Shown here in pieces: positions 1 to 64,000 of a DNA stretch of 64,000 nt. The stretch lies in sequence record NC_070981.1. One strand, written 5' to 3'. Numbering within the stretch: the first letter of the stretch is position 1; each line of letters opens with the position of its first letter. A program made the translations under genes and the position numbers. The notes under the pieces are model-generated. The model saw nothing but the letters and a program-made list of their open reading frames with translations. It had not been told where the DNA came from and made no database searches. Source of the DNA: Escherichia phage EK010.

Positions 1-91
1 TGCGCTTCCAAGAGAACTATCGAAACTTCCGTAGTATTGACTACATTCGCAAGTCTCTGAGCCTTTTGGTAGCAGAGTAAAGAGGTAAAAG

Positions 92-1309
92 ATGTTCCCT
101 GTAACACTTCAAAGCTGGAAAGAATCAGAAGACGTTGTAACTGTTTGGCCTCCTTGTTATGGTTTCCTGAAAGCAGGTTACTATCAGGGTGGTGATTATG
201 ATGAAGATGAAGATGGCTATCCTGACTACTACAACGCATATGACAGCAACTACGGCTGGAATATCCGCATTAAGGTGTGGAGTGAGGGTATGATGGTTCG
301 TCAAGGCACTGCTGAAGAGAACGTTCTTGAAAACATGATGCCCATGTCTGAAATCAAGTACATCTGGAACTCTGGTACACACCTTCCCGCTTATGGTGTA
401 AAACGTTATGGTGATAAAGAGCCTATTACCACCCAGTATTTCCGCGAAGGGTTGGAGAATGGAGACCCTCGTCCTCCTTCTCACGTAGAAACATGGGCAG
501 AAGAAAACAATCGCCCGGATGTTACTGATCGTGCTGTAATGGAAGCCTTTGAAGCATTCATGGATAAAGATCTTGACTCGTGTCTGGTATGGCATGAAGT
601 AGGGTTCATGGGTGTTTGTACTGATGGTTGCCCTGCTGATCGCGCTCTGTTCTATCTAATGCTGAATCGTACATTCTATACAGATGATGAAAAATCTGCT
701 GTGTATGAAATGTTGAACAAGATGTATAAGAAAGGTTGGTCTCCTTTAGCCTCTCTTGCATTCAGCCGACTGATCAACCCTTCAGTGGATGTGTTCGGTA
801 ACGAACGTGTTGCTTTAACAGGGAATGATTACGATTCGTGTATCTTCCAAGCATCTCTGTATACAGTAGGTGTTGGTAGTACGATGATTGAGCCTCGCCA
901 GACCAAATGGCGACAGTGTGAATACACTGAAGGTGAGGGACACCTACGTGATGAAGACTTCTCCAGTCTGATCTACCGTAGTGAAGGTGTGCGTGATTGT
1001 CGAGTGAATAACTCGATGTTCTTACCAATCCTTCTTCCTCAGTATTGTAATCTACCAGAGGGTGAGCGTCCGGTCATCACAGAGAAGTCACTCTTGGTTG
1101 AATTTATCCGAGAAGTGGCTGAATCTGAAACATCTTTTGCTAAAATTGTATTCGGTTATAACTGGAACAATGAAACAGCTTCAGCTCGAAGCTATAATAT
1201 GTATAACATTATTAGTAACATGTCCAATGGACTAACCGATAGTGTTTATGCAGTACGTCCCTCAGAAGAGTGGGAAAACATTTTGGAAAAATTATTCTTC
1301 AATAAATAG
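92..1309 (+). CDS. hypothetical early protein (405 aa)
   Basis: ATG ORF from track; GAGG RBS about 7 nt upstream; no motif recognised. Confidence 0.6.
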   Translation: MFPVTLQSWKESEDVVTVWPPCYGFLKAGYYQGGDYDEDEDGYPDYYNAYDSNYGWNIRIKVWSEGMMVRQGTAEENVLENMMPMSEIKYIWNSGTHLPAYGVKRYGDKEPITTQYFREGLENGDPRPPSHVETWAEENNRPDVTDRAVMEAFEAFMDKDLDSCLVWHEVGFMGVCTDGCPADRALFYLMLNRTFYTDDEKSAVYEMLNKMYKKGWSPLASLAFSRLINPSVDVFGNERVALTGNDYDSCIFQASLYTVGVGSTMIEPRQTKWRQCEYTEGEGHLRDEDFSSLIYRSEGVRDCRVNNSMFLPILLPQYCNLPEGERPVITEKSLLVEFIREVAESETSFAKIVFGYNWNNETASARSYNMYNIISNMSNGLTDSVYAVRPSEEWENILEKLFFNK

Positions 1310-1317
1310 AGGCGAAT

Positions 1318-2268
1318 ATGTCAATCTCCGCATCGATTGCTCCGGTAACACCAGCAGAGAACTTCGGTGAGTCAGTGTTCAAAGGAAGAGCTTGCTTTGG
1401 TACTTTTAACTGTATGCACATGTACTCTGTTACAGACATTAATGGTGAAAGTCTTAACCAAACAAGCCTTCGTGACAGAACTTCAGAAATTGAAGTTATT
1501 AACTTCTGGCCTCACAATTTTTATGGCGTACCAGCTAAAGATATCGAAAATGCTTTAGTTGAAGCAACAGACATTTTTAATTCAATGTCTTGCTATAAAG
1601 ATATGTTCTCTGTCACTTCGGTGAATTCAATTGCCGTGAACCTTCGAAACCATCCAGCAGACAAGGTGTTTACTGGACTAATGACCATCCGTAGCTATTT
1701 GGATGGTGATTTTAATGGAATGGAGTTCCTTCAGGAAGGCGTACAAGACAAGGAAGAGTTGCTTAAGCGACAACGAATCGGTTTAGCTCTACGCCTAGCT
1801 GGTTTAAGTCGTAACTTCTTTGGTCGCTGGTGTTATAGTAATGACGTAGACTCAACTGATGAGTCAGCAGCGACTTATTTTGATGGTGACATGAGTGCAA
1901 TTGCATTTCTGCCACTAATTTGCACCACTGATGAATTTTCTGAAAACGTATGGGTTCAGAATGTGTTCGGTGTTGATGATAACCTAGATGGTTATGTACG
2001 AAACCATAATGATGGAGTTCTCCGTCGTATGGCACGTCGTCGTGACCAAGACCCTGACCATTACGAGAGTATGAGTGAATGGTTACGTCTCTGGTCAACT
2101 TGTGCAGGTCACAAGAGAGAAGTATTAGATCAGCGTATGGATAGAATTACTGTTCGTAGTTTTATTGAACGTCTGATGCAAGCAGTACCTTCCTCAATGA
2201 CACCAGAAGAAGCTGGTGCCCGTGTTGTTTCCCTTTTTGATGAACTCGTGGAGTATTACAATGACTAA
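1318..2268 (+). CDS. hypothetical early protein (316 aa)
   Basis: ATG ORF; GAGG RBS; tightly packed after previous gene. Confidence 0.6.
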   Translation: MSISASIAPVTPAENFGESVFKGRACFGTFNCMHMYSVTDINGESLNQTSLRDRTSEIEVINFWPHNFYGVPAKDIENALVEATDIFNSMSCYKDMFSVTSVNSIAVNLRNHPADKVFTGLMTIRSYLDGDFNGMEFLQEGVQDKEELLKRQRIGLALRLAGLSRNFFGRWCYSNDVDSTDESAATYFDGDMSAIAFLPLICTTDEFSENVWVQNVFGVDDNLDGYVRNHNDGVLRRMARRRDQDPDHYESMSEWLRLWSTCAGHKREVLDQRMDRITVRSFIERLMQAVPSSMTPEEAGARVVSLFDELVEYYND

Positions 2269-3067
2269 GCGCGCTTTCCTTATTGGCTCTGACCCTGAAA
2301 TGTTTGTTCGTACTGCTTCCGGTATTATCACCTCTGTGGCTGGTAAGCTGGGCTGTTCTAAAGATAATAAAATTGATCTGGCTCCTGATGTTCGTCTTCA
2401 AGAAGACAACGTTCTGGCTGAGTTTGATATTAACCCACAGAAAGGGTTTGAAGCGTTTGATGATAATATTCAGCGTGGTATTGATCTGACTAACAAAGTT
2501 CTCAATGAACGTGGCATGGAGGCAGCACTTGGGATTAGCTCTCATGTGTTCACTTCAGAAGAACTTGAATCATTCCACCCGTCAGCTTTTGTATTTGGCT
2601 GTACTCCTGATTTCAATGCCTTCACTGGACAAAAGAACCCTTCACCAGTCGCAACCGATAAGGGTTTGCGTACTGCTGGGGGTCATGTGCACCTTGGTGT
2701 CTCCGGGACTTTAGAGATTACTCGACAAACTCAAATGATGTTGGGTGTGTTGTGTGATTACTTCCTGTCCTTGCCAGCTGTGATCATGGATAAAGACACT
2801 CGTCGTAAAGAGTTGTACGGAAAGGCTTCTGCCATTCGCTACAAAGATTACGGTATTGAATATCGTTCTCTTTCTAACTTCTGGATTGGTGATAAGTCCA
2901 CTCGCAAGTTTGTTTATGAGCAAGTGGATAAGGTTGTTCAGGGTTGTGATATGGAAGTGTTGATGTCACTTCACTCTCGCCTTCCAATTGAAAAGCTTCA
3001 TAACATCATCAACAGCAACGATGTTAAAGAAGCGGATAAATTCTCCTCTAAACTCCAGATTGTATAA
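2261..3067 (+). CDS. candidate glutamine-synthetase-like amidoligase (COOH-NH2 ligase), divergent
   Basis: Start moved to internal ATG with GGAG RBS 7 nt upstream; N-terminal 'GSDPEMF' resembles the GS 'GPEPEFF' carboxylate motif; later 'GGHVHLG' H-x-H motif. Confidence 0.35.
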   Translation: MTKRAFLIGSDPEMFVRTASGIITSVAGKLGCSKDNKIDLAPDVRLQEDNVLAEFDINPQKGFEAFDDNIQRGIDLTNKVLNERGMEAALGISSHVFTSEELESFHPSAFVFGCTPDFNAFTGQKNPSPVATDKGLRTAGGHVHLGVSGTLEITRQTQMMLGVLCDYFLSLPAVIMDKDTRRKELYGKASAIRYKDYGIEYRSLSNFWIGDKSTRKFVYEQVDKVVQGCDMEVLMSLHSRLPIEKLHNIINSNDVKEADKFSSKLQIV

Positions 3068-3076
3068 GGTGATATT

Positions 3077-3703
3077 ATGAGCTTGTTAAGAGATTTTCAA
3101 CACTATTATTGTGGAACATGGATTGCTCAGCGATCACCTGATGGTAAAAACCTCCCTCTATATGTGCTTGATGTTCGTCAGCAAGGTAACTTTGATATCG
3201 ACGACTACTCACACGACGCTGAAATGTCTTTAGTGTTTGAGGCGGAACGCTGGACTAAAAACTCTGAAGGTCAGTTTGAACGTCAGATTGTTAGTAATAT
3301 CCCAGTGTTTGATCACAGCCTCATTCTAGAGTCTCCAGATGTAGGATACCTTCAGCATGGTAATAACATGGTGAGCTGGACCCATATCAACCCTGTTCGT
3401 CAGCGAGCTAAAGGCTTGATGGGGAATAAACTTCGTGGTGCTGCACCTTCTCTCGGACGTTCGATTCCGGGTGATTTGGTGTACAACTTGTTTAATCCAG
3501 AGTTTGAAGGGTTGGTTACTCGTTTCATCTATATCAACCCTGTCGATGGAAAAGTGTATTACAAAGGGGCTTACGTTGGAAACGTGCTTCTTGAAGCTGG
3601 CTATGGCGACAACGGTCGCCAATCTTTAAACCTTCTGGAGAAGTTCAAGCATATTTCTTCAGACCTGTCATCATATAATGTAGAGTTGGTGGAATCATTA
3701 TGA
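3077..3703 (+). CDS. hypothetical protein (208 aa)
   Basis: ATG ORF with AAGGTGA RBS; sits between the two amidoligase-like genes. Confidence 0.6.
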   Translation: MSLLRDFQHYYCGTWIAQRSPDGKNLPLYVLDVRQQGNFDIDDYSHDAEMSLVFEAERWTKNSEGQFERQIVSNIPVFDHSLILESPDVGYLQHGNNMVSWTHINPVRQRAKGLMGNKLRGAAPSLGRSIPGDLVYNLFNPEFEGLVTRFIYINPVDGKVYYKGAYVGNVLLEAGYGDNGRQSLNLLEKFKHISSDLSSYNVELVESL

Positions 3704-4800
3704 CAACCGTAGCACAAGTTTTTGGATACCGTAACCCTCGCTTATCTGAACCACATCCAAGTATTGCTTTTCAGTGTGGTGTAGGTATTGAGTTAGAAGT
3801 CGAAGGTACAATTGACATTGACGCTGATATGTGGGTTTGTACTGAAGATGGCTCTCTTCGTGATGGTTGTGAATTAGTGTGTGCACGACCTTACAACGGT
3901 GAAGAATTACTTCGTGCTATTAACAATCTGAGTGAAGCAGTACAGGACTCTGGAGCCGAGGGAACTTGGCGCTGCTCCACTCACGTTCATATGGATATGC
4001 GGGACGCTGATAGTAATATCCTTAAGAAAGTTATTCTTGGGTGGACGTTCTATGAAAAGATGATGTTCAAATGTTCTGGATATCATCGTTACCGTAGTAA
4101 CTTCTGCCCAGCTTTTGCTGTTGTTCAAGCTCAAGTTATGAATGCTTCATCAGCGTTCAACCGAGATGGGGAAGATTTCTTCCGTACTCTTGTTAATAGC
4201 TGGGACAAGTATACCTCCCTTAACCTGTTGCCTCTATCTCAGTTTGGTTCTGTTGAGTTTCGTATTTCAGAGCCGAAGTGGAAAAAGAGTCAGCTGCTAA
4301 ATCTGGTCAATCGCTTCTTGGTTCTCAAGAAACTGGCTGTTGAATATGCAGATTTAGATAATGAAGCTTATGTTGAGAAGTTGAATGAGCTGCGCTTCGC
4401 TCCTATGATTCAACATCTACCTCTAGACTATACTCCAAGAGATAGCGATCTCACTGAAGGGTATCGTCTTGCCCGTGATATTCTGTTCTGTCGTGAGCAA
4501 TCTGTAACTTTGGTTGGTCGTGTTCGTGTGCAACAGACTGGCCCTGATGGTGAAGTCCTTATCAACTTACGTGATATGAATGACTTCTATGGTTTCTTGG
4601 GATATGTGCGCGGTAATGCCAACACTGTCTATGAAGAGATCATGACCTACTACACTCCTCAGATTGAAAGCACTCGAATCGCAACGGTTCGTGAAATTCG
4701 TCACATGTTTGCATTGATGCGTGAATCAGGTAGCAGTGATAATAACATCACTGATTACATTCCAGACCATCTGGAAATGCAATTAGAACGACTGCTGTAA
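3700..4800 (+). CDS. amidoligase (glutamine-synthetase-like COOH-NH2 ligase family)
   Basis: Motifs 'GIELEVEG' (E-x-E), 'EDGSL', 'GCELV', 'STHVHMD' (H-x-H); start overlaps previous stop (ATGA). Confidence 0.5.
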   Translation: MTTVAQVFGYRNPRLSEPHPSIAFQCGVGIELEVEGTIDIDADMWVCTEDGSLRDGCELVCARPYNGEELLRAINNLSEAVQDSGAEGTWRCSTHVHMDMRDADSNILKKVILGWTFYEKMMFKCSGYHRYRSNFCPAFAVVQAQVMNASSAFNRDGEDFFRTLVNSWDKYTSLNLLPLSQFGSVEFRISEPKWKKSQLLNLVNRFLVLKKLAVEYADLDNEAYVEKLNELRFAPMIQHLPLDYTPRDSDLTEGYRLARDILFCREQSVTLVGRVRVQQTGPDGEVLINLRDMNDFYGFLGYVRGNANTVYEEIMTYYTPQIESTRIATVREIRHMFALMRESGSSDNNITDYIPDHLEMQLERLL

Positions 4801-4877
4801 CACAATGGGCGCTCTGATAAAGGGCGCATTTAAAGGTTAATTAGATGAAAGGGTTTACCCTTCAGGTGGATTAGAAA

Positions 4878-6911
4878 ATTTGTGGTATCGTATTAGCTGG
4901 CGGCAACATGACCTCAACAGATTTGGATATTTTCAACCAACTTCTGTATGCTGGTGTTTTCCGGGGACAGCACTCAACTGGTGTGTTTGGTCAGCGTAAA
5001 GGTGAAAAGCAAGTCTTCTCTTATAAAGAAGCTCTTCCTTCTTATGCTTTTATGCTCCAGACAGAATATACAAATATTACCAAAGGGCTTACGAACTACG
5101 TGGTTCCTCCTTCGTGGATTGTTGGTCACAGCCGACATGCCACTCGTGGGGCTGTCAATGCTCGAAATGCTCACCCATTTACTCACGGGGATATTACTCT
5201 GGTTCATAATGGAACCCTGTTAGATCAAGATCTCCTTCCTGACAGTAAGCGTTTCGAAGTTGATAGTGAAAACATCTGCCACTCAATTAATACCATTGGA
5301 GCAGCAGAGACTATCCAAAAACTGGATGGTGCATTCACTTTAATCTGGCATGACGCCAAAGATAACACGCTTCACATTATCCGTAATGATGAGCGTCCTT
5401 TCCACCTAGCCCGTTGTGGTTTAGATTGGTTTGGGGCTTCTGAAGAAGCTATGCTTATGTGGATTTTAGAGCGTTCTAAATCCCACAAGAACCGTATCAA
5501 TGACCACTTCGAGTGTAAAGTGGGAACTGAGTATATCTTTGATGTGTCTAACAGTCGTATGACTCTGGTTCAAGAGGTGGAGCACAAGCTTCCGGTTTTT
5601 ACGGTAACGAGTCGCTGGGGCGGCTATTACTCGAACTCCTCTCTATATCAGAACCAACAGACAAACAAATCAAGCAGCAGCACAAGCGACATTTACGGAA
5701 ACAAAGACGACAAGCCCGGCGTGACAAGCGGAGACATTCGTCGTCGTAAAGCGATTGAAGACCAGAACAAACTGGCTGCCGATCGTGGTCTTCCTTATCG
5801 TCGTGATGGTCGTGTGGATATTATTCCTCACGAGTTCCATGCTTATAACAACACAGATCGTGGTAAGATGGTTGGTTACATCTACGACGATAAAGCCCAA
5901 GAGTATGTCGAAGGGGATGTTCACAACGTAGCCAAAGATGAATATCTTAAGGCTCTTGAAAACCCAAAGGTAGTATATCGCGGGACGATTGCTTGTATCT
6001 CCGAAGTGGACAGTATGATTCGCCTCGTACTAACTTCAGGGCTGTTTGTTGATGCTACAGATAAGGAGCCTCAAAGCACTACTGCTGATTTTGATGATGA
6101 TATCCCTTTTGATGCAGAGGACTCCTTCATCACTAAAAATGGTGTAGAAGTCACTCGTAAGTTCTGGGAATCTCACTCTCATGGTGATTGTGGTGGTTGT
6201 GATAAGCACATTGACTGGAAAGATGCTCGTAAGGCTGTGTTTGCTTATCAAGCATACTGGCATCCAGAATGCTTCGAAGCGTTATCTAAAACCTCTGAAG
6301 ATGAAGAAGATGTGCCTTTGGGTGTATGTGCTATCTGTGGTGAAGTCAAGACTGATTTCGAGTTTGACAACGAAATGAGTAAACTTCGTGGTGAAGACGT
6401 TTGTTATATCTGCTCCAAAGAAATCAAAGATAAAGTAAAGAATGTTACTCTATCTGAAGGTTATATTTGGACTAAAGCAGTAGACACAACCAACCCACGT
6501 CGTCCTGAAGTAGCTGTTCGTGTTGATGAACGTATGCTTAGCCGTATGATCGTAATGGTTAGCTCAGCAAAACGTTCAGGGGATATCACACTTGCAGATG
6601 TTCCTAATTCGTATTTGGAAAAACGTGGTGGTGATACTTATGCCATCTCTGTTTATGGTCCAAAGAATGCCCCAAAGGAGGTACCCGCTGAGAAAGCGGA
6701 GACATTTCCAGAAAAGTCAACCTCTCTCCGAAAAACAGTTGTCAGTTACGATGGACAACGAACAGCTGAGTTTACAAAAGCCCTCTGGACTTCAATTGGG
6801 TTTTGTGCAGTCTGTTATAAACAAATTCCGTGGCGTGATGCAGAAACTTGCTCACTAAACAAAGAAAATAGAGTGATCTGTAATTCAGATTACTGTAAAG
6901 GTAAACACTAA
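4878..6911 (+). CDS. class-II (Ntn) glutamine amidotransferase-domain protein with C-terminal Cys-rich zinc-ribbon-like motifs; probable AUU start
   Basis: Track ORF starts at ATG 4908, but in frame just upstream is stop-AAA-ATT-TGT-GGT-ATC-GTA giving '(I)CGIVLAGGNM...', the GAT-II N-terminal Cys-nucleophile signature; AGGTGGA RBS at 4864-4870, 7 nt before ATT 4878; downstream 'FRGQHSTG' and 'HNGTL' fit PurF/GlmS-type domain; C-terminus has three C-x2-C pairs. Confidence 0.55.
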   Translation: MCGIVLAGGNMTSTDLDIFNQLLYAGVFRGQHSTGVFGQRKGEKQVFSYKEALPSYAFMLQTEYTNITKGLTNYVVPPSWIVGHSRHATRGAVNARNAHPFTHGDITLVHNGTLLDQDLLPDSKRFEVDSENICHSINTIGAAETIQKLDGAFTLIWHDAKDNTLHIIRNDERPFHLARCGLDWFGASEEAMLMWILERSKSHKNRINDHFECKVGTEYIFDVSNSRMTLVQEVEHKLPVFTVTSRWGGYYSNSSLYQNQQTNKSSSSTSDIYGNKDDKPGVTSGDIRRRKAIEDQNKLAADRGLPYRRDGRVDIIPHEFHAYNNTDRGKMVGYIYDDKAQEYVEGDVHNVAKDEYLKALENPKVVYRGTIACISEVDSMIRLVLTSGLFVDATDKEPQSTTADFDDDIPFDAEDSFITKNGVEVTRKFWESHSHGDCGGCDKHIDWKDARKAVFAYQAYWHPECFEALSKTSEDEEDVPLGVCAICGEVKTDFEFDNEMSKLRGEDVCYICSKEIKDKVKNVTLSEGYIWTKAVDTTNPRRPEVAVRVDERMLSRMIVMVSSAKRSGDITLADVPNSYLEKRGGDTYAISVYGPKNAPKEVPAEKAETFPEKSTSLRKTVVSYDGQRTAEFTKALWTSIGFCAVCYKQIPWRDAETCSLNKENRVICNSDYCKGKH

Positions 6912-6922
6912 GAGGTATAGTT

Positions 6923-7156
6923 ATGGAAGTTCGTAAACTGATGTTGGATAACGTGGTAACTACCCGTCGTATTCCGATGACAAGCACAGGATGTGATAAC
7001 CTCCGAGCAATTCAGAAGTGGATGCAAGAAGGTATTGGGAAGCTGGTTGACTCTCCAGTAGAAATCCCTTTTCCAACCGTCATTAATAACGTGTTGGCTG
7101 ACTATGTTAAAATGAAGGGGATTAAAGTTGAGCCTCATGTCAAGCAAGGGAGCTAA
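6923..7156 (+). CDS. hypothetical protein (77 aa)
   Basis: ATG ORF with GAGG RBS. Confidence 0.5.
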   Translation: MEVRKLMLDNVVTTRRIPMTSTGCDNLRAIQKWMQEGIGKLVDSPVEIPFPTVINNVLADYVKMKGIKVEPHVKQGS

Positions 7157-7358
7157 GCCTCACCTGACAATGCTGGAGTATCAACAACTCCGACTTCAAC
7201 AACTGGTAACGGAGCAGCGAAAGCTGTATCCGTTTGCTTTTAACCTAATTGATTCACCAAGCGATGACCAAGAAGACGAGATGTTCGCCAAGTATTGGGA
7301 AATCGAAGTTAAAATTCAATCCTGTCGTAACGAAATTCTTAAACTAAAAGGTATCTAA
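7137..7358 (+). CDS. hypothetical protein (start uncertain: 7137 or 7170)
   Basis: Track ORF begins at TTG 7128; first in-frame ATGs at 7137 and 7170; overlaps previous gene. Confidence 0.4.
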   Translation: MSSKGAKPHLTMLEYQQLRLQQLVTEQRKLYPFAFNLIDSPSDDQEDEMFAKYWEIEVKIQSCRNEILKLKGI

Positions 7359-7360
7359 AA

Positions 7361-8596
7361 ATGACTACTCGTATCCGTGTTCTTCCGTATGGCCCTTCTG
7401 ATTCTGTTAACGCTCTGGTAACTGCCATTAACGATACTATCCGTGATGAACGTATCAACGCTAACATAATGGGTCTTCTTTCAGAGAACAGTCGCTGGCG
7501 TTCTCGTGAGGGTGATGTGGTTGTGAACTACGGGAACCGTCGCTATCCTGAATCCTTCTTTGGTTCTGCAACTGTCCTTAACCGTACCGCAGCCTTACAT
7601 ATGGCAGCGAACAAACGTCGTGCTTTCAGCGTGATGGACCAAGCAGGTGTTAAAACTGTTGAGTATACAGATGTTCAAGAGATTGCTCAGGAGTGGTCAA
7701 ACTCTGGCAACATTGTGTATGAACGTCATGAACTGACTGGTCACTCTGGTTCGGGTATCGTTGTTGTTGAGCCTCGTGATTCAATTGGTCAAGCTGAACT
7801 GTACACCAAAGGTATTCAAGGTCCACGTCGTGAATGGCGTGTCCATGTGTTCAAAGGTGTTATCACCTATGTTCAGAAGAAGATTCGTCGTAACGGCTAT
7901 CGTGAAGACCCTAACTATCGTGAAGATGTTCGTAACCATCACACTGGTTGGGTTTACTCAAGTTCCTTCACAGACGCTCCAAATGATGCATCTCTGATCA
8001 ACGCAGTGAAAGCTGTTGAATCAATGGGTCTGGATTTCGGTGCAGTTGATATCATCACCAAAGGTCAAGAAGCGTGGGTACTGGAAGTTAATACAGCACC
8101 GGGCCTGACTGGTACAACTCTGGATACCTACCGTCATAACATTCTTGAGTTTGTTAAAGCTCAAAACCCTCTCTATACCCCTCAGTATAAAGTGGTTTAC
8201 CAGACTCCGATTGAAGATGGAGACGGTGAGTTGGTGGATGATATTGAAAGTGCTGATGATGAAAACTTTGCACTGGAAGGACAAGTAGCACAGCCGATTG
8301 ATTCAGTTGATGTGGTTCCTGAAGAAATGCAACTGGAAGGTCAGATGAATACTCAAACTATTCGTAATGCACCTACTGGCTACACTTTGTCTCGTGGCTA
8401 CTGGATTGCAAATATCCGTCATGTCCACAACAACCTGCAACCGAATGCAATGTCTGCCAATGTCATCCTGTTCTGTGATGGTCGTAACTTCTACCGCAGT
8501 GGTTGGAACGTTCCGGTCAATCCAGTCCAGATTCATAACCCTCGCAAGTTAGAGTCTGTCAATGTTGAAGGTAGCGAAGTAGCAGTAACTCTGTAA
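7361..8596 (+). CDS. ATP-grasp ligase (RimK/glutamate-ligase-like)
   Basis: 'GHSGSGIVVV' glycine-rich loop and 'WVLEVNTAPGL' Mg/ATP-binding E-x-N motif typical of ATP-grasp enzymes. Confidence 0.5.
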   Translation: MTTRIRVLPYGPSDSVNALVTAINDTIRDERINANIMGLLSENSRWRSREGDVVVNYGNRRYPESFFGSATVLNRTAALHMAANKRRAFSVMDQAGVKTVEYTDVQEIAQEWSNSGNIVYERHELTGHSGSGIVVVEPRDSIGQAELYTKGIQGPRREWRVHVFKGVITYVQKKIRRNGYREDPNYREDVRNHHTGWVYSSSFTDAPNDASLINAVKAVESMGLDFGAVDIITKGQEAWVLEVNTAPGLTGTTLDTYRHNILEFVKAQNPLYTPQYKVVYQTPIEDGDGELVDDIESADDENFALEGQVAQPIDSVDVVPEEMQLEGQMNTQTIRNAPTGYTLSRGYWIANIRHVHNNLQPNAMSANVILFCDGRNFYRSGWNVPVNPVQIHNPRKLESVNVEGSEVAVTL

Positions 8597-8627
8597 TTAA
8601 ATTAAATTAAACAAAAAGGAATTTGTA

Positions 8628-8870
8628 ATGTTGTCTATCGAAGATTTGATCAGCCGTGGAATGACCGAAGAAAAAGAGCCTCTGATTGTAGGCTCTCGTA
8701 AAGCTATCAACCAACTCTGTGAAGAGTTCGGAATCACAAATAAGAGAATGATTGGTAATCAGTTCTCTGCAATCATCACCTTCCTCAAACGAGGTGATAA
8801 ATATTCAATGGAATGTGCTGAGCGTATCATCGCAATTGCACAAGCAGATAAGGGAGTAACAAATCTATGA
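8628..8870 (+). CDS. hypothetical protein (80 aa)
   Basis: ATG ORF; AAGGA RBS. Confidence 0.5.
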   Translation: MLSIEDLISRGMTEEKEPLIVGSRKAINQLCEEFGITNKRMIGNQFSAIITFLKRGDKYSMECAERIIAIAQADKGVTNL

Positions 8871-9052
8871 ATAAATACACAATCATGTTTCGTACAATGT
8901 CAGCAGAAGGAAATATTCAATCTCTGGACATTCAAGCAGATCGCTTTGAATCACTTGGAACAAGTGTTAACTTCTTCCGAGGTACAGAGCTAGTGGGTAC
9001 ATTCCAATCTGATGTGTTGACTGGTGTGATCAAACACTTCGAAGTAGAATAA
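8867..9052 (+). CDS. hypothetical protein (61 aa)
   Basis: ATG overlaps upstream stop (ATGA). Confidence 0.45.
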   Translation: MNKYTIMFRTMSAEGNIQSLDIQADRFESLGTSVNFFRGTELVGTFQSDVLTGVIKHFEVE

Positions 9053-9111
9053 TTTGCTTTAGCCTCTTCGAAAGAGGGGGCTAGTTCGAATTTAGCTTAC
9101 AAAGGAGTTTT

Positions 9112-9648
9112 ATGGAATGGAGAGAACTTCCCGGATATGAGGGACAGTATTCAATCTCTGATAAAGGGGATATCCGTAGTAATTACCGATGGTATCTTAA
9201 CCCTAAGACACTAACACGCCATAAGAAAGATCGTGAATTGATTATGACACCCAATGTTGGTTCAGCGGGTTATGCTCGAATCAAATTAAGTGATCAGATT
9301 TTTCATCCGTATCACAGATTGGTAGCTATTGTTTGGGTAAGCAATCCAGAAAACAAACCTTTCATCAACCATAAAGATGGAAACAAACTGAACAACAACC
9401 CTTCTAATCTAGAATGGGTTACTTGTCAGGAAAACAATATACATGCATATCAGACAGGTTTAAACTCTGGTATGCTAAGAGCAGAAACCCTTTCACATGT
9501 GTGGAATTTTATATCTCCCGAAGGGGTTCAAACCGAAATCACTAACCTTTGTAAATATTGTAGAGAGAATGATTTATCTAAGTCCTCTATGATAGCAGTA
9601 CACAAAGGAACTCAATATCAACATAAGGGTTGGAAAAGAAATGAGTAA
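9112..9648 (+). CDS. HNH homing endonuclease
   Basis: 'NHKDGNKLNNNPSNLEWVTCQENNIH' HNH motif; AAGGAG RBS; paralog of 20238-20732. Confidence 0.7.
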   Translation: MEWRELPGYEGQYSISDKGDIRSNYRWYLNPKTLTRHKKDRELIMTPNVGSAGYARIKLSDQIFHPYHRLVAIVWVSNPENKPFINHKDGNKLNNNPSNLEWVTCQENNIHAYQTGLNSGMLRAETLSHVWNFISPEGVQTEITNLCKYCRENDLSKSSMIAVHKGTQYQHKGWKRNE

Positions 9649-10075
9649 TGAGAAAGTTTTAGTAGCAACTTACGGCAGCTTGAGAAAAGGTCAACACAAC
9701 CACGCTATCAATGCTCGTGCAGGTGGTGTGTCTATCGGTGAAGGGTGGACAGTAAACAACTGTAACCTGTATCAGTATTGCACAGCATACTTCCCAAGTG
9801 TATCTCTGGTGCATAACAGCAATGGTAAGCCTGTTCGTGTAGAGGTCTTTGAGACAACCCAAGCTGGTCTGGAAGGCCCATATGACGGTCTGGAAGGTCA
9901 CCGTGGCAATGATAACCCATACACCTTTTACAAACGTACATTGATCCCAGTATTATTGGACAGTGGTGAAACTGTGGAAGCGTGGATTTACCATATTGAC
10001 GAAGAACAAGATGTTCTTGTTGAATCTGGTGACTGGACAGCATATCTGGCAGGTGAGAAGGATGACAGTAACTGA
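9641..10075 (+). CDS. gamma-glutamylamine cyclotransferase-like protein (AIG2/GGCT fold)
   Basis: N-terminal 'VATYGSLRKGQHNH' matches the GGACT 'YGTLKRGQPNH' signature; candidate catalytic Glu in 'RVEVFE'. Confidence 0.6.
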   Translation: MSNEKVLVATYGSLRKGQHNHAINARAGGVSIGEGWTVNNCNLYQYCTAYFPSVSLVHNSNGKPVRVEVFETTQAGLEGPYDGLEGHRGNDNPYTFYKRTLIPVLLDSGETVEAWIYHIDEEQDVLVESGDWTAYLAGEKDDSN

Positions 10076-10268
10076 CAGGCAGAAGTTAAGAAAGCTGGAA
10101 TCTGACTACTTGAAGATGCGGTGGAAAATTAATCGCTATGAAAAGTTTGTCAGTATGCTCACACCTGATAAGCACTCTGAAGAATTTATTCACAGAACAA
10201 AGCAAACCTTGCAGGGTTTTAGAAACTTGCAAGATGATGTGTGGGAAGAAATACGATCGTTTTACTAA
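10062..10268 (+). CDS. hypothetical protein (68 aa)
   Basis: Internal ATG of track ORF 9963-10268 with AGGTGA RBS; overlaps end of previous gene. Confidence 0.4.
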   Translation: MTVTDRQKLRKLESDYLKMRWKINRYEKFVSMLTPDKHSEEFIHRTKQTLQGFRNLQDDVWEEIRSFY

Positions 10269-10303
10269 GAAGATTGCTCAAGGAATTCCAAGGAGGATAG
10301 AGC

Positions 10304-12094
10304 ATGTCAAAGATCATTTTGGGAGACACAGGCTGTAAAGAGTGTATCTCTCATGGTCGTGATAAGACCCGCAATCACATGATTCTCTTCCGAAATGAAG
10401 AGTCCGGTGAGGAGTGGGGTTCATGTAACAGATGTGGTGCGTATGAAATCTTCGAGAAAGGAACGACGCCCACTCCTAATGAAAAGAAAGAGCTGTCCCC
10501 TGAAGAACTCCGAGAAGTCTTAGACGATTGCTTAGAGCTTCCTCAGGGAGAGTTGACTCGTCGCTTAATTCCTAAAGCTGTATCTGAACGTTATGGATGC
10601 CGTATCGGTTTAAGCCAAACAGATGGTCAAACTCCTGACAGCTACTTCTTCCCTCGTGAACGTGATGGGAACATTGTTGGATATGAAGTAAAACTTCTAG
10701 ACAGCAAGAAGTTCTATTATGTAGGTAATGTGAAAGAAGCCGACTTGTTTGGTATGGCTCAAGCACAACGTGGTGACGTATACAACAAGAAACTCTTCAT
10801 CTTTGAAGATCCTCTCTCTTGTATGTCTGGGTTCCACGTACTTACCGCGTTTACAAACGCAACTAACATCAAACCTGCTTGCGTCTCTCTTCCGTTCGGT
10901 GCAGGTTCAATCTCTTCTGTATTATCAAGAAACCGTGATTTTATTAATGGTTTCGAGGAGATTGTACTCTGCATGGACAATGATGATGCAGGTGAGATTG
11001 CTTTAACTAAGGGTCGTTCTCTGTACCCGCATGTTAAGTTTGCAAGGATTCCAAAAGGTACGTTCACTTATAACGGACAAGAAAAGGAAATCAAAGATGC
11101 AAACGACATGTTACTTGCAGGGAGAGGTCAAGAGCTTTTCAACAATCTGAAATATTCAGCTAAGCGGGAATCTCCTGCTGGAGCTGTTACAGTTTTTGAT
11201 TGCCTCGAAGATGCTCTGAAGAAAGCGGAATGGGGTATCCCTTATCCGTGGAAAACTCTCAATGACATGACCTTTGGTATTCGTTGGGGAGAGATGGTTG
11301 CAATCGGTGGTGGTGTTGGTTCAGGTAAAACCTTAATCGCACATGAACTGGTAGCATGGCTTTGCCTTGAGCACGGTTTTAATGGTGGTGGCTTCTTCTT
11401 GGAAGAGAAGGTAGGCATGTCTGTTAAGAACATTGCAGGTAAATCCGCATCCATCCCATTCCACCGACCAGATGTTGAGTATGAAGAAAGTCAGCTACGA
11501 GATGAAGCACTTCGATACGCTGATAAGTTTTTCTTGTACGACAACTTTGGGCAGAATGAGTGGGAAGACATTAAGCAGTGTATTCGCTTTTGGGTAGTTG
11601 AGAATCAGTGTAAATTTATCATTCTTGATAACATCACTGCATTGGTATCTCACTTAACTCCGTCTGAGGTAAATACAGAAATCAGCAAGATTGCTTCAGA
11701 GCTTGCTGGTATGTGTAAGGAACTGGACTTCACTGCTTTTGTGTTATCTCACTTGAATGCTCCGGCGGGCGGTGCCCCTCACGAAGAAGGTGGTCAGGTT
11801 AAAGAAGTACAGTTTACTGGCTCACGTTCATTAATGCGCTGGTGTCAATGTATTATCGGTTTCGAACGTAATAAACAAGCGGATGGGTTAGGTAAAAACT
11901 TGTCAATCATACGTCTGCTCAAAGAACGTAACTACGGACAGACAGGGGTTTGCTATACCAAATACATTAACGAAACAGGTCGTCTTGTGGAACGAGAAGA
12001 TCATGAAGTTGATGAAGATAATCCGTTTACAGTCACCAATGGAGAAGATGCAGCTTCCTTACTTTCACAAGAAGGGGAGGCACGTCCATGGTAA
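10304..12094 (+). CDS. DNA primase-helicase (T7 gp4-like)
   Basis: N-terminal zinc finger 'CKECISHG...CNRCGAY', TOPRIM-like 'DNDDAGE', Walker A 'GGGVGSGKT'; AGGAGG RBS. Confidence 0.8.
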
Positions 12095-12636
12095 AGAAAC
12101 TGTATGCGTTTGATATTGAAGGTGATAACCTCTATGACGGTATTCAGAATGTCTGGTGTATATGGATATTTGATGTACTGTCTGGAGAACGGTGGGGGTA
12201 TCGCCCTCACCAAATTGAAGAAGCACTACACAAACTGAAAGAAGCTGATGTAGTAATAGGTCACAATATTATTGATTTTGACCTTCCTGCTTTGTTTAAA
12301 TTCTACTCTCATGTGATACCTTTTCGTTTTAATGTCTTTGATACCCTGTGCCTGAGTCGATACCTCAAGCCTGATCGTATTGGTGACAGTCCAGAATACC
12401 CCAAAGGCGACCCTAGACATGGACCTCGCGGTCATGGCCTCAAGCAATGGGGCGAATTTCTGGGAGAGCTGAAGGGTGATTATGGCGAACAGGAAGAAGC
12501 ATGGGATGCATTCACTGAAGACATGTTCACATATTGTGAGCAAGACGTTAACTTGACAGTTAAGGTTTACATGTGTCTTTGTCAAATGGCAGGATTTGAT
12601 TATAAGAATCCCCCATCTCTCAACTGGAAAATGTAG
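12088..12636 (+). CDS. DEDD-family 3'-5' exonuclease (candidate proofreading subunit)
   Basis: 'FDIEGD' (Exo I), '[11 protein letters not shown]' (Exo II), 'YCEQD' (Exo III); start overlaps helicase stop. Confidence 0.6.
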
Positions 12637-12638
12637 AA

Positions 12639-14099
12639 ATGATTAAGATTCCATTATCTGAATTGAACCTTCAAGAAGGAGAAGCCCTCAGTGTAGGGCT
12701 TGACCTGATTCGTAATTTGATCAGAGATAACGTAGTCCCTGATGGTATCTATCCTGTTATTGCAGGTGGTGCTATCCGTGATACGTTCTTCCAAAATCGA
12801 ACTCCGAATGATGTTGATATCTTCCTAGTTCAAGGAGGGCTTCGTTGGAACACTCGCCAGGAAAATAGCCCTGCTAACGTAGGTAATGCTGCACTGTTCC
12901 TTGACAACTTCTTATCTTGGACAGAAAGTAAGGGGCTTCAGGTTACATCTCGCCTAGTTCAGCCTGTTAACGGGACAACCTATGCTGAAGCGCTTTTCAC
13001 TTTCCAAGAGATTCTGGAAATTGAGATTGATCAAGTGAAGATTCAGATGATGATTAATCTCCCTCTGGATATGGATACTTTGAGTCGTCGCTTTCCTATG
13101 ATCTGTCAAGGGTTTATGACTCTTGGTGATTTGTATGTGTCAAACGAAGGTTTGTTTGCAATGTCATACACTCGTGACATTCCTGTGGTATCTAGTCGTG
13201 AAATGAAGTATGTTCACAAGAAGTGGCCTGAAGCAACTGTTGCAGTTTATAGCAGTTCTACCGAATATATGCACCTTGCAATGGGAGCTTTCGGTGAGCC
13301 AGAAGTTCACCTGATTAGTGATTTAGTTGGACCTATGGCTGGTGTAAATTTATATCAGAATCAGCGTCGTCATTATACCCTGAAGATGATGGAAACTATA
13401 TTAAACATTCCTCAGGAAAGGGGTCGTAGCTATCTGGACGAGGAAGTTAACCTACAGACAGAATGGTCTAGTGGATTAACCACTATAGGTGCTGAAGCAA
13501 TTACGCAGCCTTGGACTCCGGGAACTAACAGACGAGATCTTCAAGCTTTTAATGAAGAAACTTCTCGAACTGTTCGAGGAGGTGTTGTAGGGTATAACGT
13601 ACAACCTCATGAAAGACCTCGTGACACTTTTACTGGCAGTTTTGGTAGTGCACACTCTTCTGGAATGGATACTCGTACATGGCATGTCCAAGGAGGAACT
13701 GCTCGTCCTATTCCTTCTCCGTCAATGGATGATTTGCAGCGTTCTCGTCGTTCATGGGAAACAGTAAGCTCTGTTGTTCAGGGTCTACGTGCTAGTGATG
13801 TAGAACGTGTAGAAGTTGGCGATGTGCTGGAAGATGGATTGCTGGCGATAGCGGCTCGTGAAGCTGCTCGTACTGGCTTTGCATCTTTAGCTAATGATGC
13901 TAACGAAGCTCCTCGCCCTCGCCGTCGTAGCGGTTTAGCTCACTCTAACACTGAACTAGGTTCAGAACTCCGATCTGCTGCTCGTGAGCTATCTGGTGAG
14001 CTTCACAACAACCTAGCAGGTGTTACACTATCTCGTGAAACAGCTCGTAATATGATTAATAATTTGGCATCATCTGTACAAGGAAACAGAAACTCATGA
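12639..14099 (+). CDS. Pol-beta-superfamily nucleotidyltransferase (CCA-adding/poly(A) polymerase-like head) with Ser/Arg-rich low-complexity C-terminus
   Basis: 'IAGGAIRDTFF...NDVDIFL' matches GGAVRD + DxD catalytic motif; C-terminal half GC-rich and compositionally distinct. Confidence 0.5.
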   Translation: MIKIPLSELNLQEGEALSVGLDLIRNLIRDNVVPDGIYPVIAGGAIRDTFFQNRTPNDVDIFLVQGGLRWNTRQENSPANVGNAALFLDNFLSWTESKGLQVTSRLVQPVNGTTYAEALFTFQEILEIEIDQVKIQMMINLPLDMDTLSRRFPMICQGFMTLGDLYVSNEGLFAMSYTRDIPVVSSREMKYVHKKWPEATVAVYSSSTEYMHLAMGAFGEPEVHLISDLVGPMAGVNLYQNQRRHYTLKMMETILNIPQERGRSYLDEEVNLQTEWSSGLTTIGAEAITQPWTPGTNRRDLQAFNEETSRTVRGGVVGYNVQPHERPRDTFTGSFGSAHSSGMDTRTWHVQGGTARPIPSPSMDDLQRSRRSWETVSSVVQGLRASDVERVEVGDVLEDGLLAIAAREAARTGFASLANDANEAPRPRRRSGLAHSNTELGSELRSAARELSGELHNNLAGVTLSRETARNMINNLASSVQGNRNS

Positions 14100-14629
14100 G
14101 TCTTTTAGGTTCTCAAGAATTACACAGCGTTATTGATAGTGGCTTTTTAGATGCGGAGCATAAATATGTTAACGCTGCTAGTGTGGATATCCGTATTGGT
14201 GATACTATCCTTGTTGAAGAACAGGCTGATGGTATTGTTGACATTGATGCTAAAGAAAACCTCAAGTGGAAAGAAGTGAAAATCCCTGAAGATGGCATTG
14301 TCATTACTCCGGGACAGTTCTTCTTAGCTCACTCTATGGAAGAATTTAACCTTCCAGATAACATCTCAAGCCTGTTTGTACTCCGCTCCTCGATGGCTCG
14401 TTGTGGTTTGAACCACCTACATGCTGGTTGGGCTGATGCAGGGTTTAACAGCAGTAAGCTAACCTTTGAGTTCCATAACGTTACCCACAATCACAGCTTA
14501 CGAGTTCGTGCTGGGATGCGTGTTGGTCAAATGGTTATGTTTGAACACTCTCACGCTGGTGATGATTCCTATGCAGTGAAGGGTCGTTACAATGGCAGCA
14601 ATGGTGTAGTTGCTTCTAAAGGTGTATAA
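14096..14629 (+). CDS. dcd: dCTP deaminase
   Basis: 'VDIRIG', 'LRSSMARCGL', 'GWADAGFNSSKLTFEFHN' align with bacterial Dcd motifs. Confidence 0.7.
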   Translation: MSLLGSQELHSVIDSGFLDAEHKYVNAASVDIRIGDTILVEEQADGIVDIDAKENLKWKEVKIPEDGIVITPGQFFLAHSMEEFNLPDNISSLFVLRSSMARCGLNHLHAGWADAGFNSSKLTFEFHNVTHNHSLRVRAGMRVGQMVMFEHSHAGDDSYAVKGRYNGSNGVVASKGV

Positions 14630-14632
14630 TTG

Positions 14633-14845
14633 ATGGAGTTTGGAACAATGAAAAGACGTTGGGTAGTTCGTGTTCACTGGAGCAGTGGTGCAGAGTCAAT
14701 GGGTATTAGAAACACCCGTCAAGAAGCTCGCGCTCATAAGAAGTTCTTGTTAAGTTGTGAAAGCACAATTAATAAGATCACTATCCACAAAGCTCAAGAC
14801 TTTAAATCAGGTCGTTTCTATATCAGCGGAAAGGTACATTACTAA
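14633..14845 (+). CDS. small protein, paralog family member 1 of 4
   Basis: Shares W-x-V-x-V-x-W ... RQEAR ... K-I ... (V/I)HY pattern with 14845, 16709, 16929 ORFs. Confidence 0.5.
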   Translation: MEFGTMKRRWVVRVHWSSGAESMGIRNTRQEARAHKKFLLSCESTINKITIHKAQDFKSGRFYISGKVHY

Positions 14846-15051
14846 TGGCTAGATTATGGGCAGTTCGCGTTAAATGGGCTAACAAAGACCTTGGTGGTGA
14901 TTGTATTAAATTATTCGACACTCGACAAGAAGCTCGTCTTGCTAAGAAAGCTACAAAAGCTTTAGGTCTCGCTGAAAAAGTAGAGATTCATCGTTGGTTT
15001 CAAAATGACAATAACAGTGCAGGATCCTTGACTAGCAAGGTTCATTACTAG
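14845..15051 (+). CDS. small protein, paralog family member 2 of 4
   Basis: Same pattern; start overlaps upstream stop (TAATG). Confidence 0.5.
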   Translation: MARLWAVRVKWANKDLGGDCIKLFDTRQEARLAKKATKALGLAEKVEIHRWFQNDNNSAGSLTSKVHY

Positions 15052-15075
15052 TTGGTAGTAGATATGATAACTCTC

Positions 15076-15084
15076 AAATGTATA
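15076..15084 (+). promoter_or_regulatory. promoter-like motif AAATGTATA (one mismatch to TAATGTATA)
   Basis: Intergenic, 37 nt upstream of ATG 15122. Confidence 0.35.
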
Positions 15085-15121
15085 TACAGTATAAGAATAT
15101 TGTATGAAACAGGAGAGAGTT

Positions 15122-15451
15122 ATGTTAGATTTGAGTAAAGTGGCCCCGCCATCTGAAGAGATTAGCAAAGCTAAAGTTATGCAGCAGTTCTATCATCGGG
15201 ATATGCTTGGTCGTTATATCAAGAATCGTGATGTTGTTGCATGGTCTATTGGAAATCAAGGTTATCTTCTCAAAGTGTTGCAAGTTACTGGCTCAACAGC
15301 CAAGCGAGTCAAAGTCTATGACCCTGAAATGGGGCGTTCTAAATCAGTAGACCCTCAGAATTGCATTGTTATCACACAACAGGTCATGGATAACATTGCT
15401 CGTAATGTAGCTAATTCAACTAACTTAGAAGGGGATGCACCTAATGCATAA
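15122..15451 (+). CDS. hypothetical protein (109 aa)
   Basis: Internal ATG with AGGAGAG RBS; preceded by AAATGTATA motif. Confidence 0.55.
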   Translation: MLDLSKVAPPSEEISKAKVMQQFYHRDMLGRYIKNRDVVAWSIGNQGYLLKVLQVTGSTAKRVKVYDPEMGRSKSVDPQNCIVITQQVMDNIARNVANSTNLEGDAPNA

Positions 15452-16010
15452 TAATGTCTTCGACTTACCTGAACTAACACGAGTGGGTTCTAGCAACCCA
15501 TTCTCTACTACTGACTCTTCTATTTCTCGTCTTGAGGGAATGAATAAACTGATTAGTGGTAACAGCTTAGAACACATCTTATGTGATGTGCAAGCTAACC
15601 TTGAACTTCTACACATCAAAGCAAAGAACTACCACTGGAACGTCTCTGGAGCTGGTTTCCAAGGTGTTCATGGTATGTTCGATGAACTAGAAGATTATGC
15701 TCGTGAGGCAGGCGACCGAATAGCAGAGCGTATGCGCTTCCATTGTGTTAAGGTGGATGCCACTGCCAGTAACTATTTAGGTCACGCTTGGTTCCGAGAA
15801 GGTAACGCTGATCTCGACATGGACGGTATGCTTTCCGACATGTGCATGACTCTTATGTGTATCATTGAGAAGATGGATGAGTTTGATTCAGACTTGTGCA
15901 CCTATCCAGTGGACCAGAGTATGCTTCAAGAAATTAATGAAGGTCTTGGCAAGTTCTGTTACTTCGTCAAGAGCAACATGTCCCACTCCAGTGGTGATGT
16001 GTCTTACTAA
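15435..16010 (+). CDS. Dps-like ferritin (DNA-binding ferroxidase fold)
   Basis: 'NYHWNVSGAGFQGVHGMFDELEDYAREAGDRIAERM' matches the Dps signature; start may be ATG 15444. Confidence 0.6.
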   Translation: MHLMHNNVFDLPELTRVGSSNPFSTTDSSISRLEGMNKLISGNSLEHILCDVQANLELLHIKAKNYHWNVSGAGFQGVHGMFDELEDYAREAGDRIAERMRFHCVKVDATASNYLGHAWFREGNADLDMDGMLSDMCMTLMCIIEKMDEFDSDLCTYPVDQSMLQEINEGLGKFCYFVKSNMSHSSGDVSY

Positions 16011-16019
16011 TCAAACCTC

Positions 16020-16060
16020 CGCCCTGTCTCGTTTGTTCAAGAGGTGGGGCGAACTTTTTT
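16020..16060 (+). terminator. rho-independent terminator candidate after Dps-like gene
   Basis: Imperfect ~11-bp stem (three G-U pairs) followed by TTTTTT. Confidence 0.4.
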
Positions 16061-16074
16061 ATAAGGATGTGAAT

Positions 16075-16254
16075 ATGTTTTCAGCAATCGTATGGTCTGT
16101 GTGGGCAATTCTTGTTGGCGGTATCGTTTATCTGGCTCAGAAGCAGATGCTTAAAGAGAATCCGAATGATGCTAAAGCCATTAAACATGGCAGCATTGCT
16201 CTGGTAGTCTTCTCTGTTGTTATTCCTTTCCTTCTTCACCTATGGACTGCATAA
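16075..16254 (+). CDS. small membrane protein (two predicted TM helices)
   Basis: Internal ATG with AAGGA RBS; hydrophobic stretches; follows a hairpin + T-run. Confidence 0.5.
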   Translation: MFSAIVWSVWAILVGGIVYLAQKQMLKENPNDAKAIKHGSIALVVFSVVIPFLLHLWTA

Positions 16255-16430
16255 TGAAATTAAACCTCCCTGAAGAGCTACAAGCACATGCTATTATTGT
16301 TAGTGGCTGTGTAATGGGTCTTGGTCAGACGAAGAAGATTGCCCATGATTTAGCAAAAGGGCAGTATAAATCTTTTATTGTTGTTCCTGCTACCCAACGT
16401 CATATCAATCTGTTTATTAACAAGGAATAG
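16254..16430 (+). CDS. hypothetical protein (58 aa)
   Basis: ATG overlapping upstream stop (TAATG). Confidence 0.4.
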   Translation: MKLNLPEELQAHAIIVSGCVMGLGQTKKIAHDLAKGQYKSFIVVPATQRHINLFINKE

Positions 16431-16431
16431 A

Positions 16432-16707
16432 ATGAGTAAAGTGATTAAGTTTTATAGTAACTCCTGTGCTCCGTGTGCAGCTATGGCTCCTGTGTTTAAG
16501 AAGGTTGTGGCTGACTATAACGTTGAAGTTGAAGAGGTAAACATCTCTGAAGGTGATGGTCGAGAGCGGGCCATTGAGTATGGTGTTCGCAGTATCCCAG
16601 CCTTCATAGTCCCTGATAATAACAGTGGTGCTCACTATAGTTTGTCAGGTATGCAAACTGAATCTAATCTCCGTGCATTTTTAGACACGGCTCTGAAAGG
16701 TAAGTAA
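16432..16707 (+). CDS. thioredoxin/glutaredoxin-like protein
   Basis: 'SCAPC' CxxC active-site-like motif and 'VRSIPAF'; AAGGA RBS. Confidence 0.5.
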   Translation: MSKVIKFYSNSCAPCAAMAPVFKKVVADYNVEVEEVNISEGDGRERAIEYGVRSIPAFIVPDNNSGAHYSLSGMQTESNLRAFLDTALKGK

Positions 16708-16708
16708 T

Positions 16709-16921
16709 ATGTCCGAATGTAAATGGGCTTTACAAGTAAATTGGGGTGGTAATAGAAGTGACATTGCCGCCACTATCTCGTTACAACGAACCCGTGAAGC
16801 TGCTCGTACACTTCGTCGTATGTTTATCAGTGGTGGTCAGAAACCATGTGATGTTAAAATCTACAAAGTTAAACATACCAACGGTGTTATGCAAATTGAC
16901 ACCAACGTAAATTATCGCTGA
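16709..16921 (+). CDS. small protein, paralog family member 3 of 4
   Basis: W..V.W ... TREAAR ... C-terminal NYR. Confidence 0.5.
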   Translation: MSECKWALQVNWGGNRSDIAATISLQRTREAARTLRRMFISGGQKPCDVKIYKVKHTNGVMQIDTNVNYR

Positions 16922-16928
16922 GGCAGAT

Positions 16929-17144
16929 ATGGAAAAGAAACCTTGGGTTACTTTTTGGGTAGTTAAGTGGTTTAATTTTGATAGTACAATCCCTAGCTTC
17001 TCAACATACTCCACACGGAAAGAGGCTCGTCGGTTTAAGCGAGCTTTAAAAATTGCTAATACCGGTGCTTCTAAGATTACAATCCAGAAAGGGATTGAAA
17101 CAGAAAGCGGAAGCAACATGGTTTATAAAAAGATTCACTATTAA
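16929..17144 (+). CDS. small protein, paralog family member 4 of 4
   Basis: W..V.W ... RKEAR ... C-terminal IHY. Confidence 0.5.
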   Translation: MEKKPWVTFWVVKWFNFDSTIPSFSTYSTRKEARRFKRALKIANTGASKITIQKGIETESGSNMVYKKIHY

Positions 17145-17151
17145 GGAAGAA

Positions 17152-17619
17152 ATGATACAAGACGACTTGGAATACAACCCTAAGACTGGAGACTTCTTCT
17201 GGAAGAACACAAAAGGTCGAAGGGTTAAAGGAAATCAAGCTGGGTATGTATCTTCTCTAGGTTATCGTTACATTGAGCATGAAGGGAAAAGCTACAGAGC
17301 TTGTCGCCTTGCTTGGTTCTTTGTTCATGGAAAGTTTCCTGAGTTTGAAATTGACCACATCGACCAGAACAAACTTAATGACTCAATTGATAACCTAAGA
17401 GATGTGAATCCATCTACTAACTGCCATAACAGAAGGCAGTACGATGTTGATAACAAGATAGGAAATCTTCCTAGAGGTGTGTATCTTCGTAAGACAGCTT
17501 CTGGTGATAAATATCGAGCCATTATCGGCGTCAAAGGTAAGAATATATACTTAGGGACTTTTGCTTCTTGTGAAGAGGCAGAAGAAGTTTACAACAAGGA
17601 GAAGTTGAAGTATGTCTGA
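17152..17619 (+). CDS. HNH homing endonuclease with AP2-like DNA-binding domain
   Basis: 'IDHIDQNKLNDSIDNLRDVNPSTNCHN' HNH motif plus AP2-like 'GV...GDKYRAIIGVKGKNIYLGTF'; AAGGAAG RBS; directly upstream of ThyX. Confidence 0.65.
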   Translation: MIQDDLEYNPKTGDFFWKNTKGRRVKGNQAGYVSSLGYRYIEHEGKSYRACRLAWFFVHGKFPEFEIDHIDQNKLNDSIDNLRDVNPSTNCHNRRQYDVDNKIGNLPRGVYLRKTASGDKYRAIIGVKGKNIYLGTFASCEEAEEVYNKEKLKYV

Positions 17620-18262
17620 TTTTTTAAAAGCAACACTGGTAGAGCACATGGGTTCCGACAAATCTGTGGTCAATGCAGCAAGGGTTTCCTTTGGTGTGAC
17701 ACGAGATGGTGATCTGAACGAACGTGACGAGCGGTTGATTAAATTCTTAGCTCGGGAACGTCATGTGACTCCTTTTCGACACCCTCAAATCACCTTTCGG
17801 TGTAAGGCTCCCATTGCAATTGCTAGACAACTCAATAAACACCAAGTTGGATTCTCATGGAACGAAATGTCCCGGCGGTATAAAGATGGAGCAGTTGAAC
17901 TCTTCATCCCTAAAGAGATTTTTGAAAGACCTTCGGACCTCCATGCAGGTGCGGGGAATCTCCTTACCACAGGAGCACAAAACTCTGCACTAGTTCTGAT
18001 TAATCGGGCATACGAAACAGCTCTTGAGTCGTATGATGAATTGATTAAGTTTATCGCTCCAGAGCAAGCTCGATTTGTTCTACCTCAAGGTATGATCACG
18101 GAGTGGGTGTGGACAGGTTCTTTATATGGCTGGTCAGAGTTATGTCGTCAGCGACTGTCCGACCATGCTCAGTATGAAGTACGAGTGTTCGCATCAACGG
18201 TCGATGAAGAGCTTCGTAAACTTTTCCCAATCTCATGGGATGCACTACGTGAAGCCCACTAA
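17612..18262 (+). CDS. thyX: flavin-dependent thymidylate synthase (ThyX family)
   Basis: 'LVEHMGSD...AARVSF', 'KAPIAIARQ', 'NEMSRRY', 'SDHAQYEVR' match ThyX conserved blocks. Confidence 0.65.
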   Translation: MSDFLKATLVEHMGSDKSVVNAARVSFGVTRDGDLNERDERLIKFLARERHVTPFRHPQITFRCKAPIAIARQLNKHQVGFSWNEMSRRYKDGAVELFIPKEIFERPSDLHAGAGNLLTTGAQNSALVLINRAYETALESYDELIKFIAPEQARFVLPQGMITEWVWTGSLYGWSELCRQRLSDHAQYEVRVFASTVDEELRKLFPISWDALREAH

Positions 18263-18437
18263 AGTATGTAGCTTCTGTCAAAAGCAGAAGCTTCTTATCA
18301 ATTTCAAGCTGAACGAGGAAACAGGTTTGGGTCATGCTTTTTGTCATGATTGCAGGCACTACCTTGAACAGAAGCAACACATAAACTGGTTGCATTACTA
18401 CCATCCAACAACATTCAAATTTAAGGTTGTTAAATGA
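18240..18437 (+). CDS. small Cys-rich protein (C-x2-C ... C-x2-C)
   Basis: Internal ATG of track ORF; 'CSFC...CHDC'; overlaps ThyX 3' end. Confidence 0.35.
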   Translation: MHYVKPTKVCSFCQKQKLLINFKLNEETGLGHAFCHDCRHYLEQKQHINWLHYYHPTTFKFKVVK

Positions 18438-18637
18438 GAACATTGTGGACTCTTGACTGTCAAGATGATGAAGGAGAGCGTTGGACTTGGAAATATTTCC
18501 TAGATAAACCAACACCTGATAACCCTGCTTTAGATTTTACTTCATATGAAGATGCTAAGAAGTTAGTAAACGGAGAAAAGGTTTGGTCTCCGGATGATGA
18601 AGTTCAATACTTTTTAACAGAACGGAAATTTTCATAA
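18434..18637 (+). CDS. hypothetical protein (67 aa)
   Basis: ATG overlapping upstream stop. Confidence 0.45.
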   Translation: MRTLWTLDCQDDEGERWTWKYFLDKPTPDNPALDFTSYEDAKKLVNGEKVWSPDDEVQYFLTERKFS

Positions 18638-18957
18638 TGATTGACAGTAATACATTTAGGACTGGTAACGGAAACGAGATTAGTCCTGCTGAAGTGATTA
18701 AACGACACAGAACGCAGATGCTTATCCATTCCTATCTGTATTATTGGTTGGATGACCCAATCTGGTCTGATGACAAATGGCAACAAGTGGCTGATGACTT
18801 AACCACTTTGCAAGAGATGTATCCTGAGCCTATCGGATTCTTTGATTCAGAGTTCAATGGATGGAATGGCTCCACTGGTATGCATCTTCCTCATGACGAG
18901 CGTATAGCTTGTATGGCTACTGAAGTATACCGTTTACATAAGGACAAATCAATCTGA
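18637..18957 (+). CDS. small protein resembling the N-terminal Ia (NMN-binding) domain of NAD-dependent DNA ligase
   Basis: 'HSYLYYWLDDPIWSDDKW...LTTLQEMYPEP' aligns by eye to LigA '[21 protein letters not shown]...LETKHPEL'; no KxDG adenylation motif nearby. Confidence 0.4.
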   Translation: MIDSNTFRTGNGNEISPAEVIKRHRTQMLIHSYLYYWLDDPIWSDDKWQQVADDLTTLQEMYPEPIGFFDSEFNGWNGSTGMHLPHDERIACMATEVYRLHKDKSI

Positions 18958-19139
18958 AATGTTTTAAATGTGAATCAACTCTTCTCCATTTGGACTCGAA
19001 AGTAATACGGGAGCTTGCCAAAGGCTCCCCGACTAAAGGGAAGAATAAGAAGTTTGTCGAAATTAAGGTTATAGGTATCCATTGCTCAGAGTGTAAATCC
19101 TGTAGCTTCTTATATGAAGAACACGGAGGTAGGAAATGA
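18942..19139 (+). CDS. candidate zinc-ribbon protein with no canonical start codon
   Basis: 66-codon open frame filling the gap before phoH, ending in TGA that overlaps the phoH ATG; C-x2-C-x37-C-x2-C-x2-C; only ATC/CTG available as in-frame starts; -1 frame relative to upstream ORF. Confidence 0.3.
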   Translation, partial: GQINLKCFKCESTLLHLDSKVIRELAKGSPTKGKNKKFVEIKVIGIHCSECKSCSFLYEEHGGRK

Positions 19140-19873
19140 GTCGTAGAGAATCTCGGAAAGCATCACGGAGAGAATTACGTCGTGAAGCTCTCGTCACCAA
19201 GAAAGGAAAGCGGGAATTTGAAGAAGTAGTTCTTGCTAAGCCGGTAGTACCTCAGAACCAATTCCAGAGTGAGCTGCTTAATGCAATTAAAACCAAACAG
19301 GTTGTATTCACAGATGCTCCTGCTGGTTGTGGTAAGACCTTCGTAATCACTTCTACAGTGATTGATGCTCTGAAGAGTGGGAAGATTGAGAAGATTATCC
19401 TAAGCCGACCTGCTGTTGGTATGGGTAATAGTCTTGGATTACTTCCCGGTGGACTTCGTGAGAAGTTTGAACCATACCTAATGCCAATCGTTGATGTTAT
19501 TACTCAGCGCTACGGTAAAGGTTTCTACGAATGTCAAGTAGGTAATGGTAATATTGAGTTCGTACCTCTGGAATATCTACGTGGTCGCTCGTTCAACGAT
19601 GCTATCGTGATTGTTGATGAGTTCCAGAACACTACTCCTGATGAAGCATATTCAATCATGACACGTCTTGGTGAAACCTCTCAGATGTTCTGCATGGGGG
19701 ACACTAACCAGCACGACATGCGTGGTGAGAGCGGTCTTGATTGGGCTACTGATTTCATCTACCGTCACCAGTTATTTGAATTTGCCGCTCTAGTAGATGG
19801 CGAATCAGATGATATTGTTCGTTCAGGTTTCTGTAAAGCTATTGTTAAAGCAATGGAATCTGAAAAATCATAA
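19136..19873 (+). CDS. phoH: PhoH-like ATPase
   Basis: Walker A 'APAGCGKTF', Walker B 'IVDEFQN'; GGAGG RBS. Confidence 0.7.
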   Translation: MSRRESRKASRRELRREALVTKKGKREFEEVVLAKPVVPQNQFQSELLNAIKTKQVVFTDAPAGCGKTFVITSTVIDALKSGKIEKIILSRPAVGMGNSLGLLPGGLREKFEPYLMPIVDVITQRYGKGFYECQVGNGNIEFVPLEYLRGRSFNDAIVIVDEFQNTTPDEAYSIMTRLGETSQMFCMGDTNQHDMRGESGLDWATDFIYRHQLFEFAALVDGESDDIVRSGFCKAIVKAMESEKS

Positions 19874-19876
19874 ACA

Positions 19877-19885
19877 TAATGTATA
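19877..19885 (+). promoter_or_regulatory. promoter-like motif TAATGTATA
   Basis: Intergenic, 35 nt upstream of ATG 19921. Confidence 0.45.
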
Positions 19886-19920
19886 CTCCTTAGTGTACAC
19901 TGATATATTAAGGAGTTATG

Positions 19921-20241
19921 ATGACCGATAAGGCGAAACGTGATTATGCACAAGAACGAAGAACTGCAATCGCAAGGGGTGAAACCGGCGTTGGTAGCAA
20001 GAGCGGAGATGCTCAGCGCCACCGTGCACGTCGCATCGTTGAAAAGCGCGATGGAAAAGCTGCTGTCCGAGGTAAAGATGTTGGACATAAACGATCAATC
20101 AAGTCGGGAGGTTCTAATGCGTCAAGTAACTTACGTGTTGAATCAGTCTCTCGAAATCGCTCGAACGGCGGCAAAAGTGGAGATCGTGCTGGAAAATCAG
20201 CAGGAGGAGTCAAATCGAGAAAAGGCGCTCTAAGTCAATGA
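19921..20241 (+). CDS. basic Arg/Lys/Gly/Ser-rich protein (106 aa); region also open in a second + frame
   Basis: AAGGAG RBS 5 nt before ATG 19921; TAATGTATA motif 35 nt upstream; alternative ORF 19940-20233 in another frame. Confidence 0.45.
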   Translation: MTDKAKRDYAQERRTAIARGETGVGSKSGDAQRHRARRIVEKRDGKAAVRGKDVGHKRSIKSGGSNASSNLRVESVSRNRSNGGKSGDRAGKSAGGVKSRKGALSQ

Positions 20242-20732
20242 TTCCGATTTCCGACTACTTGTCATACGACCCGGATACTGGTTTATTGATTTTTACCGAA
20301 TCTAGCTCTAAAGGTAAGAAATGGAATAAATCACATCCGGGAAAAGTGGCAGGGGCTGTTGATGAAAAAGGATATATCAGAGTTTACTTTGAAGGGAGGA
20401 GATGGAAAGCTCACAGACTTATAGCTTCTGTGCTCATACCTAACCCTGAAAATAAACCACAAATTAACCACATCAATGGTAACAAAAGTGATAATAGGTT
20501 AGAGAACCTAGAGTGGGTCACTGGTCATGAAAATATACAACATGCTTTTTCAACAGGTCTTAATGTTGGTAAAGAGAGGGATGCTAATGGAATGACTAAA
20601 ATCAACACATTGGATGTGGAGAAGATCAAGAGTTTATATGTTAAAGGCTCTACCACTCACGGAACAAGAGCACTAGGTAAGATGTTTGGCGTAAGTCACA
20701 CAGCTATCCGACATGCTTTAAGCTCAAGTTAA
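20238..20732 (+). CDS. HNH homing endonuclease
   Basis: 'NHINGNKSDNRLENLEWVTGHENIQH'; paralog of 9112-9648; followed by terminator. Confidence 0.7.
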   Translation: MIPISDYLSYDPDTGLLIFTESSSKGKKWNKSHPGKVAGAVDEKGYIRVYFEGRRWKAHRLIASVLIPNPENKPQINHINGNKSDNRLENLEWVTGHENIQHAFSTGLNVGKERDANGMTKINTLDVEKIKSLYVKGSTTHGTRALGKMFGVSHTAIRHALSSS

Positions 20733-20735
20733 TAT

Positions 20736-20768
20736 AAGGCTACCCATTTCGGGTGGCCTTTTCTTTTA
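20736..20768 (+). terminator. rho-independent terminator
   Basis: AAGGCTACCC-ATTTC-GGGTGGCCTT stem-loop then T-rich run, right after HNH gene stop. Confidence 0.6.
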
Positions 20769-20788
20769 TGTAACCTAAGGTAATAAAT

Positions 20789-21040
20789 ATGTCTAAAGTA
20801 ACTTACATCACTGTAACTGATTTCCTCCCTTCTCTGAACACAACTGAGAGCTATACTTTTCCTGTAGAAAATGTTACAAGCTCTGTTGAGATGATTCAGT
20901 TTAACAAAACAACAGCTCGTACTAATGTAGCCCTTCGTGGTCCTGATGGCAAGTTCATCTCCTTCCGTGATAAGGCTGTTCCTAAGTGTATTGCTAAGTC
21001 TATTGAAAATCTGAAACCTTTCCCTAACTTTGGTGCATAA
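20789..21040 (+). CDS. hypothetical protein, tandem paralog A
   Basis: Shares 'TARTNV..RG.DGKF.S.RD...NLKPFP' with next ORF. Confidence 0.5.
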   Translation: MSKVTYITVTDFLPSLNTTESYTFPVENVTSSVEMIQFNKTTARTNVALRGPDGKFISFRDKAVPKCIAKSIENLKPFPNFGA

Positions 21041-21041
21041 T

Positions 21042-21299
21042 ATGAAGATTAGCTTAATCCAAATTCGTGATCATCTCTTTAATGGTGACGCTCAGACTCA
21101 TGACTACAAGGTTAATCAAGGACAACACCCTACCAACCATCTTATTGGAGGGATTTCTTTATTGCCTAATAAAACAGCACGGACTAATGTAATGATTCGT
21201 GGTAAGGATGGTAAATTCCTCTCTTATCGTGATCCTGAAATCTGTGCTGATGTTCGTACAGCCATGAACAACCTAAAACCATTCCCGACAGTGGAGTAA
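21042..21299 (+). CDS. hypothetical protein, tandem paralog B
   Basis: Track ORF starts at TTG 21030; first ATG at 21042; same motif as paralog A. Confidence 0.5.
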   Translation: MKISLIQIRDHLFNGDAQTHDYKVNQGQHPTNHLIGGISLLPNKTARTNVMIRGKDGKFLSYRDPEICADVRTAMNNLKPFPTVE

Positions 21300-21302
21300 G
21301 TT

Positions 21303-21656
21303 ATGCCAGTACCTCAACGCCTAGAACGTCACTGCGTTCTCAAATGGGATAATATTCATGATAACCTCTCTATTCAAGAGTTTCGTCAGTTTATCGAATT
21401 GACAGCGAAGATTAACCGAAACCAACCAGCTCGAAACTTTGTGGTGGTTAGTGATAAGTATCCAGAGCTGTATGAGCAGGTGTGGGGGATGAAACTAGCA
21501 CAGGTTCAGAGGAATAGTAATGAACGGAGAGAAGCTCGTAGACAGCGAGCAGAAGATGTTCCAGCAGTCTTTTATGTGGATGAATTGGCTGATTCATATG
21601 AAGCTTTAGATATTGTTGAAGACAACCAAGCATTCACAGATTTAATATACCAATAA
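21303..21656 (+). CDS. hypothetical protein (117 aa)
   Basis: ATG ORF with GGAG RBS. Confidence 0.55.
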   Translation: MPVPQRLERHCVLKWDNIHDNLSIQEFRQFIELTAKINRNQPARNFVVVSDKYPELYEQVWGMKLAQVQRNSNERREARRQRAEDVPAVFYVDELADSYEALDIVEDNQAFTDLIYQ

Positions 21657-21672
21657 CTATAAGGAGTGGGTG

Positions 21673-23517
21673 ATGGATAACCCTGATAAGTTACCTTTCA
21701 TAACGGAGATGACAGTCGCTGATATAATCTCAAAACAAGCGAAGCATGGAGTCAACTTCAACAGAAGAAACGCTCGGTGGTTTGTTCACCTTCTCAAAGA
21801 GATTATTGTCAATATTGATAAAGAACTGATTCCTCTCCTCCCCAAAATGCGGGTGGATGGTTCAACTTATGCTAAGCCTTTTAAGAAATCAGGTGCTTTA
21901 CAGAAGTGGCCTCAACTCTATTGTGATAGGGTTGGTCTTAAAAGAGAAGATATCGGTGGGGCGTTTACTTGCGTTGAGTATGTAGACTTTGACCCATCAA
22001 AAGATGCACGTATCAAAGAAGCCTTGATGGATGAAGGTTTTATACCTCCAGAGTGGAATTATTCTAAGAAACCTTGGAATACTTTTGAAATTCGTAAAGC
22101 TATGAAGAAGTATGGTACATACTCTGCATGGTATTCTGCTTGGATTCGAGGTAACGCTAAAGAGAAACAGACAGCAGAGATGATAGATGCTGATATCCGA
22201 AGGTTTTTGGATAAGCACTTCCGTTATCACACTGTCAACTATATGAAAGCCTATGTCAGCGGTTTAGGTCTTAACCCTAACAGGAAGAAGCCTGTAACCT
22301 TTGATGAAATCAAAAAAGCTTTGGCTACATCAAACAAGTGGCCTACAGCCCCTACAAACCTTGAGGAGACTCTTGAAGAGGGGCTTGGGGGTGAGCTAGG
22401 GGGTGTAGGAAGTTTGCTTAAGAGACGCGTTGTAGCGGCTCACAGGCTAGGTTTGATTAGCGGGCTTATCGACAAGGAACGTAAAGATGGTAAGTTGTCC
22501 GCCGAAGCTAATAGCTGCGCTACTCCGACATTTCGTTTTAAACATCGCATTGTTGTTAATATTCCTTCTCGCGGTTTGTTTGGTCACGAGTGCCGCAGTC
22601 TTTTTCAATCTGACTATTCCTCAGACGATAGTCATAACCATCCTTTCATCATTACCAACCATATCCCTGATGGGTGTTACGTACGAAAGGGTACTAACAT
22701 TATCTACGAAATGGGAAAACCGGGCAAGAAAGACAAACCAATAGGTGCTTATAAATTTTATGTACCTGCTGGTCGTGAAATCTTCTTAGGTTACGATGGC
22801 TCTGGTCTTGAGCTGAGGATGCTTGCTCATTACCTTATCAAAGAATGTCGTGAGATGCTCGCTGAAGCAGAGCAGGAAAACAACCCAGCTAAGAAACGAG
22901 AAGCTGAACGCGGTCTAGCTTCTGCTGTTATGTACAGAGATATTCTTTTAGAAGGAGATATTCACTCACACAACCAAAAACTTGCTGGCCTTCCTACTCG
23001 TGATAATGCTAAAACGTTTATCTACGCATTCAACTACGGAGCTGGTGACGCTAAGTTAGGAAGCATCGTAGGTGGTGGCTCTGATGAAGGGGCTGTCATG
23101 AGGGCAAGATTCTTAGCAGAGAATCCTTGTATTGCAATTCTTATTGAACGTATGACAGAGAAAGCACAAAGTGGATACATCTACGGTGTGGATGGACGTC
23201 GTATTACAATGAGAAGGGATGCAACTGGAAAGGTTATGGTTCATAAAGCCTTAAACACCCTCTTACAGAGCGCTGGGGCGATTGTTATGAAGTATGCAAT
23301 GCTATTCCTTAATAAATGGATTGAGCGTGATGGTGTTCGTTGTGCGAAGGTTATTGACATGCATGATGAAGGCCAGTTCACTGTACATCGTGACGATGTT
23401 AACAAACTTCGTACCCTCACTGAAGAGTGTGTTCGTAAAGCAGGTGAATACCTCAAAATGGAATGTCCTCTTGCATCTGATTGTAAGATTGGGTTAAACT
23501 GGAATCACACTCACTAA
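21673..23517 (+). CDS. family-A DNA polymerase, polymerase domain only
   Basis: Motif A 'YDGSGLELRMLAHY', motif B 'RDNAKTFIYAFNYGAG', motif C 'VIDMHDEGQF'; ATG 21673 with AAGGAG RBS (track start is GTG 21670); no exonuclease motifs in this ORF. Confidence 0.8.
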   Translation: MDNPDKLPFITEMTVADIISKQAKHGVNFNRRNARWFVHLLKEIIVNIDKELIPLLPKMRVDGSTYAKPFKKSGALQKWPQLYCDRVGLKREDIGGAFTCVEYVDFDPSKDARIKEALMDEGFIPPEWNYSKKPWNTFEIRKAMKKYGTYSAWYSAWIRGNAKEKQTAEMIDADIRRFLDKHFRYHTVNYMKAYVSGLGLNPNRKKPVTFDEIKKALATSNKWPTAPTNLEETLEEGLGGELGGVGSLLKRRVVAAHRLGLISGLIDKERKDGKLSAEANSCATPTFRFKHRIVVNIPSRGLFGHECRSLFQSDYSSDDSHNHPFIITNHIPDGCYVRKGTNIIYEMGKPGKKDKPIGAYKFYVPAGREIFLGYDGSGLELRMLAHYLIKECREMLAEAEQENNPAKKREAERGLASAVMYRDILLEGDIHSHNQKLAGLPTRDNAKTFIYAFNYGAGDAKLGSIVGGGSDEGAVMRARFLAENPCIAILIERMTEKAQSGYIYGVDGRRITMRRDATGKVMVHKALNTLLQSAGAIVMKYAMLFLNKWIERDGVRCAKVIDMHDEGQFTVHRDDVNKLRTLTEECVRKAGEYLKMECPLASDCKIGLNWNHTH

Positions 23518-23534
23518 TTTGTAGTGGAGGAATA

Positions 23535-23726
23535 ATGACTAGACACGTACATGAAACATGGGCCATTACGGGAGCAAAAGATGCAATTGTTTGCTGTAAT
23601 GGACATTTCTGCATCTATAACACAGAAAGAAAAGCTATTCAAGAAGCGGCTGAGTTAATGGAAGAGTTTCCTGATAAAGATTTCTCTATTAAGAATCTAA
23701 CCATCAACCTTCCGTGGAAGAGCTGA
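23535..23726 (+). CDS. hypothetical protein (63 aa)
   Basis: GGAGG RBS. Confidence 0.5.
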   Translation: MTRHVHETWAITGAKDAIVCCNGHFCIYNTERKAIQEAAELMEEFPDKDFSIKNLTINLPWKS

Positions 23727-23783
23727 ATCATATTACGAAATGAACTAGTCTTATTGATTAGTTCTTTTTAAGGAGACAAGGAA

Positions 23784-23918
23784 ATGGAAGAAGTAAAAAG
23801 TTCTGAATGGTGCTTGAAGCAACAAAAACTCGCACAGGAAGAAGGACGTTTTGATGATGCCAAAGTGTATGGGGAGCTTTTTCATACATGGGTTGAACGA
23901 GAGGAGAAAGATCAATGA
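23784..23918 (+). CDS. small hypothetical protein (44 aa; below track length cut-off)
   Basis: AAGGAG RBS 7 nt upstream of ATG; fills otherwise empty + strand gap. Confidence 0.45.
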   Translation: MEEVKSSEWCLKQQKLAQEEGRFDDAKVYGELFHTWVEREEKDQ

Positions 23919-24082
23919 TGGATTTGATTCGTAAACCTGCTCCAAAATGGAATGTATATTTCCAAGATGCTACAGGAAAATTTCACAACCAACTGGTTTA
24001 TTCTGATGAAGAACGCGATGAAGTCGCTGCTCAGATTAAAGCGGATGGTGGTACAGTTCTCAAAATTTATGAAAGGGAGTAA
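23915..24082 (+). CDS. small hypothetical protein (55 aa; below track length cut-off)
   Basis: ATG overlapping upstream stop; GGAG 9 nt upstream; ends just before next gene. Confidence 0.45.
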   Translation: MMDLIRKPAPKWNVYFQDATGKFHNQLVYSDEERDEVAAQIKADGGTVLKIYERE

Positions 24083-24084
24083 TA

Positions 24085-24327
24085 ATGACTTTAACATCTA
24101 AAGAATTGAAAGAGACTCTAGAAACAACTGAAGGTAAGCAATTCTTTGTTGCACAGATTCATTCTATGGGCAAAGATTCACTACGTCAGGCTTTGTATGA
24201 ACTAACTACTGCGGTTCTTCAAACAGAAGCTGACGCTGAAGAAGCTCTAATTAAGCTAGAAGCCGCTCAGGCTGAAATTAATGGTTTGAAAGTTCGTATC
24301 AGTGAACTGGAAACACAGAATAAATAA
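24085..24327 (+). CDS. coiled-coil protein (80 aa)
   Basis: ATG ORF; heptad-like sequence; followed by UUCG-loop terminator. Confidence 0.5.
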   Translation: MTLTSKELKETLETTEGKQFFVAQIHSMGKDSLRQALYELTTAVLQTEADAEEALIKLEAAQAEINGLKVRISELETQNK

Positions 24328-24350
24328 GCTACCTTCGGGTGGCTTTTCTT
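24327..24350 (+). terminator. rho-independent terminator (UUCG tetraloop)
   Basis: AGCTACC-TTCG-GGTGGCT followed by TTTTCTT. Confidence 0.6.
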
Positions 24351-24365
24351 GTCTAAGAGGCTAGT

Positions 24366-24758
24366 ATGAATATTGGTTTAGATTATGATGACACTTTTAC
24401 AGTGGACAAGGAGATGTGGACCCACATTGTAGGTCTTATGAAATCTCGTGGACACGATGTTCGTATTGTCACTTATCGTTTTGCTCAGCCCAATGGGTAT
24501 TCAAATGAAGAGCTTCTAGCAGATGCAGCAAGTCTAGATATTCCTGTTATTTTTTGCAACGGTGTTCAGAAGGATTCTGTCACTCAGAGCTTGGGTTTCT
24601 TTGTGGATGTTTGGATTGATGACTTCCCTGTCGGTATCCCTAAAATGGACCACCTAGATGGTATGCTGAAGGGCGTAAGGCTTAATGACCTTAGAGCAGC
24701 ACCTCCGGTAGAAATAGCCTCTCCTGTGTACTCTGAAGAGCCTCTGGTGATACGATGA
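24366..24758 (+). CDS. hypothetical protein (130 aa)
   Basis: GAGG RBS; N-terminal 'GLDYDDTF' loosely resembles a DxD phosphatase motif. Confidence 0.5.
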   Translation: MNIGLDYDDTFTVDKEMWTHIVGLMKSRGHDVRIVTYRFAQPNGYSNEELLADAASLDIPVIFCNGVQKDSVTQSLGFFVDVWIDDFPVGIPKMDHLDGMLKGVRLNDLRAAPPVEIASPVYSEEPLVIR

Positions 24759-24934
24759 AGAAGTTTCTAATCTGGTCTATTGTAATTGCTCTGTTTCTTT
24801 GGGTGATGGATGCTCTTGGAGATTATAGCAAAGAAGACTGTGAGACTCGAATCTCTCAAGAGTTTAAATCAGAGACCAAGTGGGTTGATGGTCGCTGTTA
24901 CATCAAGGATTGGGGAAGGGTCTTATCAAGATGA
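24755..24934 (+). CDS. small membrane protein (59 aa)
   Basis: ATG overlapping upstream stop; N-terminal hydrophobic helix 'FLIWSIVIALFLWV'. Confidence 0.45.
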   Translation: MKKFLIWSIVIALFLWVMDALGDYSKEDCETRISQEFKSETKWVDGRCYIKDWGRVLSR

Positions 24935-25110
24935 AGAGATACAGCATGTGGTTCAATGAGGTAGAAGAGGGTTTTGATGAAGTTGGTGGTTGGGTTAATA
25001 TCCTAAACACAGACGATATAGAAGAGGCCGAGAAATGCGCCCTAAACTACAACTCTGGATATTATGAAAGAAATTGGGAGCACGATGAAATACTACAAAG
25101 TAGTTTATAA
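24931..25110 (+). CDS. small acidic protein, paralog of 25678-25845
   Basis: Track start is TTG 24910; ATG 24931 overlaps upstream stop; 'KRY..W..E..EG....GGW...L.TDD.EEAE...NY.YYE'. Confidence 0.45.
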   Translation: MKRYSMWFNEVEEGFDEVGGWVNILNTDDIEEAEKCALNYNSGYYERNWEHDEILQSSL

Positions 25111-25270
25111 GTTAAATTTATACCTTCGTGGAACAGGCAGTCTTGAAGTGTCAGGGTGTAAAGTTGTAGAAGAAGAAAACCCTATTAAAGCTGTTGAGAA
25201 GGTTAAAGAGATTATTAAGCTTGAAGAAATAGGAAGTTTTGAATTAGTTGATATTGAGGAAGTTAAATGA
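25085..25270 (+). CDS. hypothetical protein (61 aa)
   Basis: Internal ATG with GGGAG RBS. Confidence 0.4.
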   Translation: MKYYKVVYKLNLYLRGTGSLEVSGCKVVEEENPIKAVEKVKEIIKLEEIGSFELVDIEEVK

Positions 25271-25491
25271 TTTGGGTTCATACTTATAAGATTGGAAAGA
25301 AAACAGTTGACCGAATTCACTATGATGAAGCGGAAGCTCAGGCTTCTCTAGCGGTTCTTGGTGGCAAAGTTAAGAATTACATAGAGGCTGATAAAACAAC
25401 TAAGGGTGTCCCTGTTCTAGAATATCTTGGAACAAATAATCCAGTCACAGCGATGACAGTCATTAACAGCAAACAAAGGGAGATCTTATAA
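25267..25491 (+). CDS. hypothetical protein (74 aa)
   Basis: ATGA overlap with previous gene. Confidence 0.5.
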   Translation: MIWVHTYKIGKKTVDRIHYDEAEAQASLAVLGGKVKNYIEADKTTKGVPVLEYLGTNNPVTAMTVINSKQREIL

Positions 25492-25694
25492 TGTCTAAAG
25501 AGTATATTGTTAAAGCTGAAGGTAAAGGTTTGTTTCAATTCGTCACTGATGCGACGGATTATGGTCAATTGATAAACTTCGTAGAACTTGCAAAGCTCAA
25601 GGAAGAAATTGATGCTCTGTATGCCGATGAGCAATCTCGACTCCTACAAGAGTCTCTCAGTGGAGATTACATCTGCGATGGTTGCACAATCTAA
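25491..25694 (+). CDS. hypothetical protein (67 aa)
   Basis: GGGAG RBS. Confidence 0.5.
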   Translation: MSKEYIVKAEGKGLFQFVTDATDYGQLINFVELAKLKEEIDALYADEQSRLLQESLSGDYICDGCTI

Positions 25695-25845
25695 ACGATA
25701 CAAAGTCTGGCTAGACGAAGGAGCTGAATATCCTGATGGTTCTGGCTGGAAAGTTGTTCTAGAAACAGACGACAGGGAGGAGGCTGAAACGAAAGCTGAA
25801 TCCTTCAACTACTCATATTACGAGGACACATACGAGAATGGCTGA
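25678..25845 (+). CDS. small acidic protein, paralog of 24931-25110
   Basis: Internal ATG; shared motif with 24931 ORF. Confidence 0.4.
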   Translation: MVAQSKRYKVWLDEGAEYPDGSGWKVVLETDDREEAETKAESFNYSYYEDTYENG

Positions 25846-26458
25846 AGTTTATTTTGCAGGTGATGGTCACCTAGGCCATCGTAACATCTGTAACTTTAGG
25901 AAGAAGTTTAGTAGTATTGAAGAACATGATAAAGCTATCTTAGCAGCGTTTGATCATGTTACTAAACGCGATAAAACTTTCTTTACAGGTGACTGGGTGT
26001 TTGAGAAATATGCACTTGATATTATCGCTGAAGTAAAGGGAGAGAAACATCTTGTCTTAGGGAACCATGACAGATTAGAACTTCTCCCTGATATGATGAA
26101 AGTCTTTAGACATATCAGCGGTGATTATAAGTACAAAGAATTTTGGGTAACTCATATTCCTATCCACTCTGATGAAATGAGAGGAAAGTATAATATCTAT
26201 GCTCATACTCATAATTCTACTATCAGAGATTGGAGATACTTCTGTACTTCTATGGAACAAATTGATTACAGAGCTGTGTCTCTGCAAGAGATTAGAAAAG
26301 AACTGGAAAGTAGGAAAGAGTGGGTAGCTTCTTTATTACAAAAAGATCATCCAATTACCAGCGAAGTACAAGAGATGTTAAGTAAACAAGCTGAATCTAA
26401 CTTACCTTTTCAGAGAACAGTAGAACAAACTAGCTTTAAAGGTCTTTTAGAATGGTAG
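25838..26458 (+). CDS. metallophosphoesterase (calcineurin-like phosphatase)
   Basis: 'GDGHLGH', 'GNHD', 'HTHN' metal-ligand motifs. Confidence 0.6.
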   Translation: MAEVYFAGDGHLGHRNICNFRKKFSSIEEHDKAILAAFDHVTKRDKTFFTGDWVFEKYALDIIAEVKGEKHLVLGNHDRLELLPDMMKVFRHISGDYKYKEFWVTHIPIHSDEMRGKYNIYAHTHNSTIRDWRYFCTSMEQIDYRAVSLQEIRKELESRKEWVASLLQKDHPITSEVQEMLSKQAESNLPFQRTVEQTSFKGLLEW

Positions 26459-26494
26459 AAGTTATTGTTTTAAGTTAAGTTTTCTTTTGATTTT

Positions 26495-26560
26495 AATAGA
26501 GAATCAAAGTCCTAGGAGTCCTCAACCTAAATCAAGGATTTCCTTAATTCTCTATTTTTA
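26495..26560 (+). terminator. long inverted repeat with T-run (possible terminator or operator)
   Basis: AATAGAGAAT (26495-26504) and ATTCTCTATT (26547-26556) 42 nt apart, followed by TTTTTA. Confidence 0.3.
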
Positions 26561-26652
26561 TCTCGCAGGTGTCTCCTGCCCTTCGGTACTTGCAAGGGTT
26601 ACGATGATTGCCCAATATACAAGCCTGCAATAGCTTTACTAGCTATACCATA

Positions 26653-26661
26653 TATACATTA
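26653..26661 (-). promoter_or_regulatory. promoter-like motif TAATGTATA in reverse orientation
   Basis: Same 9-mer on the opposite strand in the same intergenic region, pointing leftwards into non-coding DNA. Confidence 0.25.
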
Positions 26662-26723
26662 CTACTTACTGTTATCTACTACCAAAAAGGTTATAGTATA
26701 ATAGAACCTTATCTGTATAAGTG

Positions 26724-26732
26724 TAATGTATA
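26724..26732 (+). promoter_or_regulatory. promoter-like motif TAATGTATA
   Basis: Intergenic, 59 nt upstream of SSB-like gene; TATAAT-like hexamer at 26697-26702 nearby. Confidence 0.4.
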
Positions 26733-26791
26733 TAGTATACAAACCGCTCAAAGAGAGCAACAATCTTAAATCTATATAAGGAAATATTAAT

Positions 26792-27532
26792 ATGTCTATG
26801 ATCCCTGAACTGTCTGTATCCCGTAAATCCAACTACGATGTAATCCCTGATGGTGAGTACGAAGCACGTATTGTTCGTGTTGTAGGTTTGGGTGTTCACA
26901 ATCGTGACCCTTGGATTGACCCTAAAACCAAAGCAGTTACTCCTAAGAACCCAGCTTTCCGTATGGACTTAGCTTTTGAGCTGATTGGCGTAGATGCAAC
27001 AGGGACTGATAATGAAGGCAAACCTCTGGACCCTCGCCCTGCTTGCCAGTTTAAATCTTTCGATGTAAATCCACGAGCTAAGAACTCTGGTATTCTGAAT
27101 CTGATTAAAATGATCGACCCAAGTGTTCAAGCACTGAAAGGTGATTTGGGTTGGTTTAAAGATATGCTGTTAGGTCAGCCTGTTAACATTCTGGTTAATT
27201 CCTATGTAAACAAAGCTGGTGAGAAGAAAAACTCTATTAAGAGTATCACTCCAATTCCGACCAAATATCGTGATGCTGTAGGTGCTCCTCGTAGTGAGTT
27301 GATCTTCTTCGAACCGTATGCTGAGACTGATGCTAACTTAGCTGCTTATCAAGCAATCTTCCCATTCCAACGTAACCTCTTGACTCAAGCTAACGATGCT
27401 AAGAACATTCCTCTGGCTGGTCGTGAAGTTACCAAAGCTTCTGACACTGAACAGAAGGACGCAACTCCGAGTATCCCTACTATTAATGAAGAGCCGCAGT
27501 CTACCTTTGAAGAGGACGACTCTCCTTTCTGA
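26792..27532 (+). CDS. single-stranded DNA-binding protein-like
   Basis: Acidic C-terminal tail ending 'EEDDSPF' (compare bacterial SSB 'DDDIPF'); follows a promoter-rich intergenic region. Confidence 0.5.
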   Translation: MSMIPELSVSRKSNYDVIPDGEYEARIVRVVGLGVHNRDPWIDPKTKAVTPKNPAFRMDLAFELIGVDATGTDNEGKPLDPRPACQFKSFDVNPRAKNSGILNLIKMIDPSVQALKGDLGWFKDMLLGQPVNILVNSYVNKAGEKKNSIKSITPIPTKYRDAVGAPRSELIFFEPYAETDANLAAYQAIFPFQRNLLTQANDAKNIPLAGREVTKASDTEQKDATPSIPTINEEPQSTFEEDDSPF

Positions 27533-27555
27533 TGAATCTCTCCTTGTAATAGCTT

Positions 27556-27578
27556 AGCCACCTTCGGGTGGCTTTTTT
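27556..27578 (+). terminator. rho-independent terminator (UUCG tetraloop)
   Basis: AGCCACC-TTCG-GGTGGCT followed by TTTTTT, after SSB-like gene. Confidence 0.7.
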
Positions 27579-27591
27579 CGTTGGAGTTAAA

Positions 27592-27933
27592 ATGGAAAAG
27601 CTTCAAAACAATATAGGCTTTCTTATTTTCACAGCTCTTATTTTCTTTGGTGGAATGAAGTTTGAGCAATATCGAAACGATAGCAGTGCTCTTGACCAAG
27701 AGAAGAAACAACAAGAGATAGAGATTGAGAGAGCCAAGGCTGCTGATGAAGTAGCTCAGAAAGTTCTTACCGGTTTAACTAACTGGAAGAAGAACACGGA
27801 AACTATTTACAAAGAGATGCATTATGAAAAGACTAAGCCAGTTTTTTACAATGTGTGTGCTAGCGATGAGTATGTCTCTTTATTTAACCAAAGACAGGAA
27901 GAAGCTAAGAGGGTTTTAAAATCGAAGGAATAG
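27592..27933 (+). CDS. membrane protein with N-terminal TM helix and helical periplasmic region (i-spanin-like)
   Basis: ATG 27592 with GGAG RBS; 'IGFLIFTALIFFGG' TM segment then charged helical region. Confidence 0.4.
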   Translation: MEKLQNNIGFLIFTALIFFGGMKFEQYRNDSSALDQEKKQQEIEIERAKAADEVAQKVLTGLTNWKKNTETIYKEMHYEKTKPVFYNVCASDEYVSLFNQRQEEAKRVLKSKE

Positions 27934-27956
27934 AAGAGTTTTTATCCTATGATGAA

Positions 27957-28415
27957 ATGTCAGGAAAACTAACGTGGAGAAGCTCTGAAAAGAAGAGCAA
28001 TCAATGGAACTCTAGGTTTGCTGGAAAAGAGGCTGGCTGTTTGATAGATGCTGGATACATTGTTGTGAGGTTTAATGGGAAAGCACATAAAGCTCACAGA
28101 GTGGCTTGGTATTTAAAAACAGGAGAAATCCCTGATACTGATATCGACCACAAAGATCAGATTAAATCTAACAATTCTTGGACCAACCTGAGAAAAGCAA
28201 CCAATGCGCAGAATCAGATGAATACATCTGCTCAGAAGAATTCTATAACAGGTATAAAAGGTGTCGGATATAGAAAGGATGTTAACAAGTGGACTGCTCG
28301 AATAGGGTTTGAGGATAAAGTTATTTGGCTTGGTTTTCATGATACACTGGAAGGAGCTAAGTGTGCATATAAAGAAAAAGCTATTGAGTTGTACGGGGAT
28401 TTTGCTAGCTTTTAG
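27957..28415 (+). CDS. HNH homing endonuclease with AP2-like domain
   Basis: 'IDHKDQIKSNNSWTNLRKATNAQN' plus AP2-like region; conserved N-terminal motif continues upstream of the first ATG. Confidence 0.6.
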   Translation: MSGKLTWRSSEKKSNQWNSRFAGKEAGCLIDAGYIVVRFNGKAHKAHRVAWYLKTGEIPDTDIDHKDQIKSNNSWTNLRKATNAQNQMNTSAQKNSITGIKGVGYRKDVNKWTARIGFEDKVIWLGFHDTLEGAKCAYKEKAIELYGDFASF

Positions 28416-28629
28416 TTTATCAGCTTGTTCAACGAGCGACAACAGCAGGCAATCAATGCCCTTACCAACAAACCTAAAAGCTGAATGTAGAGTTGACCTA
28501 CCTCTTTTAGAGAGTGCTCAAGGGAAGGCACTAGCCACTACGTTGGAGTGGTATCAGGACCAGTACACAGAATGTGCTGCTAATCACAATGGATTGTTAG
28601 AAGCTCTGAAAGAGCGTGGAATAGAATAA
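28363..28629 (+). CDS. lipoprotein (candidate o-spanin or exclusion lipoprotein), GTG start
   Basis: GTG 28363 with AAGGAG RBS 6 nt upstream; signal peptide 'MHIKKKLLSCTGILLAFSLSAC' with L-S-A-C lipobox. Confidence 0.45.
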   Translation: MHIKKKLLSCTGILLAFSLSACSTSDNSRQSMPLPTNLKAECRVDLPLLESAQGKALATTLEWYQDQYTECAANHNGLLEALKERGIE

Positions 28630-28967
28630 TGGAAGTCCTTAATTTCTACAAAGAGGGGTTGAAGATTCCAGAAGGCGCTATTTACATAGGAAGATATAGT
28701 GCCAAGCATGGTCTACCACAATCTAAGTATCACAACCCAATAAAGCTCCAAGAGGGTGAGCCAAGAGGTTCTACTCTGGATAAGTATAGGAAATATTTAT
28801 GGGGTGAGATAAAAGCTGGCAGAATAACTGTGGAAGAGCTTGCAAATCTGTATGGAACAAACCTTGTGTGTTATTGTAAGCCCAAACCTTGTCATGGGGA
28901 TATCCTTATGGCTGCTATAAAATGGGCAAAAGAAGAAATGGATAATGCTATAACTAAGGAAAGATGA
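28629..28967 (+). CDS. hypothetical protein with '[13 protein letters not shown]' motif
   Basis: ATG overlapping upstream stop. Confidence 0.5.
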
Positions 28968-29617
28968 TGGCGAAGAAGACAACACCTACAAGATATCGAA
29001 TTCATGGAATCCCTATTAAGTATATCTCAAACTATGAAGAGTTTTACAGAGTGAACTGGAAAGTGGTTCACAAGTTCTTCATGTATGATATCAGGGATTA
29101 TCATGAAGCAGAAGATGTGGCACAAGAAGTGCTCTTGAATGCTTGGAGATTTGTCTTCGCTAAGCAGGATGAGAGAGTCCTAGAGGATGAGAAAGACCAA
29201 GAGCATATGACTTATCGAGTCAAGAACATTATCTGGTCGATTCGTTCTAATCGTCAGACAGTTGGAGACCGACGTATCTACTCTATTCCAGAGGCTGATA
29301 TGTTTAGACCTCCTGAGATGAACTCATGGGAAAGTCCTTTAGAAATTGCGATGGATAAGCATGATTCTACTGGAGACCCATTCTTGGAATCTAGAATCTT
29401 TTTCTTCTTCCAAGACCTGAGTGACATTATGGAAAACCGTAAGATGGCAAGCATGTTCTCAATGCTCTTTCTCGGCATCCCACATGATCACATCCAGCAG
29501 GAGCTGGGAATTTCACACGGAACCTTCTATCGCCGTTATGCAGAGAATCGTGATCTGTATGAAGCGGTAGTAGAGAAGCACTTTGATAAAGAAGATCTTC
29601 AAGGGATGATTCAATAA
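28964..29617 (+). CDS. sigma-70-family (ECF-like) sigma factor
   Basis: Region 2-like '[16 protein letters not shown]' and region 4-like HTH '[21 protein letters not shown]'. Confidence 0.6.
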
Positions 29618-30213
29618 TGAGTAAACCATTAGTAGTAATTCTGAATGGACCACCGGGTTGTGGTAAAGATACAATCGCTAATGCTTGGCTAGAATTCACT
29701 AAAGAGAACATTGAATTTAAGCCACATATAAAGGCTTTTAAGGAGCCTATGTACCGAGTTGCTGCTGCTGCATTAGGTATTCCTATTGACGAGTTCATGG
29801 AGCTGTATAGCGACCGTGAGTGGAAAGAACGAAGCCGTCCTGAATGGGGCGGTAAGTCAGTTCGAGATTTGATGATTGCAACTAGTGAGAGCTACTTGAA
29901 GCCAATGTTTGGTGATACCTGTATGGGTAAGTTGGCTGTTAGTAGTATCAAACGACAACTGTTAGGACAGAAAGATGTTATCGTCTTCTCTGATGGTGGA
30001 TTCAAAGCAGAAGTTTCAGAACTGGAAGAACAATTCCATGTTCAAGTAGTTCAGATTCTTCGTGATGGTTGCACTTTTGAAGGAGACTCTCGGTCTTACA
30101 TCGAAGGCAGTCAGAGAAACACATATTACCTAGTAAACGATTCTACTGTAGAAGATGCAATAGACTATTTAAATTGGATTGTTGTACGGACACGGAGAGA
30201 TCTCTATGTCTGA
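29617..30213 (+). CDS. P-loop nucleotide kinase (dNMP-kinase-like)
   Basis: Walker A 'LNGPPGCGKDT'. Confidence 0.5.
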   Translation: MSKPLVVILNGPPGCGKDTIANAWLEFTKENIEFKPHIKAFKEPMYRVAAAALGIPIDEFMELYSDREWKERSRPEWGGKSVRDLMIATSESYLKPMFGDTCMGKLAVSSIKRQLLGQKDVIVFSDGGFKAEVSELEEQFHVQVVQILRDGCTFEGDSRSYIEGSQRNTYYLVNDSTVEDAIDYLNWIVVRTRRDLYV

Positions 30214-31027
30214 TGTAATTTATCCTGAAGTAGCAATTGTGGATGCAGATGTTCTGCGATATGAAGTCGGTGCTCTTACACAAGAGCATCCTTTTCTAGA
30301 CACAGGTCGTGTTCCAGTTGATTATGGATTCTTGATTGAACGACTTCAACATAAAATAGATGTAATCATTGCAAGGTCTGGTTGCGAGAAAACAATCTTT
30401 TACTTCAGCGAAGGTGGTAATTTTCGGTTTGATATTGCTAAGCAGCAAGGTTATAAAGCTAATCGACCACTGGGAGAAAGACCTCATCATTGGCAGAACG
30501 TTAGTGATTATATTAAAGAAAATTACGAGTATGTAGAAGTTTTTGGGAGAGAGGCAGATGATGCCTTAGCTGAAAGACAGAGACGTGATAAGAACACTAT
30601 CATTTGCACCCGTGATAAAGATTTGTTAATCACCCCCGGATGGCATTACCGTTGGGCTTGCGGGGAGAGACAGAAAGAAGTACCTCCTCATTATGTATCA
30701 GAGGAAGTAGCATGGCAGAACTTCTTCTACCAGATGTTGATTGGGGATAGGACAGATAATATTCCCGGATGTGGTGAGAAGGTTGAAATGATGTGGGGTG
30801 GCAACCTAGTGATGCGTCGTCAAGGTGTTGGCAGCAAGGCTGCAATCGAACTTATTGAGAAGGTATTCGATAAGTGGACTCTTTATCATATTATACGAAT
30901 GGAATACTATAAGAGGTTCGAGGAAGAAGCAGAAGCTAAGATGTTAGAAAACGCTCGATTGCTCTTCGTTGGACAAGCTGAAGGCGACCTCTTTGATTGG
31001 TCGTGGTTAGATAAAACTTGGGAATAA
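30206..31027 (+). CDS. 5'-3' exonuclease / flap endonuclease
   Basis: 'CTRDKDLLI' resembles the Pol I 5'-exo 'TGDKDLLQL' motif; ATG 30206 with GGAGAG RBS. Confidence 0.55.
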   Translation: MSDVIYPEVAIVDADVLRYEVGALTQEHPFLDTGRVPVDYGFLIERLQHKIDVIIARSGCEKTIFYFSEGGNFRFDIAKQQGYKANRPLGERPHHWQNVSDYIKENYEYVEVFGREADDALAERQRRDKNTIICTRDKDLLITPGWHYRWACGERQKEVPPHYVSEEVAWQNFFYQMLIGDRTDNIPGCGEKVEMMWGGNLVMRRQGVGSKAAIELIEKVFDKWTLYHIIRMEYYKRFEEEAEAKMLENARLLFVGQAEGDLFDWSWLDKTWE

Positions 31028-31037
31028 GGATATTATA

Positions 31038-31229
31038 ATGGGTAAATTTGACTATCGTTCGTATGATGAAAACTCCTCTACTCGTGAATCTCGTAAAGAT
31101 CAAAAGATTAAGCACCAAGCATTTGATCGTCGCACAGGCCGTATCCCTCGTGCTGATAAAGAATCACACCGAGTCAATAAACGCATTTGGGAAGACGCTG
31201 ATATGGATGTAGGTTATGGCGAAAGCTGA
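31038..31229 (+). CDS. basic hypothetical protein (63 aa)
   Basis: ATG ORF; AAGGA RBS. Confidence 0.45.
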   Translation: MGKFDYRSYDENSSTRESRKDQKIKHQAFDRRTGRIPRADKESHRVNKRIWEDADMDVGYGES

Positions 31230-31620
31230 GAAGACAAGATGCTCTGGTCAGTGGACTGAAGCACGTTATAACTCCTTCATTAAGTCAGGGATTCGTTCTC
31301 TGACTAGGAAATGGAAACCTATGTTTGATTCTCTCAAAGAGGCTCAGACAGAACGTAAAATCAACCCTAAAACTGGCAAAATGGCAATGCATTACAAGTG
31401 CGCCATGTGTGGTAATGATTCTCCTCTTAAAGACGTAGCAGTAGACCATATAGAGCCTATTGTTCCAGTGGACCATGAAGCTACTTGGGATGAAATCATC
31501 GAGAGGGCTTTAGTTGAGAAAGATGGTTTTCAAGTCTTATGCAAAGAGCCTTGCCATAAGATAAAAACTAAGGAAGAGAATGATGCAAGACGCGAATTTA
31601 AAAAATCTAGAGACTTCTGA
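31216..31620 (+). CDS. HNH nuclease
   Basis: 'YKCAMCG...DHIEPIVPVDHEATWDEIIERALVEKDGFQVLCKEPCH' C-x2-C / DH / N / CH HNH motif. Confidence 0.6.
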   Translation: MAKAEKTRCSGQWTEARYNSFIKSGIRSLTRKWKPMFDSLKEAQTERKINPKTGKMAMHYKCAMCGNDSPLKDVAVDHIEPIVPVDHEATWDEIIERALVEKDGFQVLCKEPCHKIKTKEENDARREFKKSRDF

Positions 31621-31882
31621 AGAAAGAGAAGTCTTTGAATCTATGAACAAGGAAAACACATATGATCAAGTATCTACGAAACAAGTTCTTCGCTTTAGCT
31701 ATCGTAATTGGAGAGGCGAAGTTGCAGACCGCTCCGTTATTCCTTTACGAACCTCAGTTGCTTCTTCCCGCTATCATAATGGGGGCAAACCTTGTTGGAT
31801 AATGACCGCTTGGGACAATGATAAGAATGACATTCGAGAGTTCAAACTCTCTGATATTATTAAGTATTATGACTTAATCTAG
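31583..31882 (+). CDS. hypothetical protein (start uncertain)
   Basis: AAGGAAG RBS before ATG 31583; overlaps 3' end of HNH gene. Confidence 0.4.
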   Translation: MQDANLKNLETSEEREVFESMNKENTYDQVSTKQVLRFSYRNWRGEVADRSVIPLRTSVASSRYHNGGKPCWIMTAWDNDKNDIREFKLSDIIKYYDLI

Positions 31883-31890
31883 GAGAACAA

Positions 31891-32157
31891 ATGGATTTTA
31901 GTTCAGCACTTATTAAAGTAAAAGAAGGTAAGAAGATTGCTCGTTCTGGTTGGAATGGTGCAAATCAGTTCGTCATCAAAGCAGGTGGATATGAAGTAGA
32001 AGAAGCTCGACCGGGTTCTGATTATGAAAAAGCTGGCATCACAGGTCGATTCACTATCGCCCCTCATTTAGACTTAAAGAATGCTCAGGGTATTATGCAA
32101 CCCGGATGGGTTCCATCTCAGGGTGATTTATTTGCAGATGATTGGGAGGTCTTATGA
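31891..32157 (+). CDS. hypothetical protein (88 aa), last gene of + arm
   Basis: AGGAG RBS. Confidence 0.5.
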   Translation: MDFSSALIKVKEGKKIARSGWNGANQFVIKAGGYEVEEARPGSDYEKAGITGRFTIAPHLDLKNAQGIMQPGWVPSQGDLFADDWEVL

Positions 32158-32341
32158 TTGACTTCGAAGAAGAAAATTGGGATGTGTGATGAATTCGATG
32201 GATTCTAGTAGCCTTGGGTTTTCTCTTTGTTCTAATAGTTCCTATTAAGAGTAAGGACACACCCCCTACTGTACAGTAGATATGGCAAGAGAAGTGATAA
32301 AGGTTTGATATAAAACGTCGAACCTGTATCTAGAAATAAAG

Positions 32342-32369
32342 AAGCCCCCTTCCTTTCGGTTGGGGGCTT
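32342..32369. terminator. bidirectional terminator at the convergent arm junction
   Basis: 8-bp stem AAGCCCCC/GGGGGCTT with 12-nt loop, T-rich on + side and U-rich on - side; lies between last + gene and stop of last - gene. Confidence 0.6.
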
Positions 32370-32376
32370 TTCTTGT

Positions 32377-35300
32377 TTACTCCTTAGCTCGAACTCTAAC
32401 ACGAAGTTTAGCTTGACGCTTACTTCTCTCCAACTTGTCAGACAGAGAACCACGTTTGACTTTCAACTCTCCCTCGTCATTATACTTCTCCAAGAACTGT
32501 AAATACTCTTGTCGAGTAGTTGTCTTGTAAGAAGGAATCTTAGCATTAGGATTCGCTTCAATCACACGTCTAATCTTAGCTACATCATCCCTCCCTAAAA
32601 GTTTCCCTTTAGCTTGTTCTGCTGTAGAACCAAAGATTTTCTCAAGTGCTCGAGATTTGTTACCACCTGCCGAAGCAGCACCAAGTTTCGCAATAGCAGA
32701 ATAATCATCAGCACTAAACCAAGCCACTGGATTATCTCCATAACGTTTCTTGTTCTCAGCAGCAGTCTGTAGAGCACGTACAAATCGACGGTTGTTACCA
32801 GCCTTATCTGCACCATGAACCCTATCTAGAACCTCTGCAACACTCGCCAACTCCTGCAAGTCTTTCCCTTCAATAAAAGCTTTCTCTGCTTTGTTAGCAA
32901 AGTCGTCTTCCTGCTTTTTAATACTTTCAAGAATATCAGAGTTAGCCTGAGATCTTTCATCCTCAGGTAGAGCGGAACGAATCTTCTCCATTTCTTTCTC
33001 TTCATCTAAAAGTTTCTTAAAGTCAGAATCAACTTTACGAGCATCTTCGATAGCTTTTGCTGTTTCTGCATCAAGGTCAGAAGCTTTCCCGTCTGCATCA
33101 CCAGTTGCCTTAGCAATCTCTCTTTCGATTGGAGTAGCTGTTTCATACTTCTTAACAAACTTCTCTACGTCAGATTCGATACGAGCACGAGCATTCTGAT
33201 GTTCCACTGGAGTCATAGGTTTCTCTAACAAAGCATACCGATTATCCATATAAGAACCAGCATACGCTTCAGCATCCTCCCTAGAAACCCCCTTCTCTTC
33301 CAGAGTGTTGACTAAACGCTTATGAATGTCATCACGTTGACGTTGAACTGCCATTAGGTCATTCTCCCGTTCCTGAGCTTCTTTCAGAGCCTTATCTCTC
33401 TTCACTCTAGAATCAATATCAAACCTACGGTTCATTTCCTCAGCCTGTTCATACATTCTATTCCACTTAGCCTCACGAGCATCTTCCTCTGCTTCGGTCA
33501 AACGTCGTTTGCGATCGAGGTAATCACTCTCAGCGTTGTGAATACGTTCAATAATACTACGGAAACGCTCTGGTGGTACTGGAGAGTTTTTATCATGGTG
33601 AGCAGCAAGCTGTTTCAAAGTACGACCTTCCTGAGCTTCTCTGACACTTTCAGGCAACTCTTTGAACATCTTCTCCATCTCGGATTTCTGAGCCGCTATA
33701 GCTTCCAAGGACTGCTTTTCAGCTTCCATAGCTGCCTTGGCATCATTACGAGCCTTAGCTCTGTTACGGAGCGTCTCAAGACGTTCTTGACGTGCTTGCA
33801 AGTGTTTAGCCGCTGCTTCGTATTGAGAGTTCTTGTTAGCCTTGTTGAACATGTTAACTTCTCGGTTATAGGTATTGATAAACCCATCCCACACATCCTT
33901 CATTTGACCAACTTCCAAAGCCTCAACCCTTCCAGCTTTTTCTGAAGATTTAAACTTACTCTCCACAAAGTCTTCCATAATCCTACGCATAGCATCTTTC
34001 TGAGCAGGACGTAAAGGTTCTGCATCAAGCAGTGTACCAATTTCATCCTGAAGCTCTTTCTTCTGATCTACCAGTTTAGGAGCATCTTTCTTGTCAAAAG
34101 CTTTATTCTCTTCCAGAGCCTCTCGATAGAGACGGTCAAATTCATCATCTCTCTGTTTCTGATATAAACGCTCAGCTCTTCGTTTCAGTGAATCTAGGCT
34201 TGTGACGTTTCCACCCAAACCCTTCTCTTCAGCACGTAAAGCCTTAGTAGCAATATCAGAAGGCAATCCACGCTCTTTTACCCAATCAGCAAAAGAAGAA
34301 CGAACATGTTGAGACTTAGCAGAAGCAATACCTTGCTGTGAAGCTAGCTGGTTTCTAGCCATCTCTTCATGACGCTGTGTGTTGTTTGCTTGGTCTTCCT
34401 GACGGATACGACGCATAAGCTCTTTAGGGTCTCCTTTATAAGAAAGGAAGTTTTCCGCAGTAGCTTTAGCTTTAGCAGCAGCCGAATACAAAGAACGAGC
34501 AAATCGGTCAGCACGATCTTTTGTTGCCTGACGGGCAGCAGTTGACATAGAAGCCAGACGCTCTACACCGAGTGATGGTTTAACAGGCTCAAGAGCCTTC
34601 TCAGGAGCTTTAGGCGCACGAGCAGGTAATGGCTCAGGTTTCTCTTGAGGTTCCTCTACGGTCTTCTCAGGAGCTTCTTTAGCACGTTCCGCTTCCTCTG
34701 CTTCTTGACGTTTCTTCGCTTCTGCTACAGCTCTGCGCTGAGCTACTAGCTCTCTTGCTGTAAGAGCTTCTTGCTGTGGTTCAGGTTCTGGTGTAGCACT
34801 TTCTTGAGCCTGAGCAGCTTCAGCTTCTTGACGTCTAAGCTCTGCTTGTTGGAGAGCACGTCTTTGAGCAACTAGATCCCTCGCAGTAAGAGGTGTTTCA
34901 GTTGGAGCTGGAGAGGAAGGAATTTCTTCCGTCACAGTAGTAGCAGAAGGCTCCTCACGAACCGGTTCGGAAGGTGCATCATTTTGAGTACGGAATTTGA
35001 TGTCTTCTGTGGTTGGTTCTTCTTCCATTTTTGCTCTTGCTTCTTCAGCCTGAGTCCTAGCTCGTTGTACTTCTAAATCAGCCCTAGCCAAAGAGCGGAT
35101 AGCTTCGCTATTAGCTGACTGTTGCTTCTCACGTTGAGCACGAGCACGATCGGAAGTAAAGCGGTTAAGTACATACTTGGCTGCACCGAGAGGATTCTTA
35201 ACTAACACAGGAGCCGGAGCTTCACGAAAACCGTCATCAGTCAGAGAGGTCCAACCACGGTCTTGGTTACTCATGAACTTAGCTGTATTATTCAGAGTGA

Positions 35301-36822
35301 AAGCATCTTGGATAGGGTTAAAACCTTCAGGCATACCTTTTAGTTTCTTTAATCCACCAATGGCCTTCTTCATTTCTGGAGAAACATTTTCAGAGAGCTT
35401 CTGCAACTGAGTAGCTTTATCAATGAAGTTGTTTAGGTCTTCACCATCACGAGCTTTGAAACGATTAGCTTCACTGTAAAAAGTTTTATAAGCATCAATA
35501 AAATCACGATCAGCTTGAGTACGGTTTTTAATGTCAATAGCACTACCAGTAAAATCACCACTTGCTCTCAGAGCTACTAACTCTCGGTCTAGATTGTCTA
35601 GAACATCAGTAAGAGCTTTGGTGTTATCTTTAGTGTAGTCAGCCATTGCATCTTTCATTGCCACAGCTTGTTTCTGGTTGTACTCATTGTCAGCAAAAGC
35701 TTTACCTTGAGTCTTCTTAGGAGAAGCTAAAGGATTAAGACCGGGAACGTTAGAACTATCTTTCTGAACCGTAGCAGCCTTCTCTGCACGACTTTGATCT
35801 GTATTTAATATACGTTGAACAGCAGGAGAGTCCATAGCAACTGCATCTGTGATTCGGAAACCATTTTCATCCAGAAGGTTTAAAGCAGAGGCAGCATTAG
35901 CATTCTCAGCTTTAGCATAGGCTTCACGAAGTTCATCAGCGTTAGCAGCTTTACGAATAGCCTCATCTTCAGCAGCAATGTCAGTCTTAACATGCTCAGG
36001 AGTACGATCAAACACTTGAGGACTAGGACGACTTATTAACCCATGAACCCCACCAATCGCCCCACCATAAGCGGCACCGAGTGCACCTTCTTCAATAGCC
36101 CCTTCTAAGACATTAGCTAGAGTAGTGTCATCCCCATATTTGTTCTGAGCTTCAGCAGCACCAACAATAGCACCACCCTTAGCACCAGCAACTGCGTTAG
36201 AGGCTACGCTTTGTCCTACACGACCAAGAGTAGTAGAAGCTGTACCAGTCATGCCCGGAAGTATCTTCTGAGCAGCGTAGTTAGCACCACCAACAAGAGC
36301 AGCATCTAAGACTGACTTATCTTCATCTTCTTTAGGAGTTTGATCAGCATAAGCACGACCTGTTTCACGAGCTGCAATCACAGCAGCAGCAACAGCAGGG
36401 TTTGCAACTGTCAAACCAATATCAGCAGCAACACCAGCATACTGACCAGCTGTTTTACCAAAACCATCTTCTATCTTGGATAAGCGTTCTTCCAGCAATT
36501 GCTTAGAGTTCTCTTGAATGCGCTTACCGTAGCTTGTTTCCGAACCAGTTAGATTTTCACCAATCTCTACCAGCCCACCTAAACCTTTAGCAGCACTAGC
36601 TGCAATGTTAGCACCACCTGATTGAAGAGCGTTAGACACACCTTGAGCAAACTCCCCAATAGCACCTCGTTCTTCTTGTTGTGGTTGCTCTTGTGGTTGA
36701 GTCTCAGGAATAGTGCCCCCTGCTGCCTTGTATTGTTCTCTCATTTGAGCCTGTTGCTCTGGAGAGGCATTCAGATACGCAGGAGCTTTGGAAGCTTCTT
36801 CCCACGATTTTAAATTAGCCAT
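32377..36822 (-). CDS. large coiled-coil virion protein (1481 aa; candidate internal core/ejection protein)
   Basis: Ala/Glu/Lys/Arg-rich coiled-coil sequence; last gene of late operon; AAGGAG RBS; TAATGTATA 36 nt upstream. Confidence 0.5.
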   Translation of the reverse strand: MANLKSWEEASKAPAYLNASPEQQAQMREQYKAAGGTIPETQPQEQPQQEERGAIGEFAQGVSNALQSGGANIAASAAKGLGGLVEIGENLTGSETSYGKRIQENSKQLLEERLSKIEDGFGKTAGQYAGVAADIGLTVANPAVAAAVIAARETGRAYADQTPKEDEDKSVLDAALVGGANYAAQKILPGMTGTASTTLGRVGQSVASNAVAGAKGGAIVGAAEAQNKYGDDTTLANVLEGAIEEGALGAAYGGAIGGVHGLISRPSPQVFDRTPEHVKTDIAAEDEAIRKAANADELREAYAKAENANAASALNLLDENGFRITDAVAMDSPAVQRILNTDQSRAEKAATVQKDSSNVPGLNPLASPKKTQGKAFADNEYNQKQAVAMKDAMADYTKDNTKALTDVLDNLDRELVALRASGDFTGSAIDIKNRTQADRDFIDAYKTFYSEANRFKARDGEDLNNFIDKATQLQKLSENVSPEMKKAIGGLKKLKGMPEGFNPIQDAFTLNNTAKFMSNQDRGWTSLTDDGFREAPAPVLVKNPLGAAKYVLNRFTSDRARAQREKQQSANSEAIRSLARADLEVQRARTQAEEARAKMEEEPTTEDIKFRTQNDAPSEPVREEPSATTVTEEIPSSPAPTETPLTARDLVAQRRALQQAELRRQEAEAAQAQESATPEPEPQQEALTARELVAQRRAVAEAKKRQEAEEAERAKEAPEKTVEEPQEKPEPLPARAPKAPEKALEPVKPSLGVERLASMSTAARQATKDRADRFARSLYSAAAKAKATAENFLSYKGDPKELMRRIRQEDQANNTQRHEEMARNQLASQQGIASAKSQHVRSSFADWVKERGLPSDIATKALRAEEKGLGGNVTSLDSLKRRAERLYQKQRDDEFDRLYREALEENKAFDKKDAPKLVDQKKELQDEIGTLLDAEPLRPAQKDAMRRIMEDFVESKFKSSEKAGRVEALEVGQMKDVWDGFINTYNREVNMFNKANKNSQYEAAAKHLQARQERLETLRNRAKARNDAKAAMEAEKQSLEAIAAQKSEMEKMFKELPESVREAQEGRTLKQLAAHHDKNSPVPPERFRSIIERIHNAESDYLDRKRRLTEAEEDAREAKWNRMYEQAEEMNRRFDIDSRVKRDKALKEAQERENDLMAVQRQRDDIHKRLVNTLEEKGVSREDAEAYAGSYMDNRYALLEKPMTPVEHQNARARIESDVEKFVKKYETATPIEREIAKATGDADGKASDLDAETAKAIEDARKVDSDFKKLLDEEKEMEKIRSALPEDERSQANSDILESIKKQEDDFANKAEKAFIEGKDLQELASVAEVLDRVHGADKAGNNRRFVRALQTAAENKKRYGDNPVAWFSADDYSAIAKLGAASAGGNKSRALEKIFGSTAEQAKGKLLGRDDVAKIRRVIEANPNAKIPSYKTTTRQEYLQFLEKYNDEGELKVKRGSLSDKLERSKRQAKLRVRVRAKE

Positions 36823-36858
36823 AACGTCTCCTTATAAATAAAAATGTCCTACCTCCTA

Positions 36859-36867
36859 TATACATTA
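36859..36867 (-). promoter_or_regulatory. promoter-like motif TAATGTATA
   Basis: Intergenic, 36 nt upstream of ATG 36822 of the 1481-aa gene. Confidence 0.45.
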
Positions 36868-36892
36868 TAAGAGATAGGACTTAGGTCTTAGA

Positions 36893-38560
36893 TTACTGTA
36901 ACATCCAACTCGTGTCCGCTGGAGCAGAAGAAAGAGCGCCTGTTAATCGAGGATTTGTAGCATCTCCACCAACAGCTGCTTCAGCTTCACTCTCAAACGT
37001 ACCGAATGGGTCATAGAAACCAGCAGAAGGAATAGCACGGTTGACAAGAGCTGTCGCTCGTTTCTTATCCATACCAGAACCGATATATGCCTCAATTGTT
37101 GCTTTCTTAGCATCCTTCACACCTTTCTCAGCAGAAGTAGCACCAACAGTTGCCTGCTTACGAGCATATGACAGAGCAGCATCAGAAGGACGATAACCTG
37201 CTTTAAGGGACCATGTATTACCCAACTTAACAAAGATGGACGGGTCTTCTGCAAAGTGGGCTAAGTCATCAGCTTGGAGAGAACGGTTAGCACCGATTTC
37301 TGCCCTTGCGGAGTTCATGATAGCCTGCATGTAAGCAGAACGAGCAGTTTGGTAATCCTTATCCTTAACAGCTTTGTCTGCTAAATCCAAGTCCTTATGA
37401 GACTGGTTGAACAGACCTGCTTTCTCTGCCCACTGCTTAGCAACTGTACCTTCTGCTGTGTTCTGAGCAAGACGAACTTCTTTCGGATTGAAAGTAAAGC
37501 TCTGAGCAGCTTTCTCTGCACGATCTGCTTTAACTTGATCACGATATCCAATAAGTTCTTTCTGTTTCTCGAACTGAGCATTAGCACGTTCTTCAGCAGC
37601 ACGACGAGTTTCAGCAGCACGTTCCCGCATCGAATTCTCTTGAATCTGTTGACGTCTATCCCACTCACGATTGGCACGTTCTTCATCCTGAGCAGCAAGA
37701 GCCATTTTCTCCTGAGGACTCATCTGACGCATCTTGAGAAGAGAAGGATCTCCCGAAGCAATTGCAGCAGCAACTGAATCTTGAGAGTAGCCTTGTTCTA
37801 ACAGAGCATCACGGTTGGCTTCTAGTTGTTGTTTAGTTTCATCCTGAGCAGCTAAGCCAGAACCAATCTGGAAAGCTTCAATAGGGGATTTACCTGACAT
37901 GATAGAAAGACCAACACCCATTAAGCCAGTATAGAAACTAGACTTCTGGTAGAATGGTTGCTTCTGAAGCTCATTCCAAGCTTGTGCTGGATCTTTAGCT
38001 TTAGCTACTTCCATAATATCATTATTAATACGTTCTTGGTCTTTAGCACGAGTTGCACCAGCCATACCTTCAGGAGCTGGATTACTATTAGCTAGAGTGT
38101 TAATAACATTCTGAGCCTGTTCCACTTGAACTGGAGAGAACTCTTTATCTGTTTCTTCCAAAGGTTTACGAGGAGGAGTAACAGGAAGTGGGTCACTAGG
38201 CATCAATCCAGCAGCTTGTAGACCTTCATCAGAGGATAGATCTGGGTTATTTATAGCAGGAGCTGGTTCGCCAATATCAATACCCTGAAGGCTTGTAGGA
38301 GTCCCTTGATTCTCTGCTTCCATAAGGCGCTGTCTAAATCCCGGATTTAACATAGCTTCTTGGTCCTCTTGAGCAGTAGCAACAAGAGAGGATAAACCTA
38401 CAGGAGAAGCAGGAGGTCTCCGGTTATACATAGAAACATCAGCAGCTGGGTAAGTAGGTCTTGCCATGTATGGAGAGGCCGAAGCGGCCCCTTGTTTAAC
38501 ACCATAGATCTGATTTCTTGGGTCTTGACTGCGAAGATACGCATAAGAAGTTTGTTGCAT
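36893..38560 (-). CDS. virion protein (555 aa)
   Basis: ATG ORF with AGGAG RBS within structural module. Confidence 0.5.
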   Translation of the reverse strand: MQQTSYAYLRSQDPRNQIYGVKQGAASASPYMARPTYPAADVSMYNRRPPASPVGLSSLVATAQEDQEAMLNPGFRQRLMEAENQGTPTSLQGIDIGEPAPAINNPDLSSDEGLQAAGLMPSDPLPVTPPRKPLEETDKEFSPVQVEQAQNVINTLANSNPAPEGMAGATRAKDQERINNDIMEVAKAKDPAQAWNELQKQPFYQKSSFYTGLMGVGLSIMSGKSPIEAFQIGSGLAAQDETKQQLEANRDALLEQGYSQDSVAAAIASGDPSLLKMRQMSPQEKMALAAQDEERANREWDRRQQIQENSMRERAAETRRAAEERANAQFEKQKELIGYRDQVKADRAEKAAQSFTFNPKEVRLAQNTAEGTVAKQWAEKAGLFNQSHKDLDLADKAVKDKDYQTARSAYMQAIMNSARAEIGANRSLQADDLAHFAEDPSIFVKLGNTWSLKAGYRPSDAALSYARKQATVGATSAEKGVKDAKKATIEAYIGSGMDKKRATALVNRAIPSAGFYDPFGTFESEAEAAVGGDATNPRLTGALSSAPADTSWMLQ

Positions 38561-38574
38561 AATTATTCTCCTAA

Positions 38575-39543
38575 TTAAGAGCTAGCTAAGCCACCGATAA
38601 CACCGCCAGCTAAAGCGCCCCAAGGGCCAAAAGCTGAACCAGCAGCAGCACCACTCGCAGCACCACCTAGGAAGCCTCCACTACCACCAGATGTTTTAGT
38701 AGTTGTGGTTGTCCCTAAAGCTCCATTAAGAACCCCGGCAGCACCTAGTTGATTGTTAATATCCTGCCAACCCCAATTAGCAGCATTCTGAGCATTCTCA
38801 TAAGCATTGTTCAAATCAGACTGCTGTTGTTGCTGCTGTTGCAGTCCTGCATTCCACTGATTCATCATTTGCTGTTGTGATAGCTGACCAGCTTGGTTTC
38901 CTAGATTAGCAAGGTTGGAGCCAATGTTAGATAAACCACCCAAAGCAGATGCTTGTGTTTGTCTATTACCAGAAAGAATGTTCTGTGCTTGAGTTAGAGC
39001 GGAGTCATAAGCACTATTAGTAATATTAGTTGCTGTGTTCTGCATCTGGTTCAGAGCATCACCCTGAGCAAAAGATTTAGCCATACGTGCACCAGAACCT
39101 TGCTGACCAGCAAACTGCTGAGAGATTTGAGGAAGTGCATTCCTAGCCAAACTCTGTTGGGTTTGTTCATTATTCGCTGCAATAGCTGCTTGCACAGCCT
39201 CGTCGTCATAGAGCTGGCCTGCAAGAGCACCAATCTGTTCTCCAGTGATTTGACCAGAGTTTGAAAGGTTATTGTATCCAGAGTATGCATTATCTAGATA
39301 ACCTAAGCCAGATTGAGCAGCATCCATATACTGAGAAGAAAGTGCACCTAATGCACCAGATTGTGATAGATTGTTCAGAGCCTCTTGCTGGTTTTGATTA
39401 AGTCCAACATTTTCTCGATACACATAATCGCCTGAACTAGTGTTATTAACCTGATTGACCAACTGATCAATATAGGATTGAATGTAGTCAGGTCTTGTCA
39501 TTTTAGAAGTAGTCTTGCTACTCCCACCACCAAATAAAGCCAT
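38575..39543 (-). CDS. Gln/Asn/Gly-rich low-complexity virion protein, paralog 2
   Basis: N-terminal 'MALFGGG', Q/N-rich body, Gly-rich hydrophobic C-terminus; paralog of upstream gene. Confidence 0.5.
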   Translation of the reverse strand: MALFGGGSSKTTSKMTRPDYIQSYIDQLVNQVNNTSSGDYVYRENVGLNQNQQEALNNLSQSGALGALSSQYMDAAQSGLGYLDNAYSGYNNLSNSGQITGEQIGALAGQLYDDEAVQAAIAANNEQTQQSLARNALPQISQQFAGQQGSGARMAKSFAQGDALNQMQNTATNITNSAYDSALTQAQNILSGNRQTQASALGGLSNIGSNLANLGNQAGQLSQQQMMNQWNAGLQQQQQQQSDLNNAYENAQNAANWGWQDINNQLGAAGVLNGALGTTTTTKTSGGSGGFLGGAASGAAAGSAFGPWGALAGGVIGGLASS

Positions 39544-39552
39544 AGCTCCTCC

Positions 39553-40605
39553 TTAATTTGCTCCAAAGGCTCCTAGAACACCACCTAAGATATTACTCCC
39601 TGCGGTAGATAACCAGTTGCTCTGACTATTCTGTTGAGACAGGTTTGAGCCACCAATCATAGGACCAGCCATCCCAGCTTGACCTCCAGAAGCATTGTAC
39701 GAATTCCAAGCATTAGTAGTTTGCTGGTTAGGGGTAAAAGCACCTAGACGACCAGCAATACCAAGACCAGTAATCCCAGCACCAAGGATTTGTTGTGAAG
39801 TATTAGGGGCAGCACCTTTATTAGTAATAGTGTACCCAGCCATTGGACTTACTGAGTTTAATACATTAAGCTGATTGTTAAGCCGATTCCAACCATACTG
39901 CTGACTGCCAATAGTATTCTCCCAATTGTTGTTAGCTTGGAGTTGATCTTGCTGCTGTTGAAGGTTTCCAGCAGTGAGCTGATTCTGTATTGCTTGTTGA
40001 CCAGCTTGTACTCCAGCAGCACCTAGATTCAAGTTCTGACCTGCTAGACCAGATTGAGCATTTAGCAAACCTTGCTGATAAGAGCTGTTATTCAGAAGAT
40101 TACTAACACCCATATTTTTACCCTGAATAGAGCGAGAGAGGTTAGTATTCGCTGAAGAAAGAGCAGCACCTTGGGCAGCAGCACGTCTCAGAGAACCTGA
40201 GTCAGATCCATTGCCAAGGGATACATTAGCAGCAGCTTTACCTGTAGACTTAGCTAGTGCAGAATTATTCAATCCAGAACTAAAGTTATTAACATCCTGA
40301 GCAGAGATACCACCTTTATTAACTAGGTTTTGGTATTTCTGAGCCAACTCATTCATCTGGTCTAGCCCTTGTTGAGTTCGAGGAGTATACATCTGACTAA
40401 ATTGGTTAAGTGTATTAGAGTTTGCTAAATTAGAAAGAGCTGCCGTTTGGCCTTCATTGAAGCCCGCTATATTACGACTGATGAACCCTTGGTCATTTTG
40501 ATTCATAGCTTGGGCATTGGCTACAATCTGTTTCAGAAGAGCATCAACCTGAGAAGACGGAGCTACCGTAGTCTTAGATTTAGGAGCAGAACCGAAAAGA
40601 GACAT
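39553..40605 (-). CDS. Gln/Asn/Gly-rich low-complexity virion protein, paralog 1
   Basis: N-terminal 'MSLFGSA', similar composition. Confidence 0.5.
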   Translation of the reverse strand: MSLFGSAPKSKTTVAPSSQVDALLKQIVANAQAMNQNDQGFISRNIAGFNEGQTAALSNLANSNTLNQFSQMYTPRTQQGLDQMNELAQKYQNLVNKGGISAQDVNNFSSGLNNSALAKSTGKAAANVSLGNGSDSGSLRRAAAQGAALSSANTNLSRSIQGKNMGVSNLLNNSSYQQGLLNAQSGLAGQNLNLGAAGVQAGQQAIQNQLTAGNLQQQQDQLQANNNWENTIGSQQYGWNRLNNQLNVLNSVSPMAGYTITNKGAAPNTSQQILGAGITGLGIAGRLGAFTPNQQTTNAWNSYNASGGQAGMAGPMIGGSNLSQQNSQSNWLSTAGSNILGGVLGAFGAN

Positions 40606-40614
40606 ATGTCCTCC

Positions 40615-41412
40615 TTATCTGTAAATGTCAGTGCCTATGCTAGACAGACGTCTAAGCACGGCTTGTGTTTGTGGACTATATCGAGAACCTGCCTGAGTGG
40701 GAGCATGTGCTCTTTGCACAGTTTGAGAGTTAGGTTGCTTTCCTGCAAGCATAGAGGCAGCTGCCAATACAGCATTACCAAAATTCTGTTGAGGTTTTTG
40801 ATCCTCTCCGGAAGATTGTTCGTCAGAGTAAAACTCTACAGGACTACCACCTAAAGCTCCAGCCTTACTTGCAGCTATCTCTGCCTGAGTTGGAGCATTA
40901 GCAGCTCCTTCTTTAGTAAGTGTGTTAGAGCCGAATTGGTCTACAGGTTGTGCTGCTTTCAAAGCACCGACAGGGTTAGCCACTTGAGATGCTGCTGTAT
41001 TCTTATCAAAGAATGGTAAGAATAACTTGTTGTTCATAGAATCTAAAGCTTGAGGAGTAAACCCACGCTTACCAGAGAACATCTGTTTTGCACCACCAGT
41101 CCCTTCTGAATATCCCACCAAAGCTTTCCTCACATCACCATCAAAAGCTTTTAGGTTGTCTCTCAAATACCTAGCACCCATATCAATATTCTTTGCAGGG
41201 TCTAATCTATCTTCTAGTTTGTAACCATAATCTTTAGCCAACCCTTTACTGATTTGCATTAAACCTACTGGCCCTGTACCTGATGCAACAGAGGGTCTAC
41301 CACTAGACTCCCTCTGGATAACTGCATGGATAAGAGCAGCAGGAATGCCGTACTTCTTAGAAGCTTGCTGGACCATAGGATCTAGCTCAGACACTCCCAT
41401 TCTTATTGTCAT
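40615..41412 (-). CDS. lytic transglycosylase (SLT domain) virion protein
   Basis: 'GLMQISKGLAKDYGY' and 'RES' motif context typical of SLT domains. Confidence 0.55.
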   Translation of the reverse strand: MTIRMGVSELDPMVQQASKKYGIPAALIHAVIQRESSGRPSVASGTGPVGLMQISKGLAKDYGYKLEDRLDPAKNIDMGARYLRDNLKAFDGDVRKALVGYSEGTGGAKQMFSGKRGFTPQALDSMNNKLFLPFFDKNTAASQVANPVGALKAAQPVDQFGSNTLTKEGAANAPTQAEIAASKAGALGGSPVEFYSDEQSSGEDQKPQQNFGNAVLAAASMLAGKQPNSQTVQRAHAPTQAGSRYSPQTQAVLRRLSSIGTDIYR

Positions 41413-41424
41413 ACGTCCTCCTTG

Positions 41425-42459
41425 TTATATACTTGCAAAAATTTTAGTTGCATCTAATACAGGAACGGAGATCCCTATAGTTGAGTTAGAGCCTAGGTCG
41501 TAGGAGTTATCCCACTGGAACATATACCTCCCATACCCTGTACCAAAAGAAGAACCATTCATAGTGTGTGACCTAGCATGTTGGAAATACCAACCACTAC
41601 CATTACCTCGGATAGCACCTACACCAGAAGATAAAGGTATCATTGGGTATGAGATTCCTGTATTCCCACCACTATAAGGCATAAAATTGTGAATCATCAT
41701 TGGTGTTCTGTAAGTAGAGAATACACACTGAGAACCGTTAGGAGAATAAATGTTCAGTCCACCGTTGTGAGTAGGAACACTGCCACCATCACAGAACACT
41801 GCAACCCTAACTGTTCCGATGTTACCACCTGCGTTGTTGTTTCCGTTGTTGTAAGATCTGTTTTGATATACCCGAATAGTTCTATCACCAGCTGTGTATA
41901 GAAGACCTGCACCACTGTTTGACCAATTGGCAAATACCATGTATCTGTTAGAATCAAACCCACTAATCGCAGGTATCTGCATAGAACCGTTGATTGTGCC
42001 CTCCCAAGCATAAATACACTGACCAACCGTACCACTATCAGAGATAGAGAAGTAGTCAGCTGTGTTTGAAAAAGTAATACCGTAGTTTCTGTTAGCTCTA
42101 GGCCAAATCTGGTATACGTTAAATCCACAGTCAAACAGAGGGTTACTTCCGGGGTTCTGGTTGATGCTGACCCTGAAGGTAGAGTTATTGATTACAGAAA
42201 TTCCAGTGACACAATAAACATCAGGAATTAAGTTAGGAGGAACTTCCCATTGCCAGCACAAACTGCCAATCGGAGCAATAACAATTTGACCTGAACCGTC
42301 CCATCCCGATATAGGGAAATCTCTGCTTCCTCCATTGAAGTTGTAGTTACCACTCACTCTATTCTTGAATTGAGGGAAAGTTGAACCACTATCAATAAAA
42401 AGTTCAGAAGGAGTTGCTGGTCCCGGCCCTACTGGTTTAGTCCAAATTCCATATGCCAT
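41425..42459 (-). CDS. tail/virion structural protein (344 aa)
   Basis: Position in structural module; beta-rich Gly/Ser/Asn-rich sequence. Confidence 0.45.
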   Translation of the reverse strand: MAYGIWTKPVGPGPATPSELFIDSGSTFPQFKNRVSGNYNFNGGSRDFPISGWDGSGQIVIAPIGSLCWQWEVPPNLIPDVYCVTGISVINNSTFRVSINQNPGSNPLFDCGFNVYQIWPRANRNYGITFSNTADYFSISDSGTVGQCIYAWEGTINGSMQIPAISGFDSNRYMVFANWSNSGAGLLYTAGDRTIRVYQNRSYNNGNNNAGGNIGTVRVAVFCDGGSVPTHNGGLNIYSPNGSQCVFSTYRTPMMIHNFMPYSGGNTGISYPMIPLSSGVGAIRGNGSGWYFQHARSHTMNGSSFGTGYGRYMFQWDNSYDLGSNSTIGISVPVLDATKIFASI

Positions 42460-42460
42460 A

Positions 42461-43474
42461 TTACCATGTCCCTATTCTAATTCTTAACGTACCACTGCCG
42501 TCATAGAAATCTATACGGCTTCCATTCATCCACAACCTGTTACCACCAGAGGTTGGACCTAATTGAAAATCTCCACCAACTGTAAGTCTCCAGTTAGACC
42601 CACTCATTGCACCAGCAGTAATCTTGTTAGCTGACAAGTTTTGAATCTGAGCATTACTAACAGACACATTATCAATCTGTGCCCATTGGATTCGAGCATT
42701 TGATATCATTGCTGTCGTTATGTTGACGTTCTTGATATCAGCAAACTCCATCCTAGCTCGACCATTCTCAAAGACGAAAGGTGCATTACCTGATGTACCA
42801 TTACCGACAATAAACTTATTCGCTGTAACTTGAAACTGACTATTCGTACCATTGTTGGTAAGCTTAACTCCAGCATACTGACCGTTAACAGAAGAGTTAA
42901 CACCCCACGTAGCTTCATAGGAGGAAAGTTTCATATATTGAGACAGAGAGTTCTGAACTGTAGTAACTTTACCATCTACCGTTGCTATCTGTTGACCTTG
43001 AGCGGTAAGCTCTGTTTGAACTAAAGCAATCTCTTGACCTTGGTCATTTACAATACCTTCTACCGTTTGAATCTTAAGATTAGTCCCTTCAATAGAGGTC
43101 TTGAAGCCTGCTACCGTCCCATCTAGTTTGGTAGGAGGAACAGTTGAGTTATCCCAAATATCTTCAGTGGACAGATTACCCATTTGTGTCTGGATATCAG
43201 CAATAGCTGTTTCAATCTCTGTAGTAATTCTATTCTCAAGTTCGTCAAATTGAAGATTCATTGCATTAAGAGCTTTGATTCGAACATCAATCTCATCATG
43301 TATCTCATCAATTGCTTGGAACATTTGGTTTGTAGCGGTGCTGACTTTCTGGAGTTCATCATAAACCGCAACGTTGTATTTATCCGTATCCTCTACATTG
43401 TTGAGAAAGCCAACGTTGTAGGGAAGCGTGGTGTTGTTTCTTCCAGTATTCTTACGAAAACCTCCAGCACCCAT
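42461..43474 (-). CDS. tail fibre/spike-like protein (337 aa)
   Basis: N-terminal coiled coil then repetitive beta-type segments. Confidence 0.45.
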   Translation of the reverse strand: MGAGGFRKNTGRNNTTLPYNVGFLNNVEDTDKYNVAVYDELQKVSTATNQMFQAIDEIHDEIDVRIKALNAMNLQFDELENRITTEIETAIADIQTQMGNLSTEDIWDNSTVPPTKLDGTVAGFKTSIEGTNLKIQTVEGIVNDQGQEIALVQTELTAQGQQIATVDGKVTTVQNSLSQYMKLSSYEATWGVNSSVNGQYAGVKLTNNGTNSQFQVTANKFIVGNGTSGNAPFVFENGRARMEFADIKNVNITTAMISNARIQWAQIDNVSVSNAQIQNLSANKITAGAMSGSNWRLTVGGDFQLGPTSGGNRLWMNGSRIDFYDGSGTLRIRIGTW

Positions 43475-43499
43475 AAGTACCTCCCATTATAAACAATAA

Positions 43500-43517
43500 A
43501 AGGGGCCGAAGCCCCTT
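43500..43517 (-). terminator. rho-independent terminator (UUCG tetraloop)
   Basis: minus-strand AAGGGGC-UUCG-GCCCCUU followed by U-rich tract. Confidence 0.55.
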
Positions 43518-43521
43518 GTCG

Positions 43522-46521
43522 TTACCTTCGACCGCCAACAGCAAACTCTATAGTGAGTCCATTCATAGATGCATTACTGTTAACATCATTATCTATAACA
43601 TTATAGAATAGGTATGGATGGTTCAATCTTACTGACACATGACGGTCTACCCCAACCCTAAACTCTTTAGTTGAGTGATTATGTCCATACTCATTAGAGA
43701 ATTGACTTCCACCTGCTTCGAACATATAAGTGCCTGTTCCTGTCACTTGTGGTCTAAACCTGTTGATGTGTTTTTGATTCCATTCATTAGTGACATTATC
43801 AAAGTCAATACCAGTCCTCTCTAGCCTCATTTCTAAAGGCCTTTCTATGACTGTATCGTTTGATCTGTCATAAAAATAATCTAAAGCACCAACATCTACT
43901 TGATAGAACCCTCTCAAGAAAGAACCTACTATTGTAACCCTCTGACGGAAGTTTGTTGCATCCTTTCTCCAGACAAGTTTATCAATAGATGGATCATCCC
44001 AAGTGACTTCTTGAAAATCTGCCCAAATAGGACCACGCTCAAGAACAGGAGGATCAACCAAACCAATACAATAAGAGTGTGGAATAGTACGGAAAGACCA
44101 AGTATCAAATTCGTAGTTCCAAACAGCAGCTTTGGTACAAGCGAAACTCTCTTTTGGCTCTCCCGGTCCTACGTATAGAATCCAAACTTCTTTCTTATCT
44201 TGGTGTAGGTGAACTTTAGTAGCTATGGGATTAACTAAACAAATCTCATTGATTAGCATATTCTTAACACGATTGGAAGCAATTGACTTCTTAGATGCCC
44301 CATTATGAAGAATAACATCGTTCTGAGTAACTACAAAATGACCACCCTCTACTTCCACAACACATTCGGGAGCAAGAATTCCTGAATCGTTAAACAACTT
44401 CTTAAACATCAGAGGTTGATATGTGTTATTAGTGGGTGACCCAATGTATGTCTCAAATTCAGTGTAAACAAACAAATAGTCCTTCAGAGGTAACACTTCT
44501 ATAAGACTACCGTTCGAATCTGCAAGATCAATATACCCTGCATACCCATTCTCAAGAGCTTCAGTCTGTCCGACAATATTAGCAGCAAGATCAGAGCTGA
44601 CAGCCCTATCATATGCATAATCATCCCACAGCTCTGGAGCCTTGTTCTCTTCTGCAAAATTAGACCAACGAAGACGCAACGGGTAATGTGTTGTAACGCC
44701 AGAAGCATTAGATTCTCTCATATTCAGAGCAAACAATCTGTTGTTAAATGCACGAATGCGCTCACACTTCCAGTTATACTTCTTAACAGAAGGGTTCCCT
44801 GATGCATCTACTACTGTCTGTTCGCCCCATCCCGGCAAGTCAACAAAGTATTCAGAATCAAACTCTTTAACTTGAGGAGTTTCATAATGGGTGGTTGCAA
44901 CTGCACAGTTAGAGATGATAGTATGATACCACGGGTAATCTTCAAAAGCATCGTAGTCTTTTTGAACCATCTGACTTACAGTGCAGGTAACTTTCACTTC
45001 ACCCTTACGGAGAGCTGTGAGCTTGAGAGTAGGGCTACTAGTGTTGGTAGTAGACACATAACCACTCTTATCTACAGTCCATTTATAGGAATAGTTACCA
45101 GTCGGAGAAGCTGTTGCTGTCAATACAATCTCTTCACCAACATCCAGAGAGGCATCTATAATATCCAAAGTCACGCCACTTAAAGGAGGGTCATTAGCTA
45201 GAAGAGCAGCTCTGCCAAAACCTTCAAGGTCCATTACGTTAGAGTAGTCATAGAAATTGTTACCTTCTGCCATACCTGTTGTATCAATTCCAGTGTTCTC
45301 TGATGCAAAATATACCACATCTTCTTTCTCAATCACAGGCTCTTCTACCGGAGCTTCAGGAGTAATAGAGTAAGACAAAGAACGAGCCATTCTAGAAGCC
45401 AAACCAACTTGAACTTCACAAGTAGCGGTACGTTTACCTTCTACAGTTGTTGCCGTGATTTGAGTATACCCCGCTACTAGGCCAGTAATGGTTGCTTCTG
45501 TACTAGAACCACTAACAGTAGCAATGTTGGGGTTAGAACTTGTCCAAGTGATTGCTTTGTTAGGGGCATTGGCTGGATTAACCGTAGCTGTTAGTATGTA
45601 CTGAGTCCCCCTATTCATTGTTACATTCTCTTGACTTAAAGAGATGCTATCAATCTGAGGAATTGCAGAAACTACACAAGATGCAGTTTTTGTCCCATTA
45701 TCAGCTGTAATGGTTACGTTACCTTCTCCTGAAGCCCTCAACACTGCGGTTAAAGAGTTTGAGTTAGGAGTGACTGACACAATACTTGGATTAGAGCTTG
45801 TCCAAGTGACGCTTGGTTTTCCTGTAATAGCAGTAAGTGTTGAAGTTCCTCCTTTTCTCACTGTCAATGTATCCTGACTTAAGAAGATTCCAGAATCTCC
45901 ATCAATAATGTTAACTGCAATCTGAGTAGAAATGGATTCATCTGCCGTTCGAACTGTAACTACTAAATTACCCTCAACAGCTTTAGAAGTAAGAGTTGCT
46001 CTCTTAGAATCTGTAGGATCAACAACAATACTGCCATAGGCTGAGTTACTTACTGACCAAACTAGGTTAGTATTTTGTGCATCTTCTGGAGTTACACTAA
46101 CTTCCAAAACCTTTGTTTTATTGAAAGTCATAGAAACAGAGGATTCTTTAGGGGTAATAGAAGATACTACCGGATAAATCTTAAGTGTCGCTGTTGCTTT
46201 CTTAGTTGCTGTAGCAACCTTGCGACTGATGTCAGTAAGCCCTTCATCAGTTAATTTGTACAACTTCTTATCTGTACCAACTACAAGGAAACTGTTGCCA
46301 GCGCTATAATAGTCAAAAGGCATAGAGATGAAAGAGAGGGGGGTAAGCTCCTTATCTTCATCAACGTAAGAAAGAGGGGCATTGCCCCCCGTCTTAAAAA
46401 CCCTTTGCTCAACAAAACGAGCATTAATAGCGTTAGTGAAAGCATTTGGTGCTAAGTCAGTAGGTGCTTGGTCAGCGATAACCCCAACTGCCCCTAATGA
46501 TTTTATTGGATATAAAGCCAT
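43522..46521 (-). CDS. large tail protein with bacterial Ig-like (BIG2-type) repeats (999 aa)
   Basis: Repeated 'TWTSSNP.I..V' Ig-like modules; followed by UUCG terminator. Confidence 0.5.
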   Translation of the reverse strand: MALYPIKSLGAVGVIADQAPTDLAPNAFTNAINARFVEQRVFKTGGNAPLSYVDEDKELTPLSFISMPFDYYSAGNSFLVVGTDKKLYKLTDEGLTDISRKVATATKKATATLKIYPVVSSITPKESSVSMTFNKTKVLEVSVTPEDAQNTNLVWSVSNSAYGSIVVDPTDSKRATLTSKAVEGNLVVTVRTADESISTQIAVNIIDGDSGIFLSQDTLTVRKGGTSTLTAITGKPSVTWTSSNPSIVSVTPNSNSLTAVLRASGEGNVTITADNGTKTASCVVSAIPQIDSISLSQENVTMNRGTQYILTATVNPANAPNKAITWTSSNPNIATVSGSSTEATITGLVAGYTQITATTVEGKRTATCEVQVGLASRMARSLSYSITPEAPVEEPVIEKEDVVYFASENTGIDTTGMAEGNNFYDYSNVMDLEGFGRAALLANDPPLSGVTLDIIDASLDVGEEIVLTATASPTGNYSYKWTVDKSGYVSTTNTSSPTLKLTALRKGEVKVTCTVSQMVQKDYDAFEDYPWYHTIISNCAVATTHYETPQVKEFDSEYFVDLPGWGEQTVVDASGNPSVKKYNWKCERIRAFNNRLFALNMRESNASGVTTHYPLRLRWSNFAEENKAPELWDDYAYDRAVSSDLAANIVGQTEALENGYAGYIDLADSNGSLIEVLPLKDYLFVYTEFETYIGSPTNNTYQPLMFKKLFNDSGILAPECVVEVEGGHFVVTQNDVILHNGASKKSIASNRVKNMLINEICLVNPIATKVHLHQDKKEVWILYVGPGEPKESFACTKAAVWNYEFDTWSFRTIPHSYCIGLVDPPVLERGPIWADFQEVTWDDPSIDKLVWRKDATNFRQRVTIVGSFLRGFYQVDVGALDYFYDRSNDTVIERPLEMRLERTGIDFDNVTNEWNQKHINRFRPQVTGTGTYMFEAGGSQFSNEYGHNHSTKEFRVGVDRHVSVRLNHPYLFYNVIDNDVNSNASMNGLTIEFAVGGRR

Positions 46522-46532
46522 TATAGCCCTCC

Positions 46533-47336
46533 TTAGCTAATACGTCTCCAAATGTGTGCTGCTCGGAACGGAGGCAATGTGTTAATAGGTTGGCGAGATG
46601 TATCATCACGACCAAAACTAACAGAACCTGTGATTGTGTGTGAGTGAGTATTAGTGTCAGTCACCTGAGTGTAACCACTACCCGGACTATACCAGTTAGG
46701 GCTGCTGTTATGACCACTTGCATCACCTCGTCCCATTCTGATATTGTGTGAGTGGGAATAAGAACTAACTTGGAAACTAGAACCGTTGATTGTGGTTAGA
46801 GGGATATTATCAGCACGAATCGTATTGAATACGCGACCACCTGTACCACCTGCTTGAAATTCTACACGTTGGGCGTTAGGAACAGACCCATCAGGGTTAA
46901 CAACACCAGTACCCATAATAACACCTGTTACTTTGGCCCAAGAGCCAAAACCAAGAGATGCGGAATCACCCGGATTGATATCTTCTTCAGTGATGTAATA
47001 AGAACCAATACGGTACAACTTATTCTGCATCCAATTCAACATGAAAGCTTCCATCTGACCTTTGGTTACAGCATCTTTGTCTCCAGTTCCCGGAGTAAGA
47101 TTTTTAATCATAAGATTACCAACATCCATAGCATCACCAGTAAAAGTAATCTTCTCTGATAGAGCTTTAAAAGACTCAGAAGAGAGGTCTACCGGCTCTG
47201 TAATATTAGGGAATGTGTTAATCAAAACCTGCTTAATGAGGCGGAGTTGAGCCGCCCCTTCGTAAATGTAATCCCTGTCCCGAGGGTACAGAGGGTTTAA
47301 ATCGGTAGTCACTACCGCAGTTGTTTCGATAGCCAT
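46533..47336 (-). CDS. tail-collar-like fibre protein (267 aa)
   Basis: Gly/Ser/Thr-rich; sits between endolysin and tail protein. Confidence 0.4.
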   Translation of the reverse strand: MAIETTAVVTTDLNPLYPRDRDYIYEGAAQLRLIKQVLINTFPNITEPVDLSSESFKALSEKITFTGDAMDVGNLMIKNLTPGTGDKDAVTKGQMEAFMLNWMQNKLYRIGSYYITEEDINPGDSASLGFGSWAKVTGVIMGTGVVNPDGSVPNAQRVEFQAGGTGGRVFNTIRADNIPLTTINGSSFQVSSYSHSHNIRMGRGDASGHNSSPNWYSPGSGYTQVTDTNTHSHTITGSVSFGRDDTSRQPINTLPPFRAAHIWRRIS

Positions 47337-47348
47337 AAGGCACCTCCA

Positions 47349-47840
47349 TTAATATTTTCCTGTGGTGTATAGGTCTGCTTCTGCAACCCTACGATTGTGA
47401 AGTCCCGGACTCTGTTGTTTTACACCCTTAACAGTTATCTTATCCCAACGCAAGAATTCTGAATAAACATCACCCTTTACGTCCCCGTTAATCACTTTCC
47501 TAAGTTTTGAGGTTGATAGAGCACCACCACCAACATTAAAGTTGAACGAGGTGACAGCATCAAACTCATGGGCTAACATAGGAACTCTTATGTTTTTCTG
47601 AGTAGCACGAACAGAGTCTTGTGTGTCTCTATCTAGCAGAGCTAGACAATCCTCTATAGAATACGTTAATCCTTGTCTTACTGGATACCCATTCATATCG
47701 CGCGTAGCCCCTACACATATTGTCCAGATTCCAGCGGAGTCTTTATAGGCTTTAGTTCTCATGCCTTCATGTTTCATGATAAACTCCATACCGTCTGGAC
47801 TCAGGCTCATTTGTACAGGTGGCAATGCGATAGCGTCCAT
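47349..47840 (-). CDS. endolysin, T4-lysozyme-like (GH24)
   Basis: 'KHEGMRTKAYKDSAGIWTICVG' matches the T4 lysozyme catalytic E/D/T block; start at ATG 47840 with AAGGAG RBS (track start is TTG 47873). Confidence 0.65.
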   Translation of the reverse strand: MDAIALPPVQMSLSPDGMEFIMKHEGMRTKAYKDSAGIWTICVGATRDMNGYPVRQGLTYSIEDCLALLDRDTQDSVRATQKNIRVPMLAHEFDAVTSFNFNVGGGALSTSKLRKVINGDVKGDVYSEFLRWDKITVKGVKQQSPGLHNRRVAEADLYTTGKY

Positions 47841-47873
47841 CTTGACCTCCTTTTTGTTATTATGATAGGTCAA

Positions 47874-48092
47874 TTAAGGAAGAATTTTTCTCAGAGCTGA
47901 AGATTGAGCATCTGGGCAAATAACAACCAAATTATTTTGAATGGTCCTTTGTTTACATTGAGAACTGAGCTTCTCTACGGGAGCTTCTATAACAGAATGA
48001 GAGCTTACCGCATTTACAGGCACTGCCGTAGAAATCACAAAACCAGTCCCTAAGCAAGCAAGACCATAAGTTACTTGTTTCATCATTTTCAT
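47874..48092 (-). CDS. small membrane/secreted protein next to endolysin (candidate holin or spanin component)
   Basis: AAGGAG RBS 6 nt upstream; hydrophobic segment 'YGLACLGTGFVISTAVPV'. Confidence 0.35.
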   Translation of the reverse strand: MKMMKQVTYGLACLGTGFVISTAVPVNAVSSHSVIEAPVEKLSSQCKQRTIQNNLVVICPDAQSSALRKILP

Positions 48093-48161
48093 TTTCTTCT
48101 CCTTTTCGTTTTCCTTTTGGATATAGTAGTTTCATTACTTATTCACCAGTTTCACTCCTAA

Positions 48162-48179
48162 AAGCCCCCGAAGGGGCTT
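48162..48179 (-). terminator. terminator-like hairpin (UUCG tetraloop) after tail fibre 2
   Basis: minus-strand AAGCCCC-UUCG-GGGGCUU then UU. Confidence 0.45.
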
Positions 48180-48182
48180 ATC

Positions 48183-50339
48183 TCACTTCTCTGCTAACTT
48201 CGCTTCTAGAACTTCAATACGCTTCAGCAGATCTTGAACAACCTGCATGGTATCTAAAAGCATTGGAGTTGCATCCAACTCTTTCTGTTCCTGCTCTACC
48301 CCATCGTTGTCATGGAATTTACGAGTTTTAACATAAAGAGGTTCAACTTTCTCTGCCTGCTGTGCAATGATACCACGACGAGTTCTTCCTTGATTATCAT
48401 TGTTGTACACAAACGATTTGAAATCCAAACCTTTTATCGCACGAATTGCTTCATCAGGAGAGATATCTTGGATGTTATGTTTCAACCTTTCATCAGATAC
48501 AGGATTCATAGCAAGAGTATAAGTTCCAGCGGAGCCGGGCTGCCATGTGTAATAGAAAATCTCATTTCTGTTTGGTCGAAGGGTTAAACGACACCCGAAT
48601 TGGTTATTTTCATCACCAGAGACATGCCAACAGGAATCAGCAAAAGATCCAGCATCATTGTGAATCATCCCTACATGGGTAGTAGTTTTGTATCCACCTT
48701 GAGATGCTTGGGAAGCACTCAGTATAGAGTTAAAAGAGTAGTTAGCACCAATCCCTTGGTTATCTATAGAAAACGTCCCTCTGCGAATTCCTGTTTCGTT
48801 CCAAGACATCAATGTTCTAGACCGAGCAGCATACCTATCAGAGTTCAGGGTTCCAGAATCGTCAAAAGCTAATTGCTTGGTAACACCTTTGGTTTTATTA
48901 TAAACACCAATAATCCCATAATAAACTCCGTCGATATAAGCATCAGTTTGGAGCGTAGTAGAAGCCTCTACTTCTGAACCAATTTTATATTCAGCAACAA
49001 CAGAACCACTAGTTACTCGAGTTCCACCAGCAGGACGGTTTGCATCACTATTAATAACTGACCAAGAAGTGTTAGCTGCTACAAAAGCACCTTTAGCTCT
49101 GATAACCCAAACGCCGATGAATGAATTTGTTCTAACCTCAGAAACGTCGTCCTTACCGTAGACCGGACTTGAGCGCGATGCGTCGAGCCTGAATGAGATA
49201 TACCTAGTCCCAGCTTCGGGGGTTGTTAGATTTAGCACCCCTTGAGCAACTGGTGTAGGGAAGTAAACGGCCCCTCCTTGTTGCGCATTGTTGTAGGCAT
49301 AAGATTGCCACTGACCAGTTATATTTGGCGCGGCGGCCTCGTGGATCTTTCTGGTGAAATCTCCTGACCCACGACCATATAGACCCTTTATACTTCCCGG
49401 TTGAACACCATTCTTATCAGGAACTCGGAATGTGGTAGAGCCATCGCCTAGTGAATATTGAGACCTTTTCAGAGGATCTGCCAGCCAATCAGCATCAGAG
49501 ATAGGTGTTATCATTTGCGCGTATGCCCAAAGCTCTGGATAATCTGTACGAGAAAGAAGTTGACCATCTGACGGGATATCATTAGATGGGATATAAGCTC
49601 TACTGTCAATTAAACGGAAATCACCAATGTTGAAATTGGAGATACCATTCATTGTAGGGCCACCAGAACCTCCACCACTGTTACGAAGCTGCCTTAGTGT
49701 AACTGCATCATAGTCACCTACAGCATCTGCTACAGTAACCGGTTGCTGAAAGGTAACTTTCTCGGTAAATTGTTTGATATCAGAGTTGATACCAGTTCGA
49801 GTTACACCAATGGTGCGTCCTTTGGAATCTTTTACATAGGAACCGATTGAAGCGAAAGGTAAATCCTCGATCTCAGGACGATAACGTTTAGAGTAAATAG
49901 GATACTTGGTTTCTATACCACCATCATTCAAATCTACAACCTGAAGACGACCAGCAGAATGCACTTCTACTCCTTGAACAGAAGAGGCATAGCTCCCAAT
50001 CTTAATTGCGTTCTCTGGTGTAACTTTAATCATATCTACAGATTCTACACCATTAGCCCCTTCTGACCGGAAAGGTACATCATTAGCTACAAATGGATCA
50101 GCTTTGAATAAAGCACCTTCCATAACAGGGTCAATAGCATTCGTAACATACTGCTTGGTTGCACCTTCTGTCTTGGTCATATAAGTTGCGCTTGCATCAG
50201 ATTTCTGAAGGTATTTATCTGTCAGGTCAATAGCACCAGCAACACCATCTACAGTAGACACACCCACCACAGCAGCATCACGAGTCACAACTACATGTGG
50301 CATCATAATGCCAGATTTGGGCATTAATTCTCTAGACAT
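48183..50339 (-). CDS. tail fibre protein 2 (718 aa) with collar region and C-terminal chaperone-like domain
   Basis: Shares 'FT.K.TFQQPVT..DAVGDYDAVT.RQL...MNGISNFNIGDFRL' block and C-terminal '...LEAKLA.K' region with fibre 1. Confidence 0.6.
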   Translation of the reverse strand: MSRELMPKSGIMMPHVVVTRDAAVVGVSTVDGVAGAIDLTDKYLQKSDASATYMTKTEGATKQYVTNAIDPVMEGALFKADPFVANDVPFRSEGANGVESVDMIKVTPENAIKIGSYASSVQGVEVHSAGRLQVVDLNDGGIETKYPIYSKRYRPEIEDLPFASIGSYVKDSKGRTIGVTRTGINSDIKQFTEKVTFQQPVTVADAVGDYDAVTLRQLRNSGGGSGGPTMNGISNFNIGDFRLIDSRAYIPSNDIPSDGQLLSRTDYPELWAYAQMITPISDADWLADPLKRSQYSLGDGSTTFRVPDKNGVQPGSIKGLYGRGSGDFTRKIHEAAAPNITGQWQSYAYNNAQQGGAVYFPTPVAQGVLNLTTPEAGTRYISFRLDASRSSPVYGKDDVSEVRTNSFIGVWVIRAKGAFVAANTSWSVINSDANRPAGGTRVTSGSVVAEYKIGSEVEASTTLQTDAYIDGVYYGIIGVYNKTKGVTKQLAFDDSGTLNSDRYAARSRTLMSWNETGIRRGTFSIDNQGIGANYSFNSILSASQASQGGYKTTTHVGMIHNDAGSFADSCWHVSGDENNQFGCRLTLRPNRNEIFYYTWQPGSAGTYTLAMNPVSDERLKHNIQDISPDEAIRAIKGLDFKSFVYNNDNQGRTRRGIIAQQAEKVEPLYVKTRKFHDNDGVEQEQKELDATPMLLDTMQVVQDLLKRIEVLEAKLAEK

Positions 50340-50356
50340 ATTTAATTCTCCTTAAA

Positions 50357-50372
50357 GCTCCCCGAAGGGAGC
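50357..50372 (-). terminator. hairpin (UUCG tetraloop) between the two tail fibre genes
   Basis: minus-strand GCUCCC-UUCG-GGGAGC followed by UUU and the AAGGAG RBS of fibre 2. Confidence 0.4.
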
Positions 50373-50381
50373 ATTGTTAGT

Positions 50382-53300
50382 TTATTTAGCAGCCAACTTA
50401 GCTTCTAACTCTTCCACTTTCTCAGACAAGCACTTAATTGCTGCAAGAGCATCAAGTAAAAGAGGGTTAGTGTCGAGAGTCATAACTCCACTTTTTTCCG
50501 CACTATGAACATACTGAGGGTCAACCTGTTCTGCCTGTTGTGCAATAACCCCTCGACGTGGAGATTTCTTCTCATCACTCTTATATGTAAAGTTCTTAAA
50601 CTCAAGAGCTTTAATATTACTTAGAGCGACATTTAAATCCAAATCATCACCAATATCTTTAACATTCGCGTCAGAGGTTCCAGCATTCTGAAGAGTTGTC
50701 CACGGAAGGTTGGTTTTGAGTTCTTTTGGATTATTGTTTATGGTGTTAGTTCTAACATAAGCCGAACCATTCAAGCTTATCCAAAACTGGCAGATTCTGT
50801 TTACGGCATAAGAAGTTTGGAAACCTCCCCCATTTGCAGCTGCCCACGGCGAATTACCATCCGAGTCTGTTATGAACTGGTTATAGTTAGAATCAGGTAA
50901 CACTGTACCACCCTGAACACCAACACCATAATCATCTTTAACTAAAACACGACCTTTGGGAGTCTCTATATTCCCCGCTTCAGTGAAATCAAAAGTTGTA
51001 CCTTTCGAAGAAGTTTTGTTATAAACTCCAATTCTTGCAGAGTATGAACCACCAACAGTGCCTTGCATTTTGAACTCAGCTGACCCTTCTGGTTCTGTGC
51101 CAACCCTATAATCGGATACCAAGTTGCCACCTGTAATGGTTGTACCGTCCGACGGTCTTATGTCATCACTATTAATAACAGACCAAGAAGTATTAGCTGC
51201 AATGAAAGCACCCTTAGCACGAATTACCCATACGCCTATGAAGTTGTTAGGTCTCAGTTCTGATACAGTCCTGCCATAAATAGGGTTGGATTTAGATGCA
51301 TCAAAATCAATATTTACATAAGACCCATTTATGGCATTTGTTCCGCCGATAGGAGTTAAAGTGGTAGTCTGTGGTGAGAAGGAACCCCTACCACGAACAG
51401 ATCCACCAGAACCCCAACCAGACAGCATAGTGACCTCGGGTGTTCCTGTTATATTAGGAGCTCCTGATGAAAAAACAGCTCCATCATTACCGCTGTTACC
51501 GCTATCACCTCTCCCGAATAACCCTGCTATGGAATTAGCCTGAACCCCGTTTCGGTCAGGGACACGGAAAGTTGTAGAACCGTCACCCAAAGAATATTTA
51601 CCTCTTTTTTCCGGAGAAGCTAACCAATCGTCATCACTGATTGGGGTTAATAGCTGGGCGTAAGCCCAAAGCTCTGGATAATCAGCACGGGTAAGGAGTT
51701 GACCATCTGATGTTATATCACTTGAGTGGATAAAAGCACGACTGTCTACTAGTCGGAAGTCGCCAATATTGAAGTTGGAGATACCATTCATTGTAGCCCC
51801 ACCACCGCCACCACCTTGGTTTTTCAACTGACGATAGGTAACAGCATCATAATCACCAACAGCATCAGGAATAGTAACCGGTTGCTGGAAAGTAGCTTTC
51901 TGTGTAAACGTTTTAAGATCAGAGTTTACACCGTCAGTAGTTACAGCAGCAGCACCTATCGCAGCAGGTGTTGGCTTATTGTTCTCTGCATAGAACAAAT
52001 AGTCCCCAGAGGGTGTTGACAGATAAGGTACACTAGAACTAGCAATAACTGTACGGGCTAAGTGATCACCAAACACAGATGAATCTGAACCACTTCTAGA
52101 AACCATGTTGACTTGACTGCTGTCATCTTTAATACGTCTTAAAGAGATTCCATTGTTCAGAACCAAGTTACCATCCATGATACCACCAGCTTTGGCAATA
52201 GCTCCAATTGTTGCAGGGGTGAGATTTACATTACCAGTGTTGTCATTAGGGGATAACCCATTAACTGTTACAATATAAGGCTTCTGAGCTTGCACTTGGC
52301 CTTTGTATTCAGTATCTGTAGCCGAGTTAGGAGATCGAATTGTTTCACCACCAGTCCAGTCTGGGAGTCGGATGTTAACATAGTTAGTAGAATCTGCATC
52401 AGTAATACCGTCAGCTTGCTTACCCCAAGAGAAGTATTGCTTAGCACCTGCTTGCCATTCTGTTTCACTGACAACAGGGAGCTGACCACTGAGTAAAGAT
52501 GGACCCAAATCTGCTGCCGATTCTTTAGAAACAAGACGACCATCAGCAGGAAGAATCCCGGGATATGAAATATTCTTAGCTGGGTCATAGGGGAACATTA
52601 CCATTTCACCAAGATACAGAGAAGGGTTTCCTGTAGGAATGGTGATATCAATGTTACCAGTGGAGTCTGGGATTCTAGAGTTAACAGTAACAACGCGAGG
52701 TTCTGTTTTCAAAGGCTCTAAGATTTTATCAGAAGCCACGGTGTAGAATGAATACTTAGTATCTTCCCAAACTAGAATTGTCTCACCAGCCTTTCGGTTA
52801 ATCGCATCAGCATCAGCATCAGCTTTAGTATTATAGGCTTTGATGAACCTGTCAACTTTCTTGTCGGTTTCTTCTTTACTGTAAGAAGCTACGTTTTCTA
52901 CGTTATCTAGACCTACCGTGCTTTTGTCAATGGTTAAAGAGACGCTACCACTTTCAGCAGGTCCACCATTAACACTGATATCCCTAACAGATGGGATTAG
53001 GTTTGCGATGTTTTCCAAAGTGGTTTTATGGACTGTATTATCAGTTTGGTCTACGTAAAAACCCAAATCCCCAGCAACAGGAACACCAGTATCAACAGTG
53101 TTTAAGTCTTTAACCGATCCATCTTTACCCGGAAGACCCTCAGGAATACCAAGGCTGATCTTACCAGTGGTAGGGTCAAACTCACCAGTAGCAGGCTGTC
53201 CCGGACTTAAAGTTGTTACCTCAACAGTCATCCCTAACAAGATATCCAGCTGTTTGTCAACCTCTACCAGTTTTTGATTAATTAGTGCAATAGCGTTATT

Positions 53301-53603
53301 AGCATTAGCAACGGCAGCATTAGACTGAGCAATAAGTTGCATCAAACGAGCGTCTTGATCTTTGAAGTCTTGCTTAAGAGCTTCAATATCCTCACGTAAC
53401 AGAATCCCTTGTTGATAAAGTTTTTCCACTTCTGCAATCAGATCATCAACCGTACCAAATTTAGCCTCTGCCAATAGTGACCAATATTTAGCATCAGCAG
53501 CATATTCAGCTGCTTGCTTATAGGCTCCAATAGAGCCTTCTGTTGCACCAAACTGACCAACGTTGTTAGGATTAGTTGGCTCTTGGTTGTTATAAACGAT
53601 CAT
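50382..53603 (-). CDS. tail fibre protein 1 (1073 aa) with collar region and C-terminal chaperone-like domain
   Basis: Same conserved blocks; divergent central region. Confidence 0.6.
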   Translation of the reverse strand: MIVYNNQEPTNPNNVGQFGATEGSIGAYKQAAEYAADAKYWSLLAEAKFGTVDDLIAEVEKLYQQGILLREDIEALKQDFKDQDARLMQLIAQSNAAVANANNAIALINQKLVEVDKQLDILLGMTVEVTTLSPGQPATGEFDPTTGKISLGIPEGLPGKDGSVKDLNTVDTGVPVAGDLGFYVDQTDNTVHKTTLENIANLIPSVRDISVNGGPAESGSVSLTIDKSTVGLDNVENVASYSKEETDKKVDRFIKAYNTKADADADAINRKAGETILVWEDTKYSFYTVASDKILEPLKTEPRVVTVNSRIPDSTGNIDITIPTGNPSLYLGEMVMFPYDPAKNISYPGILPADGRLVSKESAADLGPSLLSGQLPVVSETEWQAGAKQYFSWGKQADGITDADSTNYVNIRLPDWTGGETIRSPNSATDTEYKGQVQAQKPYIVTVNGLSPNDNTGNVNLTPATIGAIAKAGGIMDGNLVLNNGISLRRIKDDSSQVNMVSRSGSDSSVFGDHLARTVIASSSVPYLSTPSGDYLFYAENNKPTPAAIGAAAVTTDGVNSDLKTFTQKATFQQPVTIPDAVGDYDAVTYRQLKNQGGGGGGATMNGISNFNIGDFRLVDSRAFIHSSDITSDGQLLTRADYPELWAYAQLLTPISDDDWLASPEKRGKYSLGDGSTTFRVPDRNGVQANSIAGLFGRGDSGNSGNDGAVFSSGAPNITGTPEVTMLSGWGSGGSVRGRGSFSPQTTTLTPIGGTNAINGSYVNIDFDASKSNPIYGRTVSELRPNNFIGVWVIRAKGAFIAANTSWSVINSDDIRPSDGTTITGGNLVSDYRVGTEPEGSAEFKMQGTVGGSYSARIGVYNKTSSKGTTFDFTEAGNIETPKGRVLVKDDYGVGVQGGTVLPDSNYNQFITDSDGNSPWAAANGGGFQTSYAVNRICQFWISLNGSAYVRTNTINNNPKELKTNLPWTTLQNAGTSDANVKDIGDDLDLNVALSNIKALEFKNFTYKSDEKKSPRRGVIAQQAEQVDPQYVHSAEKSGVMTLDTNPLLLDALAAIKCLSEKVEELEAKLAAK

Positions 53604-53612
53604 AATCTCTCC

Positions 53613-54359
53613 TTAACTGTAATGTTTAATTCCGTATAATTCACGAGAGCTGTGAAGACGGTCGATAGTTCGAGGGATAACTAGAGGAGAACCTGAATAC
53701 TCAGCTTTCTTACTCTGTTCAACTACTTCATCTAAGATGGCTTTCCCTAAAGCCGACCACTTCTGAACCCCATTATCATCTTGAACAAACAAGCTTGCAT
53801 GACGTAATGTGAAATATAGAAGAAGCTCTGGAGCTATTGTTAAAATTGCACTTGTATCAGAATCCTCATGAAACTCCGGAGGGTCTGCATAATAGCTAAG
53901 AATTACCGAATTCTCCGCTGGAATAAGAGGGCTTCCATCATCAGGGTAGACCGGAGTATCGGCGTTGATGGCTGGGTAGAACAGGAACCGACTTCCCAAC
54001 CTAGTAAAACTCACTTCTCCCTGATTCCAGTTAGTTGGGTTTACTGAGTTATTTCTTTTCAGCCAATCTAACTCTTCTGGAGAAGTTACTCGGAACATAT
54101 GTCCATTACTTGCTCTCATCATCCACTGAGCTTCTAAGTAGTCTGGTGGAATAAAAGCCACACCATCTTTAATATCTAAATATACTTCTTTTTCCAGAGG
54201 AGGAATTCGTAAGTTACGATAGATTTCTTTCTCTGCAAAGTTAATAAAGTTTGGAATCTGATTAACAAATTCATCATCATCCCTGTCAGCCCAGAGGGAC
54301 ACAGCTTTCTTGAGCCATCCGTAGGTATTGATGGGATATTGAACGTCAGGCATTGCCAT
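53613..54359 (-). CDS. virion protein (248 aa; candidate head-tail connector/adaptor)
   Basis: Position between capsid module and fibres; TAATGTATT motif 33 nt upstream. Confidence 0.4.
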   Translation of the reverse strand: MAMPDVQYPINTYGWLKKAVSLWADRDDDEFVNQIPNFINFAEKEIYRNLRIPPLEKEVYLDIKDGVAFIPPDYLEAQWMMRASNGHMFRVTSPEELDWLKRNNSVNPTNWNQGEVSFTRLGSRFLFYPAINADTPVYPDDGSPLIPAENSVILSYYADPPEFHEDSDTSAILTIAPELLLYFTLRHASLFVQDDNGVQKWSALGKAILDEVVEQSKKAEYSGSPLVIPRTIDRLHSSRELYGIKHYS

Positions 54360-54392
54360 AACTTGTCCTCCTAGTTGTGTATAGACAAAGAG

Positions 54393-54401
54393 AATACATT
54401 A
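54393..54401 (-). promoter_or_regulatory. promoter-like motif TAATGTATT (one mismatch)
   Basis: 33 nt upstream of ATG 54359. Confidence 0.3.
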
Positions 54402-54433
54402 CATATCTCCTTATAAGGGTCTTAAAATGAGAA

Positions 54434-54455
54434 AAGGCCACCCGAAGGCAGCCTT
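54434..54455 (-). terminator. rho-independent terminator (UUCG tetraloop) after capsid/Ig-like frame
   Basis: minus-strand AAGGCUGCC-UUCG-GGUGGCCUU then U-rich tract. Confidence 0.55.
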
Positions 54456-54459
54456 AGTT

Positions 54460-55578
54460 TTAAGCACCAGATTTAACGGTGTAGGTTTTGAACACTGTAG
54501 AACCTGGGTCAGTTCTCAGGGTTACTTTAGTATCTTCACTAGTGATAGCACCAGAGAGCGTAATTGTTAAAGCATCACCAGAAATGGTAATACTCAATTT
54601 GTCTGCATCTGTGCCTTCTACATCATATACGATAGTTCCTAGTGGAGCACCTTGAGGAACAGAAGCTATGTTAAAAACTCCTGGTTGGCTTGGGTCTGAG
54701 ATTGTCAAAGTATCACCAGCTACTGACCCATCAGACACTGCTGAAACAACTAAACCAGTAAGTTTAGGTATTACGTCTTCTATGGTAGAAGTTGCAGTTA
54801 CTGAAGTCTGGGTTTTATGAGTAGCCTTAACAGTTACATTGTCATTCGCTGTATCTGACAAGGTTAACAAGCCAGAGGTAGCATTAACAGAACCGGCAGC
54901 AGTTGGAGTTACTACGAAATTATAGTTAGTAGCAGCTGAGCGTTGAACAGTAAACATATCTGTAAAAGCGACACTGTCTCCACCAGATTTTCCAGTAATA
55001 GCAGCTTTAGCCGCGATAGTTGGAGGCTGAGGGTTGACAACAACGTTAATCACTTTAGTGACAGAAGGTTTAGTAGAAGATTTAACTGTAAGAGTAGTAC
55101 TACCTGCTGCAACAGCAGTTACACGACCAGCAGTTGTTACCGTAGCCTTAGTCGGATCTGCAATTTCCCAAGTAACACCTTGAGGTGCACCAGCAGGAGA
55201 TACAGAAGCAGTTAGATTGGTAGCATCTGGAACAGTTATGGTAAGAGTATCACCAGTTAGACCACCACCAGTTACAGCAATGGAAGCTGGGTCAGGGATT
55301 GGAGCTTTAATTTCCGAGATAACGGCAGTACCTGATACATCTTTAAGAGTAGCAGTCACTGTAATATCAGCGGTTTGAGGCGAACCTGGAGCAGTGAACA
55401 GTCCAGAAACAGAAATGGCCCCACCACCGGCTACTGACCAATCGAAGCCTGTAGTAGATGTGGAGCCATCGCTTAGTTCTGCTTCAGCTGTAAACTGTTG
55501 GGTAGCCCCGGTCAGCAGACTAGCCATTGACGCGGGACTAACAGTTACGCTGTCAACTGTTACGCCTCCACCTTTCCC
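54460..55578 (-). CDS. Ig-like-domain C-terminal extension of the major capsid protein, reached by -1 frameshift
   Basis: Open frame is -1 relative to MCP and begins inside the MCP 3' end; slippery G-GGA-AAG at 55578-55572; Ig-like repeats downstream. Confidence 0.5.
   Translation of the reverse strand, partial: GKGGGVTVDSVTVSPASMASLLTGATQQFTAEAELSDGSTSTTGFDWSVAGGGAISVSGLFTAPGSPQTADITVTATLKDVSGTAVISEIKAPIPDPASIAVTGGGLTGDTLTITVPDATNLTASVSPAGAPQGVTWEIADPTKATVTTAGRVTAVAAGSTTLTVKSSTKPSVTKVINVVVNPQPPTIAAKAAITGKSGGDSVAFTDMFTVQRSAATNYNFVVTPTAAGSVNATSGLLTLSDTANDNVTVKATHKTQTSVTATSTIEDVIPKLTGLVVSAVSDGSVAGDTLTISDPSQPGVFNIASVPQGAPLGTIVYDVEGTDADKLSITISGDALTITLSGAITSEDTKVTLRTDPGSTVFKTYTVKSGA
55539..55578 (-). 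other. programmed -1 ribosomal frameshift cassette: slippery heptamer G-GGA-AAG, 9-nt spacer, 8-bp hairpin
   Basis: Heptamer at 55578-55572 in MCP frame (Ala-Gly-Lys codons 346-348); stem TAACAGTT/AACTGTTA at 55562-55555 and 55546-55539. Confidence 0.5.
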
Positions 55579-56615
55579 GCAGCGGTGAACAATACACCAG
55601 AAGCATATGGGTTGCGGTGACGCAGACCAACTTCCATTTCGATCATCCATTTCTCGTAAGAACCATCTTTCGCCAGTTCAGTACGTTTCGGAGCACGAAG
55701 AACCATCTGAGTCCAGTCAGAGCTGCGGAAGAAGTAAACTGCATCAGCAGGCATCCAACGGTTAACGATGATTTTATAGCTCTGACCCAGCGGGTCAGTG
55801 ATGCTGTTAACTTCATAGATGAACTGTTTGGTGTTCTCAAAGATACGCTGACGAGAACCAACAGAGTTTTCCTGAAGCTTAGCAAAGATGCTAGCGTGAG
55901 CAGGGTTAATCATGATGATGTCTGCTTCAGAACCGGCGGTATACAGTTGCAGAGTCATATCAAAGATATCAGCTTCATCAAAACCGATGTTCGTAGTCGG
56001 GTTAGAAGCATTCTGTGCAACTTTAACAGTTACTGCACCAGTATCTGGGTCAGCAGGACCATCTTCTTTCTTAACAACACCACTAGCAACACCGTTGTGT
56101 GCACACAGGAACTGGAAAGCACCAGTCTTACGAGCAGCTGAGGTGTCATTCTGACCTACAACAGCAGGATCAGTTGCAGAGTTGGTCAGATACTGGTCTG
56201 CCAGAATATCGGTACGAGCCTGACCGGACAGCAAGATTTTCTCGAGGTCACGTTTAATCTCTTTACCTTTCTTCTCCAGCTGATACATCAGTTCACGACC
56301 ACGACCGTAGTTAGCGGTGGTGTTAGCAGTATCAGAAACACGAACAACTTTACGCAGGATCTGAGTAACGTTGGACTTGATTACAGTCGGTTTCATTTCG
56401 CCGTCTTCAGCACGAGAGCCTTCGACGTGGGCGTTGTTAGCATCTACGCTCGCCAGAGCATCGGTCTGCCAGCTGAAAATAGTCTGATTGATAGACTCTT
56501 TACCAGTCATAGACACAAACGGAGTGTCTTGCGGAGACAGGACAGAAATCCAGTTAGCAAAAGAAAGTTTTTTACCATTCTGGTCGTAAGATACAAATAA
56601 AGTTGGATTTGCCAT
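55560..56615 (-). CDS. major capsid protein
   Basis: 351 aa ORF directly downstream of scaffold gene, portal-scaffold-capsid order; frameshift into Ig-like extension. Confidence 0.6.
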   Translation of the reverse strand: MANPTLFVSYDQNGKKLSFANWISVLSPQDTPFVSMTGKESINQTIFSWQTDALASVDANNAHVEGSRAEDGEMKPTVIKSNVTQILRKVVRVSDTANTTANYGRGRELMYQLEKKGKEIKRDLEKILLSGQARTDILADQYLTNSATDPAVVGQNDTSAARKTGAFQFLCAHNGVASGVVKKEDGPADPDTGAVTVKVAQNASNPTTNIGFDEADIFDMTLQLYTAGSEADIIMINPAHASIFAKLQENSVGSRQRIFENTKQFIYEVNSITDPLGQSYKIIVNRWMPADAVYFFRSSDWTQMVLRAPKRTELAKDGSYEKWMIEMEVGLRHRNPYASGVLFTAAGKVEA

Positions 56616-56655
56616 GTTATATTAGCTCCTATACTATTAAAAATAAATTTGTCGA

Positions 56656-57738
56656 TTAATCTACGAGATACTTAAATGCGTCTTCGTGACGAATACGACC
56701 CTCTGAGAATGCCTTGGCAACCTTAGCGTTGTCTGGCGTATTGGAAGAACGAGACTTAGAAGCATCGGACTTCACAACCTTGCGTGGAGAGCCGGGACGT
56801 TTAATCTTAGCCATCACCTGCTGCTTACCTTTATCAAACTGGTATGCTTTGTGTAGAGCTAGGAAGATTGACGGACGGTTCTCTTTCAGCACTTCTTCTT
56901 CTGTAGCACCTAAGTCGATTGCGTACTGCATCAGGTTCTGATACAAGTTGTCATCCCAATTAGGAATCTCACGTTTAAGTACGCTTACACACTCAGTACA
57001 TTTAGCTTGGAAGAGCTGTTGTTCTTTTGCTAGTGCTTCTTGCTTGATTTTAAGCTGAGCTTGTTCAAGCTGTTGGCGACGAGCTGTATATTTTTCTAAG
57101 AAACGTTTGTTTTCTACATAAGCTTGAGGATCTTCTTGTGCAAGTTTGTCCCAATCAAAACCGTTGTAATCTTCAATTACTCGGTCTGCTTCTAGGGCAG
57201 CTAGTTCTAATACATCCCCCAAGCCAGCAACACGTTCTTCAAAAGCTTCAACATGACGCTGCAAAGTAGTCTCACGTTCGGACATTTCTGCACCAGTCAA
57301 ATAGCCATTAGACAACTCTTCAATAGTCATCTCACGACCATCAGGAAGGGTGATAACAGTTTCATAATCTACGTCAAAGACTTCACCTTCTTCGCCATCT
57401 TCGTCACTGTTAGCAGCTTCATCGTGACCTGCTTCACCGGAATCATCTTCTTCATCTTCTTCATCAGAGAACTCAGACTCTTCCTCTTCTTCTTCGCCTT
57501 CCTCTTCACGATCTTCCCAACCATCTTCATCTTCGAACGCTAACGTATCGTCATCACCGAGAAGGTCGGAAGCATCAAGATCAAAAGTCTCAGACTGTTC
57601 TGGGAATTCATCATCGATGTTCACTTCTGGTTCACGTTCTGATTCTAATTGACTAAGCTCTTCTTTGAAGGAGCCTTTTAAGTCGTCTAGTTGGAGGAAA
57701 GATTTAAAATCGTTCGGGTCAATATAATCATTTGCCAT
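56656..57738 (-). CDS. scaffolding protein
   Basis: Extremely acidic central region (Asp/Glu runs) and coiled-coil C-terminus; between portal and capsid genes. Confidence 0.55.
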   Translation of the reverse strand: MANDYIDPNDFKSFLQLDDLKGSFKEELSQLESEREPEVNIDDEFPEQSETFDLDASDLLGDDDTLAFEDEDGWEDREEEGEEEEEESEFSDEEDEEDDSGEAGHDEAANSDEDGEEGEVFDVDYETVITLPDGREMTIEELSNGYLTGAEMSERETTLQRHVEAFEERVAGLGDVLELAALEADRVIEDYNGFDWDKLAQEDPQAYVENKRFLEKYTARRQQLEQAQLKIKQEALAKEQQLFQAKCTECVSVLKREIPNWDDNLYQNLMQYAIDLGATEEEVLKENRPSIFLALHKAYQFDKGKQQVMAKIKRPGSPRKVVKSDASKSRSSNTPDNAKVAKAFSEGRIRHEDAFKYLVD

Positions 57739-57974
57739 TAGGAATTATCTCCTGCATTATTGATAGCAGCTTTTATGACCTCTTTTAAGCTACCAACCAT
57801 TTTATACTTTTGATAACATTCTTCGCGTTTCTTATTCTCATGAGCCTCGGTTAATACGATATCTCTCATGAGGGTTTCTTTTAATGCCTCTAATGCTGCG
57901 TCAAGAATGCCGTTGTGATTGAGAGCCGCCAAAGCGGCGGCGTGCTCTTTATTGAATTGCTGTCTTGTATTCAT
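57738..57974 (-). CDS. hypothetical protein (78 aa)
   Basis: ATG ORF between portal and scaffold. Confidence 0.45.
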   Translation of the reverse strand: MNTRQQFNKEHAAALAALNHNGILDAALEALKETLMRDIVLTEAHENKKREECYQKYKMVGSLKEVIKAAINNAGDNS

Positions 57975-57983
57975 TCAGTATCC

Positions 57984-60227
57984 TTATTTTCTACTACCAA
58001 GACGACGGTTAGGAATCCGTGAATCTTTGATTGAACTTTGCTGTTCTTTCTTAGTTTCATTTGCTTCTTTCTTTTGGAGTTCCAAAGTCTTATCTTGAAT
58101 TTTAGCCTGATTTGCAACTTTCTCAACATCGACCTGATGATTAAGAGTCATCTGCAACTCTTTAAGTACAGATTCATATTGACGGACCTGTTGCTGGAGC
58201 AGAGCCAACTTATGCTTGGCTTGTTCAAGTGTAGCACTGTTATCTTCTTTACGGTTCTCCAAAGTCATCTGATCAGCAGCATTCTCTTGCTTAAATTGCA
58301 GTTCTTCTTGACGTAAGCTGAACTCATCCGCAGCTTTCTGCTGTTCAAACGTAGTACGTTCACGCTGGTCGAATGCATCAGCAATCATCTTCTGAGAAGA
58401 AGCCTGTACGTTCTCAACCTGTGCTTTAGTCATCTCAAGCTGGAGGATTTCCATCGGAGTTGGCTCAGGAGGTTGATACTGTTCCAGAGGCATTAAGTAT
58501 TTGTGGGTGTCTTTAATTCCCATCAACTCGAAGATCTGTGCAGTCATATAACGATCTTGCTCCAGAGTAAACAGAGGTGCTAACTGAGCATCAGCAGCAA
58601 TCAATTGCTTCAGGCTGATTAGTTTCTGGGCACGTTCTGATTTCTCACTAGGAGAGATAGCTACAACAACTTGTAGATTATGACGAGCAGGTAGTTGTTT
58701 AGGATGAACCTGAACCATACCACGAGGGGTTTGTACTTGTAAAGGAACCTCACCATTTTCTCGGACTAAATTATAAATACCACGCATCAATTCAACCATA
58801 CCGTTGTGAGCAATATTACGACAGACCATACGGAGACGGTTCTGAGCAGCATTCATCATCAATCCAACAGTTGCATACGCGTTATCGTTCTTAAACACAT
58901 CAGGGTTAATGCCCATACCAAGTTTAGTAACACCAGTACGAGTTTCTTTCAACTCATCAGACATTCCCAGCAAGCCATCGATACCTTGAGGTAGATTGTG
59001 GTAAGGGAAGAGATCAATCGCATCCAGACGCTCCATTTCTACTACACCACCCGGACGGTTGTCTAGTAGGGAACGACGGTCATAAGCACCTACAAGAGCC
59101 TTATAACGACCATAGTTAGCATTGTTTACGTTATCAATATAACCACGAACCAAAGCGGTACGCAAATCCTGAATATCCTTGGTAATGTCGTAAACAGATT
59201 GTCCGTAGAATGAACCCGGAATAGGATAAGGGCAGAATGTTACAAAAGGAATGCTAGTTACTTCTTCACAAGAGAGAATATGCTCGCCTGCTTGAATAAC
59301 TTGGTAGAGTTTTGACTCTTTGTTCTTATCGAGCGTACCAGTACGAATGTAATGCTCGTAAACCCATACCATACTTGCGATATCTTCAGTGTCAACACCA
59401 ATATCAGCATCTGTATCCTGTCTCCAGTCAGTGCGTGACCATGCAACAGTAGATTGAGTGGTGTCCATTGTATCAGTCCAGTCATTAAAAGCTTCAATTT
59501 CATCTTTAGGGAAGCCCATAGCAACCAGATCTTCTTTAGATTTACGTGTGCGATGACAGAAATACTGAGCATCTGCAAAAGAGGTAGCATGTTCGTCAAC
59601 AAAAATTTGTTCTGAAGGAACATATTCTACTTTAACACGTTTTACTGTTTGTTTGTAAGTTACTTTAACATCCACTGTACCATCTTCATTGTCAGTGGTA
59701 AAAATTTCTAAATCTTGAAGCCCACCAGCTTCTAAACCTTGGACATATGCAGCCAAAGCTTCCGGAGGAACACCCTCTGCTTCTTCTGTTTGAGTAGAAG
59801 TTTGTTCATCCCAATAGTATTTAATAAAAGAGTTACGTGTAACCAGACACTCTTGTGCCGCTGAAGAGATAATATTGTATCCCGGATTATCACGTAACAA
59901 AATTTGGTTGACAAGCTTAGTGGCTACGTCAGCAGCATCACTATCTTCTTGGTTATCGGCTACGAAAGTTACCGCTTCGTCACCAGAACAGAACACGTTA
60001 ATGATATCTTGGAGTGTACCATTCACTGATTCCCATACTGTACGGTCTACCCAACTAGAACTACCAGCAGTAACTGGAGCAGGAAGGTTCCCATAGAAGT
60101 ATTCCCAAGCCTCACGAGCATAGCCTTTTACAGCTAAGTCTACATAGCCTTGAGCATAATTGAATCGACGTTGAAGGTCAACGCGTAATTCATCCAAAAC
60201 ATCTTCACTAAATTTCTTCTTAGCCAT
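57984..60227 (-). CDS. portal protein
   Basis: 747 aa ORF immediately downstream of large terminase; GGGAGAG RBS. Confidence 0.55.
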   Translation of the reverse strand: MAKKKFSEDVLDELRVDLQRRFNYAQGYVDLAVKGYAREAWEYFYGNLPAPVTAGSSSWVDRTVWESVNGTLQDIINVFCSGDEAVTFVADNQEDSDAADVATKLVNQILLRDNPGYNIISSAAQECLVTRNSFIKYYWDEQTSTQTEEAEGVPPEALAAYVQGLEAGGLQDLEIFTTDNEDGTVDVKVTYKQTVKRVKVEYVPSEQIFVDEHATSFADAQYFCHRTRKSKEDLVAMGFPKDEIEAFNDWTDTMDTTQSTVAWSRTDWRQDTDADIGVDTEDIASMVWVYEHYIRTGTLDKNKESKLYQVIQAGEHILSCEEVTSIPFVTFCPYPIPGSFYGQSVYDITKDIQDLRTALVRGYIDNVNNANYGRYKALVGAYDRRSLLDNRPGGVVEMERLDAIDLFPYHNLPQGIDGLLGMSDELKETRTGVTKLGMGINPDVFKNDNAYATVGLMMNAAQNRLRMVCRNIAHNGMVELMRGIYNLVRENGEVPLQVQTPRGMVQVHPKQLPARHNLQVVVAISPSEKSERAQKLISLKQLIAADAQLAPLFTLEQDRYMTAQIFELMGIKDTHKYLMPLEQYQPPEPTPMEILQLEMTKAQVENVQASSQKMIADAFDQRERTTFEQQKAADEFSLRQEELQFKQENAADQMTLENRKEDNSATLEQAKHKLALLQQQVRQYESVLKELQMTLNHQVDVEKVANQAKIQDKTLELQKKEANETKKEQQSSIKDSRIPNRRLGSRK

Positions 60228-60260
60228 CTAATCTCTCCCTCGGTGATAGCTTGGAAGGAA

Positions 60261-60299
60261 CTACTAAAGGGAGGACAAAGCCTCCCCTATTTTTAGTAG
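60261..60299 (-). promoter_or_regulatory. imperfect long hairpin between terL and portal
   Basis: GGGAGG/CCTCCC inner stem flanked by CTACTAAA/TTTAGTAG outer stem; overlaps terL stop. Confidence 0.3.
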
Positions 60300-61834
60300 G
60301 TCTGATTCCATCTGTTAATATTGTCTTGATAAAGCGATGAACTACCATAACTAGCATCATGCTTACTACGTCCACGATGTGTTACAGAACAAGCTGAATA
60401 TCGCATAGCATCCATCAAGTCATCATGTTCCTTAACAATCTTGCCAACCTTACGGTGATAGCGAGCTTTCTCTTCAAAGAGTTTAGCACACGAAGCAATG
60501 TTAAAGATTTTAAAACGACCTGACATCATACGTTCACGAATATCAGTAATTCCCGGCTCTACAAAGAAGTTCTTCTTACCATCCATTCCAATCTTATTGT
60601 AGAAGGTCTCACTCTGTACATTAACTCCTGCATTCTTATAGAATTGAGCAACAGACGAACCACTTCCCTTCTCAATGTTGTCGGCATCATGAGGAAGAAT
60701 AACTGGAATCCACTGACCACGACCATTAATAGCTGGTGCATGATACACTGGAGTAAACCCACCTTCTTTATAGCAGTCATAAACATAAATCGTATCAGTG
60801 TTAGCATCATATGCTGTCCAAACAGCGGCTGTCGGGTGATCGATACCAATATCAATAGCACACACACGTTTCCACGTATCAGGTATCTCAAAGGGATCAC
60901 ACTTAATCATGTCATCTGATACATCATAAATTAAACCAGAACCAAGCAACGGCATACCTTTTGAACGCATCTCTAACTGCCATGCTGGAATACCTTCAGT
61001 CATATCTTTAATATCTTGGTCAGTGATGTGTCCACCTAAATCTACATGAGCATCCCACCAAGAAGCGTTCTGGAAATATAGAGAACCTGTGTTCTCGTCC
61101 CCTTCACCTTTCATAAACTTATCCACCAGCTCTGTTAAACCATTCTCTGGTGTAGCTGTAATAGTAACTAAACCTTTAGTTGTAAGCGTACGTGTTACAC
61201 ACTGAGAGAAGATTGCCATAGATTCATATGGATCTTCTTCGTCCAGCCAAATGTAATCAACCGTAGCACCCATCAATGTATGTTCACCCTGTTGGGTAGA
61301 ACGGAACTCCAGTGTACTTAGACCGTCAAACTCGCCTCTCGCGTTTTGATGTTTAATCTGTACAATCTGTAATTTGTTCCCATCTCGTTCTATTGTATCA
61401 ATGACAATAGCATCACGAGGAATAACACCTGTTCCTATTAGATTCATATCCTTTCCGATAGGTGTTCCAAACAATTCCTTTTGCAATACCTTTCTTGTAG
61501 AGTCCCCTGTAATCCCTACTGCCCAAGCCAATATGGGTCGATTAAATCTATATCCTGTCCACCAAGTTGGGTAGCGACCTGTGACATGACAAGCAAACTC
61601 GTATGCCTCGCTGTATGATTTACCAACACGGTTAGCTGCGCACAGGAATCGGAAGCGATGCTTCAACCCTGCTGCATAGAATTTCTTCTGAAAGTCGTAA
61701 GCTTTAAAAGCTAACATCTTATTATATTTTCTCCACTGGTCCCTTTCTTTTAACATATTGAGCAAAGCTTTCTTTTCCTCTACACTCAATTTATCTCCAG
61801 TTAGAGCTTCGTAAATCTCTTTATCTAATGACAT
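60293..61834 (-). CDS. terminase large subunit
   Basis: Walker A-like 'ANRVGKS', Walker B-like 'IWLDEE'; start at ATG 61834 with GGAGG RBS (track start is TTG 61846). Confidence 0.7.
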   Translation of the reverse strand: MSLDKEIYEALTGDKLSVEEKKALLNMLKERDQWRKYNKMLAFKAYDFQKKFYAAGLKHRFRFLCAANRVGKSYSEAYEFACHVTGRYPTWWTGYRFNRPILAWAVGITGDSTRKVLQKELFGTPIGKDMNLIGTGVIPRDAIVIDTIERDGNKLQIVQIKHQNARGEFDGLSTLEFRSTQQGEHTLMGATVDYIWLDEEDPYESMAIFSQCVTRTLTTKGLVTITATPENGLTELVDKFMKGEGDENTGSLYFQNASWWDAHVDLGGHITDQDIKDMTEGIPAWQLEMRSKGMPLLGSGLIYDVSDDMIKCDPFEIPDTWKRVCAIDIGIDHPTAAVWTAYDANTDTIYVYDCYKEGGFTPVYHAPAINGRGQWIPVILPHDADNIEKGSGSSVAQFYKNAGVNVQSETFYNKIGMDGKKNFFVEPGITDIRERMMSGRFKIFNIASCAKLFEEKARYHRKVGKIVKEHDDLMDAMRYSACSVTHRGRSKHDASYGSSSLYQDNINRWNQTY

Positions 61835-61852
61835 ATATTCCTCCAATAAAAT

Positions 61853-61870
61853 AAAAAAGGGAGAGATCCC
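61853..61870 (-). terminator. short hairpin + U6 between terS and terL (attenuator candidate)
   Basis: minus-strand GGGA-UCUC-UCCC followed by UUUUUU, then RBS of terL. Confidence 0.35.
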
Positions 61871-61900
61871 TCGCGAAAAGAACCCTCCCCTCTATTCCTA

Positions 61901-62368
61901 TTAACTCTCGTCCGCTTCCTCCTCCTTTTCAGCGTCCTCAGAGTCCTCTGGAGGTAGCACATCCACTTTCAGTGCACCAGTCAAGAAGTCTCGAATCTGT
62001 GCGTTCAGTGATTCTTCATTGATTACATTCTCTTCCTCAATCTTAACCTCAACAGAAGCTGCCTTAGGATATACCAGATCAGCGACTTTACTTGCAGCCT
62101 TGAATCTAAGATCAGGTGGAATATTTGGATCTTCATAAATCTGAATCAACACTTCATCAGGAGACAAATGACTAGCAGCAACACGATCGAGCATGAGCTG
62201 TGTCAATTTACCTCTACTACCTTTGGGACGTCCAAATTTATTACCTTTAGTGAACTTCCCTGTGCTTGGTTCCATGCCCTTGGATTCAAGTTCTTCCGTT
62301 ACTCCGGGCAGTCTTCCTGTAATCTCAGCTACCTGTGCAGGTGTGAGTTCTCCTTTTTCTCCAAACAT
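61901..62368 (-). CDS. putative terminase small subunit
   Basis: 155 aa, directly upstream of terL; basic 'GRPKGSRG' segment and acidic C-terminus. Confidence 0.4.
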   Translation of the reverse strand: MFGEKGELTPAQVAEITGRLPGVTEELESKGMEPSTGKFTKGNKFGRPKGSRGKLTQLMLDRVAASHLSPDEVLIQIYEDPNIPPDLRFKAASKVADLVYPKAASVEVKIEEENVINEESLNAQIRDFLTGALKVDVLPPEDSEDAEKEEEADES

Positions 62369-62395
62369 CTTATACTCCTTCTACATTATCGTTAT

Positions 62396-62422
62396 AACAA
62401 AAAGCCTCCCACGAGAGGAGGC
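62396..62422 (-). terminator. rho-independent terminator upstream of terS
   Basis: minus-strand GCCUCC-(7 nt)-GGAGGC followed by UUUUU. Confidence 0.5.
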
Positions 62423-62433
62423 AACACCTTTTA

Positions 62434-63096
62434 TTAGTCTACATCACCTACGTGTAGGTTGAACAAAGTCTGGAGAGCTACAGTTTCACCTTCCCAGCTA
62501 ACTGGAACAGATTTGTCATTCTCTACATCAAAAGAAGAGGACGCCAAAAATTTTTTGTATTCTTCAAGCTCGGGGTCCAGAGCTTGTTCACTAACATGCA
62601 CCCACGTAACTACTTCATTACCTTCTTCGTCAATTACTACATTACGTGACCATTGCTCTTTTGAATTTAAATAATTATTCAGAGCCTCATACTCGGCTTC
62701 TTCAATCATCTCAATCATCTCACGGGCATAGCCCGGTAGGTGTGCGTGTTTGTCAGCTACATACGGAACAACTTCTAAATTGGATGGACACTTACGTTTA
62801 ACTTCCTTTGCTACAGTGAAATAATCTTTCACATCTTTAGCTTCTGTACGAGGAATCAAACCTTCCCATAATTCACGGGTTGAAGGAGCATGGCCATACA
62901 CAGAACCATGAGCCAGTTGTTTTGCCGTCTCAACTCGGGACTGACCTCCAGTAGTTTCATGAACACGATTCAGATAGAGAACGTCCTCTGATAAAGGACG
63001 GAGAGGACCACCATTGAAAACAACCTCGCCTTTACATCCCATGTTCTCATAGATTGCATTCAGTGTATTAGTTCCTGTCATATTGTTATTCATCAT
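62434..63096 (-). CDS. hypothetical protein (220 aa)
   Basis: ATG ORF with AAGGAG RBS; followed by hairpin + U-run. Confidence 0.5.
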   Translation of the reverse strand: MMNNNMTGTNTLNAIYENMGCKGEVVFNGGPLRPLSEDVLYLNRVHETTGGQSRVETAKQLAHGSVYGHAPSTRELWEGLIPRTEAKDVKDYFTVAKEVKRKCPSNLEVVPYVADKHAHLPGYAREMIEMIEEAEYEALNNYLNSKEQWSRNVVIDEEGNEVVTWVHVSEQALDPELEEYKKFLASSSFDVENDKSVPVSWEGETVALQTLFNLHVGDVD

Positions 63097-63352
63097 TCTC
63101 TCCTTCAGTATTTACGTTATCACCATAACGATAATCTTTAAACGTTTCAGCCTTGTAACTTACAAAGCATCTCATGTACAACCAGCCCAATGAACTCAGA
63201 TCTATTGTCACATCAAAATCTTCATCGTCGTCTAGGTCTACCAATCTACCCAAACAAGTTATTACTTCAAAGTCCCCATCTTCTTCAACTTTGAATGCAC
63301 ATGTCTCAGTGCGGAAGAAAGGAATCAACTCTGATAAAAAATCTAGAATCAT
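63086..63352 (-). CDS. acidic hypothetical protein, first gene of late operon
   Basis: Internal ATG 63352 with AGGAGA RBS; longer track ORF would run into the iteron array. Confidence 0.45.
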   Translation of the reverse strand: MILDFLSELIPFFRTETCAFKVEEDGDFEVITCLGRLVDLDDDEDFDVTIDLSSLGWLYMRCFVSYKAETFKDYRYGDNVNTEGENDE

Positions 63353-63367
63353 TTTATATCTCCTCTG

Positions 63368-63494
63368 ATAAAGGGGGTGATCAACCCATAAAGGCGTACT
63401 CATCTAAAGGCCCACCCGTGTACTAACCCATGTACGCTGATGTAAAGGGGATCTCATAAAGGCCACCTCATGTTAAGGCTTACCCATTAAGGCC
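63368..63494. repeat. array of seven degenerate direct repeats, consensus about ATAAAGGCC
   Basis: Copies at 63368, 63388, 63404, 63442, 63456, 63472, 63486 with 14-20 bp spacing (one 38-bp gap); non-coding, upstream of late operon. Confidence 0.5.
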
Positions 63495-64000
63495 TATCCA
63501 CCCATTTACTATTCCTAACCTTACCACAGTCTGCGCATCTCCATGTACTCTTGTAATAAGCGTGTAACCGTTCATCACCTCTTGATATCCGGATTGGATA
63601 GTACTCGTGATTACATTTGAATTGCTTAATTAGTAACTTAATCTTCCACATAAAATAGTTCCTTATTCTTATATATAAGAGTTTAAAATTTCAATTTGAC
63701 CGAGTGGACCTAGCCTCTCCGAGCGCGTTTCCTAAAAAGGGGGAGTCCTCATTTAAAAAAGGGTTATTACCAATGCAATTGCCTTTAGGAAATCAACCAG
63801 CCTTTAAGCCCTAAGCCCTAGCTCCCTTGCTACCAGTGGCATACCTGCCCATAAATACCCTACCCATTGATATTAGACATGCATTATTTACCCATGTATA
63901 TCTAACCAGTATTCTCCCACCCGTATTTCTCTTACTCATGTTAAGGAAGGATGAAAGGCTAGAGACCTTCTACACTAAGATTGGAATGGATGGTAAGAAG

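Follow-up and report, generated by a model that had tools for sequence, protein, structure and literature searches.

The genome of Escherichia phage EK010, a phiEco32-like Kuravirus (NC_070981.1), of which a stretch of 64,000 nucleotides was analysed (the window), carries a 3'-5' exonuclease and a family-A DNA polymerase on two separate open reading frames (ORFs), and together the two proteins tile one T7-like polymerase that is broken at its inter-domain linker. The best explanation, to which we give a probability of about 0.72, is fission of an ancestral T7-type polymerase at the linker, with the exonuclease re-associating non-covalently with the polymerase and proofreading for it. The main features of the locus are as follows.

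10304..12094, + strand: primase/helicase, T7 gp4-like (Pfam DnaB_C, 2.7e-10, and Toprim_2)
12088..12636, + strand: exonuclease ORF, 182 aa; predicted stand-alone DEDDy 3'-5' exonuclease, a separately encoded proofreading domain
12639..21656, + strand: block between exonuclease and polymerase, 21 genes in about 9 kb (from ORFs, Pfam and the record annotation)
21673..23517, + strand: polymerase ORF, 614 aa from its ATG; family-A DNA polymerase with no exonuclease and with lineage-specific insertions

The two halves of the polymerase

Both sequence and modelled fold show the exonuclease ORF to encode an entire DEDDy 3'-5' exonuclease domain, the counterpart of residues ~1-195 of T7 gp5. Among solved structures its relatives, in sequence and in fold, are confined to residues ~4-190 of T7 DNA polymerase. 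Its three motifs start at residues 8 (FDIEGD), 59 (HNIIDFD) and 149 (YCEQD). The D-x-E of Exo I is present, with D9 and E11 aligning with D5 and E7 of T7; in Exo II H59, N60 and D65 are invariant and align with the T7 sequence HNGHKYD (D65); and Exo III is of the Y-x3-D (DEDDy) form, with Y149 and D153 aligning with Y170 and D174 of T7 (YNVQD). Among 36 stand-alone homologues, the most distant at 35% identity, D9, E11, D65, Y149 and D153 do not vary, which points to selection for nuclease activity. In a phmmer search of PDB sequences the only matches were to T7 gp5 (residues 4-142, E 4e-8), and the PHROG families for "DNA polymerase exonuclease subunit" match at 2.6e-67 and 3.1e-37. Pfam PF01612 (DNA_pol_A_exo1) is passed marginally, with 24.2 bits for a cut-off of 23.6, and no NCBIfam model matches. 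The AlphaFold2 (AF2) model (pLDDT 92) is predicted to have a DnaQ-like fold, and the best 27 Foldseek matches to it are all chains of T7 DNA polymerase (E ~1e-9, TM 0.60-0.76).

The nearest database relatives of the exonuclease are either stand-alone homologues or the N-terminal domains of family-A polymerases. In a neighbour-joining tree of the exonuclease domains of the 150 best representatives, which is crude, may include fragments among its short proteins and gives no count of independent fissions, the window protein clusters with stand-alone exonucleases and the other stand-alone forms are scattered among fused ones. One fused protein (P0272) is nested in the cluster of the window protein; its polymerase domain is very divergent (23% identity) and its placement is probably an artefact of the tree.

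A grouping with RNase T or oligoribonuclease, which the preliminary description had named as refuting its view, or with DnaQ epsilon (all DEDDh), was considered and rejected, as Exo III is Y-x3-D and not H-x4-D. Proteins of the RNase T, Orn and epsilon type are absent from both the PDB sequence matches and the top 50 fold matches.

The polymerase ORF is the counterpart of residues ~200-704 of T7 gp5, and starts where the T7 polymerase domain starts. Motif A (DGSGLELR) is at residue 375, motif B (RDNAKTFIY) at 443 and motif C (HDE) at 564. The longest possible reading frame opens at a GTG at 21670; the annotated start is an ATG 7 nt past AAGGAG. Pfam finds only DNA_pol_A (PF00476; 2.9e-24, 86.2 bits for a cut-off of 34.3), T7 gp5 is matched at 4e-33 by phmmer and 1e-38 by BLASTP, and the AF2 model (pLDDT 90) has T7 gp5 as its top Foldseek matches (E 1e-26). 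A profile of the exonuclease family gave -2.0 bits on this ORF, which is no match, and 103 bits on T7 gp5. The modelled N-terminus is two long helices, and among Pfam, the exonuclease profile and the AF2 model there was no sign there of exonuclease motifs, a profile match or a DnaQ-type fold. The polymerase ORF does not have the single-chain exonuclease-polymerase architecture of T7 gp5.

All of the motifs that the preliminary description had assigned, Exo I to III to the small ORF and A, B and C to the large one, are thus located, and its view that the large ORF is free of exonuclease motifs holds. It had also called for alignment of both ORFs to T7 gp5, and in this the two map to complementary regions. 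With PHROG profile phrog_17 the exonuclease ORF spans positions 670-826 and the polymerase ORF 837-1233, and when the ORFs are aligned with T7 and with six of the fused relatives, the last residue of the exonuclease and the first residues of the polymerase both fall at the linker, just N-terminal to a conserved helix, EH..A.I...Q...GV.F. The nearest fused relatives (P0152, P0145, P0156 and others; 600-633 aa) are similar to both ORFs of the window.

Among solved structures T7 gene 5 polymerase comes closest to either half. Its exonuclease and polymerase sites have the same catalytic residues, the motif B Tyr at the position of T7 Y526 is Y451 in the window polymerase, and a gp4-like primase/helicase gene neighbours T7 gene 5 as it does the window exonuclease. 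The differences are that T7 has both domains in a single chain of 704 aa where the window has two chains, that the window polymerase has insertions relative to T7 at about residues 135-225, 326-370 and 392-420, and that the window phage, unlike T7, encodes its own thioredoxin.

The locus and the genes between the halves

The stop codon of the primase/helicase gene and the ATG of the exonuclease gene overlap by 7 nt (ATGGTAA), and there is a GGAGG 9-13 nt upstream of the exonuclease start. The arrangement is consistent with translational coupling of the exonuclease to the primase/helicase. Such coupling of the exonuclease gene to this gene, and not to the polymerase gene, counts against the best explanation.

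From the exonuclease stop to the polymerase start is 9,036 bp, so that the preliminary description was right to place a 182-aa exonuclease and a polymerase lacking one some 9 kb apart. It had also reported metabolism genes and HNH endonucleases in the gap, and dCTP deaminase, ThyX, PhoH and two HNH_3 proteins are indeed there. The identical GenBank record has 21 annotated CDS in this interval, which also include a nucleotidyltransferase, small paralogue families, a ferritin-like protein, a thioredoxin, a stand-alone ligase Ia domain and others. Further features in the gap, and one downstream of the polymerase gene, are the following.

16432..16707, + strand: phage thioredoxin (Pfam Thioredoxin, 1.2e-12)
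17053-17619 and 20238-20732: two HNH_3 endonucleases (Pfam)
20736..20760, + strand: terminator-like hairpin between exonuclease and polymerase genes, with a 10-bp stem and a T-run (consensus scan)
30179..31027, + strand: 5'-3' exonuclease, FEN-like (Pfam 5_3_exonuc_N, 1.2e-5, below cut-off)

On the model of T7 gp5 with the thioredoxin of its host, one may speculate that the phage thioredoxin is a processivity partner of the polymerase, a hypothesis raised earlier for the related phage Privateer (PMC7881722). The hairpin is a putative terminator from its sequence, and a terminator is annotated at the corresponding place in phage SU7. With such a hairpin between their genes, exonuclease and polymerase may not be co-transcribed or equally abundant, which also counts against the best explanation. 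A scan for sigma-70 promoters gave fewer sites than in shuffled controls and so is uninformative. The ORF at 30179..31027 matches a PHROG exonuclease family at 3.3e-60, with weak NCBIfam matches, and on this sequence evidence is a third activity of the Pol I type with a gene to itself, as in T7 gene 6; the paper on phage YF01 has the 5'-3' exonuclease (gp27) separately encoded (PMC9965538).

Related phages and earlier reports

Positions 10304-23517 of the window are 100% identical to Escherichia phage E20-1 (Kuravirus). The primase/helicase is annotated as such in E20-1, ECBP2 and SU7, and the small ORF is labelled "DNA polymerase" in E20-1 and "DNA polymerase exonuclease subunit" in the RefSeq record of ECBP2. 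About 100 phage records show the same split, as do many contigs from metagenomes. The arrangement is identical to that of the window in the phiEco32-like phages (Gordonclarkvirinae, comprising Kuravirus and Suseptimavirus, with phiEco32, ECBP2, SU7 and YF01) and in their relatives 7-11, Privateer, Vp_R1 and BUCT695. In ECBP2 and SU7 motif C of the polymerase gene contains a 607-bp insert that is HNH/group I intron-like and is absent from the window; a literature search found no paper on an intron in a Kuravirus DNA polymerase.

The LUZ24-like Pseudomonas phages (Bruynoghevirus: LUZ24, PaP3, tf and UFV-P2) have the same fission and the same gene order, the halves being annotated "DNA polymerase part I" and "part II". 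Their 3'-5' exonuclease is 171 aa and their polymerase ~545 aa, ~41% identical to the window polymerase over its full length although ~70 aa shorter, and the gap is just ~2.1-2.3 kb with small ORFs instead of nucleotide-metabolism genes.

In all of the split loci (the window, E20-1/ECBP2/SU7, and loci L006 and L007) the order on one strand is primase/helicase, exonuclease, intervening cargo and polymerase, with a cargo of 2.3 kb in the LUZ24-like L006, 3.2 kb in L007 and 9.0 kb in the window. A fused arrangement, for which the preliminary description had advised looking among relatives, is found in locus L005, where a 70-aa ORF stands between the primase/helicase gene and a fused exonuclease-polymerase. 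The conserved order, and the near-adjacency in the fused L005, suggest that fission occurred through insertion at the linker. Several clusters of exonuclease and polymerase homologues have longest contigs of the same size (81,643; 86,560; 88,363; 100,903; 112,127; 20,510), and the stand-alone exonuclease and the exonuclease-less polymerase appear to co-occur in every lineage examined.

The split is an already known, published and annotated hallmark of the phiEco32-like and LUZ24-like phages. All phiEco32-like phages, together with their relatives and the LUZ24-like phages, encode polymerase and 3'-5' exonuclease on different genes (PMC9965538, PMC3517423), and all members of the phiEco32 group have polymerase, 5'-3' exonuclease and 3'-5' exonuclease on separate genes (PMC9965538). 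According to the citation in PMC3517423, the split was reported in the original phiEco32 paper, Savalia et al. 2008. Proofreading in trans, or another role for the exonuclease, is likewise a reading already in use in annotation and literature. Our searches of the literature found no biochemical or genetic evidence of association of exonuclease and polymerase or of mismatch editing by the small protein, and nothing relevant on the biochemistry of split phage PolA or on "proofreading in trans".

Origin of the split and role of the exonuclease

We suggest that the ancestor would have been a single-chain T7-type family-A polymerase with an N-terminal DEDDy proofreading domain and a polymerase domain, and that its gene was split in the linker between these two domains. 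The exonuclease half would have kept its place beside the primase/helicase gene, whose stop codon it overlaps. The polymerase half now lies on that strand too, 9 kb farther downstream, beyond nucleotide-metabolism and mobile genes that form a block of varying size among related phage lineages. The exonuclease, with all five catalytic residues, most likely binds the polymerase non-covalently to give a two-domain enzyme like T7 gp5, in which it would remove misincorporated 3' nucleotides. The data show the homology, the domain content, the break point, the conservation and the synteny; physical association of the two proteins, and proofreading by the smaller, are likely inferences.

In E. coli Pol III the polymerase (DnaE) and the proofreading 3'-5' exonuclease (DnaQ) are two different polypeptides working together in one complex. 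The alpha-epsilon pair resembles the window system in principle and not as a homologue, alpha being a family C polymerase and epsilon DEDDh, while the window proteins are family A and DEDDy respectively.

It is unlikely that the exonuclease no longer proofreads and acts alone in some other DNA transaction, such as 3'-end trimming in recombination or repair, degradation of host DNA or processing of genome ends, leaving the polymerase to replicate without editing. DEDDy domains are also known from nucleases unconnected with polymerases, RNase D and WRN among them, a distance of 9 kb and the terminator-like hairpin separate the two genes, and an experiment linking the two proteins was not found in the literature searched; but in both sequence and fold the closest kin of the exonuclease are proofreading domains attached to polymerases and not free nucleases, it appears with an exonuclease-less polymerase in every lineage examined, and its conserved tail and the head of the polymerase map to the former linker. 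The overlap with the primase/helicase gene, which is 7 nt in the window, 26 nt in UFV-P2 and 56 nt in L006, together with an adjacency that is kept across lineages, could instead mean that the exonuclease belongs to the primase/helicase module as a stoichiometric partner of the gp4-like protein, serving any polymerase at the fork and not being a fixed subunit of the polymerase. We consider this decidedly improbable: the adjacency is more simply ancestral gene 4-gene 5 synteny that survived the fission, since the fused L005 and T7 show the same order, and we have no evidence of an interaction surface between exonuclease and primase/helicase.

One paper on a LUZ24-like phage terms the two parts "exons", and relatives have the group I intron-like insert elsewhere in the polymerase gene, which might be taken to mean that the halves are rejoined by RNA or protein splicing. 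This, like the view that the split reflects a pseudogene or an artefact of assembly or annotation, is hardly credible, with 21 independent protein-coding genes separating the parts, a Shine-Dalgarno sequence and start codon for each ORF, no split-intein halves, ORFs that end and start within a few residues of the linker, and the occurrence of the same split in so many records and contigs.

A joint reading of the data, which we think quite unlikely, is that the break is a growing site for insertion of cargo and that the dose of exonuclease is set by the helicase. The split would go back to one insertion into the linker of a gene 4/gene 5-type ancestral module, and the gap would have grown from ~2 kb (LUZ24-like) to 3 kb and then 9 kb (Kuravirus) as homing endonucleases and genes of nucleotide metabolism were taken up. 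Through coupling to the primase/helicase, the dose of exonuclease would then follow that of the helicase and not that of the polymerase, and the helicase might also be what recruits the exonuclease; if this were true tunable fidelity would be possible.

As a discovery the split matters little, being already in GenBank and RefSeq and in the literature on phiEco32, LUZ24 and Kuravirus. Its value is as a natural experiment in which a replicative family-A polymerase works with a detached proofreading domain, and the system could be used for studying the exchange of primer ends between exonuclease and polymerase sites and for building polymerases of adjustable fidelity.

Two halves of a T7-like polymerase

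The preliminary description read a separate exonuclease ORF and a polymerase ORF as a split DNA polymerase, and the split is real and that reading of it correct. The exonuclease ORF, at 12088-12636 (+) and 182 aa long, has the coordinates and motifs then proposed, FDIEGD at residue 8, HNIIDFD at 59 and YCEQD at 149. Its start codon overlaps the stop codon of the primase/helicase gene (ATGGTAA), with GGAGG upstream. It passes Pfam DNA_pol_A_exo1 narrowly (24.2 bits vs a gathering threshold of 23.6), and a sequence search of all PDB chains found matches only to T7 DNA polymerase, residues 4-142 (E 4e-8). Aligned with ten homologues and T7 gp5, the ORF has D9/E11, D65 and Y149/D153 at the positions of T7 D5/E7, D65 and Y170/D174, and all five residues are invariant in 36 homologues, down to 35% identity. 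In Foldseek against PDB the 27 best matches of the AlphaFold2 model (pLDDT 92, pTM 0.89) are all to chains of T7 DNA polymerase (E ~1e-9, TM 0.60-0.76); exonuclease domains of family-B polymerases and DpoZ come next, with no RNase T, oligoribonuclease or epsilon in the top 50. An Exo III of Y-x3-D form is that of the DEDDy branch, the polymerase type, and not DEDDh, and the ORF is thus placed in DEDDy. Its PHROGs families are named 'DNA polymerase exonuclease subunit'.

The polymerase ORF (ATG at 21673, ending at 23517, +) was also correctly located, with motif A (DGSGLELR) at 375, motif B (RDNAKTFIY) at 443 and motif C (HDE) at 564, corresponding to T7 gp5 positions 475, 518 and 653. The claim that it has no exonuclease holds: Pfam finds DNA_pol_A alone, the exonuclease-family profile scores -2.0 bits against 103 bits on T7 gp5, and in the AF2 model (pLDDT 90) the N-terminus is two long helices with no beta-alpha DnaQ fold. 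The closest structural matches are again T7 gp5 (E ~1e-26). The ORF still has 614 aa because of insertions relative to T7 and fused relatives at ~135-225, 326-370 and 392-420.

On sequence grounds the two ORFs are the halves of a single ancestral gene. In PHROG phrog_17 (DNA polymerase) the exonuclease ORF spans 670-826 and the polymerase ORF 837-1233. When the concatenated pair is aligned to six fused relatives of 600-633 aa, which are similar to both ORFs, and to T7 gp5, the last residue of one and the first residues of the other fall at the linker, just upstream of the conserved opening helix of the polymerase domain, 'EH..A.I...Q...GV.F'. Among 1.84 billion representatives a profile search gave 4,476 relatives of the exonuclease. 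In 149 of the best 150 the match begins no later than about residue 45; 80 of the 150 are at least 550 aa, every one with a PolA domain, and 47 are under 300 aa, 42 of them without a polymerase part.

Gene order and phage group

The fused arrangement sought by the preliminary description was found in one relative (L005), which has primase/helicase, a 70-aa ORF and then exo-pol, the order of T7 genes 4 and 5. Split lineages have primase/helicase, an overlapping or abutting exonuclease gene, cargo and then polymerase. The cargo of a LUZ24-like contig measures 2.3 kb, that of L007, a distant Kuravirus-like contig, 3.2 kb (with dCTP deaminase, ThyX and a ligase Ia domain), and that of the window 9.0 kb. 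The simplest reading is that fission came about through insertion at the linker of a block that then grew, and that the exonuclease half would have stayed beside primase/helicase. UFV-P2 likewise has, directly 3' of primase/helicase, a 171-aa 'DNA polymerase part I' and, 2.1 kb downstream, a 546-aa 'part II', and the ECBP2 orthologue is 'DNA polymerase exonuclease subunit' in RefSeq. The window also has a separate 5'-3' exonuclease (30179-31027).

Escherichia phage E20-1 (OP293233.1; Caudoviricetes, Gordonclarkvirinae, Kuravirus) is 100% identical to 10304-23517, and about 20 other phiEco32-like coliphages are 90-96% identical. The split polymerase is already known and annotated as a trait of this phage group, which is well sampled. 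Bases 63774-64000, the final ~227 of the window, continue past the first position of the linear record of E20-1, so that the window stems from a copy of this genome that is longer or permuted differently.

The intervening genes and mobile elements

The ~9 kb gap of metabolism and HNH genes is confirmed as 9,036 bp with 21 annotated CDS, including dCTP deaminase, ThyX, PhoH, thioredoxin and two HNH_3 endonucleases; every gene in 10304-23517 is on the + strand.

Features in and around the gap
9112-9648 (+), free-standing HNH_3 homing-endonuclease gene, replication region
12639-14099 (+), 486-aa protein 2 nt after the exonuclease gene, 'nucleotidyltransferase' in RefSeq and PHROGs (phrog_12715)
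14648-14845 (+), small paralogous ORF, one of four of 65-71 aa
14845-15051 (+), second of the four
16709-16921 (+), third of the four
16929-17144 (+), fourth of the four
17053-17619 (+), HNH_3 gene, as at 9112
18637-18957 (+), 106-aa ORF, NAD+-binding Ia domain of LigA-type DNA ligase alone (Pfam Nlig-Ia, E 1e-33)
20238-20732 (+), HNH_3 gene, as at 9112
20789-21040 (+), small ORF just upstream of the polymerase gene
21030-21299 (+), its tandem paralogue
27957-28415 (+), HNH_3 gene, as at 9112

The 486-aa protein has no match in Pfam or NCBIfam, and its C-terminal half is S/R/G-rich and looks disordered. The Ia-domain ORF, which has no adenylation domain, is named 'DNA ligase' in relatives, and L007 has a weak equivalent just upstream of its polymerase gene. 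The four paralogues have W..V.W...TR.EAR..K...I.K in common, as well as (V/I)(H/N)Y at the C-terminus; the tandem pair (36% identity, E 3e-15) shares ARTNV.(L/I)RG.DGKF.S.RD...NLKPFP. The E20-1 GenBank names 'holin' for 16432-16707 (+) and 'integrase' for 15435-16010 (+) look wrong, as Pfam matches them to thioredoxin (E 1e-12) and ferritin/Dps-like proteins (E 5e-8) respectively.

Of the four HNH_3 genes one encodes a NUMOD4 and one an AP2 domain, and close relatives differ in which of the genes they have, ECBP2 being without that at 20238-20732. The polymerase gene itself has a 607-bp insert in ECBP2 (15025-15631) and SU7 (15046-15652), with an ORF for an HNH endonuclease and an Rfam match to group I introns that stays below threshold (27 bits, E 0.004). 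Its site, 23364/23365 in the window, whose allele is without it, is exactly polymerase nucleotides 1692|1693, between H564 and D565 of motif C 'HDE'. No paper linking Kuravirus, DNA polymerase and intron was found in the literature searched. Several Kuravirus-like polymerase ORFs (P0050, P0052; 449-457 aa, 77-87% identical) end inside motif B, with ...RDNAKTFIYAFN and ...RDNAKTFI (window equivalent ~23020-23035), which points to the O-helix as a second site for insertion of an intron or mobile element; the window polymerase is unbroken there.

Probable proofreading by the detached exonuclease

Homology, intact and conserved catalytic residues, the break point and conserved synteny are all established. 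Co-occurrence of stand-alone exonuclease and exonuclease-less polymerase on the same contigs has only indirect support, from matching longest-contig sizes. Experiments on association or proofreading were not found in the literature searched. A terminator-like hairpin at 20736-20760, between the two genes, with a terminator annotated at the equivalent place in SU7, counts against a fixed 1:1 complex, as does the probable translational linkage of the exonuclease to primase/helicase and not to polymerase. The two proteins would associate non-covalently to give a T7 gp5-like enzyme, and in this rebuilt enzyme the small subunit would edit the primer terminus.

Follow-up and report, generated by a model that had tools for sequence, protein, structure and literature searches.

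Four short open reading frames lie in two tandem pairs in the stretch of DNA analysed here (64,000 nucleotides, hereafter the window), which is 100% identical to Escherichia phage E20-1, a phiEco32-like Kuravirus, and the question raised by this locus is whether they make up a true gene family and what such a family might do. A preliminary description had read them as paralogues of about 70 amino acids, members of a diversifying family typical of host-takeover or anti-defence functions, and had located them at 14633, 14845, 16709 and 16929. All four were found at these places on the plus strand and are referred to as paralogues A to D:

14648..14845, plus strand: paralogue A, 65 aa (70 aa if counted from the ATG at 14633), open reading frame and GenBank CDS UYE89972
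14845..15051, plus strand: paralogue B, 68 aa, open reading frame and GenBank annotation
16709..16921, plus strand: paralogue C, 70 aa, open reading frame and GenBank annotation
16929..17144, plus strand: paralogue D, 71 aa, open reading frame and GenBank annotation

The location first given for A was correct but its start probably was not: translation is likely to begin at ATG 14648 rather than at 14633, since the GenBank start is placed there and the orthologues share an M-K-x-x-W start. A plausible Shine-Dalgarno sequence precedes each of the four frames, that of D being a GAGG located 5 nt upstream. The ATG of B overlaps the TAA stop of A (TAATG, 14843-14847) and the two genes are translationally coupled, while C starts 1 nt past the stop codon of the thioredoxin gene. 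Paralogue A is the A-type orthologue of phiEco32 phi32_70 / ECBP2_0068 and paralogue B the B-type orthologue of phi32_69 / ECBP2_0067.

The relationship among the four proteins was evaluated by Smith-Waterman alignment against 2000 shuffles, which returned z values of 13.8 for A-B, 14.8 for A-D and 12.5 for B-D, with 7.5 for A-C and 4.6 for B-C; C-D was the only pair insignificant by itself (z = 2.0). The phrog_4939 profile HMM matched A (E = 3.5e-26), B (E = 2.8e-19) and D (E = 8.1e-23) over profile positions 1-67, and C, the most divergent of the four copies, over positions 4-67 with a marginal E value of 1.8e-3. A second profile was built solely from relatives outside the E20-1/Bas87 clade, and this leave-clade-out profile scored 73.9 bits for A, 68.7 for B, 29.6 for C (shuffle maximum 9.7) and 55.5 for D, the best of 1000 shuffles of each protein reaching 9.5-11.8 bits. 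Compared with shuffled sequences, the similarity is well beyond chance, and the proposed family of about 70 residues was borne out by the shuffle tests, the PHROG matches and the leave-clade-out profile alike. The four frames are genuine genes and genuine paralogues. The DNA sequences of the copies are alike only where they encode the motifs, over 31 nt (77% identity) and 22 nt (82%), indicating that the duplications are old; A to D, all members of the lineage-restricted family PHROG 4939, are paralogues that separated long ago. A six-frame HMM scan of the window returned no copies beyond these four; a basic 66-aa ORF at 10138 and a 107-aa protein at 19918, both considered as extra copies, were unrelated.

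The distribution of the family was then analysed and is very narrow, being confined to phiEco32-like (Kuravirus) coliphages, which are podophages, with one distant copy in Salmonella phage 7-11. PHROG 4939 has 19 representatives among 1.84 billion protein clusters, every one from phiEco32-like phages, and the family accounts for 11 clusters among 5.8 billion proteins. A tblastn search with paralogue B recovered 90 phage records, all Escherichia or Shigella. Orthologues of D at 90% identity or more were present in 17 phage records, while among 50,697 phage records C occurred in E20-1 alone, with phage EK010 as a further carrier. Relatives carry two to four copies after dcd, the dCTP deaminase gene, with 1-nt stop/start overlaps, and another zero to two between thioredoxin and ThyX. 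This syntenic arrangement, downstream of dcd or upstream of thyX, is common to seven annotated genomes and four metagenomic contigs, and the array stands directly 3' of the dCTP deaminase at every Gordonclarkvirinae-type locus examined. A-like and B-like types occurred in all seven complete Gordonclarkvirinae genomes examined, and both are listed as core genes of the phiEco32 subgroup (PMC8948821 Table S2). Bas87, a relative infecting O-antigen-restored K-12, shows the same 2+2 layout with A-, B- and D-type orthologues and a different fourth copy replacing C. Two short genes flanking the array, one of 68 aa after dcd in WFI101126, Paul and O18-011 and one of 63 aa in Bas87, are not family members.

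In the window the family sits within the replication and nucleotide-metabolism gene block, where the following neighbouring features were identified:

14096..14629, plus strand: dCTP deaminase (annotation), with the family array directly downstream
15076..15084, plus strand: gp36-sigma middle-promoter element of P68 type, AAATGTATA, by pattern match
15122..16707, plus strand: genes between the two pairs (Pfam and annotation)
17152-17619, plus strand: HNH_3 homing endonuclease, downstream of D (Pfam and annotation)
17612-18262, plus strand: ThyX, downstream of D (Pfam and annotation)

The Dps-like, membrane and thioredoxin-like genes reported between the pairs were recovered by annotation and Pfam (Ferritin E = 5e-8, Thioredoxin E = 1e-12); the region encodes a 109-aa conserved protein, the ferritin/Dps-like protein, a small membrane protein, a 58-aa ORF and the thioredoxin. 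The element AAATGTATA exactly matches the 'aAATGTATA P68' published for phiEco32, ECBP2 and SU10 (PMC8948821 Table S3), P68 being a middle promoter in experimental use (PMC12276001), and it splits the two pairs. A and B end the upstream transcription unit, which carries the primase-helicase, exonuclease, nucleotidyltransferase and dCTP deaminase, while C and D, between thioredoxin and ThyX, are part of the following unit, which is transcribed from P68, a middle promoter dependent on gp36/gp79. The SU10 lysate/virion proteome contained the neighbouring Dps-like, thioredoxin and 109-aa proteins and no family member among 34 detected proteins (PMC4281155).

As the family had been described as diversifying, its divergence was compared with that of the surrounding genes. 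The term holds only loosely. Copy number and position vary, and non-synonymous divergence exceeds that of the enzymes encoded nearby (dcd, the 109-aa gene, Dps-like and ThyX) by a factor of 3-8. However, dN/dS was 0.03-0.45 in all orthologous comparisons, with synonymous sites saturated between clades, and no gene-wide positive selection was seen in these comparisons. Clustering showed that A-like, B-like, D-like and a third type, 'Z', are kept across genera. Since dN/dS is below 1, the types are retained and the core motif is invariant, the sequences indicate weak purifying selection on old, subfunctionalised paralogues, with no arms-race signature. Purifying selection of this kind shows that the proteins are functional.

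The protein sequences were examined for features pointing to a function. All 31 members analysed are strongly basic, with pI values of 9.8-10.75 and net charges from +6 to +11, compared with a median pI of 5.8 for the phage proteome; A has a pI of 10.75 and a net charge of +10, and B a pI of 9.92. Across 38 sequences W5, R24, R28 and Y65 are invariant and T23, A27 and K31 are 97% conserved, which gives a near-invariant T-R-x-x-A-R-x-x-K block with R-x-x-x-R invariant within the family, and a Tyr directly precedes the stop codon in 37 of the 38. The preliminary description had proposed a W-x-[VL]-x-V-x-W block, a (T)R(Q/K)EAR centre and a (V/I)HY end for all four paralogues; the exact pattern fails for C, which has TREAAR at its centre and ends in VNYR, and for D, whose N-terminal W-V-V-K-W is two residues shorter.

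Structure prediction with AlphaFold2, run independently on A and on C, the copy that has diverged furthest, returned one fold common to both (pLDDT 78 and 77), a predicted four-stranded sheet packed by a single helix in the order beta1-beta2-alpha-beta3-beta4. The last 3-4 residues had a pLDDT below 50 despite their high conservation. The predicted helix of A spans residues 29-42 of the 70-aa form. R24, R28, K31, K32 and K35 are spaced i, i+4, i+7, i+8 and i+11, a periodicity that would place them on one helical face.

On this basis, our preferred reading, to which we assign a probability of about one in three, is that each paralogue uses a basic ridge on its helix to bind a polyanion, with nucleic acid the likeliest ligand. 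The near-invariant Thr would cap the helix, one side of which would be lined by Arg at +1 and +5 (invariant), Lys at +8 (near-invariant) and Lys at +9 and +12 (frequent). Together with the conserved His-Lys of beta3, these residues may form a continuous basic ridge suiting phosphate backbones, over a core putatively built from the conserved beta1 Trp and hydrophobic residues. The invariant C-terminal Tyr, carried on the low-confidence AlphaFold tail, is likely to be a docking point for a partner or for a second subunit. Since the paralogues differ everywhere outside the conserved residues, they might supply a number of specificities, or assemble into hetero-oligomers, with phage or host DNA or RNA as their target in the replication phase. 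The basic charge and the conserved Arg/Lys are weak and non-specific as support, fitting acidic-protein, nucleotide or membrane binding equally well. Sequence searches of Pfam, NCBIfam and the PDB returned no relative, nor was one found by sequence or fold among the characterised nucleic-acid-binding families of Pfam and the PDB; Foldseek against the PDB gave nothing under E = 0.6, and the best PDB sequence matches of the four-sequence profile, ribosomal L23 (E = 0.12) and eL38 (E = 0.28), were insignificant. The lack of family members among the proteins detected for SU10 likewise speaks against this reading.

A second possibility, which we consider rather unlikely, is the one originally proposed, namely host-takeover or anti-defence functions. 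As a protein binder, each paralogue would inhibit or redirect a different host protein, for instance a component of a defence system, through a variable surface, and the conserved core would be a scaffold only. Small, phage-specific, multi-copy proteins varying in copy number and position, with an amino acid divergence 3-8 times that of the neighbouring enzymes, would suit such a role; the conserved low-confidence C-terminal tail resembles a docking motif, and the Gordonclarkvirinae have been reported to withstand the defence and restriction-modification systems tested unusually well (PMC11990801). However, dN/dS remains below 1 in every comparison and orthologous types are kept across genera, and the invariant positions carry charge (R, R, K), which goes beyond a mere scaffold. 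The strongly basic character is unlike that of DNA-mimic anti-restriction proteins. No match was obtained to any known family or, with HMM searches at E up to 1, to the catalogued defence-system components of PADLOC-DB. The genes also sit among replication and nucleotide genes, outside the block of early ORFans that work on phiEco32 ties to host takeover (PMC8948821), and the presence of A-like and B-like copies in 7/7 genomes, together with their core listing, would be more usual for a phage gene with a housekeeping role.

The proteins might instead be accessory subunits or regulators of the phage dNTP-supply enzymes (dCTP deaminase, ThyX, thioredoxin and the ferritin-like protein), an improbable reading in which they would either bind the phosphate of a nucleotide through the Thr-Arg at the helix N-terminus or hold the enzymes together as a complex.

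RimK-type ATP-grasp enzymes extend the C-terminus of proteins, and genes for a COOH-NH2 ligase, Amidoligase_2, GATase, RimK-like and GGACT proteins lie at 2240-10075 of the same genome. The C-terminal Tyr-COOH, almost universal (37/38 members) and located on a low-confidence tail, could then be an acceptor or carrier for tagging with peptides or amino acids by the phage's own RimK-like ATP-grasp, amidoligase, GATase or gamma-glutamyl-cyclotransferase enzymes. We regard this as very improbable: the link is a co-occurrence in one genome only, paralogue C ends in NYR, phage 7-11 possesses the ligase set, yet its family member ends in ...YKKVR, and amidoligase/GATase pairs occur in many phages without the family (PMC10580990). 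If true, it would reveal a virus-encoded system for tagging protein C-termini, with a dedicated family of small basic proteins as substrates, and the amidoligase cluster of phiEco32, long unexplained, would have a target.

The idea that the similarity is due to chance or that the frames are non-genes, which can draw on the C-D pair alone (z = 2.0), is already refuted by the profile scores (30-74 bits, where shuffles reach no more than 12), the independent PHROG matches, the orthologues kept with dN/dS < 1, and the Shine-Dalgarno sequences and coupled start/stop codons.

The literature searched, which did not comprise the two original phiEco32 papers, contained no mention of phi32_69, phi32_70, phi32_71, phrog_4939 or ECBP2_0067, nor any experiments on a family member, and the svsR and Kuravirus-taxonomy literature held nothing bearing on the family. 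As neither the genes nor the PHROG are named there, the paralogy, array structure, basic charge and invariant motif may be unreported. CRISPRi-ART data for phage PTXU04 held nothing on the PHROG 4939 family; this phage, with 92 coding sequences and described as little related to known proteins, is unlikely to be a relative. The family is an ordinary uncharacterised small phage gene family, neither a new kind of system nor a new principle. Its characterisation would assign a function to two core-listed genes of the phiEco32 subgroup (A-like and B-like), in a group of phages that is common in nature, used in therapy studies and notably defence-resistant, and the T-R-x-x-A-R-x-x-K ridge, the terminal Tyr tail, the coupled A/B pairs and Bas87 offer experimental handles.

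Finally, the family was compared with known proteins. A relation to gp79, the phiEco32 RNA-polymerase-binding factor with cryo-EM structures (PMC12276001), was discarded, the family profiles having matched no gp79 chain in PDB sequence searches. DUF2188 (PF09954), a family of small proteins from bacteria and phages, was considered on account of its similar size and similar 'W-x-V ... T-x-x-E-A ... I-H' register, and in hhalign the W-A-V-R and T-R/Q-x-E-A blocks do align. DUF2188 proteins may also follow the beta-beta-alpha-beta-beta order, and one DUF2188 phage protein came up as a weak Foldseek match (rank 50, E ~0.1, TM 0.52-0.58). This lead was rejected: PF09954 gave no match at E up to 10 for A-D or any of 25 family members, while DUF2188-type control sequences scored 92-111 bits, and hhalign returned a probability of 2.3% over 28 aligned columns, with a shallow DUF2188 alignment (Neff ~1.5). 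DUF2188 ends in a different tail, 'GRDGRI...DP.PP', and has neither the terminal Tyr nor the R-x-x-x-R-x-x-K ridge.

Small basic nucleic-acid-binding proteins, nucleoid-associated or ribosomal-like alpha/beta, are alike in size, charge and the presence of a Lys/Arg-rich helix on a small sheet, but with no significant sequence or fold match this likeness is a functional conjecture. The small anti-defence and host-takeover proteins (Ocr/ArdA, Acr) share neither sequence nor significant fold similarity with the family; DNA mimics of the Ocr/ArdA type are strongly acidic, in contrast to the pI of 9.8-10.75 found here, and the genome position of the family and its retention in the examined relatives differ from those of typical accessory anti-defence islands.

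The four small ORFs, here named A to D and arranged in two tandem pairs (A/B and C/D), were all found where the preliminary description had placed them:

14633 or, as the most likely start, 14648 to 14845: ORF, paralogue A
14845-15051: ORF, paralogue B
16709-16921: ORF, paralogue C
16929-17144: ORF, paralogue D

In their multiple alignment the columns for W, V, W, T-R, A-R, I and Y do not vary. Against the shared blocks previously described (W-x-[VL]-x-V-x-W, (T)R(Q/K)EAR and a (V/I)HY end), the N-terminal block of D is two residues shorter and C carries a TREAAR centre and a VNYR end. Smith-Waterman comparisons against 2000 shuffles returned z values of 12.5-14.8 for the pairs among A, B and D, 7.5 for A-C and 4.6 for B-C; for C-D, z was only 2.0. 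The independent profile phrog_4939 matched A, B, C and D with E values of 3.5e-26, 2.8e-19, 1.8e-3 and 8.1e-23 respectively. A further profile, built solely from relatives outside the clade of phages E20-1 and Bas87, scored 73.9, 68.7, 29.6 and 55.5 bits for A, B, C and D against a shuffle maximum of 9.5-11.8 bits (1000 shuffles per protein); the likeness is therefore significant against shuffled sequences. We conclude that A to D are real genes of a coherent, lineage-specific family. A six-frame HMM scan detected no fifth copy in the window. At the DNA level the likeness among the copies is limited to the motif-coding stretches, and the duplications are thus ancient.

The region 14000-18300 is 100% identical, in reverse-complement orientation, to Escherichia phage E20-1 (OP293233.1; Gordonclarkvirinae, Kuravirus), a phiEco32-like podovirus, and 90-95% identical to ECBP2, Bas87 and other kuraviruses. 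All four genes are recorded in GenBank as "hypothetical protein". An antisense ORF of 112 aa (16781-17119, minus strand), which overlaps C and D and is chosen over both by a naive longest-ORF call, is almost certainly spurious. Two neighbouring genes of OP293233 look like misannotations, since the 'integrase' (15435-16010) matches Pfam Ferritin (E = 5e-8) and the 'holin' (16432-16707) matches Pfam Thioredoxin (E = 1e-12). The curated Bas87 record lists no single-stranded-DNA-binding protein in its early and middle gene region (locus L016, 27600-77516), even though a phage DNA polymerase, a primase-helicase and exonucleases are present.

Gene order was compared across seven annotated genomes and, in addition, four distinct metagenomic contigs; one contig starts within the array, leaving the dCTP deaminase gene (dcd) out of view there. 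Primase-helicase, exonuclease, nucleotidyltransferase and dCTP deaminase are followed by an array of 2-4 members coupled by 1-nt stop/start overlaps, and A and B are translationally coupled. Downstream of the array lie a 109-aa protein, the ferritin/Dps-like protein, small membrane protein(s) and thioredoxin, followed by a second site with 0-2 members, sometimes an HNH endonuclease, and then ThyX. Clustering resolved A-like (…SGRIYISGKVHY), B-like (…HRW…) and second-site types together with a third type, 'Z', which E20-1 lacks. The 2+2 layout belongs to the E20-1/Bas87/ECBP2 clade, and C shares only 33% identity with its nearest other member. The small membrane protein, a second small paralogue set in the operon, is present as one copy in E20-1 (window 16075-16254), whereas Bas87, WFI101126 and O18-011 each have a tandem pair of diverged copies (5267-5446 and 5456-5641 in a relative's locus L002). 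HNH homing endonucleases (HNH_3, one with NUMOD4) flank the family arrays, and the intergenic position that they occupy varies among relatives (behind dcd, ahead of thyX, beside primase-helicase):

Window 17152-17619: HNH endonuclease gene
Window 9112-9648: HNH endonuclease gene
Relative's locus L006, 3579-4088: HNH endonuclease gene
Relative's locus L007, 208-702: HNH endonuclease gene
Relative's locus L007, 3382-3891: HNH endonuclease gene
Relative's locus L007, 6586-7077: HNH endonuclease gene

The 52-nt gap after B holds AAATGTATA at 15076-15084, the exact published gp36-dependent middle promoter P68 of phiEco32, ECBP2 and SU10 (PMC8948821 Table S3), which has been put to experimental use as a middle promoter (PMC12276001). 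The next promoter-element match, TAATGTATA, lies at 19877; judged from these sites, A and B are thus the last genes of the upstream unit, and C and D are transcribed from P68. In SU10 the nucleotidyltransferase is an early product and the Dps-like protein, thioredoxin and 109-aa protein are middle products, no family member being among the 34 proteins detected (PMC4281155). The gp36-sigma promoter element WAATGTATA has five matches in the window against 1.4 expected by chance:

15076-15084, plus strand: WAATGTATA match
19877-19885, plus strand: WAATGTATA match
26724-26732, plus strand: WAATGTATA match
26653-26661, minus strand: WAATGTATA match
36859-36867, minus strand: WAATGTATA match

Their number and order agree with the published phiEco32 middle and late promoters, and the divergent pair at 26653 and 26724 shares one intergenic region. 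Just 3' of the TAATGTATA element lies the gene of a 107-aa protein (19918-20241) with pI 11.6, net charge +18, a Gly/Ser/Arg/Lys-rich low-complexity sequence and no Pfam match.

Among 5.8 billion proteins an alignment-based search recovered 11 family clusters; HMMER, run exhaustively on 1.84 billion cluster representatives, found 19 family proteins of 65-78 aa. By tblastn against 50,697 phage genomes B was found in 90 records, every one an Escherichia or Shigella phage. D-type copies occur in 39 records. Within that collection C is limited to E20-1, and it is present in phage EK010 as well. Fold matches in BFVD extend the distribution to Salmonella phage SE131 and Cronobacter phage GAP52. Salmonella phage 7-11 carries one distant, apparently unannotated copy (24 bits), in a region where the record annotates only the differently placed gp055:

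NC_015938 about 40948-41202 (locus L017, 10949-11203), strand -: family copy of ~73 aa, MSKVQWEVHF...KTRAEARAHKK...YKKVR

This copy adjoins neither dcd nor thyX. On this distribution, the family is restricted to the phiEco32-like supergroup.

Between E20-1 and the other clades, every gene is saturated at synonymous sites. In non-synonymous divergence the family (0.36-0.49) exceeds dcd (0.06), the 109-aa gene (0.07), the Dps-like gene (0.12) and thyX (0.16) by a factor of 3-8; it resembles the small membrane protein in this respect and stays below the nucleotidyltransferase. Within orthologous types dN/dS was 0.03-0.45, and the family is therefore fast-evolving yet under purifying selection. 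The term "diversifying" in the preliminary description thus holds only loosely: purifying selection and the retention of distinct types suit long-standing, subfunctionalised copies more than an arms race. Turnover nevertheless goes on, as the rarity of C and the differing numbers of copies at the second site show. The 486-aa nucleotidyltransferase upstream of dcd (12639-14099), which has no Pfam match, shares 34-36% identity with its counterparts in other kuraviruses, against 80-93% for the flanking exonuclease and dcd, and looks like a hypervariable or replaced allele.

All 31 members of one set have a pI of 9.8-10.75 and a net charge of +6 to +11, and the 7-11 copy, outside this set, is also basic (about +7 counted from sequence); the median pI of the window proteome is 5.8. 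A and B are among the four of 25 ORFs of up to 100 aa with pI above 9.7 in a crude gene call, from which C and D (pI 10.1-10.2) are missing because the spurious antisense ORF displaced both. Throughout 38 sequences W5, R24, R28 and the C-terminal Tyr do not vary; T23, A27 and K31 reach 97% conservation, and K32, I46, H47, K48, G55 and V63 at least 60%. AlphaFold2 predicted for A the topology beta(8-16)-beta(21-26)-alpha(29-42)-beta(46-57)-beta(61-64) (pLDDT 78, pTM 0.64), and the same for C, the most divergent copy (pLDDT 77). In these models the conserved Arg/Lys motif sits on the predicted helix, of which the T-R-x-x-A-R-x-x-K-K block would form the N-cap and first three turns. Taken with conservation and the predicted helix, helical periodicity would bring R24, R28, K31, K32 and K35 to one face, with A27, residue 30 and L34 on the buried face. 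In both models pLDDT drops under 50 over the last 3-4 residues, among them the invariant Tyr, as is typical of a tail that needs a partner.

The reading that we tentatively rank first, with a probability of about one in three, is that the basic helix ridge would bind polyanion or nucleic acid while the C-terminal Tyr tail would dock onto a partner or subunit. Second comes the proposal of the preliminary description, host-protein binders for takeover or anti-defence, which we consider possible but unlikely: it is compatible with the broad defence resistance reported for Gordonclarkvirinae (PMC11990801) and fits poorly with the basic charge, with the genome position and with the fact that all seven complete Gordonclarkvirinae genomes examined carry two copies or more. 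That the proteins are accessory factors of dNTP enzymes, as strict synteny suggests, is improbable, and the different location of the 7-11 copy weakens this reading. Last, the 7-11 copy and C, without a terminal Tyr, speak against acceptors for C-terminal tagging by the phage ATP-grasp/amidoligase set, a highly improbable reading; the remaining probability goes to something else. The phiEco32-type cluster at 2240-10075 holds a COOH-NH2 ligase, Amidoligase_2, a class-II glutamine amidotransferase, a RimK-like ATP-grasp (weak match) and a GGACT gamma-glutamyl cyclotransferase.

Searches for characterised relatives gave no Pfam match for the four proteins or 25 members, no NCBIfam or PADLOC match for the family, best E values of only 0.12-0.37 with PDB sequence profiles and 0.66 with Foldseek against PDB, and in BFVD nothing beyond the family itself except weak matches to uncharacterised phage proteins. 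DUF2188, considered as a lead, was rejected after real members were collected (controls match PF09954 at 92-111 bits), as an hhalign comparison of the two family alignments put the probability at 2.3%. Neither the A-D family genes nor PHROG 4939 are named in the literature searched. With its invariant TRxxARxxK ridge, terminal Tyr, extreme basicity and constant position behind dcd, the family is a reasonable, not urgent, experimental target. A to D belong to an already catalogued, uncharacterised PHROG, and two family types are among the core genes of the phiEco32 subgroup (PMC8948821 Table S2); the original observation is correct and its kind ordinary, an array of lineage-specific small-protein paralogues in a lytic phage.

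Follow-up and report, generated by a model that had tools for sequence, protein, structure and literature searches.

The 64,000-nt stretch of DNA from Escherichia phage EK010 that was analysed in this work (NC_070981.1, hereafter the window) contains a nine-nucleotide motif, TAATGTATA, that recurs ahead of genes, together with an open reading frame that resembles a sigma factor. The question that this locus raises is what the motif does and which RNA polymerase reads it. The motif and the sigma gene are the middle and late promoter system that has already been published for phiEco32-like coliphages. We consider it highly probable (about 0.93) that the nine letters serve as the -10 element in middle and late promoters that the host core polymerase reads together with the phage sigma factor whose gene lies at 28967-29617(+). 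Escherichia phage E20-1, a phiEco32-like podophage under Gordonclarkvirinae, matches the window at 99.9% identity across 63.8 kb (100% across the 8 kb that were tested). The suggestion in an earlier note on this DNA that the phage may be phiEco32-like is thus borne out. The window phage shares about 80% nucleotide identity with phiEco32 and is nearer to SU7 and E20-1. The window phage and phiEco32 have in common the sigma factor and the gp79 that works with it, the tAATGTAtA element, the positions of the six promoters along with the variant letters of each, and a layout in which the middle and late arms of the genome converge.

The 2012 work of Pavlova et al. is said to be among the studies of the gp36/gp79 middle and late transcription system of phiEco32. 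The system has also been treated by Lavysh et al. in 2022 (PMC8948821) and Xu et al. in 2025 (PMC12276001, PDB 9m7y). Six phiEco32 promoters are read by the gp36 holoenzyme, with the consensus tAATGTAtA and starts 6-8 nt downstream (PMC8948821, PMC4281155), and the same two reports agree with what the earlier note says of a promoter element for the phiEco32 sigma factor. The cryo-EM open complex exhibits gp36 contacts to -14A, -13A, -12T, and -11G of AATGTA (PMC12276001). The promoter explanation in this work is based on sequence identity, orthologous positions, conservation, and statistics. Sigma dependence, DNA contacts, and start sites come from the phiEco32 experiments, and we infer that they hold for this phage as well.

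The sigma open reading frame matches phiEco32 gp36 (PDB 9m7y_F) with an E-value of 1.1e-127 across residues 2-216 and PHROG 1740 'RNA polymerase sigma factor' with an E-value of 1e-41. It is identical to gp36 at 187 of 214 aligned residues, or 87% (tblastn against NC_010324.1). The N-terminal, DNA-reading domain is identical at 102 of 103 residues. The C-terminal domain is identical at just 57 of 77 residues, so its -35 preferences could differ. Residues E79, H80, Y83, R84, W90, S91, S94, and N95, which read the -10 element in phiEco32, and Y186 and R187, which read the -35 region (PMC12276001), are identical in the window sigma, and so are the acidic clamp-helix-binding residues of gp36. Setting these contact residues beside the motifs of distant relatives gave no information on specificity, because the residues are almost invariant there while L023 and L024 have no motif at the gene-40 position. 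The earlier note had described 28964-29617 as a sigma factor with signatures of regions 2 and 4. The sigma identity stands by homology to gp36, whereas the Pfam Sigma70_r2 match (E 1.3e-3, 18.9 bits) lies under the 24-bit cut-off and the Pfam search of this open reading frame returned no match to region 4. Since region 2 is weak and region 4 is absent in Pfam, the assignment rests on the identity to gp36, for which the solved structure exhibits a C-terminal domain with a sigma-4-like fold (PMC12276001). The start of the open reading frame is most likely 28967, not 28964. By analogy with phiEco32, its product very probably directs the host core RNA polymerase to the phage promoters.

The E20-1 record gives the sigma gene only as 'hypothetical protein', and the SU7 record likewise leaves it unannotated; the SU7 genome paper reported the sigma factor as not found. 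Correct annotation of this gene in E20-1-like records is one practical value of the assignment. The gene upstream of the sigma gene is a DUF4326 gene in the window, whereas in phiEco32 it is the macro-domain gene 37, which has been predicted to contain a sigma-70 promoter for the sigma gene. A homologue of gp79 is encoded at 8628-8870(+) in the early/middle arm of the window (PDB 9m7y_G / 9m7z gp79, E 5e-37, 79 residues). In phiEco32, gp79 inhibits the sigma-70 holoenzyme and activates the gp36 holoenzyme (PMC12276001).

Exactly four copies of TAATGTATA are present in the window, at 19877(+), 26653(-), 26724(+), and 36859(-), and all of them are intergenic, within the 5.3% of the window that is non-coding by the E20-1 gene map. 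Dinucleotide-preserving shuffles gave a mean of 0.41 copies and none of the 100 shuffles attained four, which is a tenfold enrichment. These results uphold the claims of four copies in 64 kb, always intergenic, and of about 5% non-coding DNA. Three copies had been placed 35-59 nt upstream of a start codon in the right orientation and two single-mismatch sites 37 and 33 nt upstream. The former is nearly so, since the exact copies that point towards a gene lie 32, 59, and 36 nt from its start codon, and both of the latter were found as given, at 15076(+) with AAATGTATA and at 54393(-) with TAATGTATT. The notion of a fixed distance upstream of genes does not hold, as the gap varies from 11 to 59 nt with the site at 62380(-) included. 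Counting variants with at most one mismatch gives no enrichment by itself genome-wide, with 17.95 sites expected and 21 present in the window, a count that 25 of 100 shuffles reach. Because this class is not enriched, the variant sites at 15076 and 54393 rest on orthology. The complete E20-1 genome has no exact motif copy in its early region.

The matrix-based motif search that the earlier note had proposed was carried out with a position weight matrix built solely from the six phiEco32 promoters and scanned over the window. The top six matches are all intergenic sites, and the match at 54391(-) ranked ninth. Seven sites in the window have the AATGTA core within a tAATGTAtA match, all in non-coding DNA. 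Each of the seven has a purine as its predicted +1. An A at -34 is present at 7/7 sites in the window and 7/7 in phiEco32, in agreement with the cryo-EM contact of Y186 (PMC12276001).

Five of the six sites in the earlier set are positional orthologues of the phiEco32 promoters P68, P58, P40, P26, and P13. The orthologue of the middle promoter P68 lies at 15052-15091(+), with a -35 box TTGGTAGTAGATA at 15052-15064, the -10 element at 15076-15084, a predicted +1 A at 15091, a gene start at 15122, and matrix rank 5. Its sequence and position are as in phiEco32 P68, the promoter used in the cryo-EM open complex (PMC12276001). The orthologue of the middle promoter P58 lies at 19877-19892(+), with TAATGTATA, a predicted +1 at 19892, and matrix rank 1; it is kept in most relatives, and the gene behind it starts at 19921 in the E20-1 annotation, with another in-frame ATG at 19918. 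The orthologue of the middle promoter P40 lies at 26724-26739(+), with TAATGTATA, a predicted +1 at 26739, a gene start at 26792, and matrix rank 3.

The late promoters are on the minus strand. The P13 orthologue (54386-54424) has TAAGACC at 54424-54418, TAATGTATT at 54401-54393, a predicted +1 G at 54386, and the start of the adaptor gene at 54359, with a terminator hairpin directly upstream. Its TAAGACC box and -10 element are kept, whereas the 16-nt spacer differs from those of phiEco32, SU7, KBNP1711, and Paul; the -10 letters TAATGTATT in the window are unlike those of phiEco32. The P6 orthologue (62373-62388), which was not in the earlier set, has TAATGTAGA at 62380-62388, a predicted +1 at 62373, and matrix rank 6. 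A terminator hairpin lies directly upstream of it and its context is identical in phiEco32, SU7, and Paul. The motif ends 11 nt ahead of the ATG at 62368, and the start is predicted about 5 nt before the ATG, so the Shine-Dalgarno sequence would fall outside the transcript, a point against the promoter reading. The sites have the variant letters of phiEco32 in aAATGTATA at P68 and TAATGTAgA at P6, and P6 is given as TAATGTAgA in the published six-promoter lists (PMC8948821, PMC4281155). The P26 orthologue (36852-36890) has TAAGACC at -38 to -32 (36890-36884), TAATGTATA at 36867-36859, a predicted +1 G at 36852, a gene start at 36822, and matrix rank 2. The gp36 holoenzyme transcribes P26 in vitro (PMC12276001).

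The P26 orthologue also bears on a reading in which the motif is kept for a non-promoter role, for example within RNA hairpins or terminators or because a protein binds it as a palindrome. A 15-bp hairpin that has covarying pairs and a U-run holds the motif in its loop and top at 36846-36880, and the copies at 26653 and 26724 make a perfect 12-nt inverted repeat. However, no common structure surrounds the motif at the other five sites, AATGTA is read base-specifically by gp36 in the cryo-EM structure, and P26 is transcribed as described above (PMC12276001). There is only a slight chance that such a role explains the motif set, and the hairpin at 36846-36880 is most plausibly an additional terminator overlapping the promoter.

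Another reading, suggested in part by the SU10 genome paper, is that the host sigma-70 holoenzyme uses these sites, taking TATATA or TATACT for its -10 hexamer and, at P68, TTGGTA for its -35 hexamer. TATACT at 19882-19887 does resemble a sigma-70 -10 in its score, though the -35 that goes with it is poor, and the SU10 authors raised the idea that both holoenzymes may use the middle promoters. Yet only one of the seven sites meets the weak 9/12 sigma-70 threshold, sigma-70-like matches in the region are no commoner than in shuffles (50 vs 42.5), and the invariant letters are AATGTA and form no TATAAT hexamer. Published in vitro dependence on gp36 and the inhibition of sigma-70 transcription by gp79 (PMC12276001, PMC8948821) also argue against the host sigma factor, which is very improbable as the reader of these sites. 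The interpretation of the earlier note that the motif marks promoters for the phage sigma factor is supported by the gp36 orthology, the contact residues, and the promoter positions.

The phage-sigma promoters would operate as follows. The phage is predicted to make the gp36-type sigma factor and the gp79-type protein. By homology with the phiEco32 complex, gp79 would displace sigma-70 region 4 from the polymerase and stabilise the phage sigma at its C-terminal domain. A-14, A-13, T-12, and G-11 of AATGTA would be read by the N-terminal domain, with the DNA opened from -11, and the C-terminal domain would touch the -35 region, in which every site has an A at -34. Transcription is expected to start about 7 nt past the 9-mer. 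The three rightward sites (15076, 19877, and 26724), which precede DNA-metabolism genes, would serve as middle promoters, and the three leftward sites (36859, 54393, and 62380), which precede virion and packaging genes, as late promoters. The assignment would also be of practical value for the annotation of middle and late transcription units in a phage group that therapy studies make use of.

The late promoters of T4, TATAAATA, are read by gp55, which like gp36 is a small divergent phage sigma factor with a dominant AT-rich -10-type element. The T4 protein is without a region-4-like domain and requires gp33 and the sliding clamp. Unlike gp55, gp36 does possess a C-terminal domain of the sigma-4 type, which gp79 stabilises and which contacts -37 and -34. 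T4 AsiA/MotA resembles gp79 in that sigma-70 region 4 is displaced or remodelled by a protein of the phage, which redirects the polymerase, whereas the phage sigma replaces the host sigma in the phiEco32-type system and the host sigma is re-used by AsiA/MotA. Sigma appropriation by AsiA/MotA was compared with the phiEco32 system by the authors of the cryo-EM structure (PMC12276001). Salmonella phage 7-11 likewise uses a phage sigma (gp47) with the host core polymerase and has similar promoter positions in its genome (PMC8948821). However, its sigma is only about 15% identical, its consensus is different and clearly bipartite, with late promoters of the form GTAAtg-16-aCTA, and it is without a gp79 homologue, a middle class, or host shut-off (PMC8948821).

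The remaining exact copy, at 26653(-), has no co-oriented gene downstream. The divergent promoter-like site spans 26646-26685(-), with a -35 box TTGGTAGTAGATA at 26685-26673, TAATGTATA at 26661-26653, and a predicted +1 A at 26646. Its GGTAG -35 box and spacing equal those of P68. The same copy is present in phiEco32 at 36704(+), and it is absent from the six-promoter lists of PMC8948821 and PMC4281155; the 2012 primary paper may discuss it. Among 11 genomes, both boxes are invariant or nearly so and the 11-nt spacer varies freely, and the site is kept in the more distant relatives L025, L028, and L029. A covarying hairpin has its start right at the predicted +1, and its pairing is better on the minus strand. 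This strand preference comes from the alignment fold and G.U pairs only, as single-sequence folds of the intergenic spacer have similar z-scores on the two strands (-2.4 and -2.2).

A very highly conserved non-coding block at 26490-26586 lies downstream of the divergent site. The block of about 97 nt has 92-100% identity in 97/97 related phage records, compared with 71-85% for the neighbouring genes, and is the most conserved DNA of the neighbourhood. Rfam searches (the whole window at the gathering threshold and 26300-26900 permissively) gave chance-level matches only, ARAGORN identified no tRNA, and a terminator scan of the spacer at 26458-26792 identified no canonical terminator. The spacer alignment exhibits no conserved open reading frame, since indels of 1, 2, and 1 nt disrupt every frame. 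A search of 5,426 E. coli genomes gave no match to the block, which is therefore not copied from a host element. GC skew over the window changes sign solely around 32 kb, the point at which the two directions of transcription meet, and has no inflection near 26.6 kb, a pattern that speaks neither for nor against an origin. Neither the divergent promoter nor the block appears in the published promoter lists or genome annotations that were compared.

It is possible, though short of an even chance, that 26653(-) is a non-functional mirror of the gene-40 promoter, such as a palindrome by-product or a decoy. The missing co-oriented gene and its place outside the six published promoters fit this, as do its degeneration in L030 (TAATATATA) and L027 (TAATGAATA) and its absence from L026. 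A mere mirror sits less well with an own GGTAGTAGATA box at the exact P68 spacing, with a box and -10 that stay invariant while the spacer has changed at almost every position, and with the covarying hairpin that starts at the predicted +1 and pairs more strongly on the minus strand. We tentatively propose that 26653(-) works as a seventh gp36-type promoter, in one class with P68 (GGTAG at -37 to -33), which is conserved across the phiEco32 group and may fire away from gene 40. Its transcript might begin with the covarying 5' hairpin, continue into the conserved block, and act as a non-coding RNA of about 160-190 nt or as an origin-activating or priming transcript. If transcribed, this promoter and the block would give the group its first proposed non-coding RNA or origin-type element, and the divergent site would be a test case for the -35 contacts of the 2025 cryo-EM structure.

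The 9-mer TAATGTATA occurs exactly four times in the window, at the positions that had been stated in the earlier note; in shuffled sequences the mean count was 0.41 and four copies were never attained. All four exact copies and both one-mismatch sites named in that note are intergenic, where the intergenic share is 5.3% of the sequence as measured from the E20-1 gene map. The gaps to the start codons also agree: the exact copies in co-orientation lie at 32, 59, and 36 nt, and the variant sites lie at 37 and 33 nt. The "fixed distance" to genes is rather a short leader of 11-59 nt before the start codon. The one-mismatch class is not enriched in the window (21 found versus 18 expected), so other evidence has to carry the two variant sites. 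A weight matrix that was trained on the six phiEco32 promoters only was scanned over the window. The sites ranked 1-6 are 19877(+), 36857(-), 26724(+), 26651(-), 15076(+), and 62378(-), all of them intergenic; by chance, six of six would fall inside that 5.3% of the sequence with a probability of about 2e-8. The site at 54391(-) ranked ninth. The scan also adds a site that had been overlooked, TAATGTAGA at 62380-62388(-). Equal motif density inside coding sequence of the complete genome had been put forward as an argument against promoters; the early region of the complete E20-1 genome holds zero exact copies, which answers that argument.

It has been reported that one conserved element, tAATGTAtA, is common to the six phiEco32 promoters read by the gp36 holoenzyme and that transcription starts 6-8 bp downstream of it (Lavysh et al., 2022, PMC8948821, summarising primary work). 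Table S3 of PMC8948821 assigns P6 (TAATGTAgA), P13, and P26 to the late promoters and P40, P58, and P68 (aAATGTATA) to the middle promoters. The same six promoters are given with their sequences in the SU10 paper (PMC4281155). The structure of polymerase with gp36 and gp79 has been solved as an open complex on P68 (Xu et al., 2025, PMC12276001), with base-specific contacts at -14A, -13A, -12T, and -11G and C-terminal-domain contacts at -37G and -34A; P26 and P68 are activated by gp79 (PMC12276001). The phiEco32 promoter element named in the earlier note is right according to these papers. By position relative to phiEco32, the orthologues are P68 at 15076(+), P58 at 19877(+), P40 at 26724(+), P26 at 36859(-), P13 at 54393(-), and P6 at 62380(-). 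The first letter of P68 is A for T and the eighth letter of P6 is G in both phages. The finding is real and its interpretation is correct; it is known biology already, transferred here to a phage that nearly duplicates one in GenBank.

The GenBank phage is Escherichia phage E20-1 (OP293233.1; Gordonclarkvirinae/Kuravirus), to which, among named phages, SU7 and the Bas86/87 phages are most closely related. An 8-kb stretch of the window is 100% identical to it, and the window is the reverse complement of OP293233.1 across 63,772 nt (99.9% identity, 62 substitutions), with the final ~230 nt continuing at the other end of that record. DNA identity to phiEco32 is ~80%. The early and middle arm is oriented (+) to ~32.2 kb, and the late arm of virion and packaging proteins is oriented (-) from ~32.4 kb on. 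The 62 substitutions cluster at 59-63.5 kb. The terminase ORF at 60293-61846(-) is a single intact 517 aa frame in the window and is annotated as three fragments in OP293233.1, and at least three differences change GTG to ATG at window ORF starts (3077, 12088, and 27957).

The protein encoded at 28967-29617(+), judged from sequence comparison, is clearly the orthologue of phiEco32 gp36. It matches PDB 9m7y chain F (E 1e-127), gp36 (87% identity by tblastn), and PHROG 1740 "RNA polymerase sigma factor". The region 2 and region 4 signatures that had been claimed hold only in part at profile level: region 2 had a sub-threshold Pfam match, and region 4 had no Pfam match. The N-terminal domain, the reader of the -10 element, is identical to gp36 at 102 of 103 positions, and all reported DNA- and clamp-helix-contact residues (listed in PMC12276001) are unchanged. 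A homologue of gp79, the partner protein, lies at 8628-8870 (E 5e-37 to 9m7y_G). The sigma factor is labelled a hypothetical protein in the E20-1 record, and the SU7 genome paper reported that no sigma could be identified. In phiEco32 a macro-domain gene precedes sigma and contains a predicted sigma-70 promoter for sigma, whereas a DUF4326 gene and an HNH endonuclease (28629-28967) are found there in the window. A strong terminator lies 3' of gene 40, at 27556-27573(+).

With the fourth exact copy at 26653(-) included, A is found at -34 in seven of seven sites in the window and in seven of seven in phiEco32, which agrees with the Y186 cryo-EM contact. The -35 regions are of recognisable types. 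GGTAG at -37 to -33, inside TTGGTAGTAGATA, is shared by the P68 orthologue and 26653(-), and the gene-40 promoter carries it in the same register in genomes with an upstream insertion. TAAGACC at -38 to -32 marks both P26 and P13, which are late promoters; between phages, P13 retains this box and its -10 element, and its 16-nt spacer varies. All seven sites have a purine as the predicted +1. The promoters therefore look weakly bipartite, in better accord with the 2025 structure than the older notion of a "single element". We infer that the two -35 box types may underlie middle versus late timing.

The P26-type promoter lies inside a 15-bp hairpin at 36846-36880(-) whose loop contains the -10 letters AUGUA, and AUUUUUAUUUAU comes after it. 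Every pair is retained in 11 sequences, with variation at six pairs, and one is doubly compensated. Overlapping the promoter, this hairpin, which is absent from the SU10 terminator list, looks like an intrinsic terminator of late transcripts coming from upstream. A GC-rich hairpin and T-run directly precede the P13-type (54402-54450) and P6-type (62389-62425) promoters on the (-) strand, and thus each late unit opens with a terminator-promoter module. At the P6-type promoter (62366-62388(-)) the predicted start is only ~5 nt before the ATG and AGGAG lies upstream of the start. The first gene would have an almost leaderless transcript, and its protein aligns to its PHROG profile from residue 16 on only. 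At 19885-19916(+), the Shine-Dalgarno sequence UAAGGAGU is paired with ACUCCUUA, which comes right behind the P58-type promoter; this pairing shows no covariation. The gene may be translated only from sigma-dependent transcripts, because read-through RNA folds far more stably (-14.8 kcal/mol) than RNA from the predicted start at 19892 (-0.6 kcal/mol).

The site at 26653(-) faces the opposite way to the gene-40 promoter, 62 nt away, and has no co-oriented gene. Its equivalent in phiEco32 is at 36704(+). In 11 genomes of the group, its -10 element TAATGTATATA is conserved, as is its -35 box TGGTAGTAGAT (TGGTAGTATAT in two of them), and the 11 nt between these elements differ at nearly every position, as would be expected for a bipartite promoter under selection. 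GGTAGT and AATGTA are kept in this orientation, with spacing one nt shorter, in three more distant relatives (L025, L028, and L029; sigma identity 63-77%); L027 and L030 have a degenerate version of the site, and L026 has none. A 6-bp hairpin, AUAGCU/AGCUAU at 26630-26646(-), starts exactly at the predicted +1. Across eight distinct sequences it is 97.9% paired and two pairs are changed on both sides; a G.U pair in three sequences corresponds to a C.A mismatch on the opposite strand. The alignment fold favours the minus strand (-43.6 versus -30.6 kcal/mol), and single-sequence folding z-scores do not separate the strands. More distant relatives have another hairpin at this position.

About 60-155 nt downstream of this predicted start lies a ~97-nt block (26490-26586). 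All 97 phage records carrying sigma, and two metagenomic relatives, have it at 92-100% identity; identity in the neighbouring genes is 71-85%. Nearly every record leaves the block unannotated, and it yielded no Rfam match, tRNA, canonical terminator, conserved reading frame, or E. coli copy. Common variation is restricted to small indels of 1, 2, and 1 nt, and the internal hairpin GCAGG/CCTGC has a compensatory change in L028. The leading candidates for its role are an ncRNA starting at 26646, an origin-type element activated by transcription, and an extended bidirectional terminator under additional sequence constraints; GC skew gave no origin signal. The site at 26653(-) is missing from both six-promoter lists (PMC8948821; SU10 paper). 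This putative divergent seventh promoter with its conserved non-coding target is the sole lead beyond the literature consulted, and an earlier description in the primary 2012 work is possible.

Between the block and the 26653(-) site, genomes carry one or the other of two unrelated sequence cassettes, indicating mosaic exchange within the non-coding spacer. The cassette region is 26587-26640, with the same place occupied in L005, L007, L012, L014, and L030-L033, genomes that are otherwise collinear. The metagenomic relatives L023 (7480-7650) and L024 (7785-7950), with sigma identity of 53-56%, keep nearly all DNA-contact residues except for H80N and R84Q. AATGTA is missing upstream of their gene-40 homologue, and the two share another conserved spacer, in which ATGATGA occurs. 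In the relatives without the block, L025 (8950-9060), L029 (7700-7870), and L026 (8430-8560), the equivalent spacer has a very high AT content, and that of L025 carries repeated TTAAGTAAG-like units beside the putative divergent promoter.

Follow-up and report, generated by a model that had tools for sequence, protein, structure and literature searches.

The gene at positions 15444..16010 (+ strand) of the window, by which we mean the whole 64,000-nucleotide stretch of the Escherichia phage EK010 sequence analyzed here (NC_070981.1), encodes a Dps-type mini-ferritin of the ferritin-like superfamily; profile matches, sequence matches in the PDB, predicted fold, and active-site residues agree on this assignment. 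The identification is correct but was already known, and the gene is an ordinary one for its phage lineage. We consider it probable that the product is a dodecamer, made with the middle genes, that would oxidize and sequester Fe2+ using H2O2 and so limit Fenton damage during phage DNA replication. What the sequence appears to add to the published annotation is modest: a case against intrinsic DNA binding, an N-terminal extension found in one subclade, six cysteines, and a coupled, basic gp68-like protein as a candidate partner.

Results

Family assignment, fold, and ferroxidase center

The first-pass annotation had described the product as a phage-encoded Dps-like ferritin and had pointed to profile searches against the Dps and ferritin families as a check, and this description is borne out by profile, structural, and active-site comparisons alike. 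The Pfam Ferritin profile (PF00210) reaches 33.4 bits, above its gathering cutoff (24.5), with the aligned part confined to residues 55 to 102 of the 191-residue ORF (see below), and PHROG 3636 gives a full-length match (E = 1e-52) in which residues 40 to 184 align with positions 3 to 149 of the 149-position profile. A phmmer search of the PDB returns 57 matches, essentially all of them Dps proteins and headed by Dps2 from M. smegmatis (MsDps2; 2.8e-10). This resemblance to the Dps/ferritin families far exceeds chance. An AF2 model built from 26 sequences (mean pLDDT 82, pTM 0.72; pLDDT 88–97 in the core) places helices A (42–66), B (72–99), BC (108–113), C (126–146), and D (155–178) in the Dps topology, with residue numbers here and throughout following the 188-residue protein. 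The ferritin-like four-helix bundle on which the original assignment hinged is thus present in the model, which shows no C-terminal fifth helix (E) like that of 24-mer ferritins. Each of the best 50 Foldseek matches in the PDB is a Dps chain (TM score normalized to the target, 0.77–0.90).

Seven residues, K61, H64, W65, H76, D80, D91, and E95, do not vary among the 26 aligned homologues, which range down to 39% identity, and are identical in the homologues from Proteus phage Privateer, Salmonella phage 7-11, Cronobacter phage GAP52, and Aeromonas phage LAh_8, which represent four other phage genera. The alignment equates them with K48, H51, W52, H63, D67, D78, and E82 of E. coli Dps; this mapping uses what we take to be the E. 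coli Dps sequence, in a register that fits the HMMER aligned ranges of 1dps and 1qgh. The ferroxidase-center segment, composed of the end of helix A and helix B (15627..15734, + strand) and invariant in the same 26 homologues and in five reference phage homologues, includes H64 (15633–15635), the adjacent W65, H76 (15669–15671), D80 (15681–15683), D91 (15714–15716), and E95 (15726–15728). Both halves of the Dps inter-subunit ferroxidase center are therefore kept, with H64, H76, and D80 in one and D91 and E95 in the other. A 24-mer ferritin or bacterioferritin is ruled out by the Dps-type inter-subunit motif, the BC helix, and the all-Dps composition of the top structural matches.

Two further features of the protein can be recorded here. 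The CD-loop region is rich in acidic residues (D145, E146, D148, D150, and D157), and P155, V156, and Q158 are invariant or almost so in the 26-homologue alignment. The protein also contains six Cys, C47, C101, C134, C139, C152, and C172, several of which are conserved in the clade; E. coli Dps has none.

Gene model and start codon

The ORF originally reported at 15435..16010 (+ strand), which encodes 191 residues, and the peptide quoted from it, NYHWNVSGAGFQGVHGMFDELEDYAREAGDRIAERM, encoded at 15627..15734, are both found in the sequence as given. We consider the in-frame ATG at 15444, which yields a protein of 188 residues, to be the likelier start and have dropped the upstream ATG at 15435, because Shine–Dalgarno spacing, homologue N termini, and GenBank annotation all favor the former. 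A Shine–Dalgarno-like GAAGGGG, read from the sequence at 15428..15434 (+ strand), stands 9 nt before ATG 15444 and abuts ATG 15435, which points to 15444 as the start; Dps homologues in an alignment of 26 begin with MHNN or MHKN; and the GenBank record of phage E20-1 takes ATG 15444 as the start of the gene. Shine–Dalgarno-like elements also precede the Dps start in Privateer, LAh_8, GAP52, and the IMG/VR contig L016. Just 3′ of the Dps stop codon, a consensus scan picks out a weak, putative terminator-like hairpin followed by a T-run (16025..16060, + strand).

Distance from cellular Dps proteins

The phage protein stays below cutoff with each of the NCBIfam Dps/DpsA equivalog models: NF006975 (35.1 bits; cutoff 114), NF041388 (32.0 bits; cutoff 170), and NF052461 (17.4 bits; cutoff 300). 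By sequence comparison, the EK010 Dps is neither equivalog nor ortholog to the Dps of its host or to other curated cellular members of the family, and its C-terminal half can be called divergent because the Pfam match is limited to its short internal segment and the NCBIfam scores fall far under their cutoffs. We also considered whether the phage had recently acquired dps from its E. coli host and rejected this: the two proteins share 39% identity over just 41 residues, the NCBIfam Dps model gives 35 where 114 is required, and among solved structures the nearest are Dps proteins from actinobacteria and Firmicutes.

Searching 1.84 billion cluster representatives with a profile retrieves 5,218 relatives at E ≤ 1e-3, only eight of which fall below 1e-30 before the matches blend into generic Dps. 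One of these eight (P0064; 1,156 residues, 20 hits) proved to be a tandem-repeat sequence and not a Dps. These sequence criteria set the EK010-type Dps proteins apart as a small phage clade of their own within the superfamily.

Distribution among phages and earlier annotation

The window is 100% identical to the reverse strand of E20-1 (OP293233) over 13000–19000 and 99.8% identical over 40000–63772. E20-1 is a Kuravirus of the Gordonclarkvirinae, a group of C3 podophages (prolate heads) of the phiEco32 type. The final ~227 bases of the window (63773..64000) extend beyond position 1 in the linear record of E20-1 and match that record at a second place; this overrun implies that the stretch is circularly permuted or terminally redundant with respect to the E20-1 GenBank entry. 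The Dps protein is 100% identical to E20-1 ORF66 and 84% identical, over the full length, to phiEco32 gp67, described in its record since 2008 as a "DNA-binding protein, member of the Dps family." In E20-1, as in many related records, the same gene (ORF66) is mislabeled "integrase," and the E20-1 record also mislabels the thioredoxin gene (ORF63) as "holin." Correct annotation, in place of the "integrase" label in the E20-1 GenBank entry, is thus the main use of the present assignment.

A tblastn search finds members of this Dps clade in 132 of 50,697 phage records. Near full-length matches at ≥82% identity account for 96 of the 132 and correspond to Kuravirus-type phages; the other 36, at <60% identity, comprise 7-11-like, Privateer-like, and GAP52-like phages, Aeromonas phages, and one cyanophage. 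Dps is therefore rare among phages overall and a core gene in the Kuravirus-type lineage, such that the earlier remark that Dps proteins are unusual in phage genomes holds for phages taken together and fails within this lineage, with Dps present in other phage groups as well. Indeed, Dps-like genes are also documented in Lactobacillus myophages, gut "Gratiaviridae," BFVD, and IMG/VR. A further scan of IMG/VR added one clade member, on L016, to the known genomes.

Some viral Dps folds occur within much larger proteins. BFVD entries A0A6J7XDU5, A0A6J7WPK9, A0A6J7WIS1, and others (290–763 residues) contain internal Dps-fold domains, and some of these are named "Prohead protease"; among uncultured-phage proteins, P0081 (777 residues) contains two Dps domains and P0108 (406 residues) also embeds Dps in a larger chain. 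These architectures suggest that in other phages a Dps module may form one chain with proteins of the capsid interior or of head maturation.

Charge, tails, and DNA binding

DNA binding by characterized Dps proteins generally occurs through flexible basic tails, a point also made in PMC13319912. The EK010 protein has a pI of 4.72 and a net charge of −15 per subunit, as compared to −4 for E. coli Dps, and a search of its sequence for a Lys/Arg-rich flexible N- or C-terminal tail found none. The N-terminal 45 residues hold one Lys, two Arg, two Asp, and three Glu, and the C-terminal 13 residues one Lys and one Asp. The N-terminal extension (residues 1–41; 15444..15566, + strand), which has only three Lys/Arg and four Asp/Glu, is non-basic, carries a conserved S-x-x-R-L-[DE]-x-M motif, and is found in the Kuravirus-type subclade only; it is absent from the Privateer, 7-11, GAP52, and LAh_8 homologues. 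In the AF2 model it has low pLDDT, with a tentative helix at residues 26 to 38.

An acidic protein with no Lys-rich tail offers no sequence support for DNA binding, and direct binding by this protein alone is unlikely. The peptide NYHWNVSGAGFQGVHGMFDELEDYAREAGDRIAERM had been read at the first pass as a combined ferroxidase and DNA-binding signature; it stands as a ferroxidase-center or family signature, and the DNA-binding half of that reading lacks support from the sequence, given the low pI, the net charge of −15, and the missing tail. We accordingly regard as quite improbable the proposal that this Dps primarily binds or condenses DNA, that it coats or compacts the DNA of the phage or the nucleoid of the host, and that its ferroxidase activity is secondary. 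The label "DNA-binding protein" in phiEco32, many relatives, and PHROG 3636 would favor it, but that label was seemingly carried over from the family name, and, widely copied as it is, lacks backing from the Dps sequence. The proposal would also draw on the nearest solved relatives, MsDps1 and MsDps2, which bind DNA (PMC2779847), on the short N-terminal tails with Lys/Arg in the shorter Grimontviridae and Lahexavirus homologues, and on the basic gp68-like neighbor, which could give DNA affinity in trans. Against these stand the strongly acidic subunit and the non-basic character of both the N-terminal extension and the C-terminal tail in EK010 itself.

A replication and nucleotide-metabolism neighborhood

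In all lineages examined, the Dps locus lies in a replication and nucleotide-metabolism module. The block reads, in order, primase/helicase, polymerase exonuclease, nucleotidyltransferase, dCTP deaminase, small ORFs, gp68-like, Dps, small ORFs, thioredoxin, HNH, and ThyX, and the same module surrounds Dps in Privateer, 7-11, GAP52, and LAh_8, with NrdD/NrdG nearby. Just upstream of the small ORFs, the + strand encodes the nucleotidyltransferase (12639..14099; phrog_12715, 486 residues) and the dCTP deaminase (14096..14629), a pair for which the BASEL paper (PMC11990801) speculates a DNA-modification function that would explain the restriction-modification resistance of Gordonclarkvirinae. The thioredoxin gene (16432..16707, + strand; Pfam Thioredoxin, 1.2e-12) belongs to the conserved thioredoxin/gp68-like/Dps neighborhood and adjoins the gp68-like gene in Privateer, GAP52, and 7-11. 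In EK010, the gene for Dps, with its six Cys, lies ~420 nt upstream of the thioredoxin gene, a possible redox connection.

Four paralogous ORFs of 65 to 71 residues lie on either side of Dps (14648..14845, 14845..15051, 16709..16921, and 16929..17144, all + strand). Three of the four match phrog_4939, and the fourth joins them by a purpose-built alignment and HMM; they share the pattern W-x-V-x-V-x-W ... T-R-x-E-A-R ... K-[IV]-x-I-[HYQ]-K ... [VI]-[HN]-Y. Three end in -HY and the fourth in -NYR; most Kuravirus-type Dps proteins also end in Tyr. PADLOC returned no match for Dps, the gp68-like protein, or these small paralogues, and a defense or anti-defense role was set aside on that basis.

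The presence of the anaerobic ribonucleotide reductase NrdD and of NrdG beside Dps in relatives, together with the intact ferroxidase center, could be taken to indicate an iron reservoir or donor that serves phage or host iron enzymes (Fe–S or radical nucleotide-synthesis enzymes), or a manipulator of host Fur regulation. However, neither NrdD/NrdG nor any other obviously iron-dependent enzyme is annotated in the ~8.5 kb around Dps in E20-1 and phiEco32, where ThyX is a flavoenzyme, and we hold such a role to be highly improbable, although computation hardly distinguishes it from an antioxidant one.

A basic gp68-like neighbor

Directly upstream of Dps lies the gp68-like gene (15122..15451, + strand), which encodes a basic protein of 109 residues (pI 9.1) with a predicted SH3/Tudor/KOW-like small β-barrel. 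Searches with Pfam and NCBIfam gave no match for it, and phrog_10984 is its sole family. The last 8 nt of the gp68-like gene, stop codon included, overlap the start of Dps. Orthologs (E = 1e-14 to 1e-17) are found directly upstream of Dps, with overlaps of 1 to 8 nt, in phiEco32, Privateer, GAP52, and LAh_8; on L016 the ortholog lies 8 nt from Dps, and in 7-11 it sits beside thioredoxin, 1.3 kb upstream of Dps. The gp68-like gene is present at 16 of 16 loci with this Dps clade and at none of seven loci with more distant viral Dps proteins. This co-occurrence comes from a single related phage supergroup with shared ancestry and synteny and is therefore not independent evidence of a functional link.

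Across homologues, the pI of gp68-like proteins ranges from 8.8 to 10.1, as against 4.6 to 5.4 for Dps. The gp68-like protein is also far more conserved than the overlapping Dps, with a mean column identity of 82% over 17 homologues. Where Dps homologues drop to 47 to 52% identity, gp68-like homologues stay at 71 to 75%, and contigs with matching lengths (1864, 1686, and 4912 nt) turn up in both match lists. This overall pattern suggests that gp68-like and Dps are translationally coupled and possibly complexed, which makes the gp68-like protein a candidate partner. A more specific scheme, to which we assign a rather low probability, is that an acidic Dps cage and a basic gp68-like protein form a two-component system in which the latter would act as a trans-acting tail tethering the cage either to phage DNA or to some component of the replication machinery or the capsid. 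If true, this would be a phage-specific variant of Dps-mediated DNA protection, and the tether could explain the recovery of Dps in purified Privateer virions (see below). Should the pairing be a physical complex, it would represent a small piece of new phage biology on iron or ROS management, or DNA protection, in lytic replication.

Expression and possible virion association

The SU10 paper (PMC4281155) discusses the Dps protein as a middle gene product and reports its detection by MS at 35.8% coverage; that 2014 sample had been prepared by PEG precipitation only, and DNA polymerase, the sigma factor, and PhoH were present in it as well. The Privateer paper (PMC7881722) reports detection of the Dps homologue by LC-MS/MS in virions purified through a CsCl step and equilibrium gradients. 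The 2022 cryo-EM study of SU10, with its structural-protein table for purified virions, does not include Dps. Presence in the virion proteome, raised at the first pass as a point to check, is thus reported for the homologue in the CsCl-purified Privateer preparation and not in the SU10 table.

These data bear on the possibility that Dps is built into the prolate C3 capsid, where, by analogy with the ferritin-like cargo of encapsulins (HK97-fold), it might protect packaged DNA or enter the next host. The Privateer and SU10 detections, the Dps-fold domains in long BFVD phage proteins named "Prohead protease," and the conserved N-terminal extension and C-terminal Tyr of Kuravirus-type Dps would all be compatible with such an arrangement. 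However, the gene sits in the middle replication module and not in a late structural operon, and no copy of the phage-sigma late-promoter motif TAATGTAT is found upstream of Dps on the coding strand; the SU10 sample that yielded the protein held nonstructural enzymes as well; and a 12-mer cage, especially if iron-loaded, could co-purify with virions. We judge incorporation into the virion to be quite unlikely on balance, and the Privateer detection hints at a role for Dps outside the replication compartment.

Discussion

Proposed function

We favor a role for this Dps in limiting Fenton damage, which is the most likely one because the gene sits in the replication and nucleotide-metabolism middle module. 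H76 and D91 lie 15 residues (~22 Å) apart on one helix, so that the iron site would form only across the two-fold subunit interface, and, with both ferroxidase halves conserved, we infer that oligomerization, or at least the two-fold dimer interface, has been retained. From what is known of the Dps family, the subunits would assemble, most likely into a 12-subunit cage, which would oxidize Fe2+, preferentially with H2O2, and store Fe3+ inside. Made alongside the middle genes, the cage would reduce the levels of free Fe2+ and H2O2 during infection, so that redox-sensitive enzymes and phage DNA under replication would suffer less Fenton damage. Our literature search turned up no work that examined any phage Dps functionally, biochemically, or genetically. 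A mini-ferritin that is catalytically intact by its sequence has been retained across a whole lineage of prolate (C3) podophages as a core gene beside nucleotide-metabolism genes.

Comparison with known Dps systems

The closest known systems are phiEco32 gp67 (ABY52868.1) and SU10 CDS67, direct orthologs that lie between gp68 and thioredoxin and have an equal N-terminal extension; they show no substantive difference from the EK010 protein. Privateer gp068 and its counterparts in 7-11, GAP52, and LAh_8, all from Grimontviridae/Lahexavirus C3 podophages, belong to one clade with it at 33 to 44% identity and share its catalytic residues, the nucleotide-metabolism module, and the gp68-like neighbor. 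They differ in being shorter (146–156 residues), in lacking the Kuravirus N-terminal extension and C-terminal tail, and in having short, mildly basic N-terminal tails.

Other phage Dps proteins, from the Lactobacillus phages LP65 and Semele, Bacillus phage G (gp346), "Gratiaviridae," and IMG/VR (L017–L023), have the Dps fold and ferroxidase motif in common with EK010, and an antioxidant or iron role has been proposed by the authors. These proteins fall into separate clades with at most ~42% identity, over the motif only, are not accompanied by a gp68-like gene, and in some cases are parts of larger fusions.

Finally, the cellular Dps dodecamers, including MsDps2 (2z90/4m35), MsDps1 (1uvh), B. 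anthracis Dlp-2 (1jig), and the L. innocua (1qgh) and E. coli (1dps) proteins, share with the phage Dps the four-helix bundle and the BC helix, and all ferroxidase residues as well as the neighboring Trp and Lys are identical. Identity over the fold is only ~19 to 26%, and the phage protein departs from its cellular relatives in being far more acidic, in lacking a Lys-rich tail, and in possessing a 41-residue, non-basic N-terminal extension.
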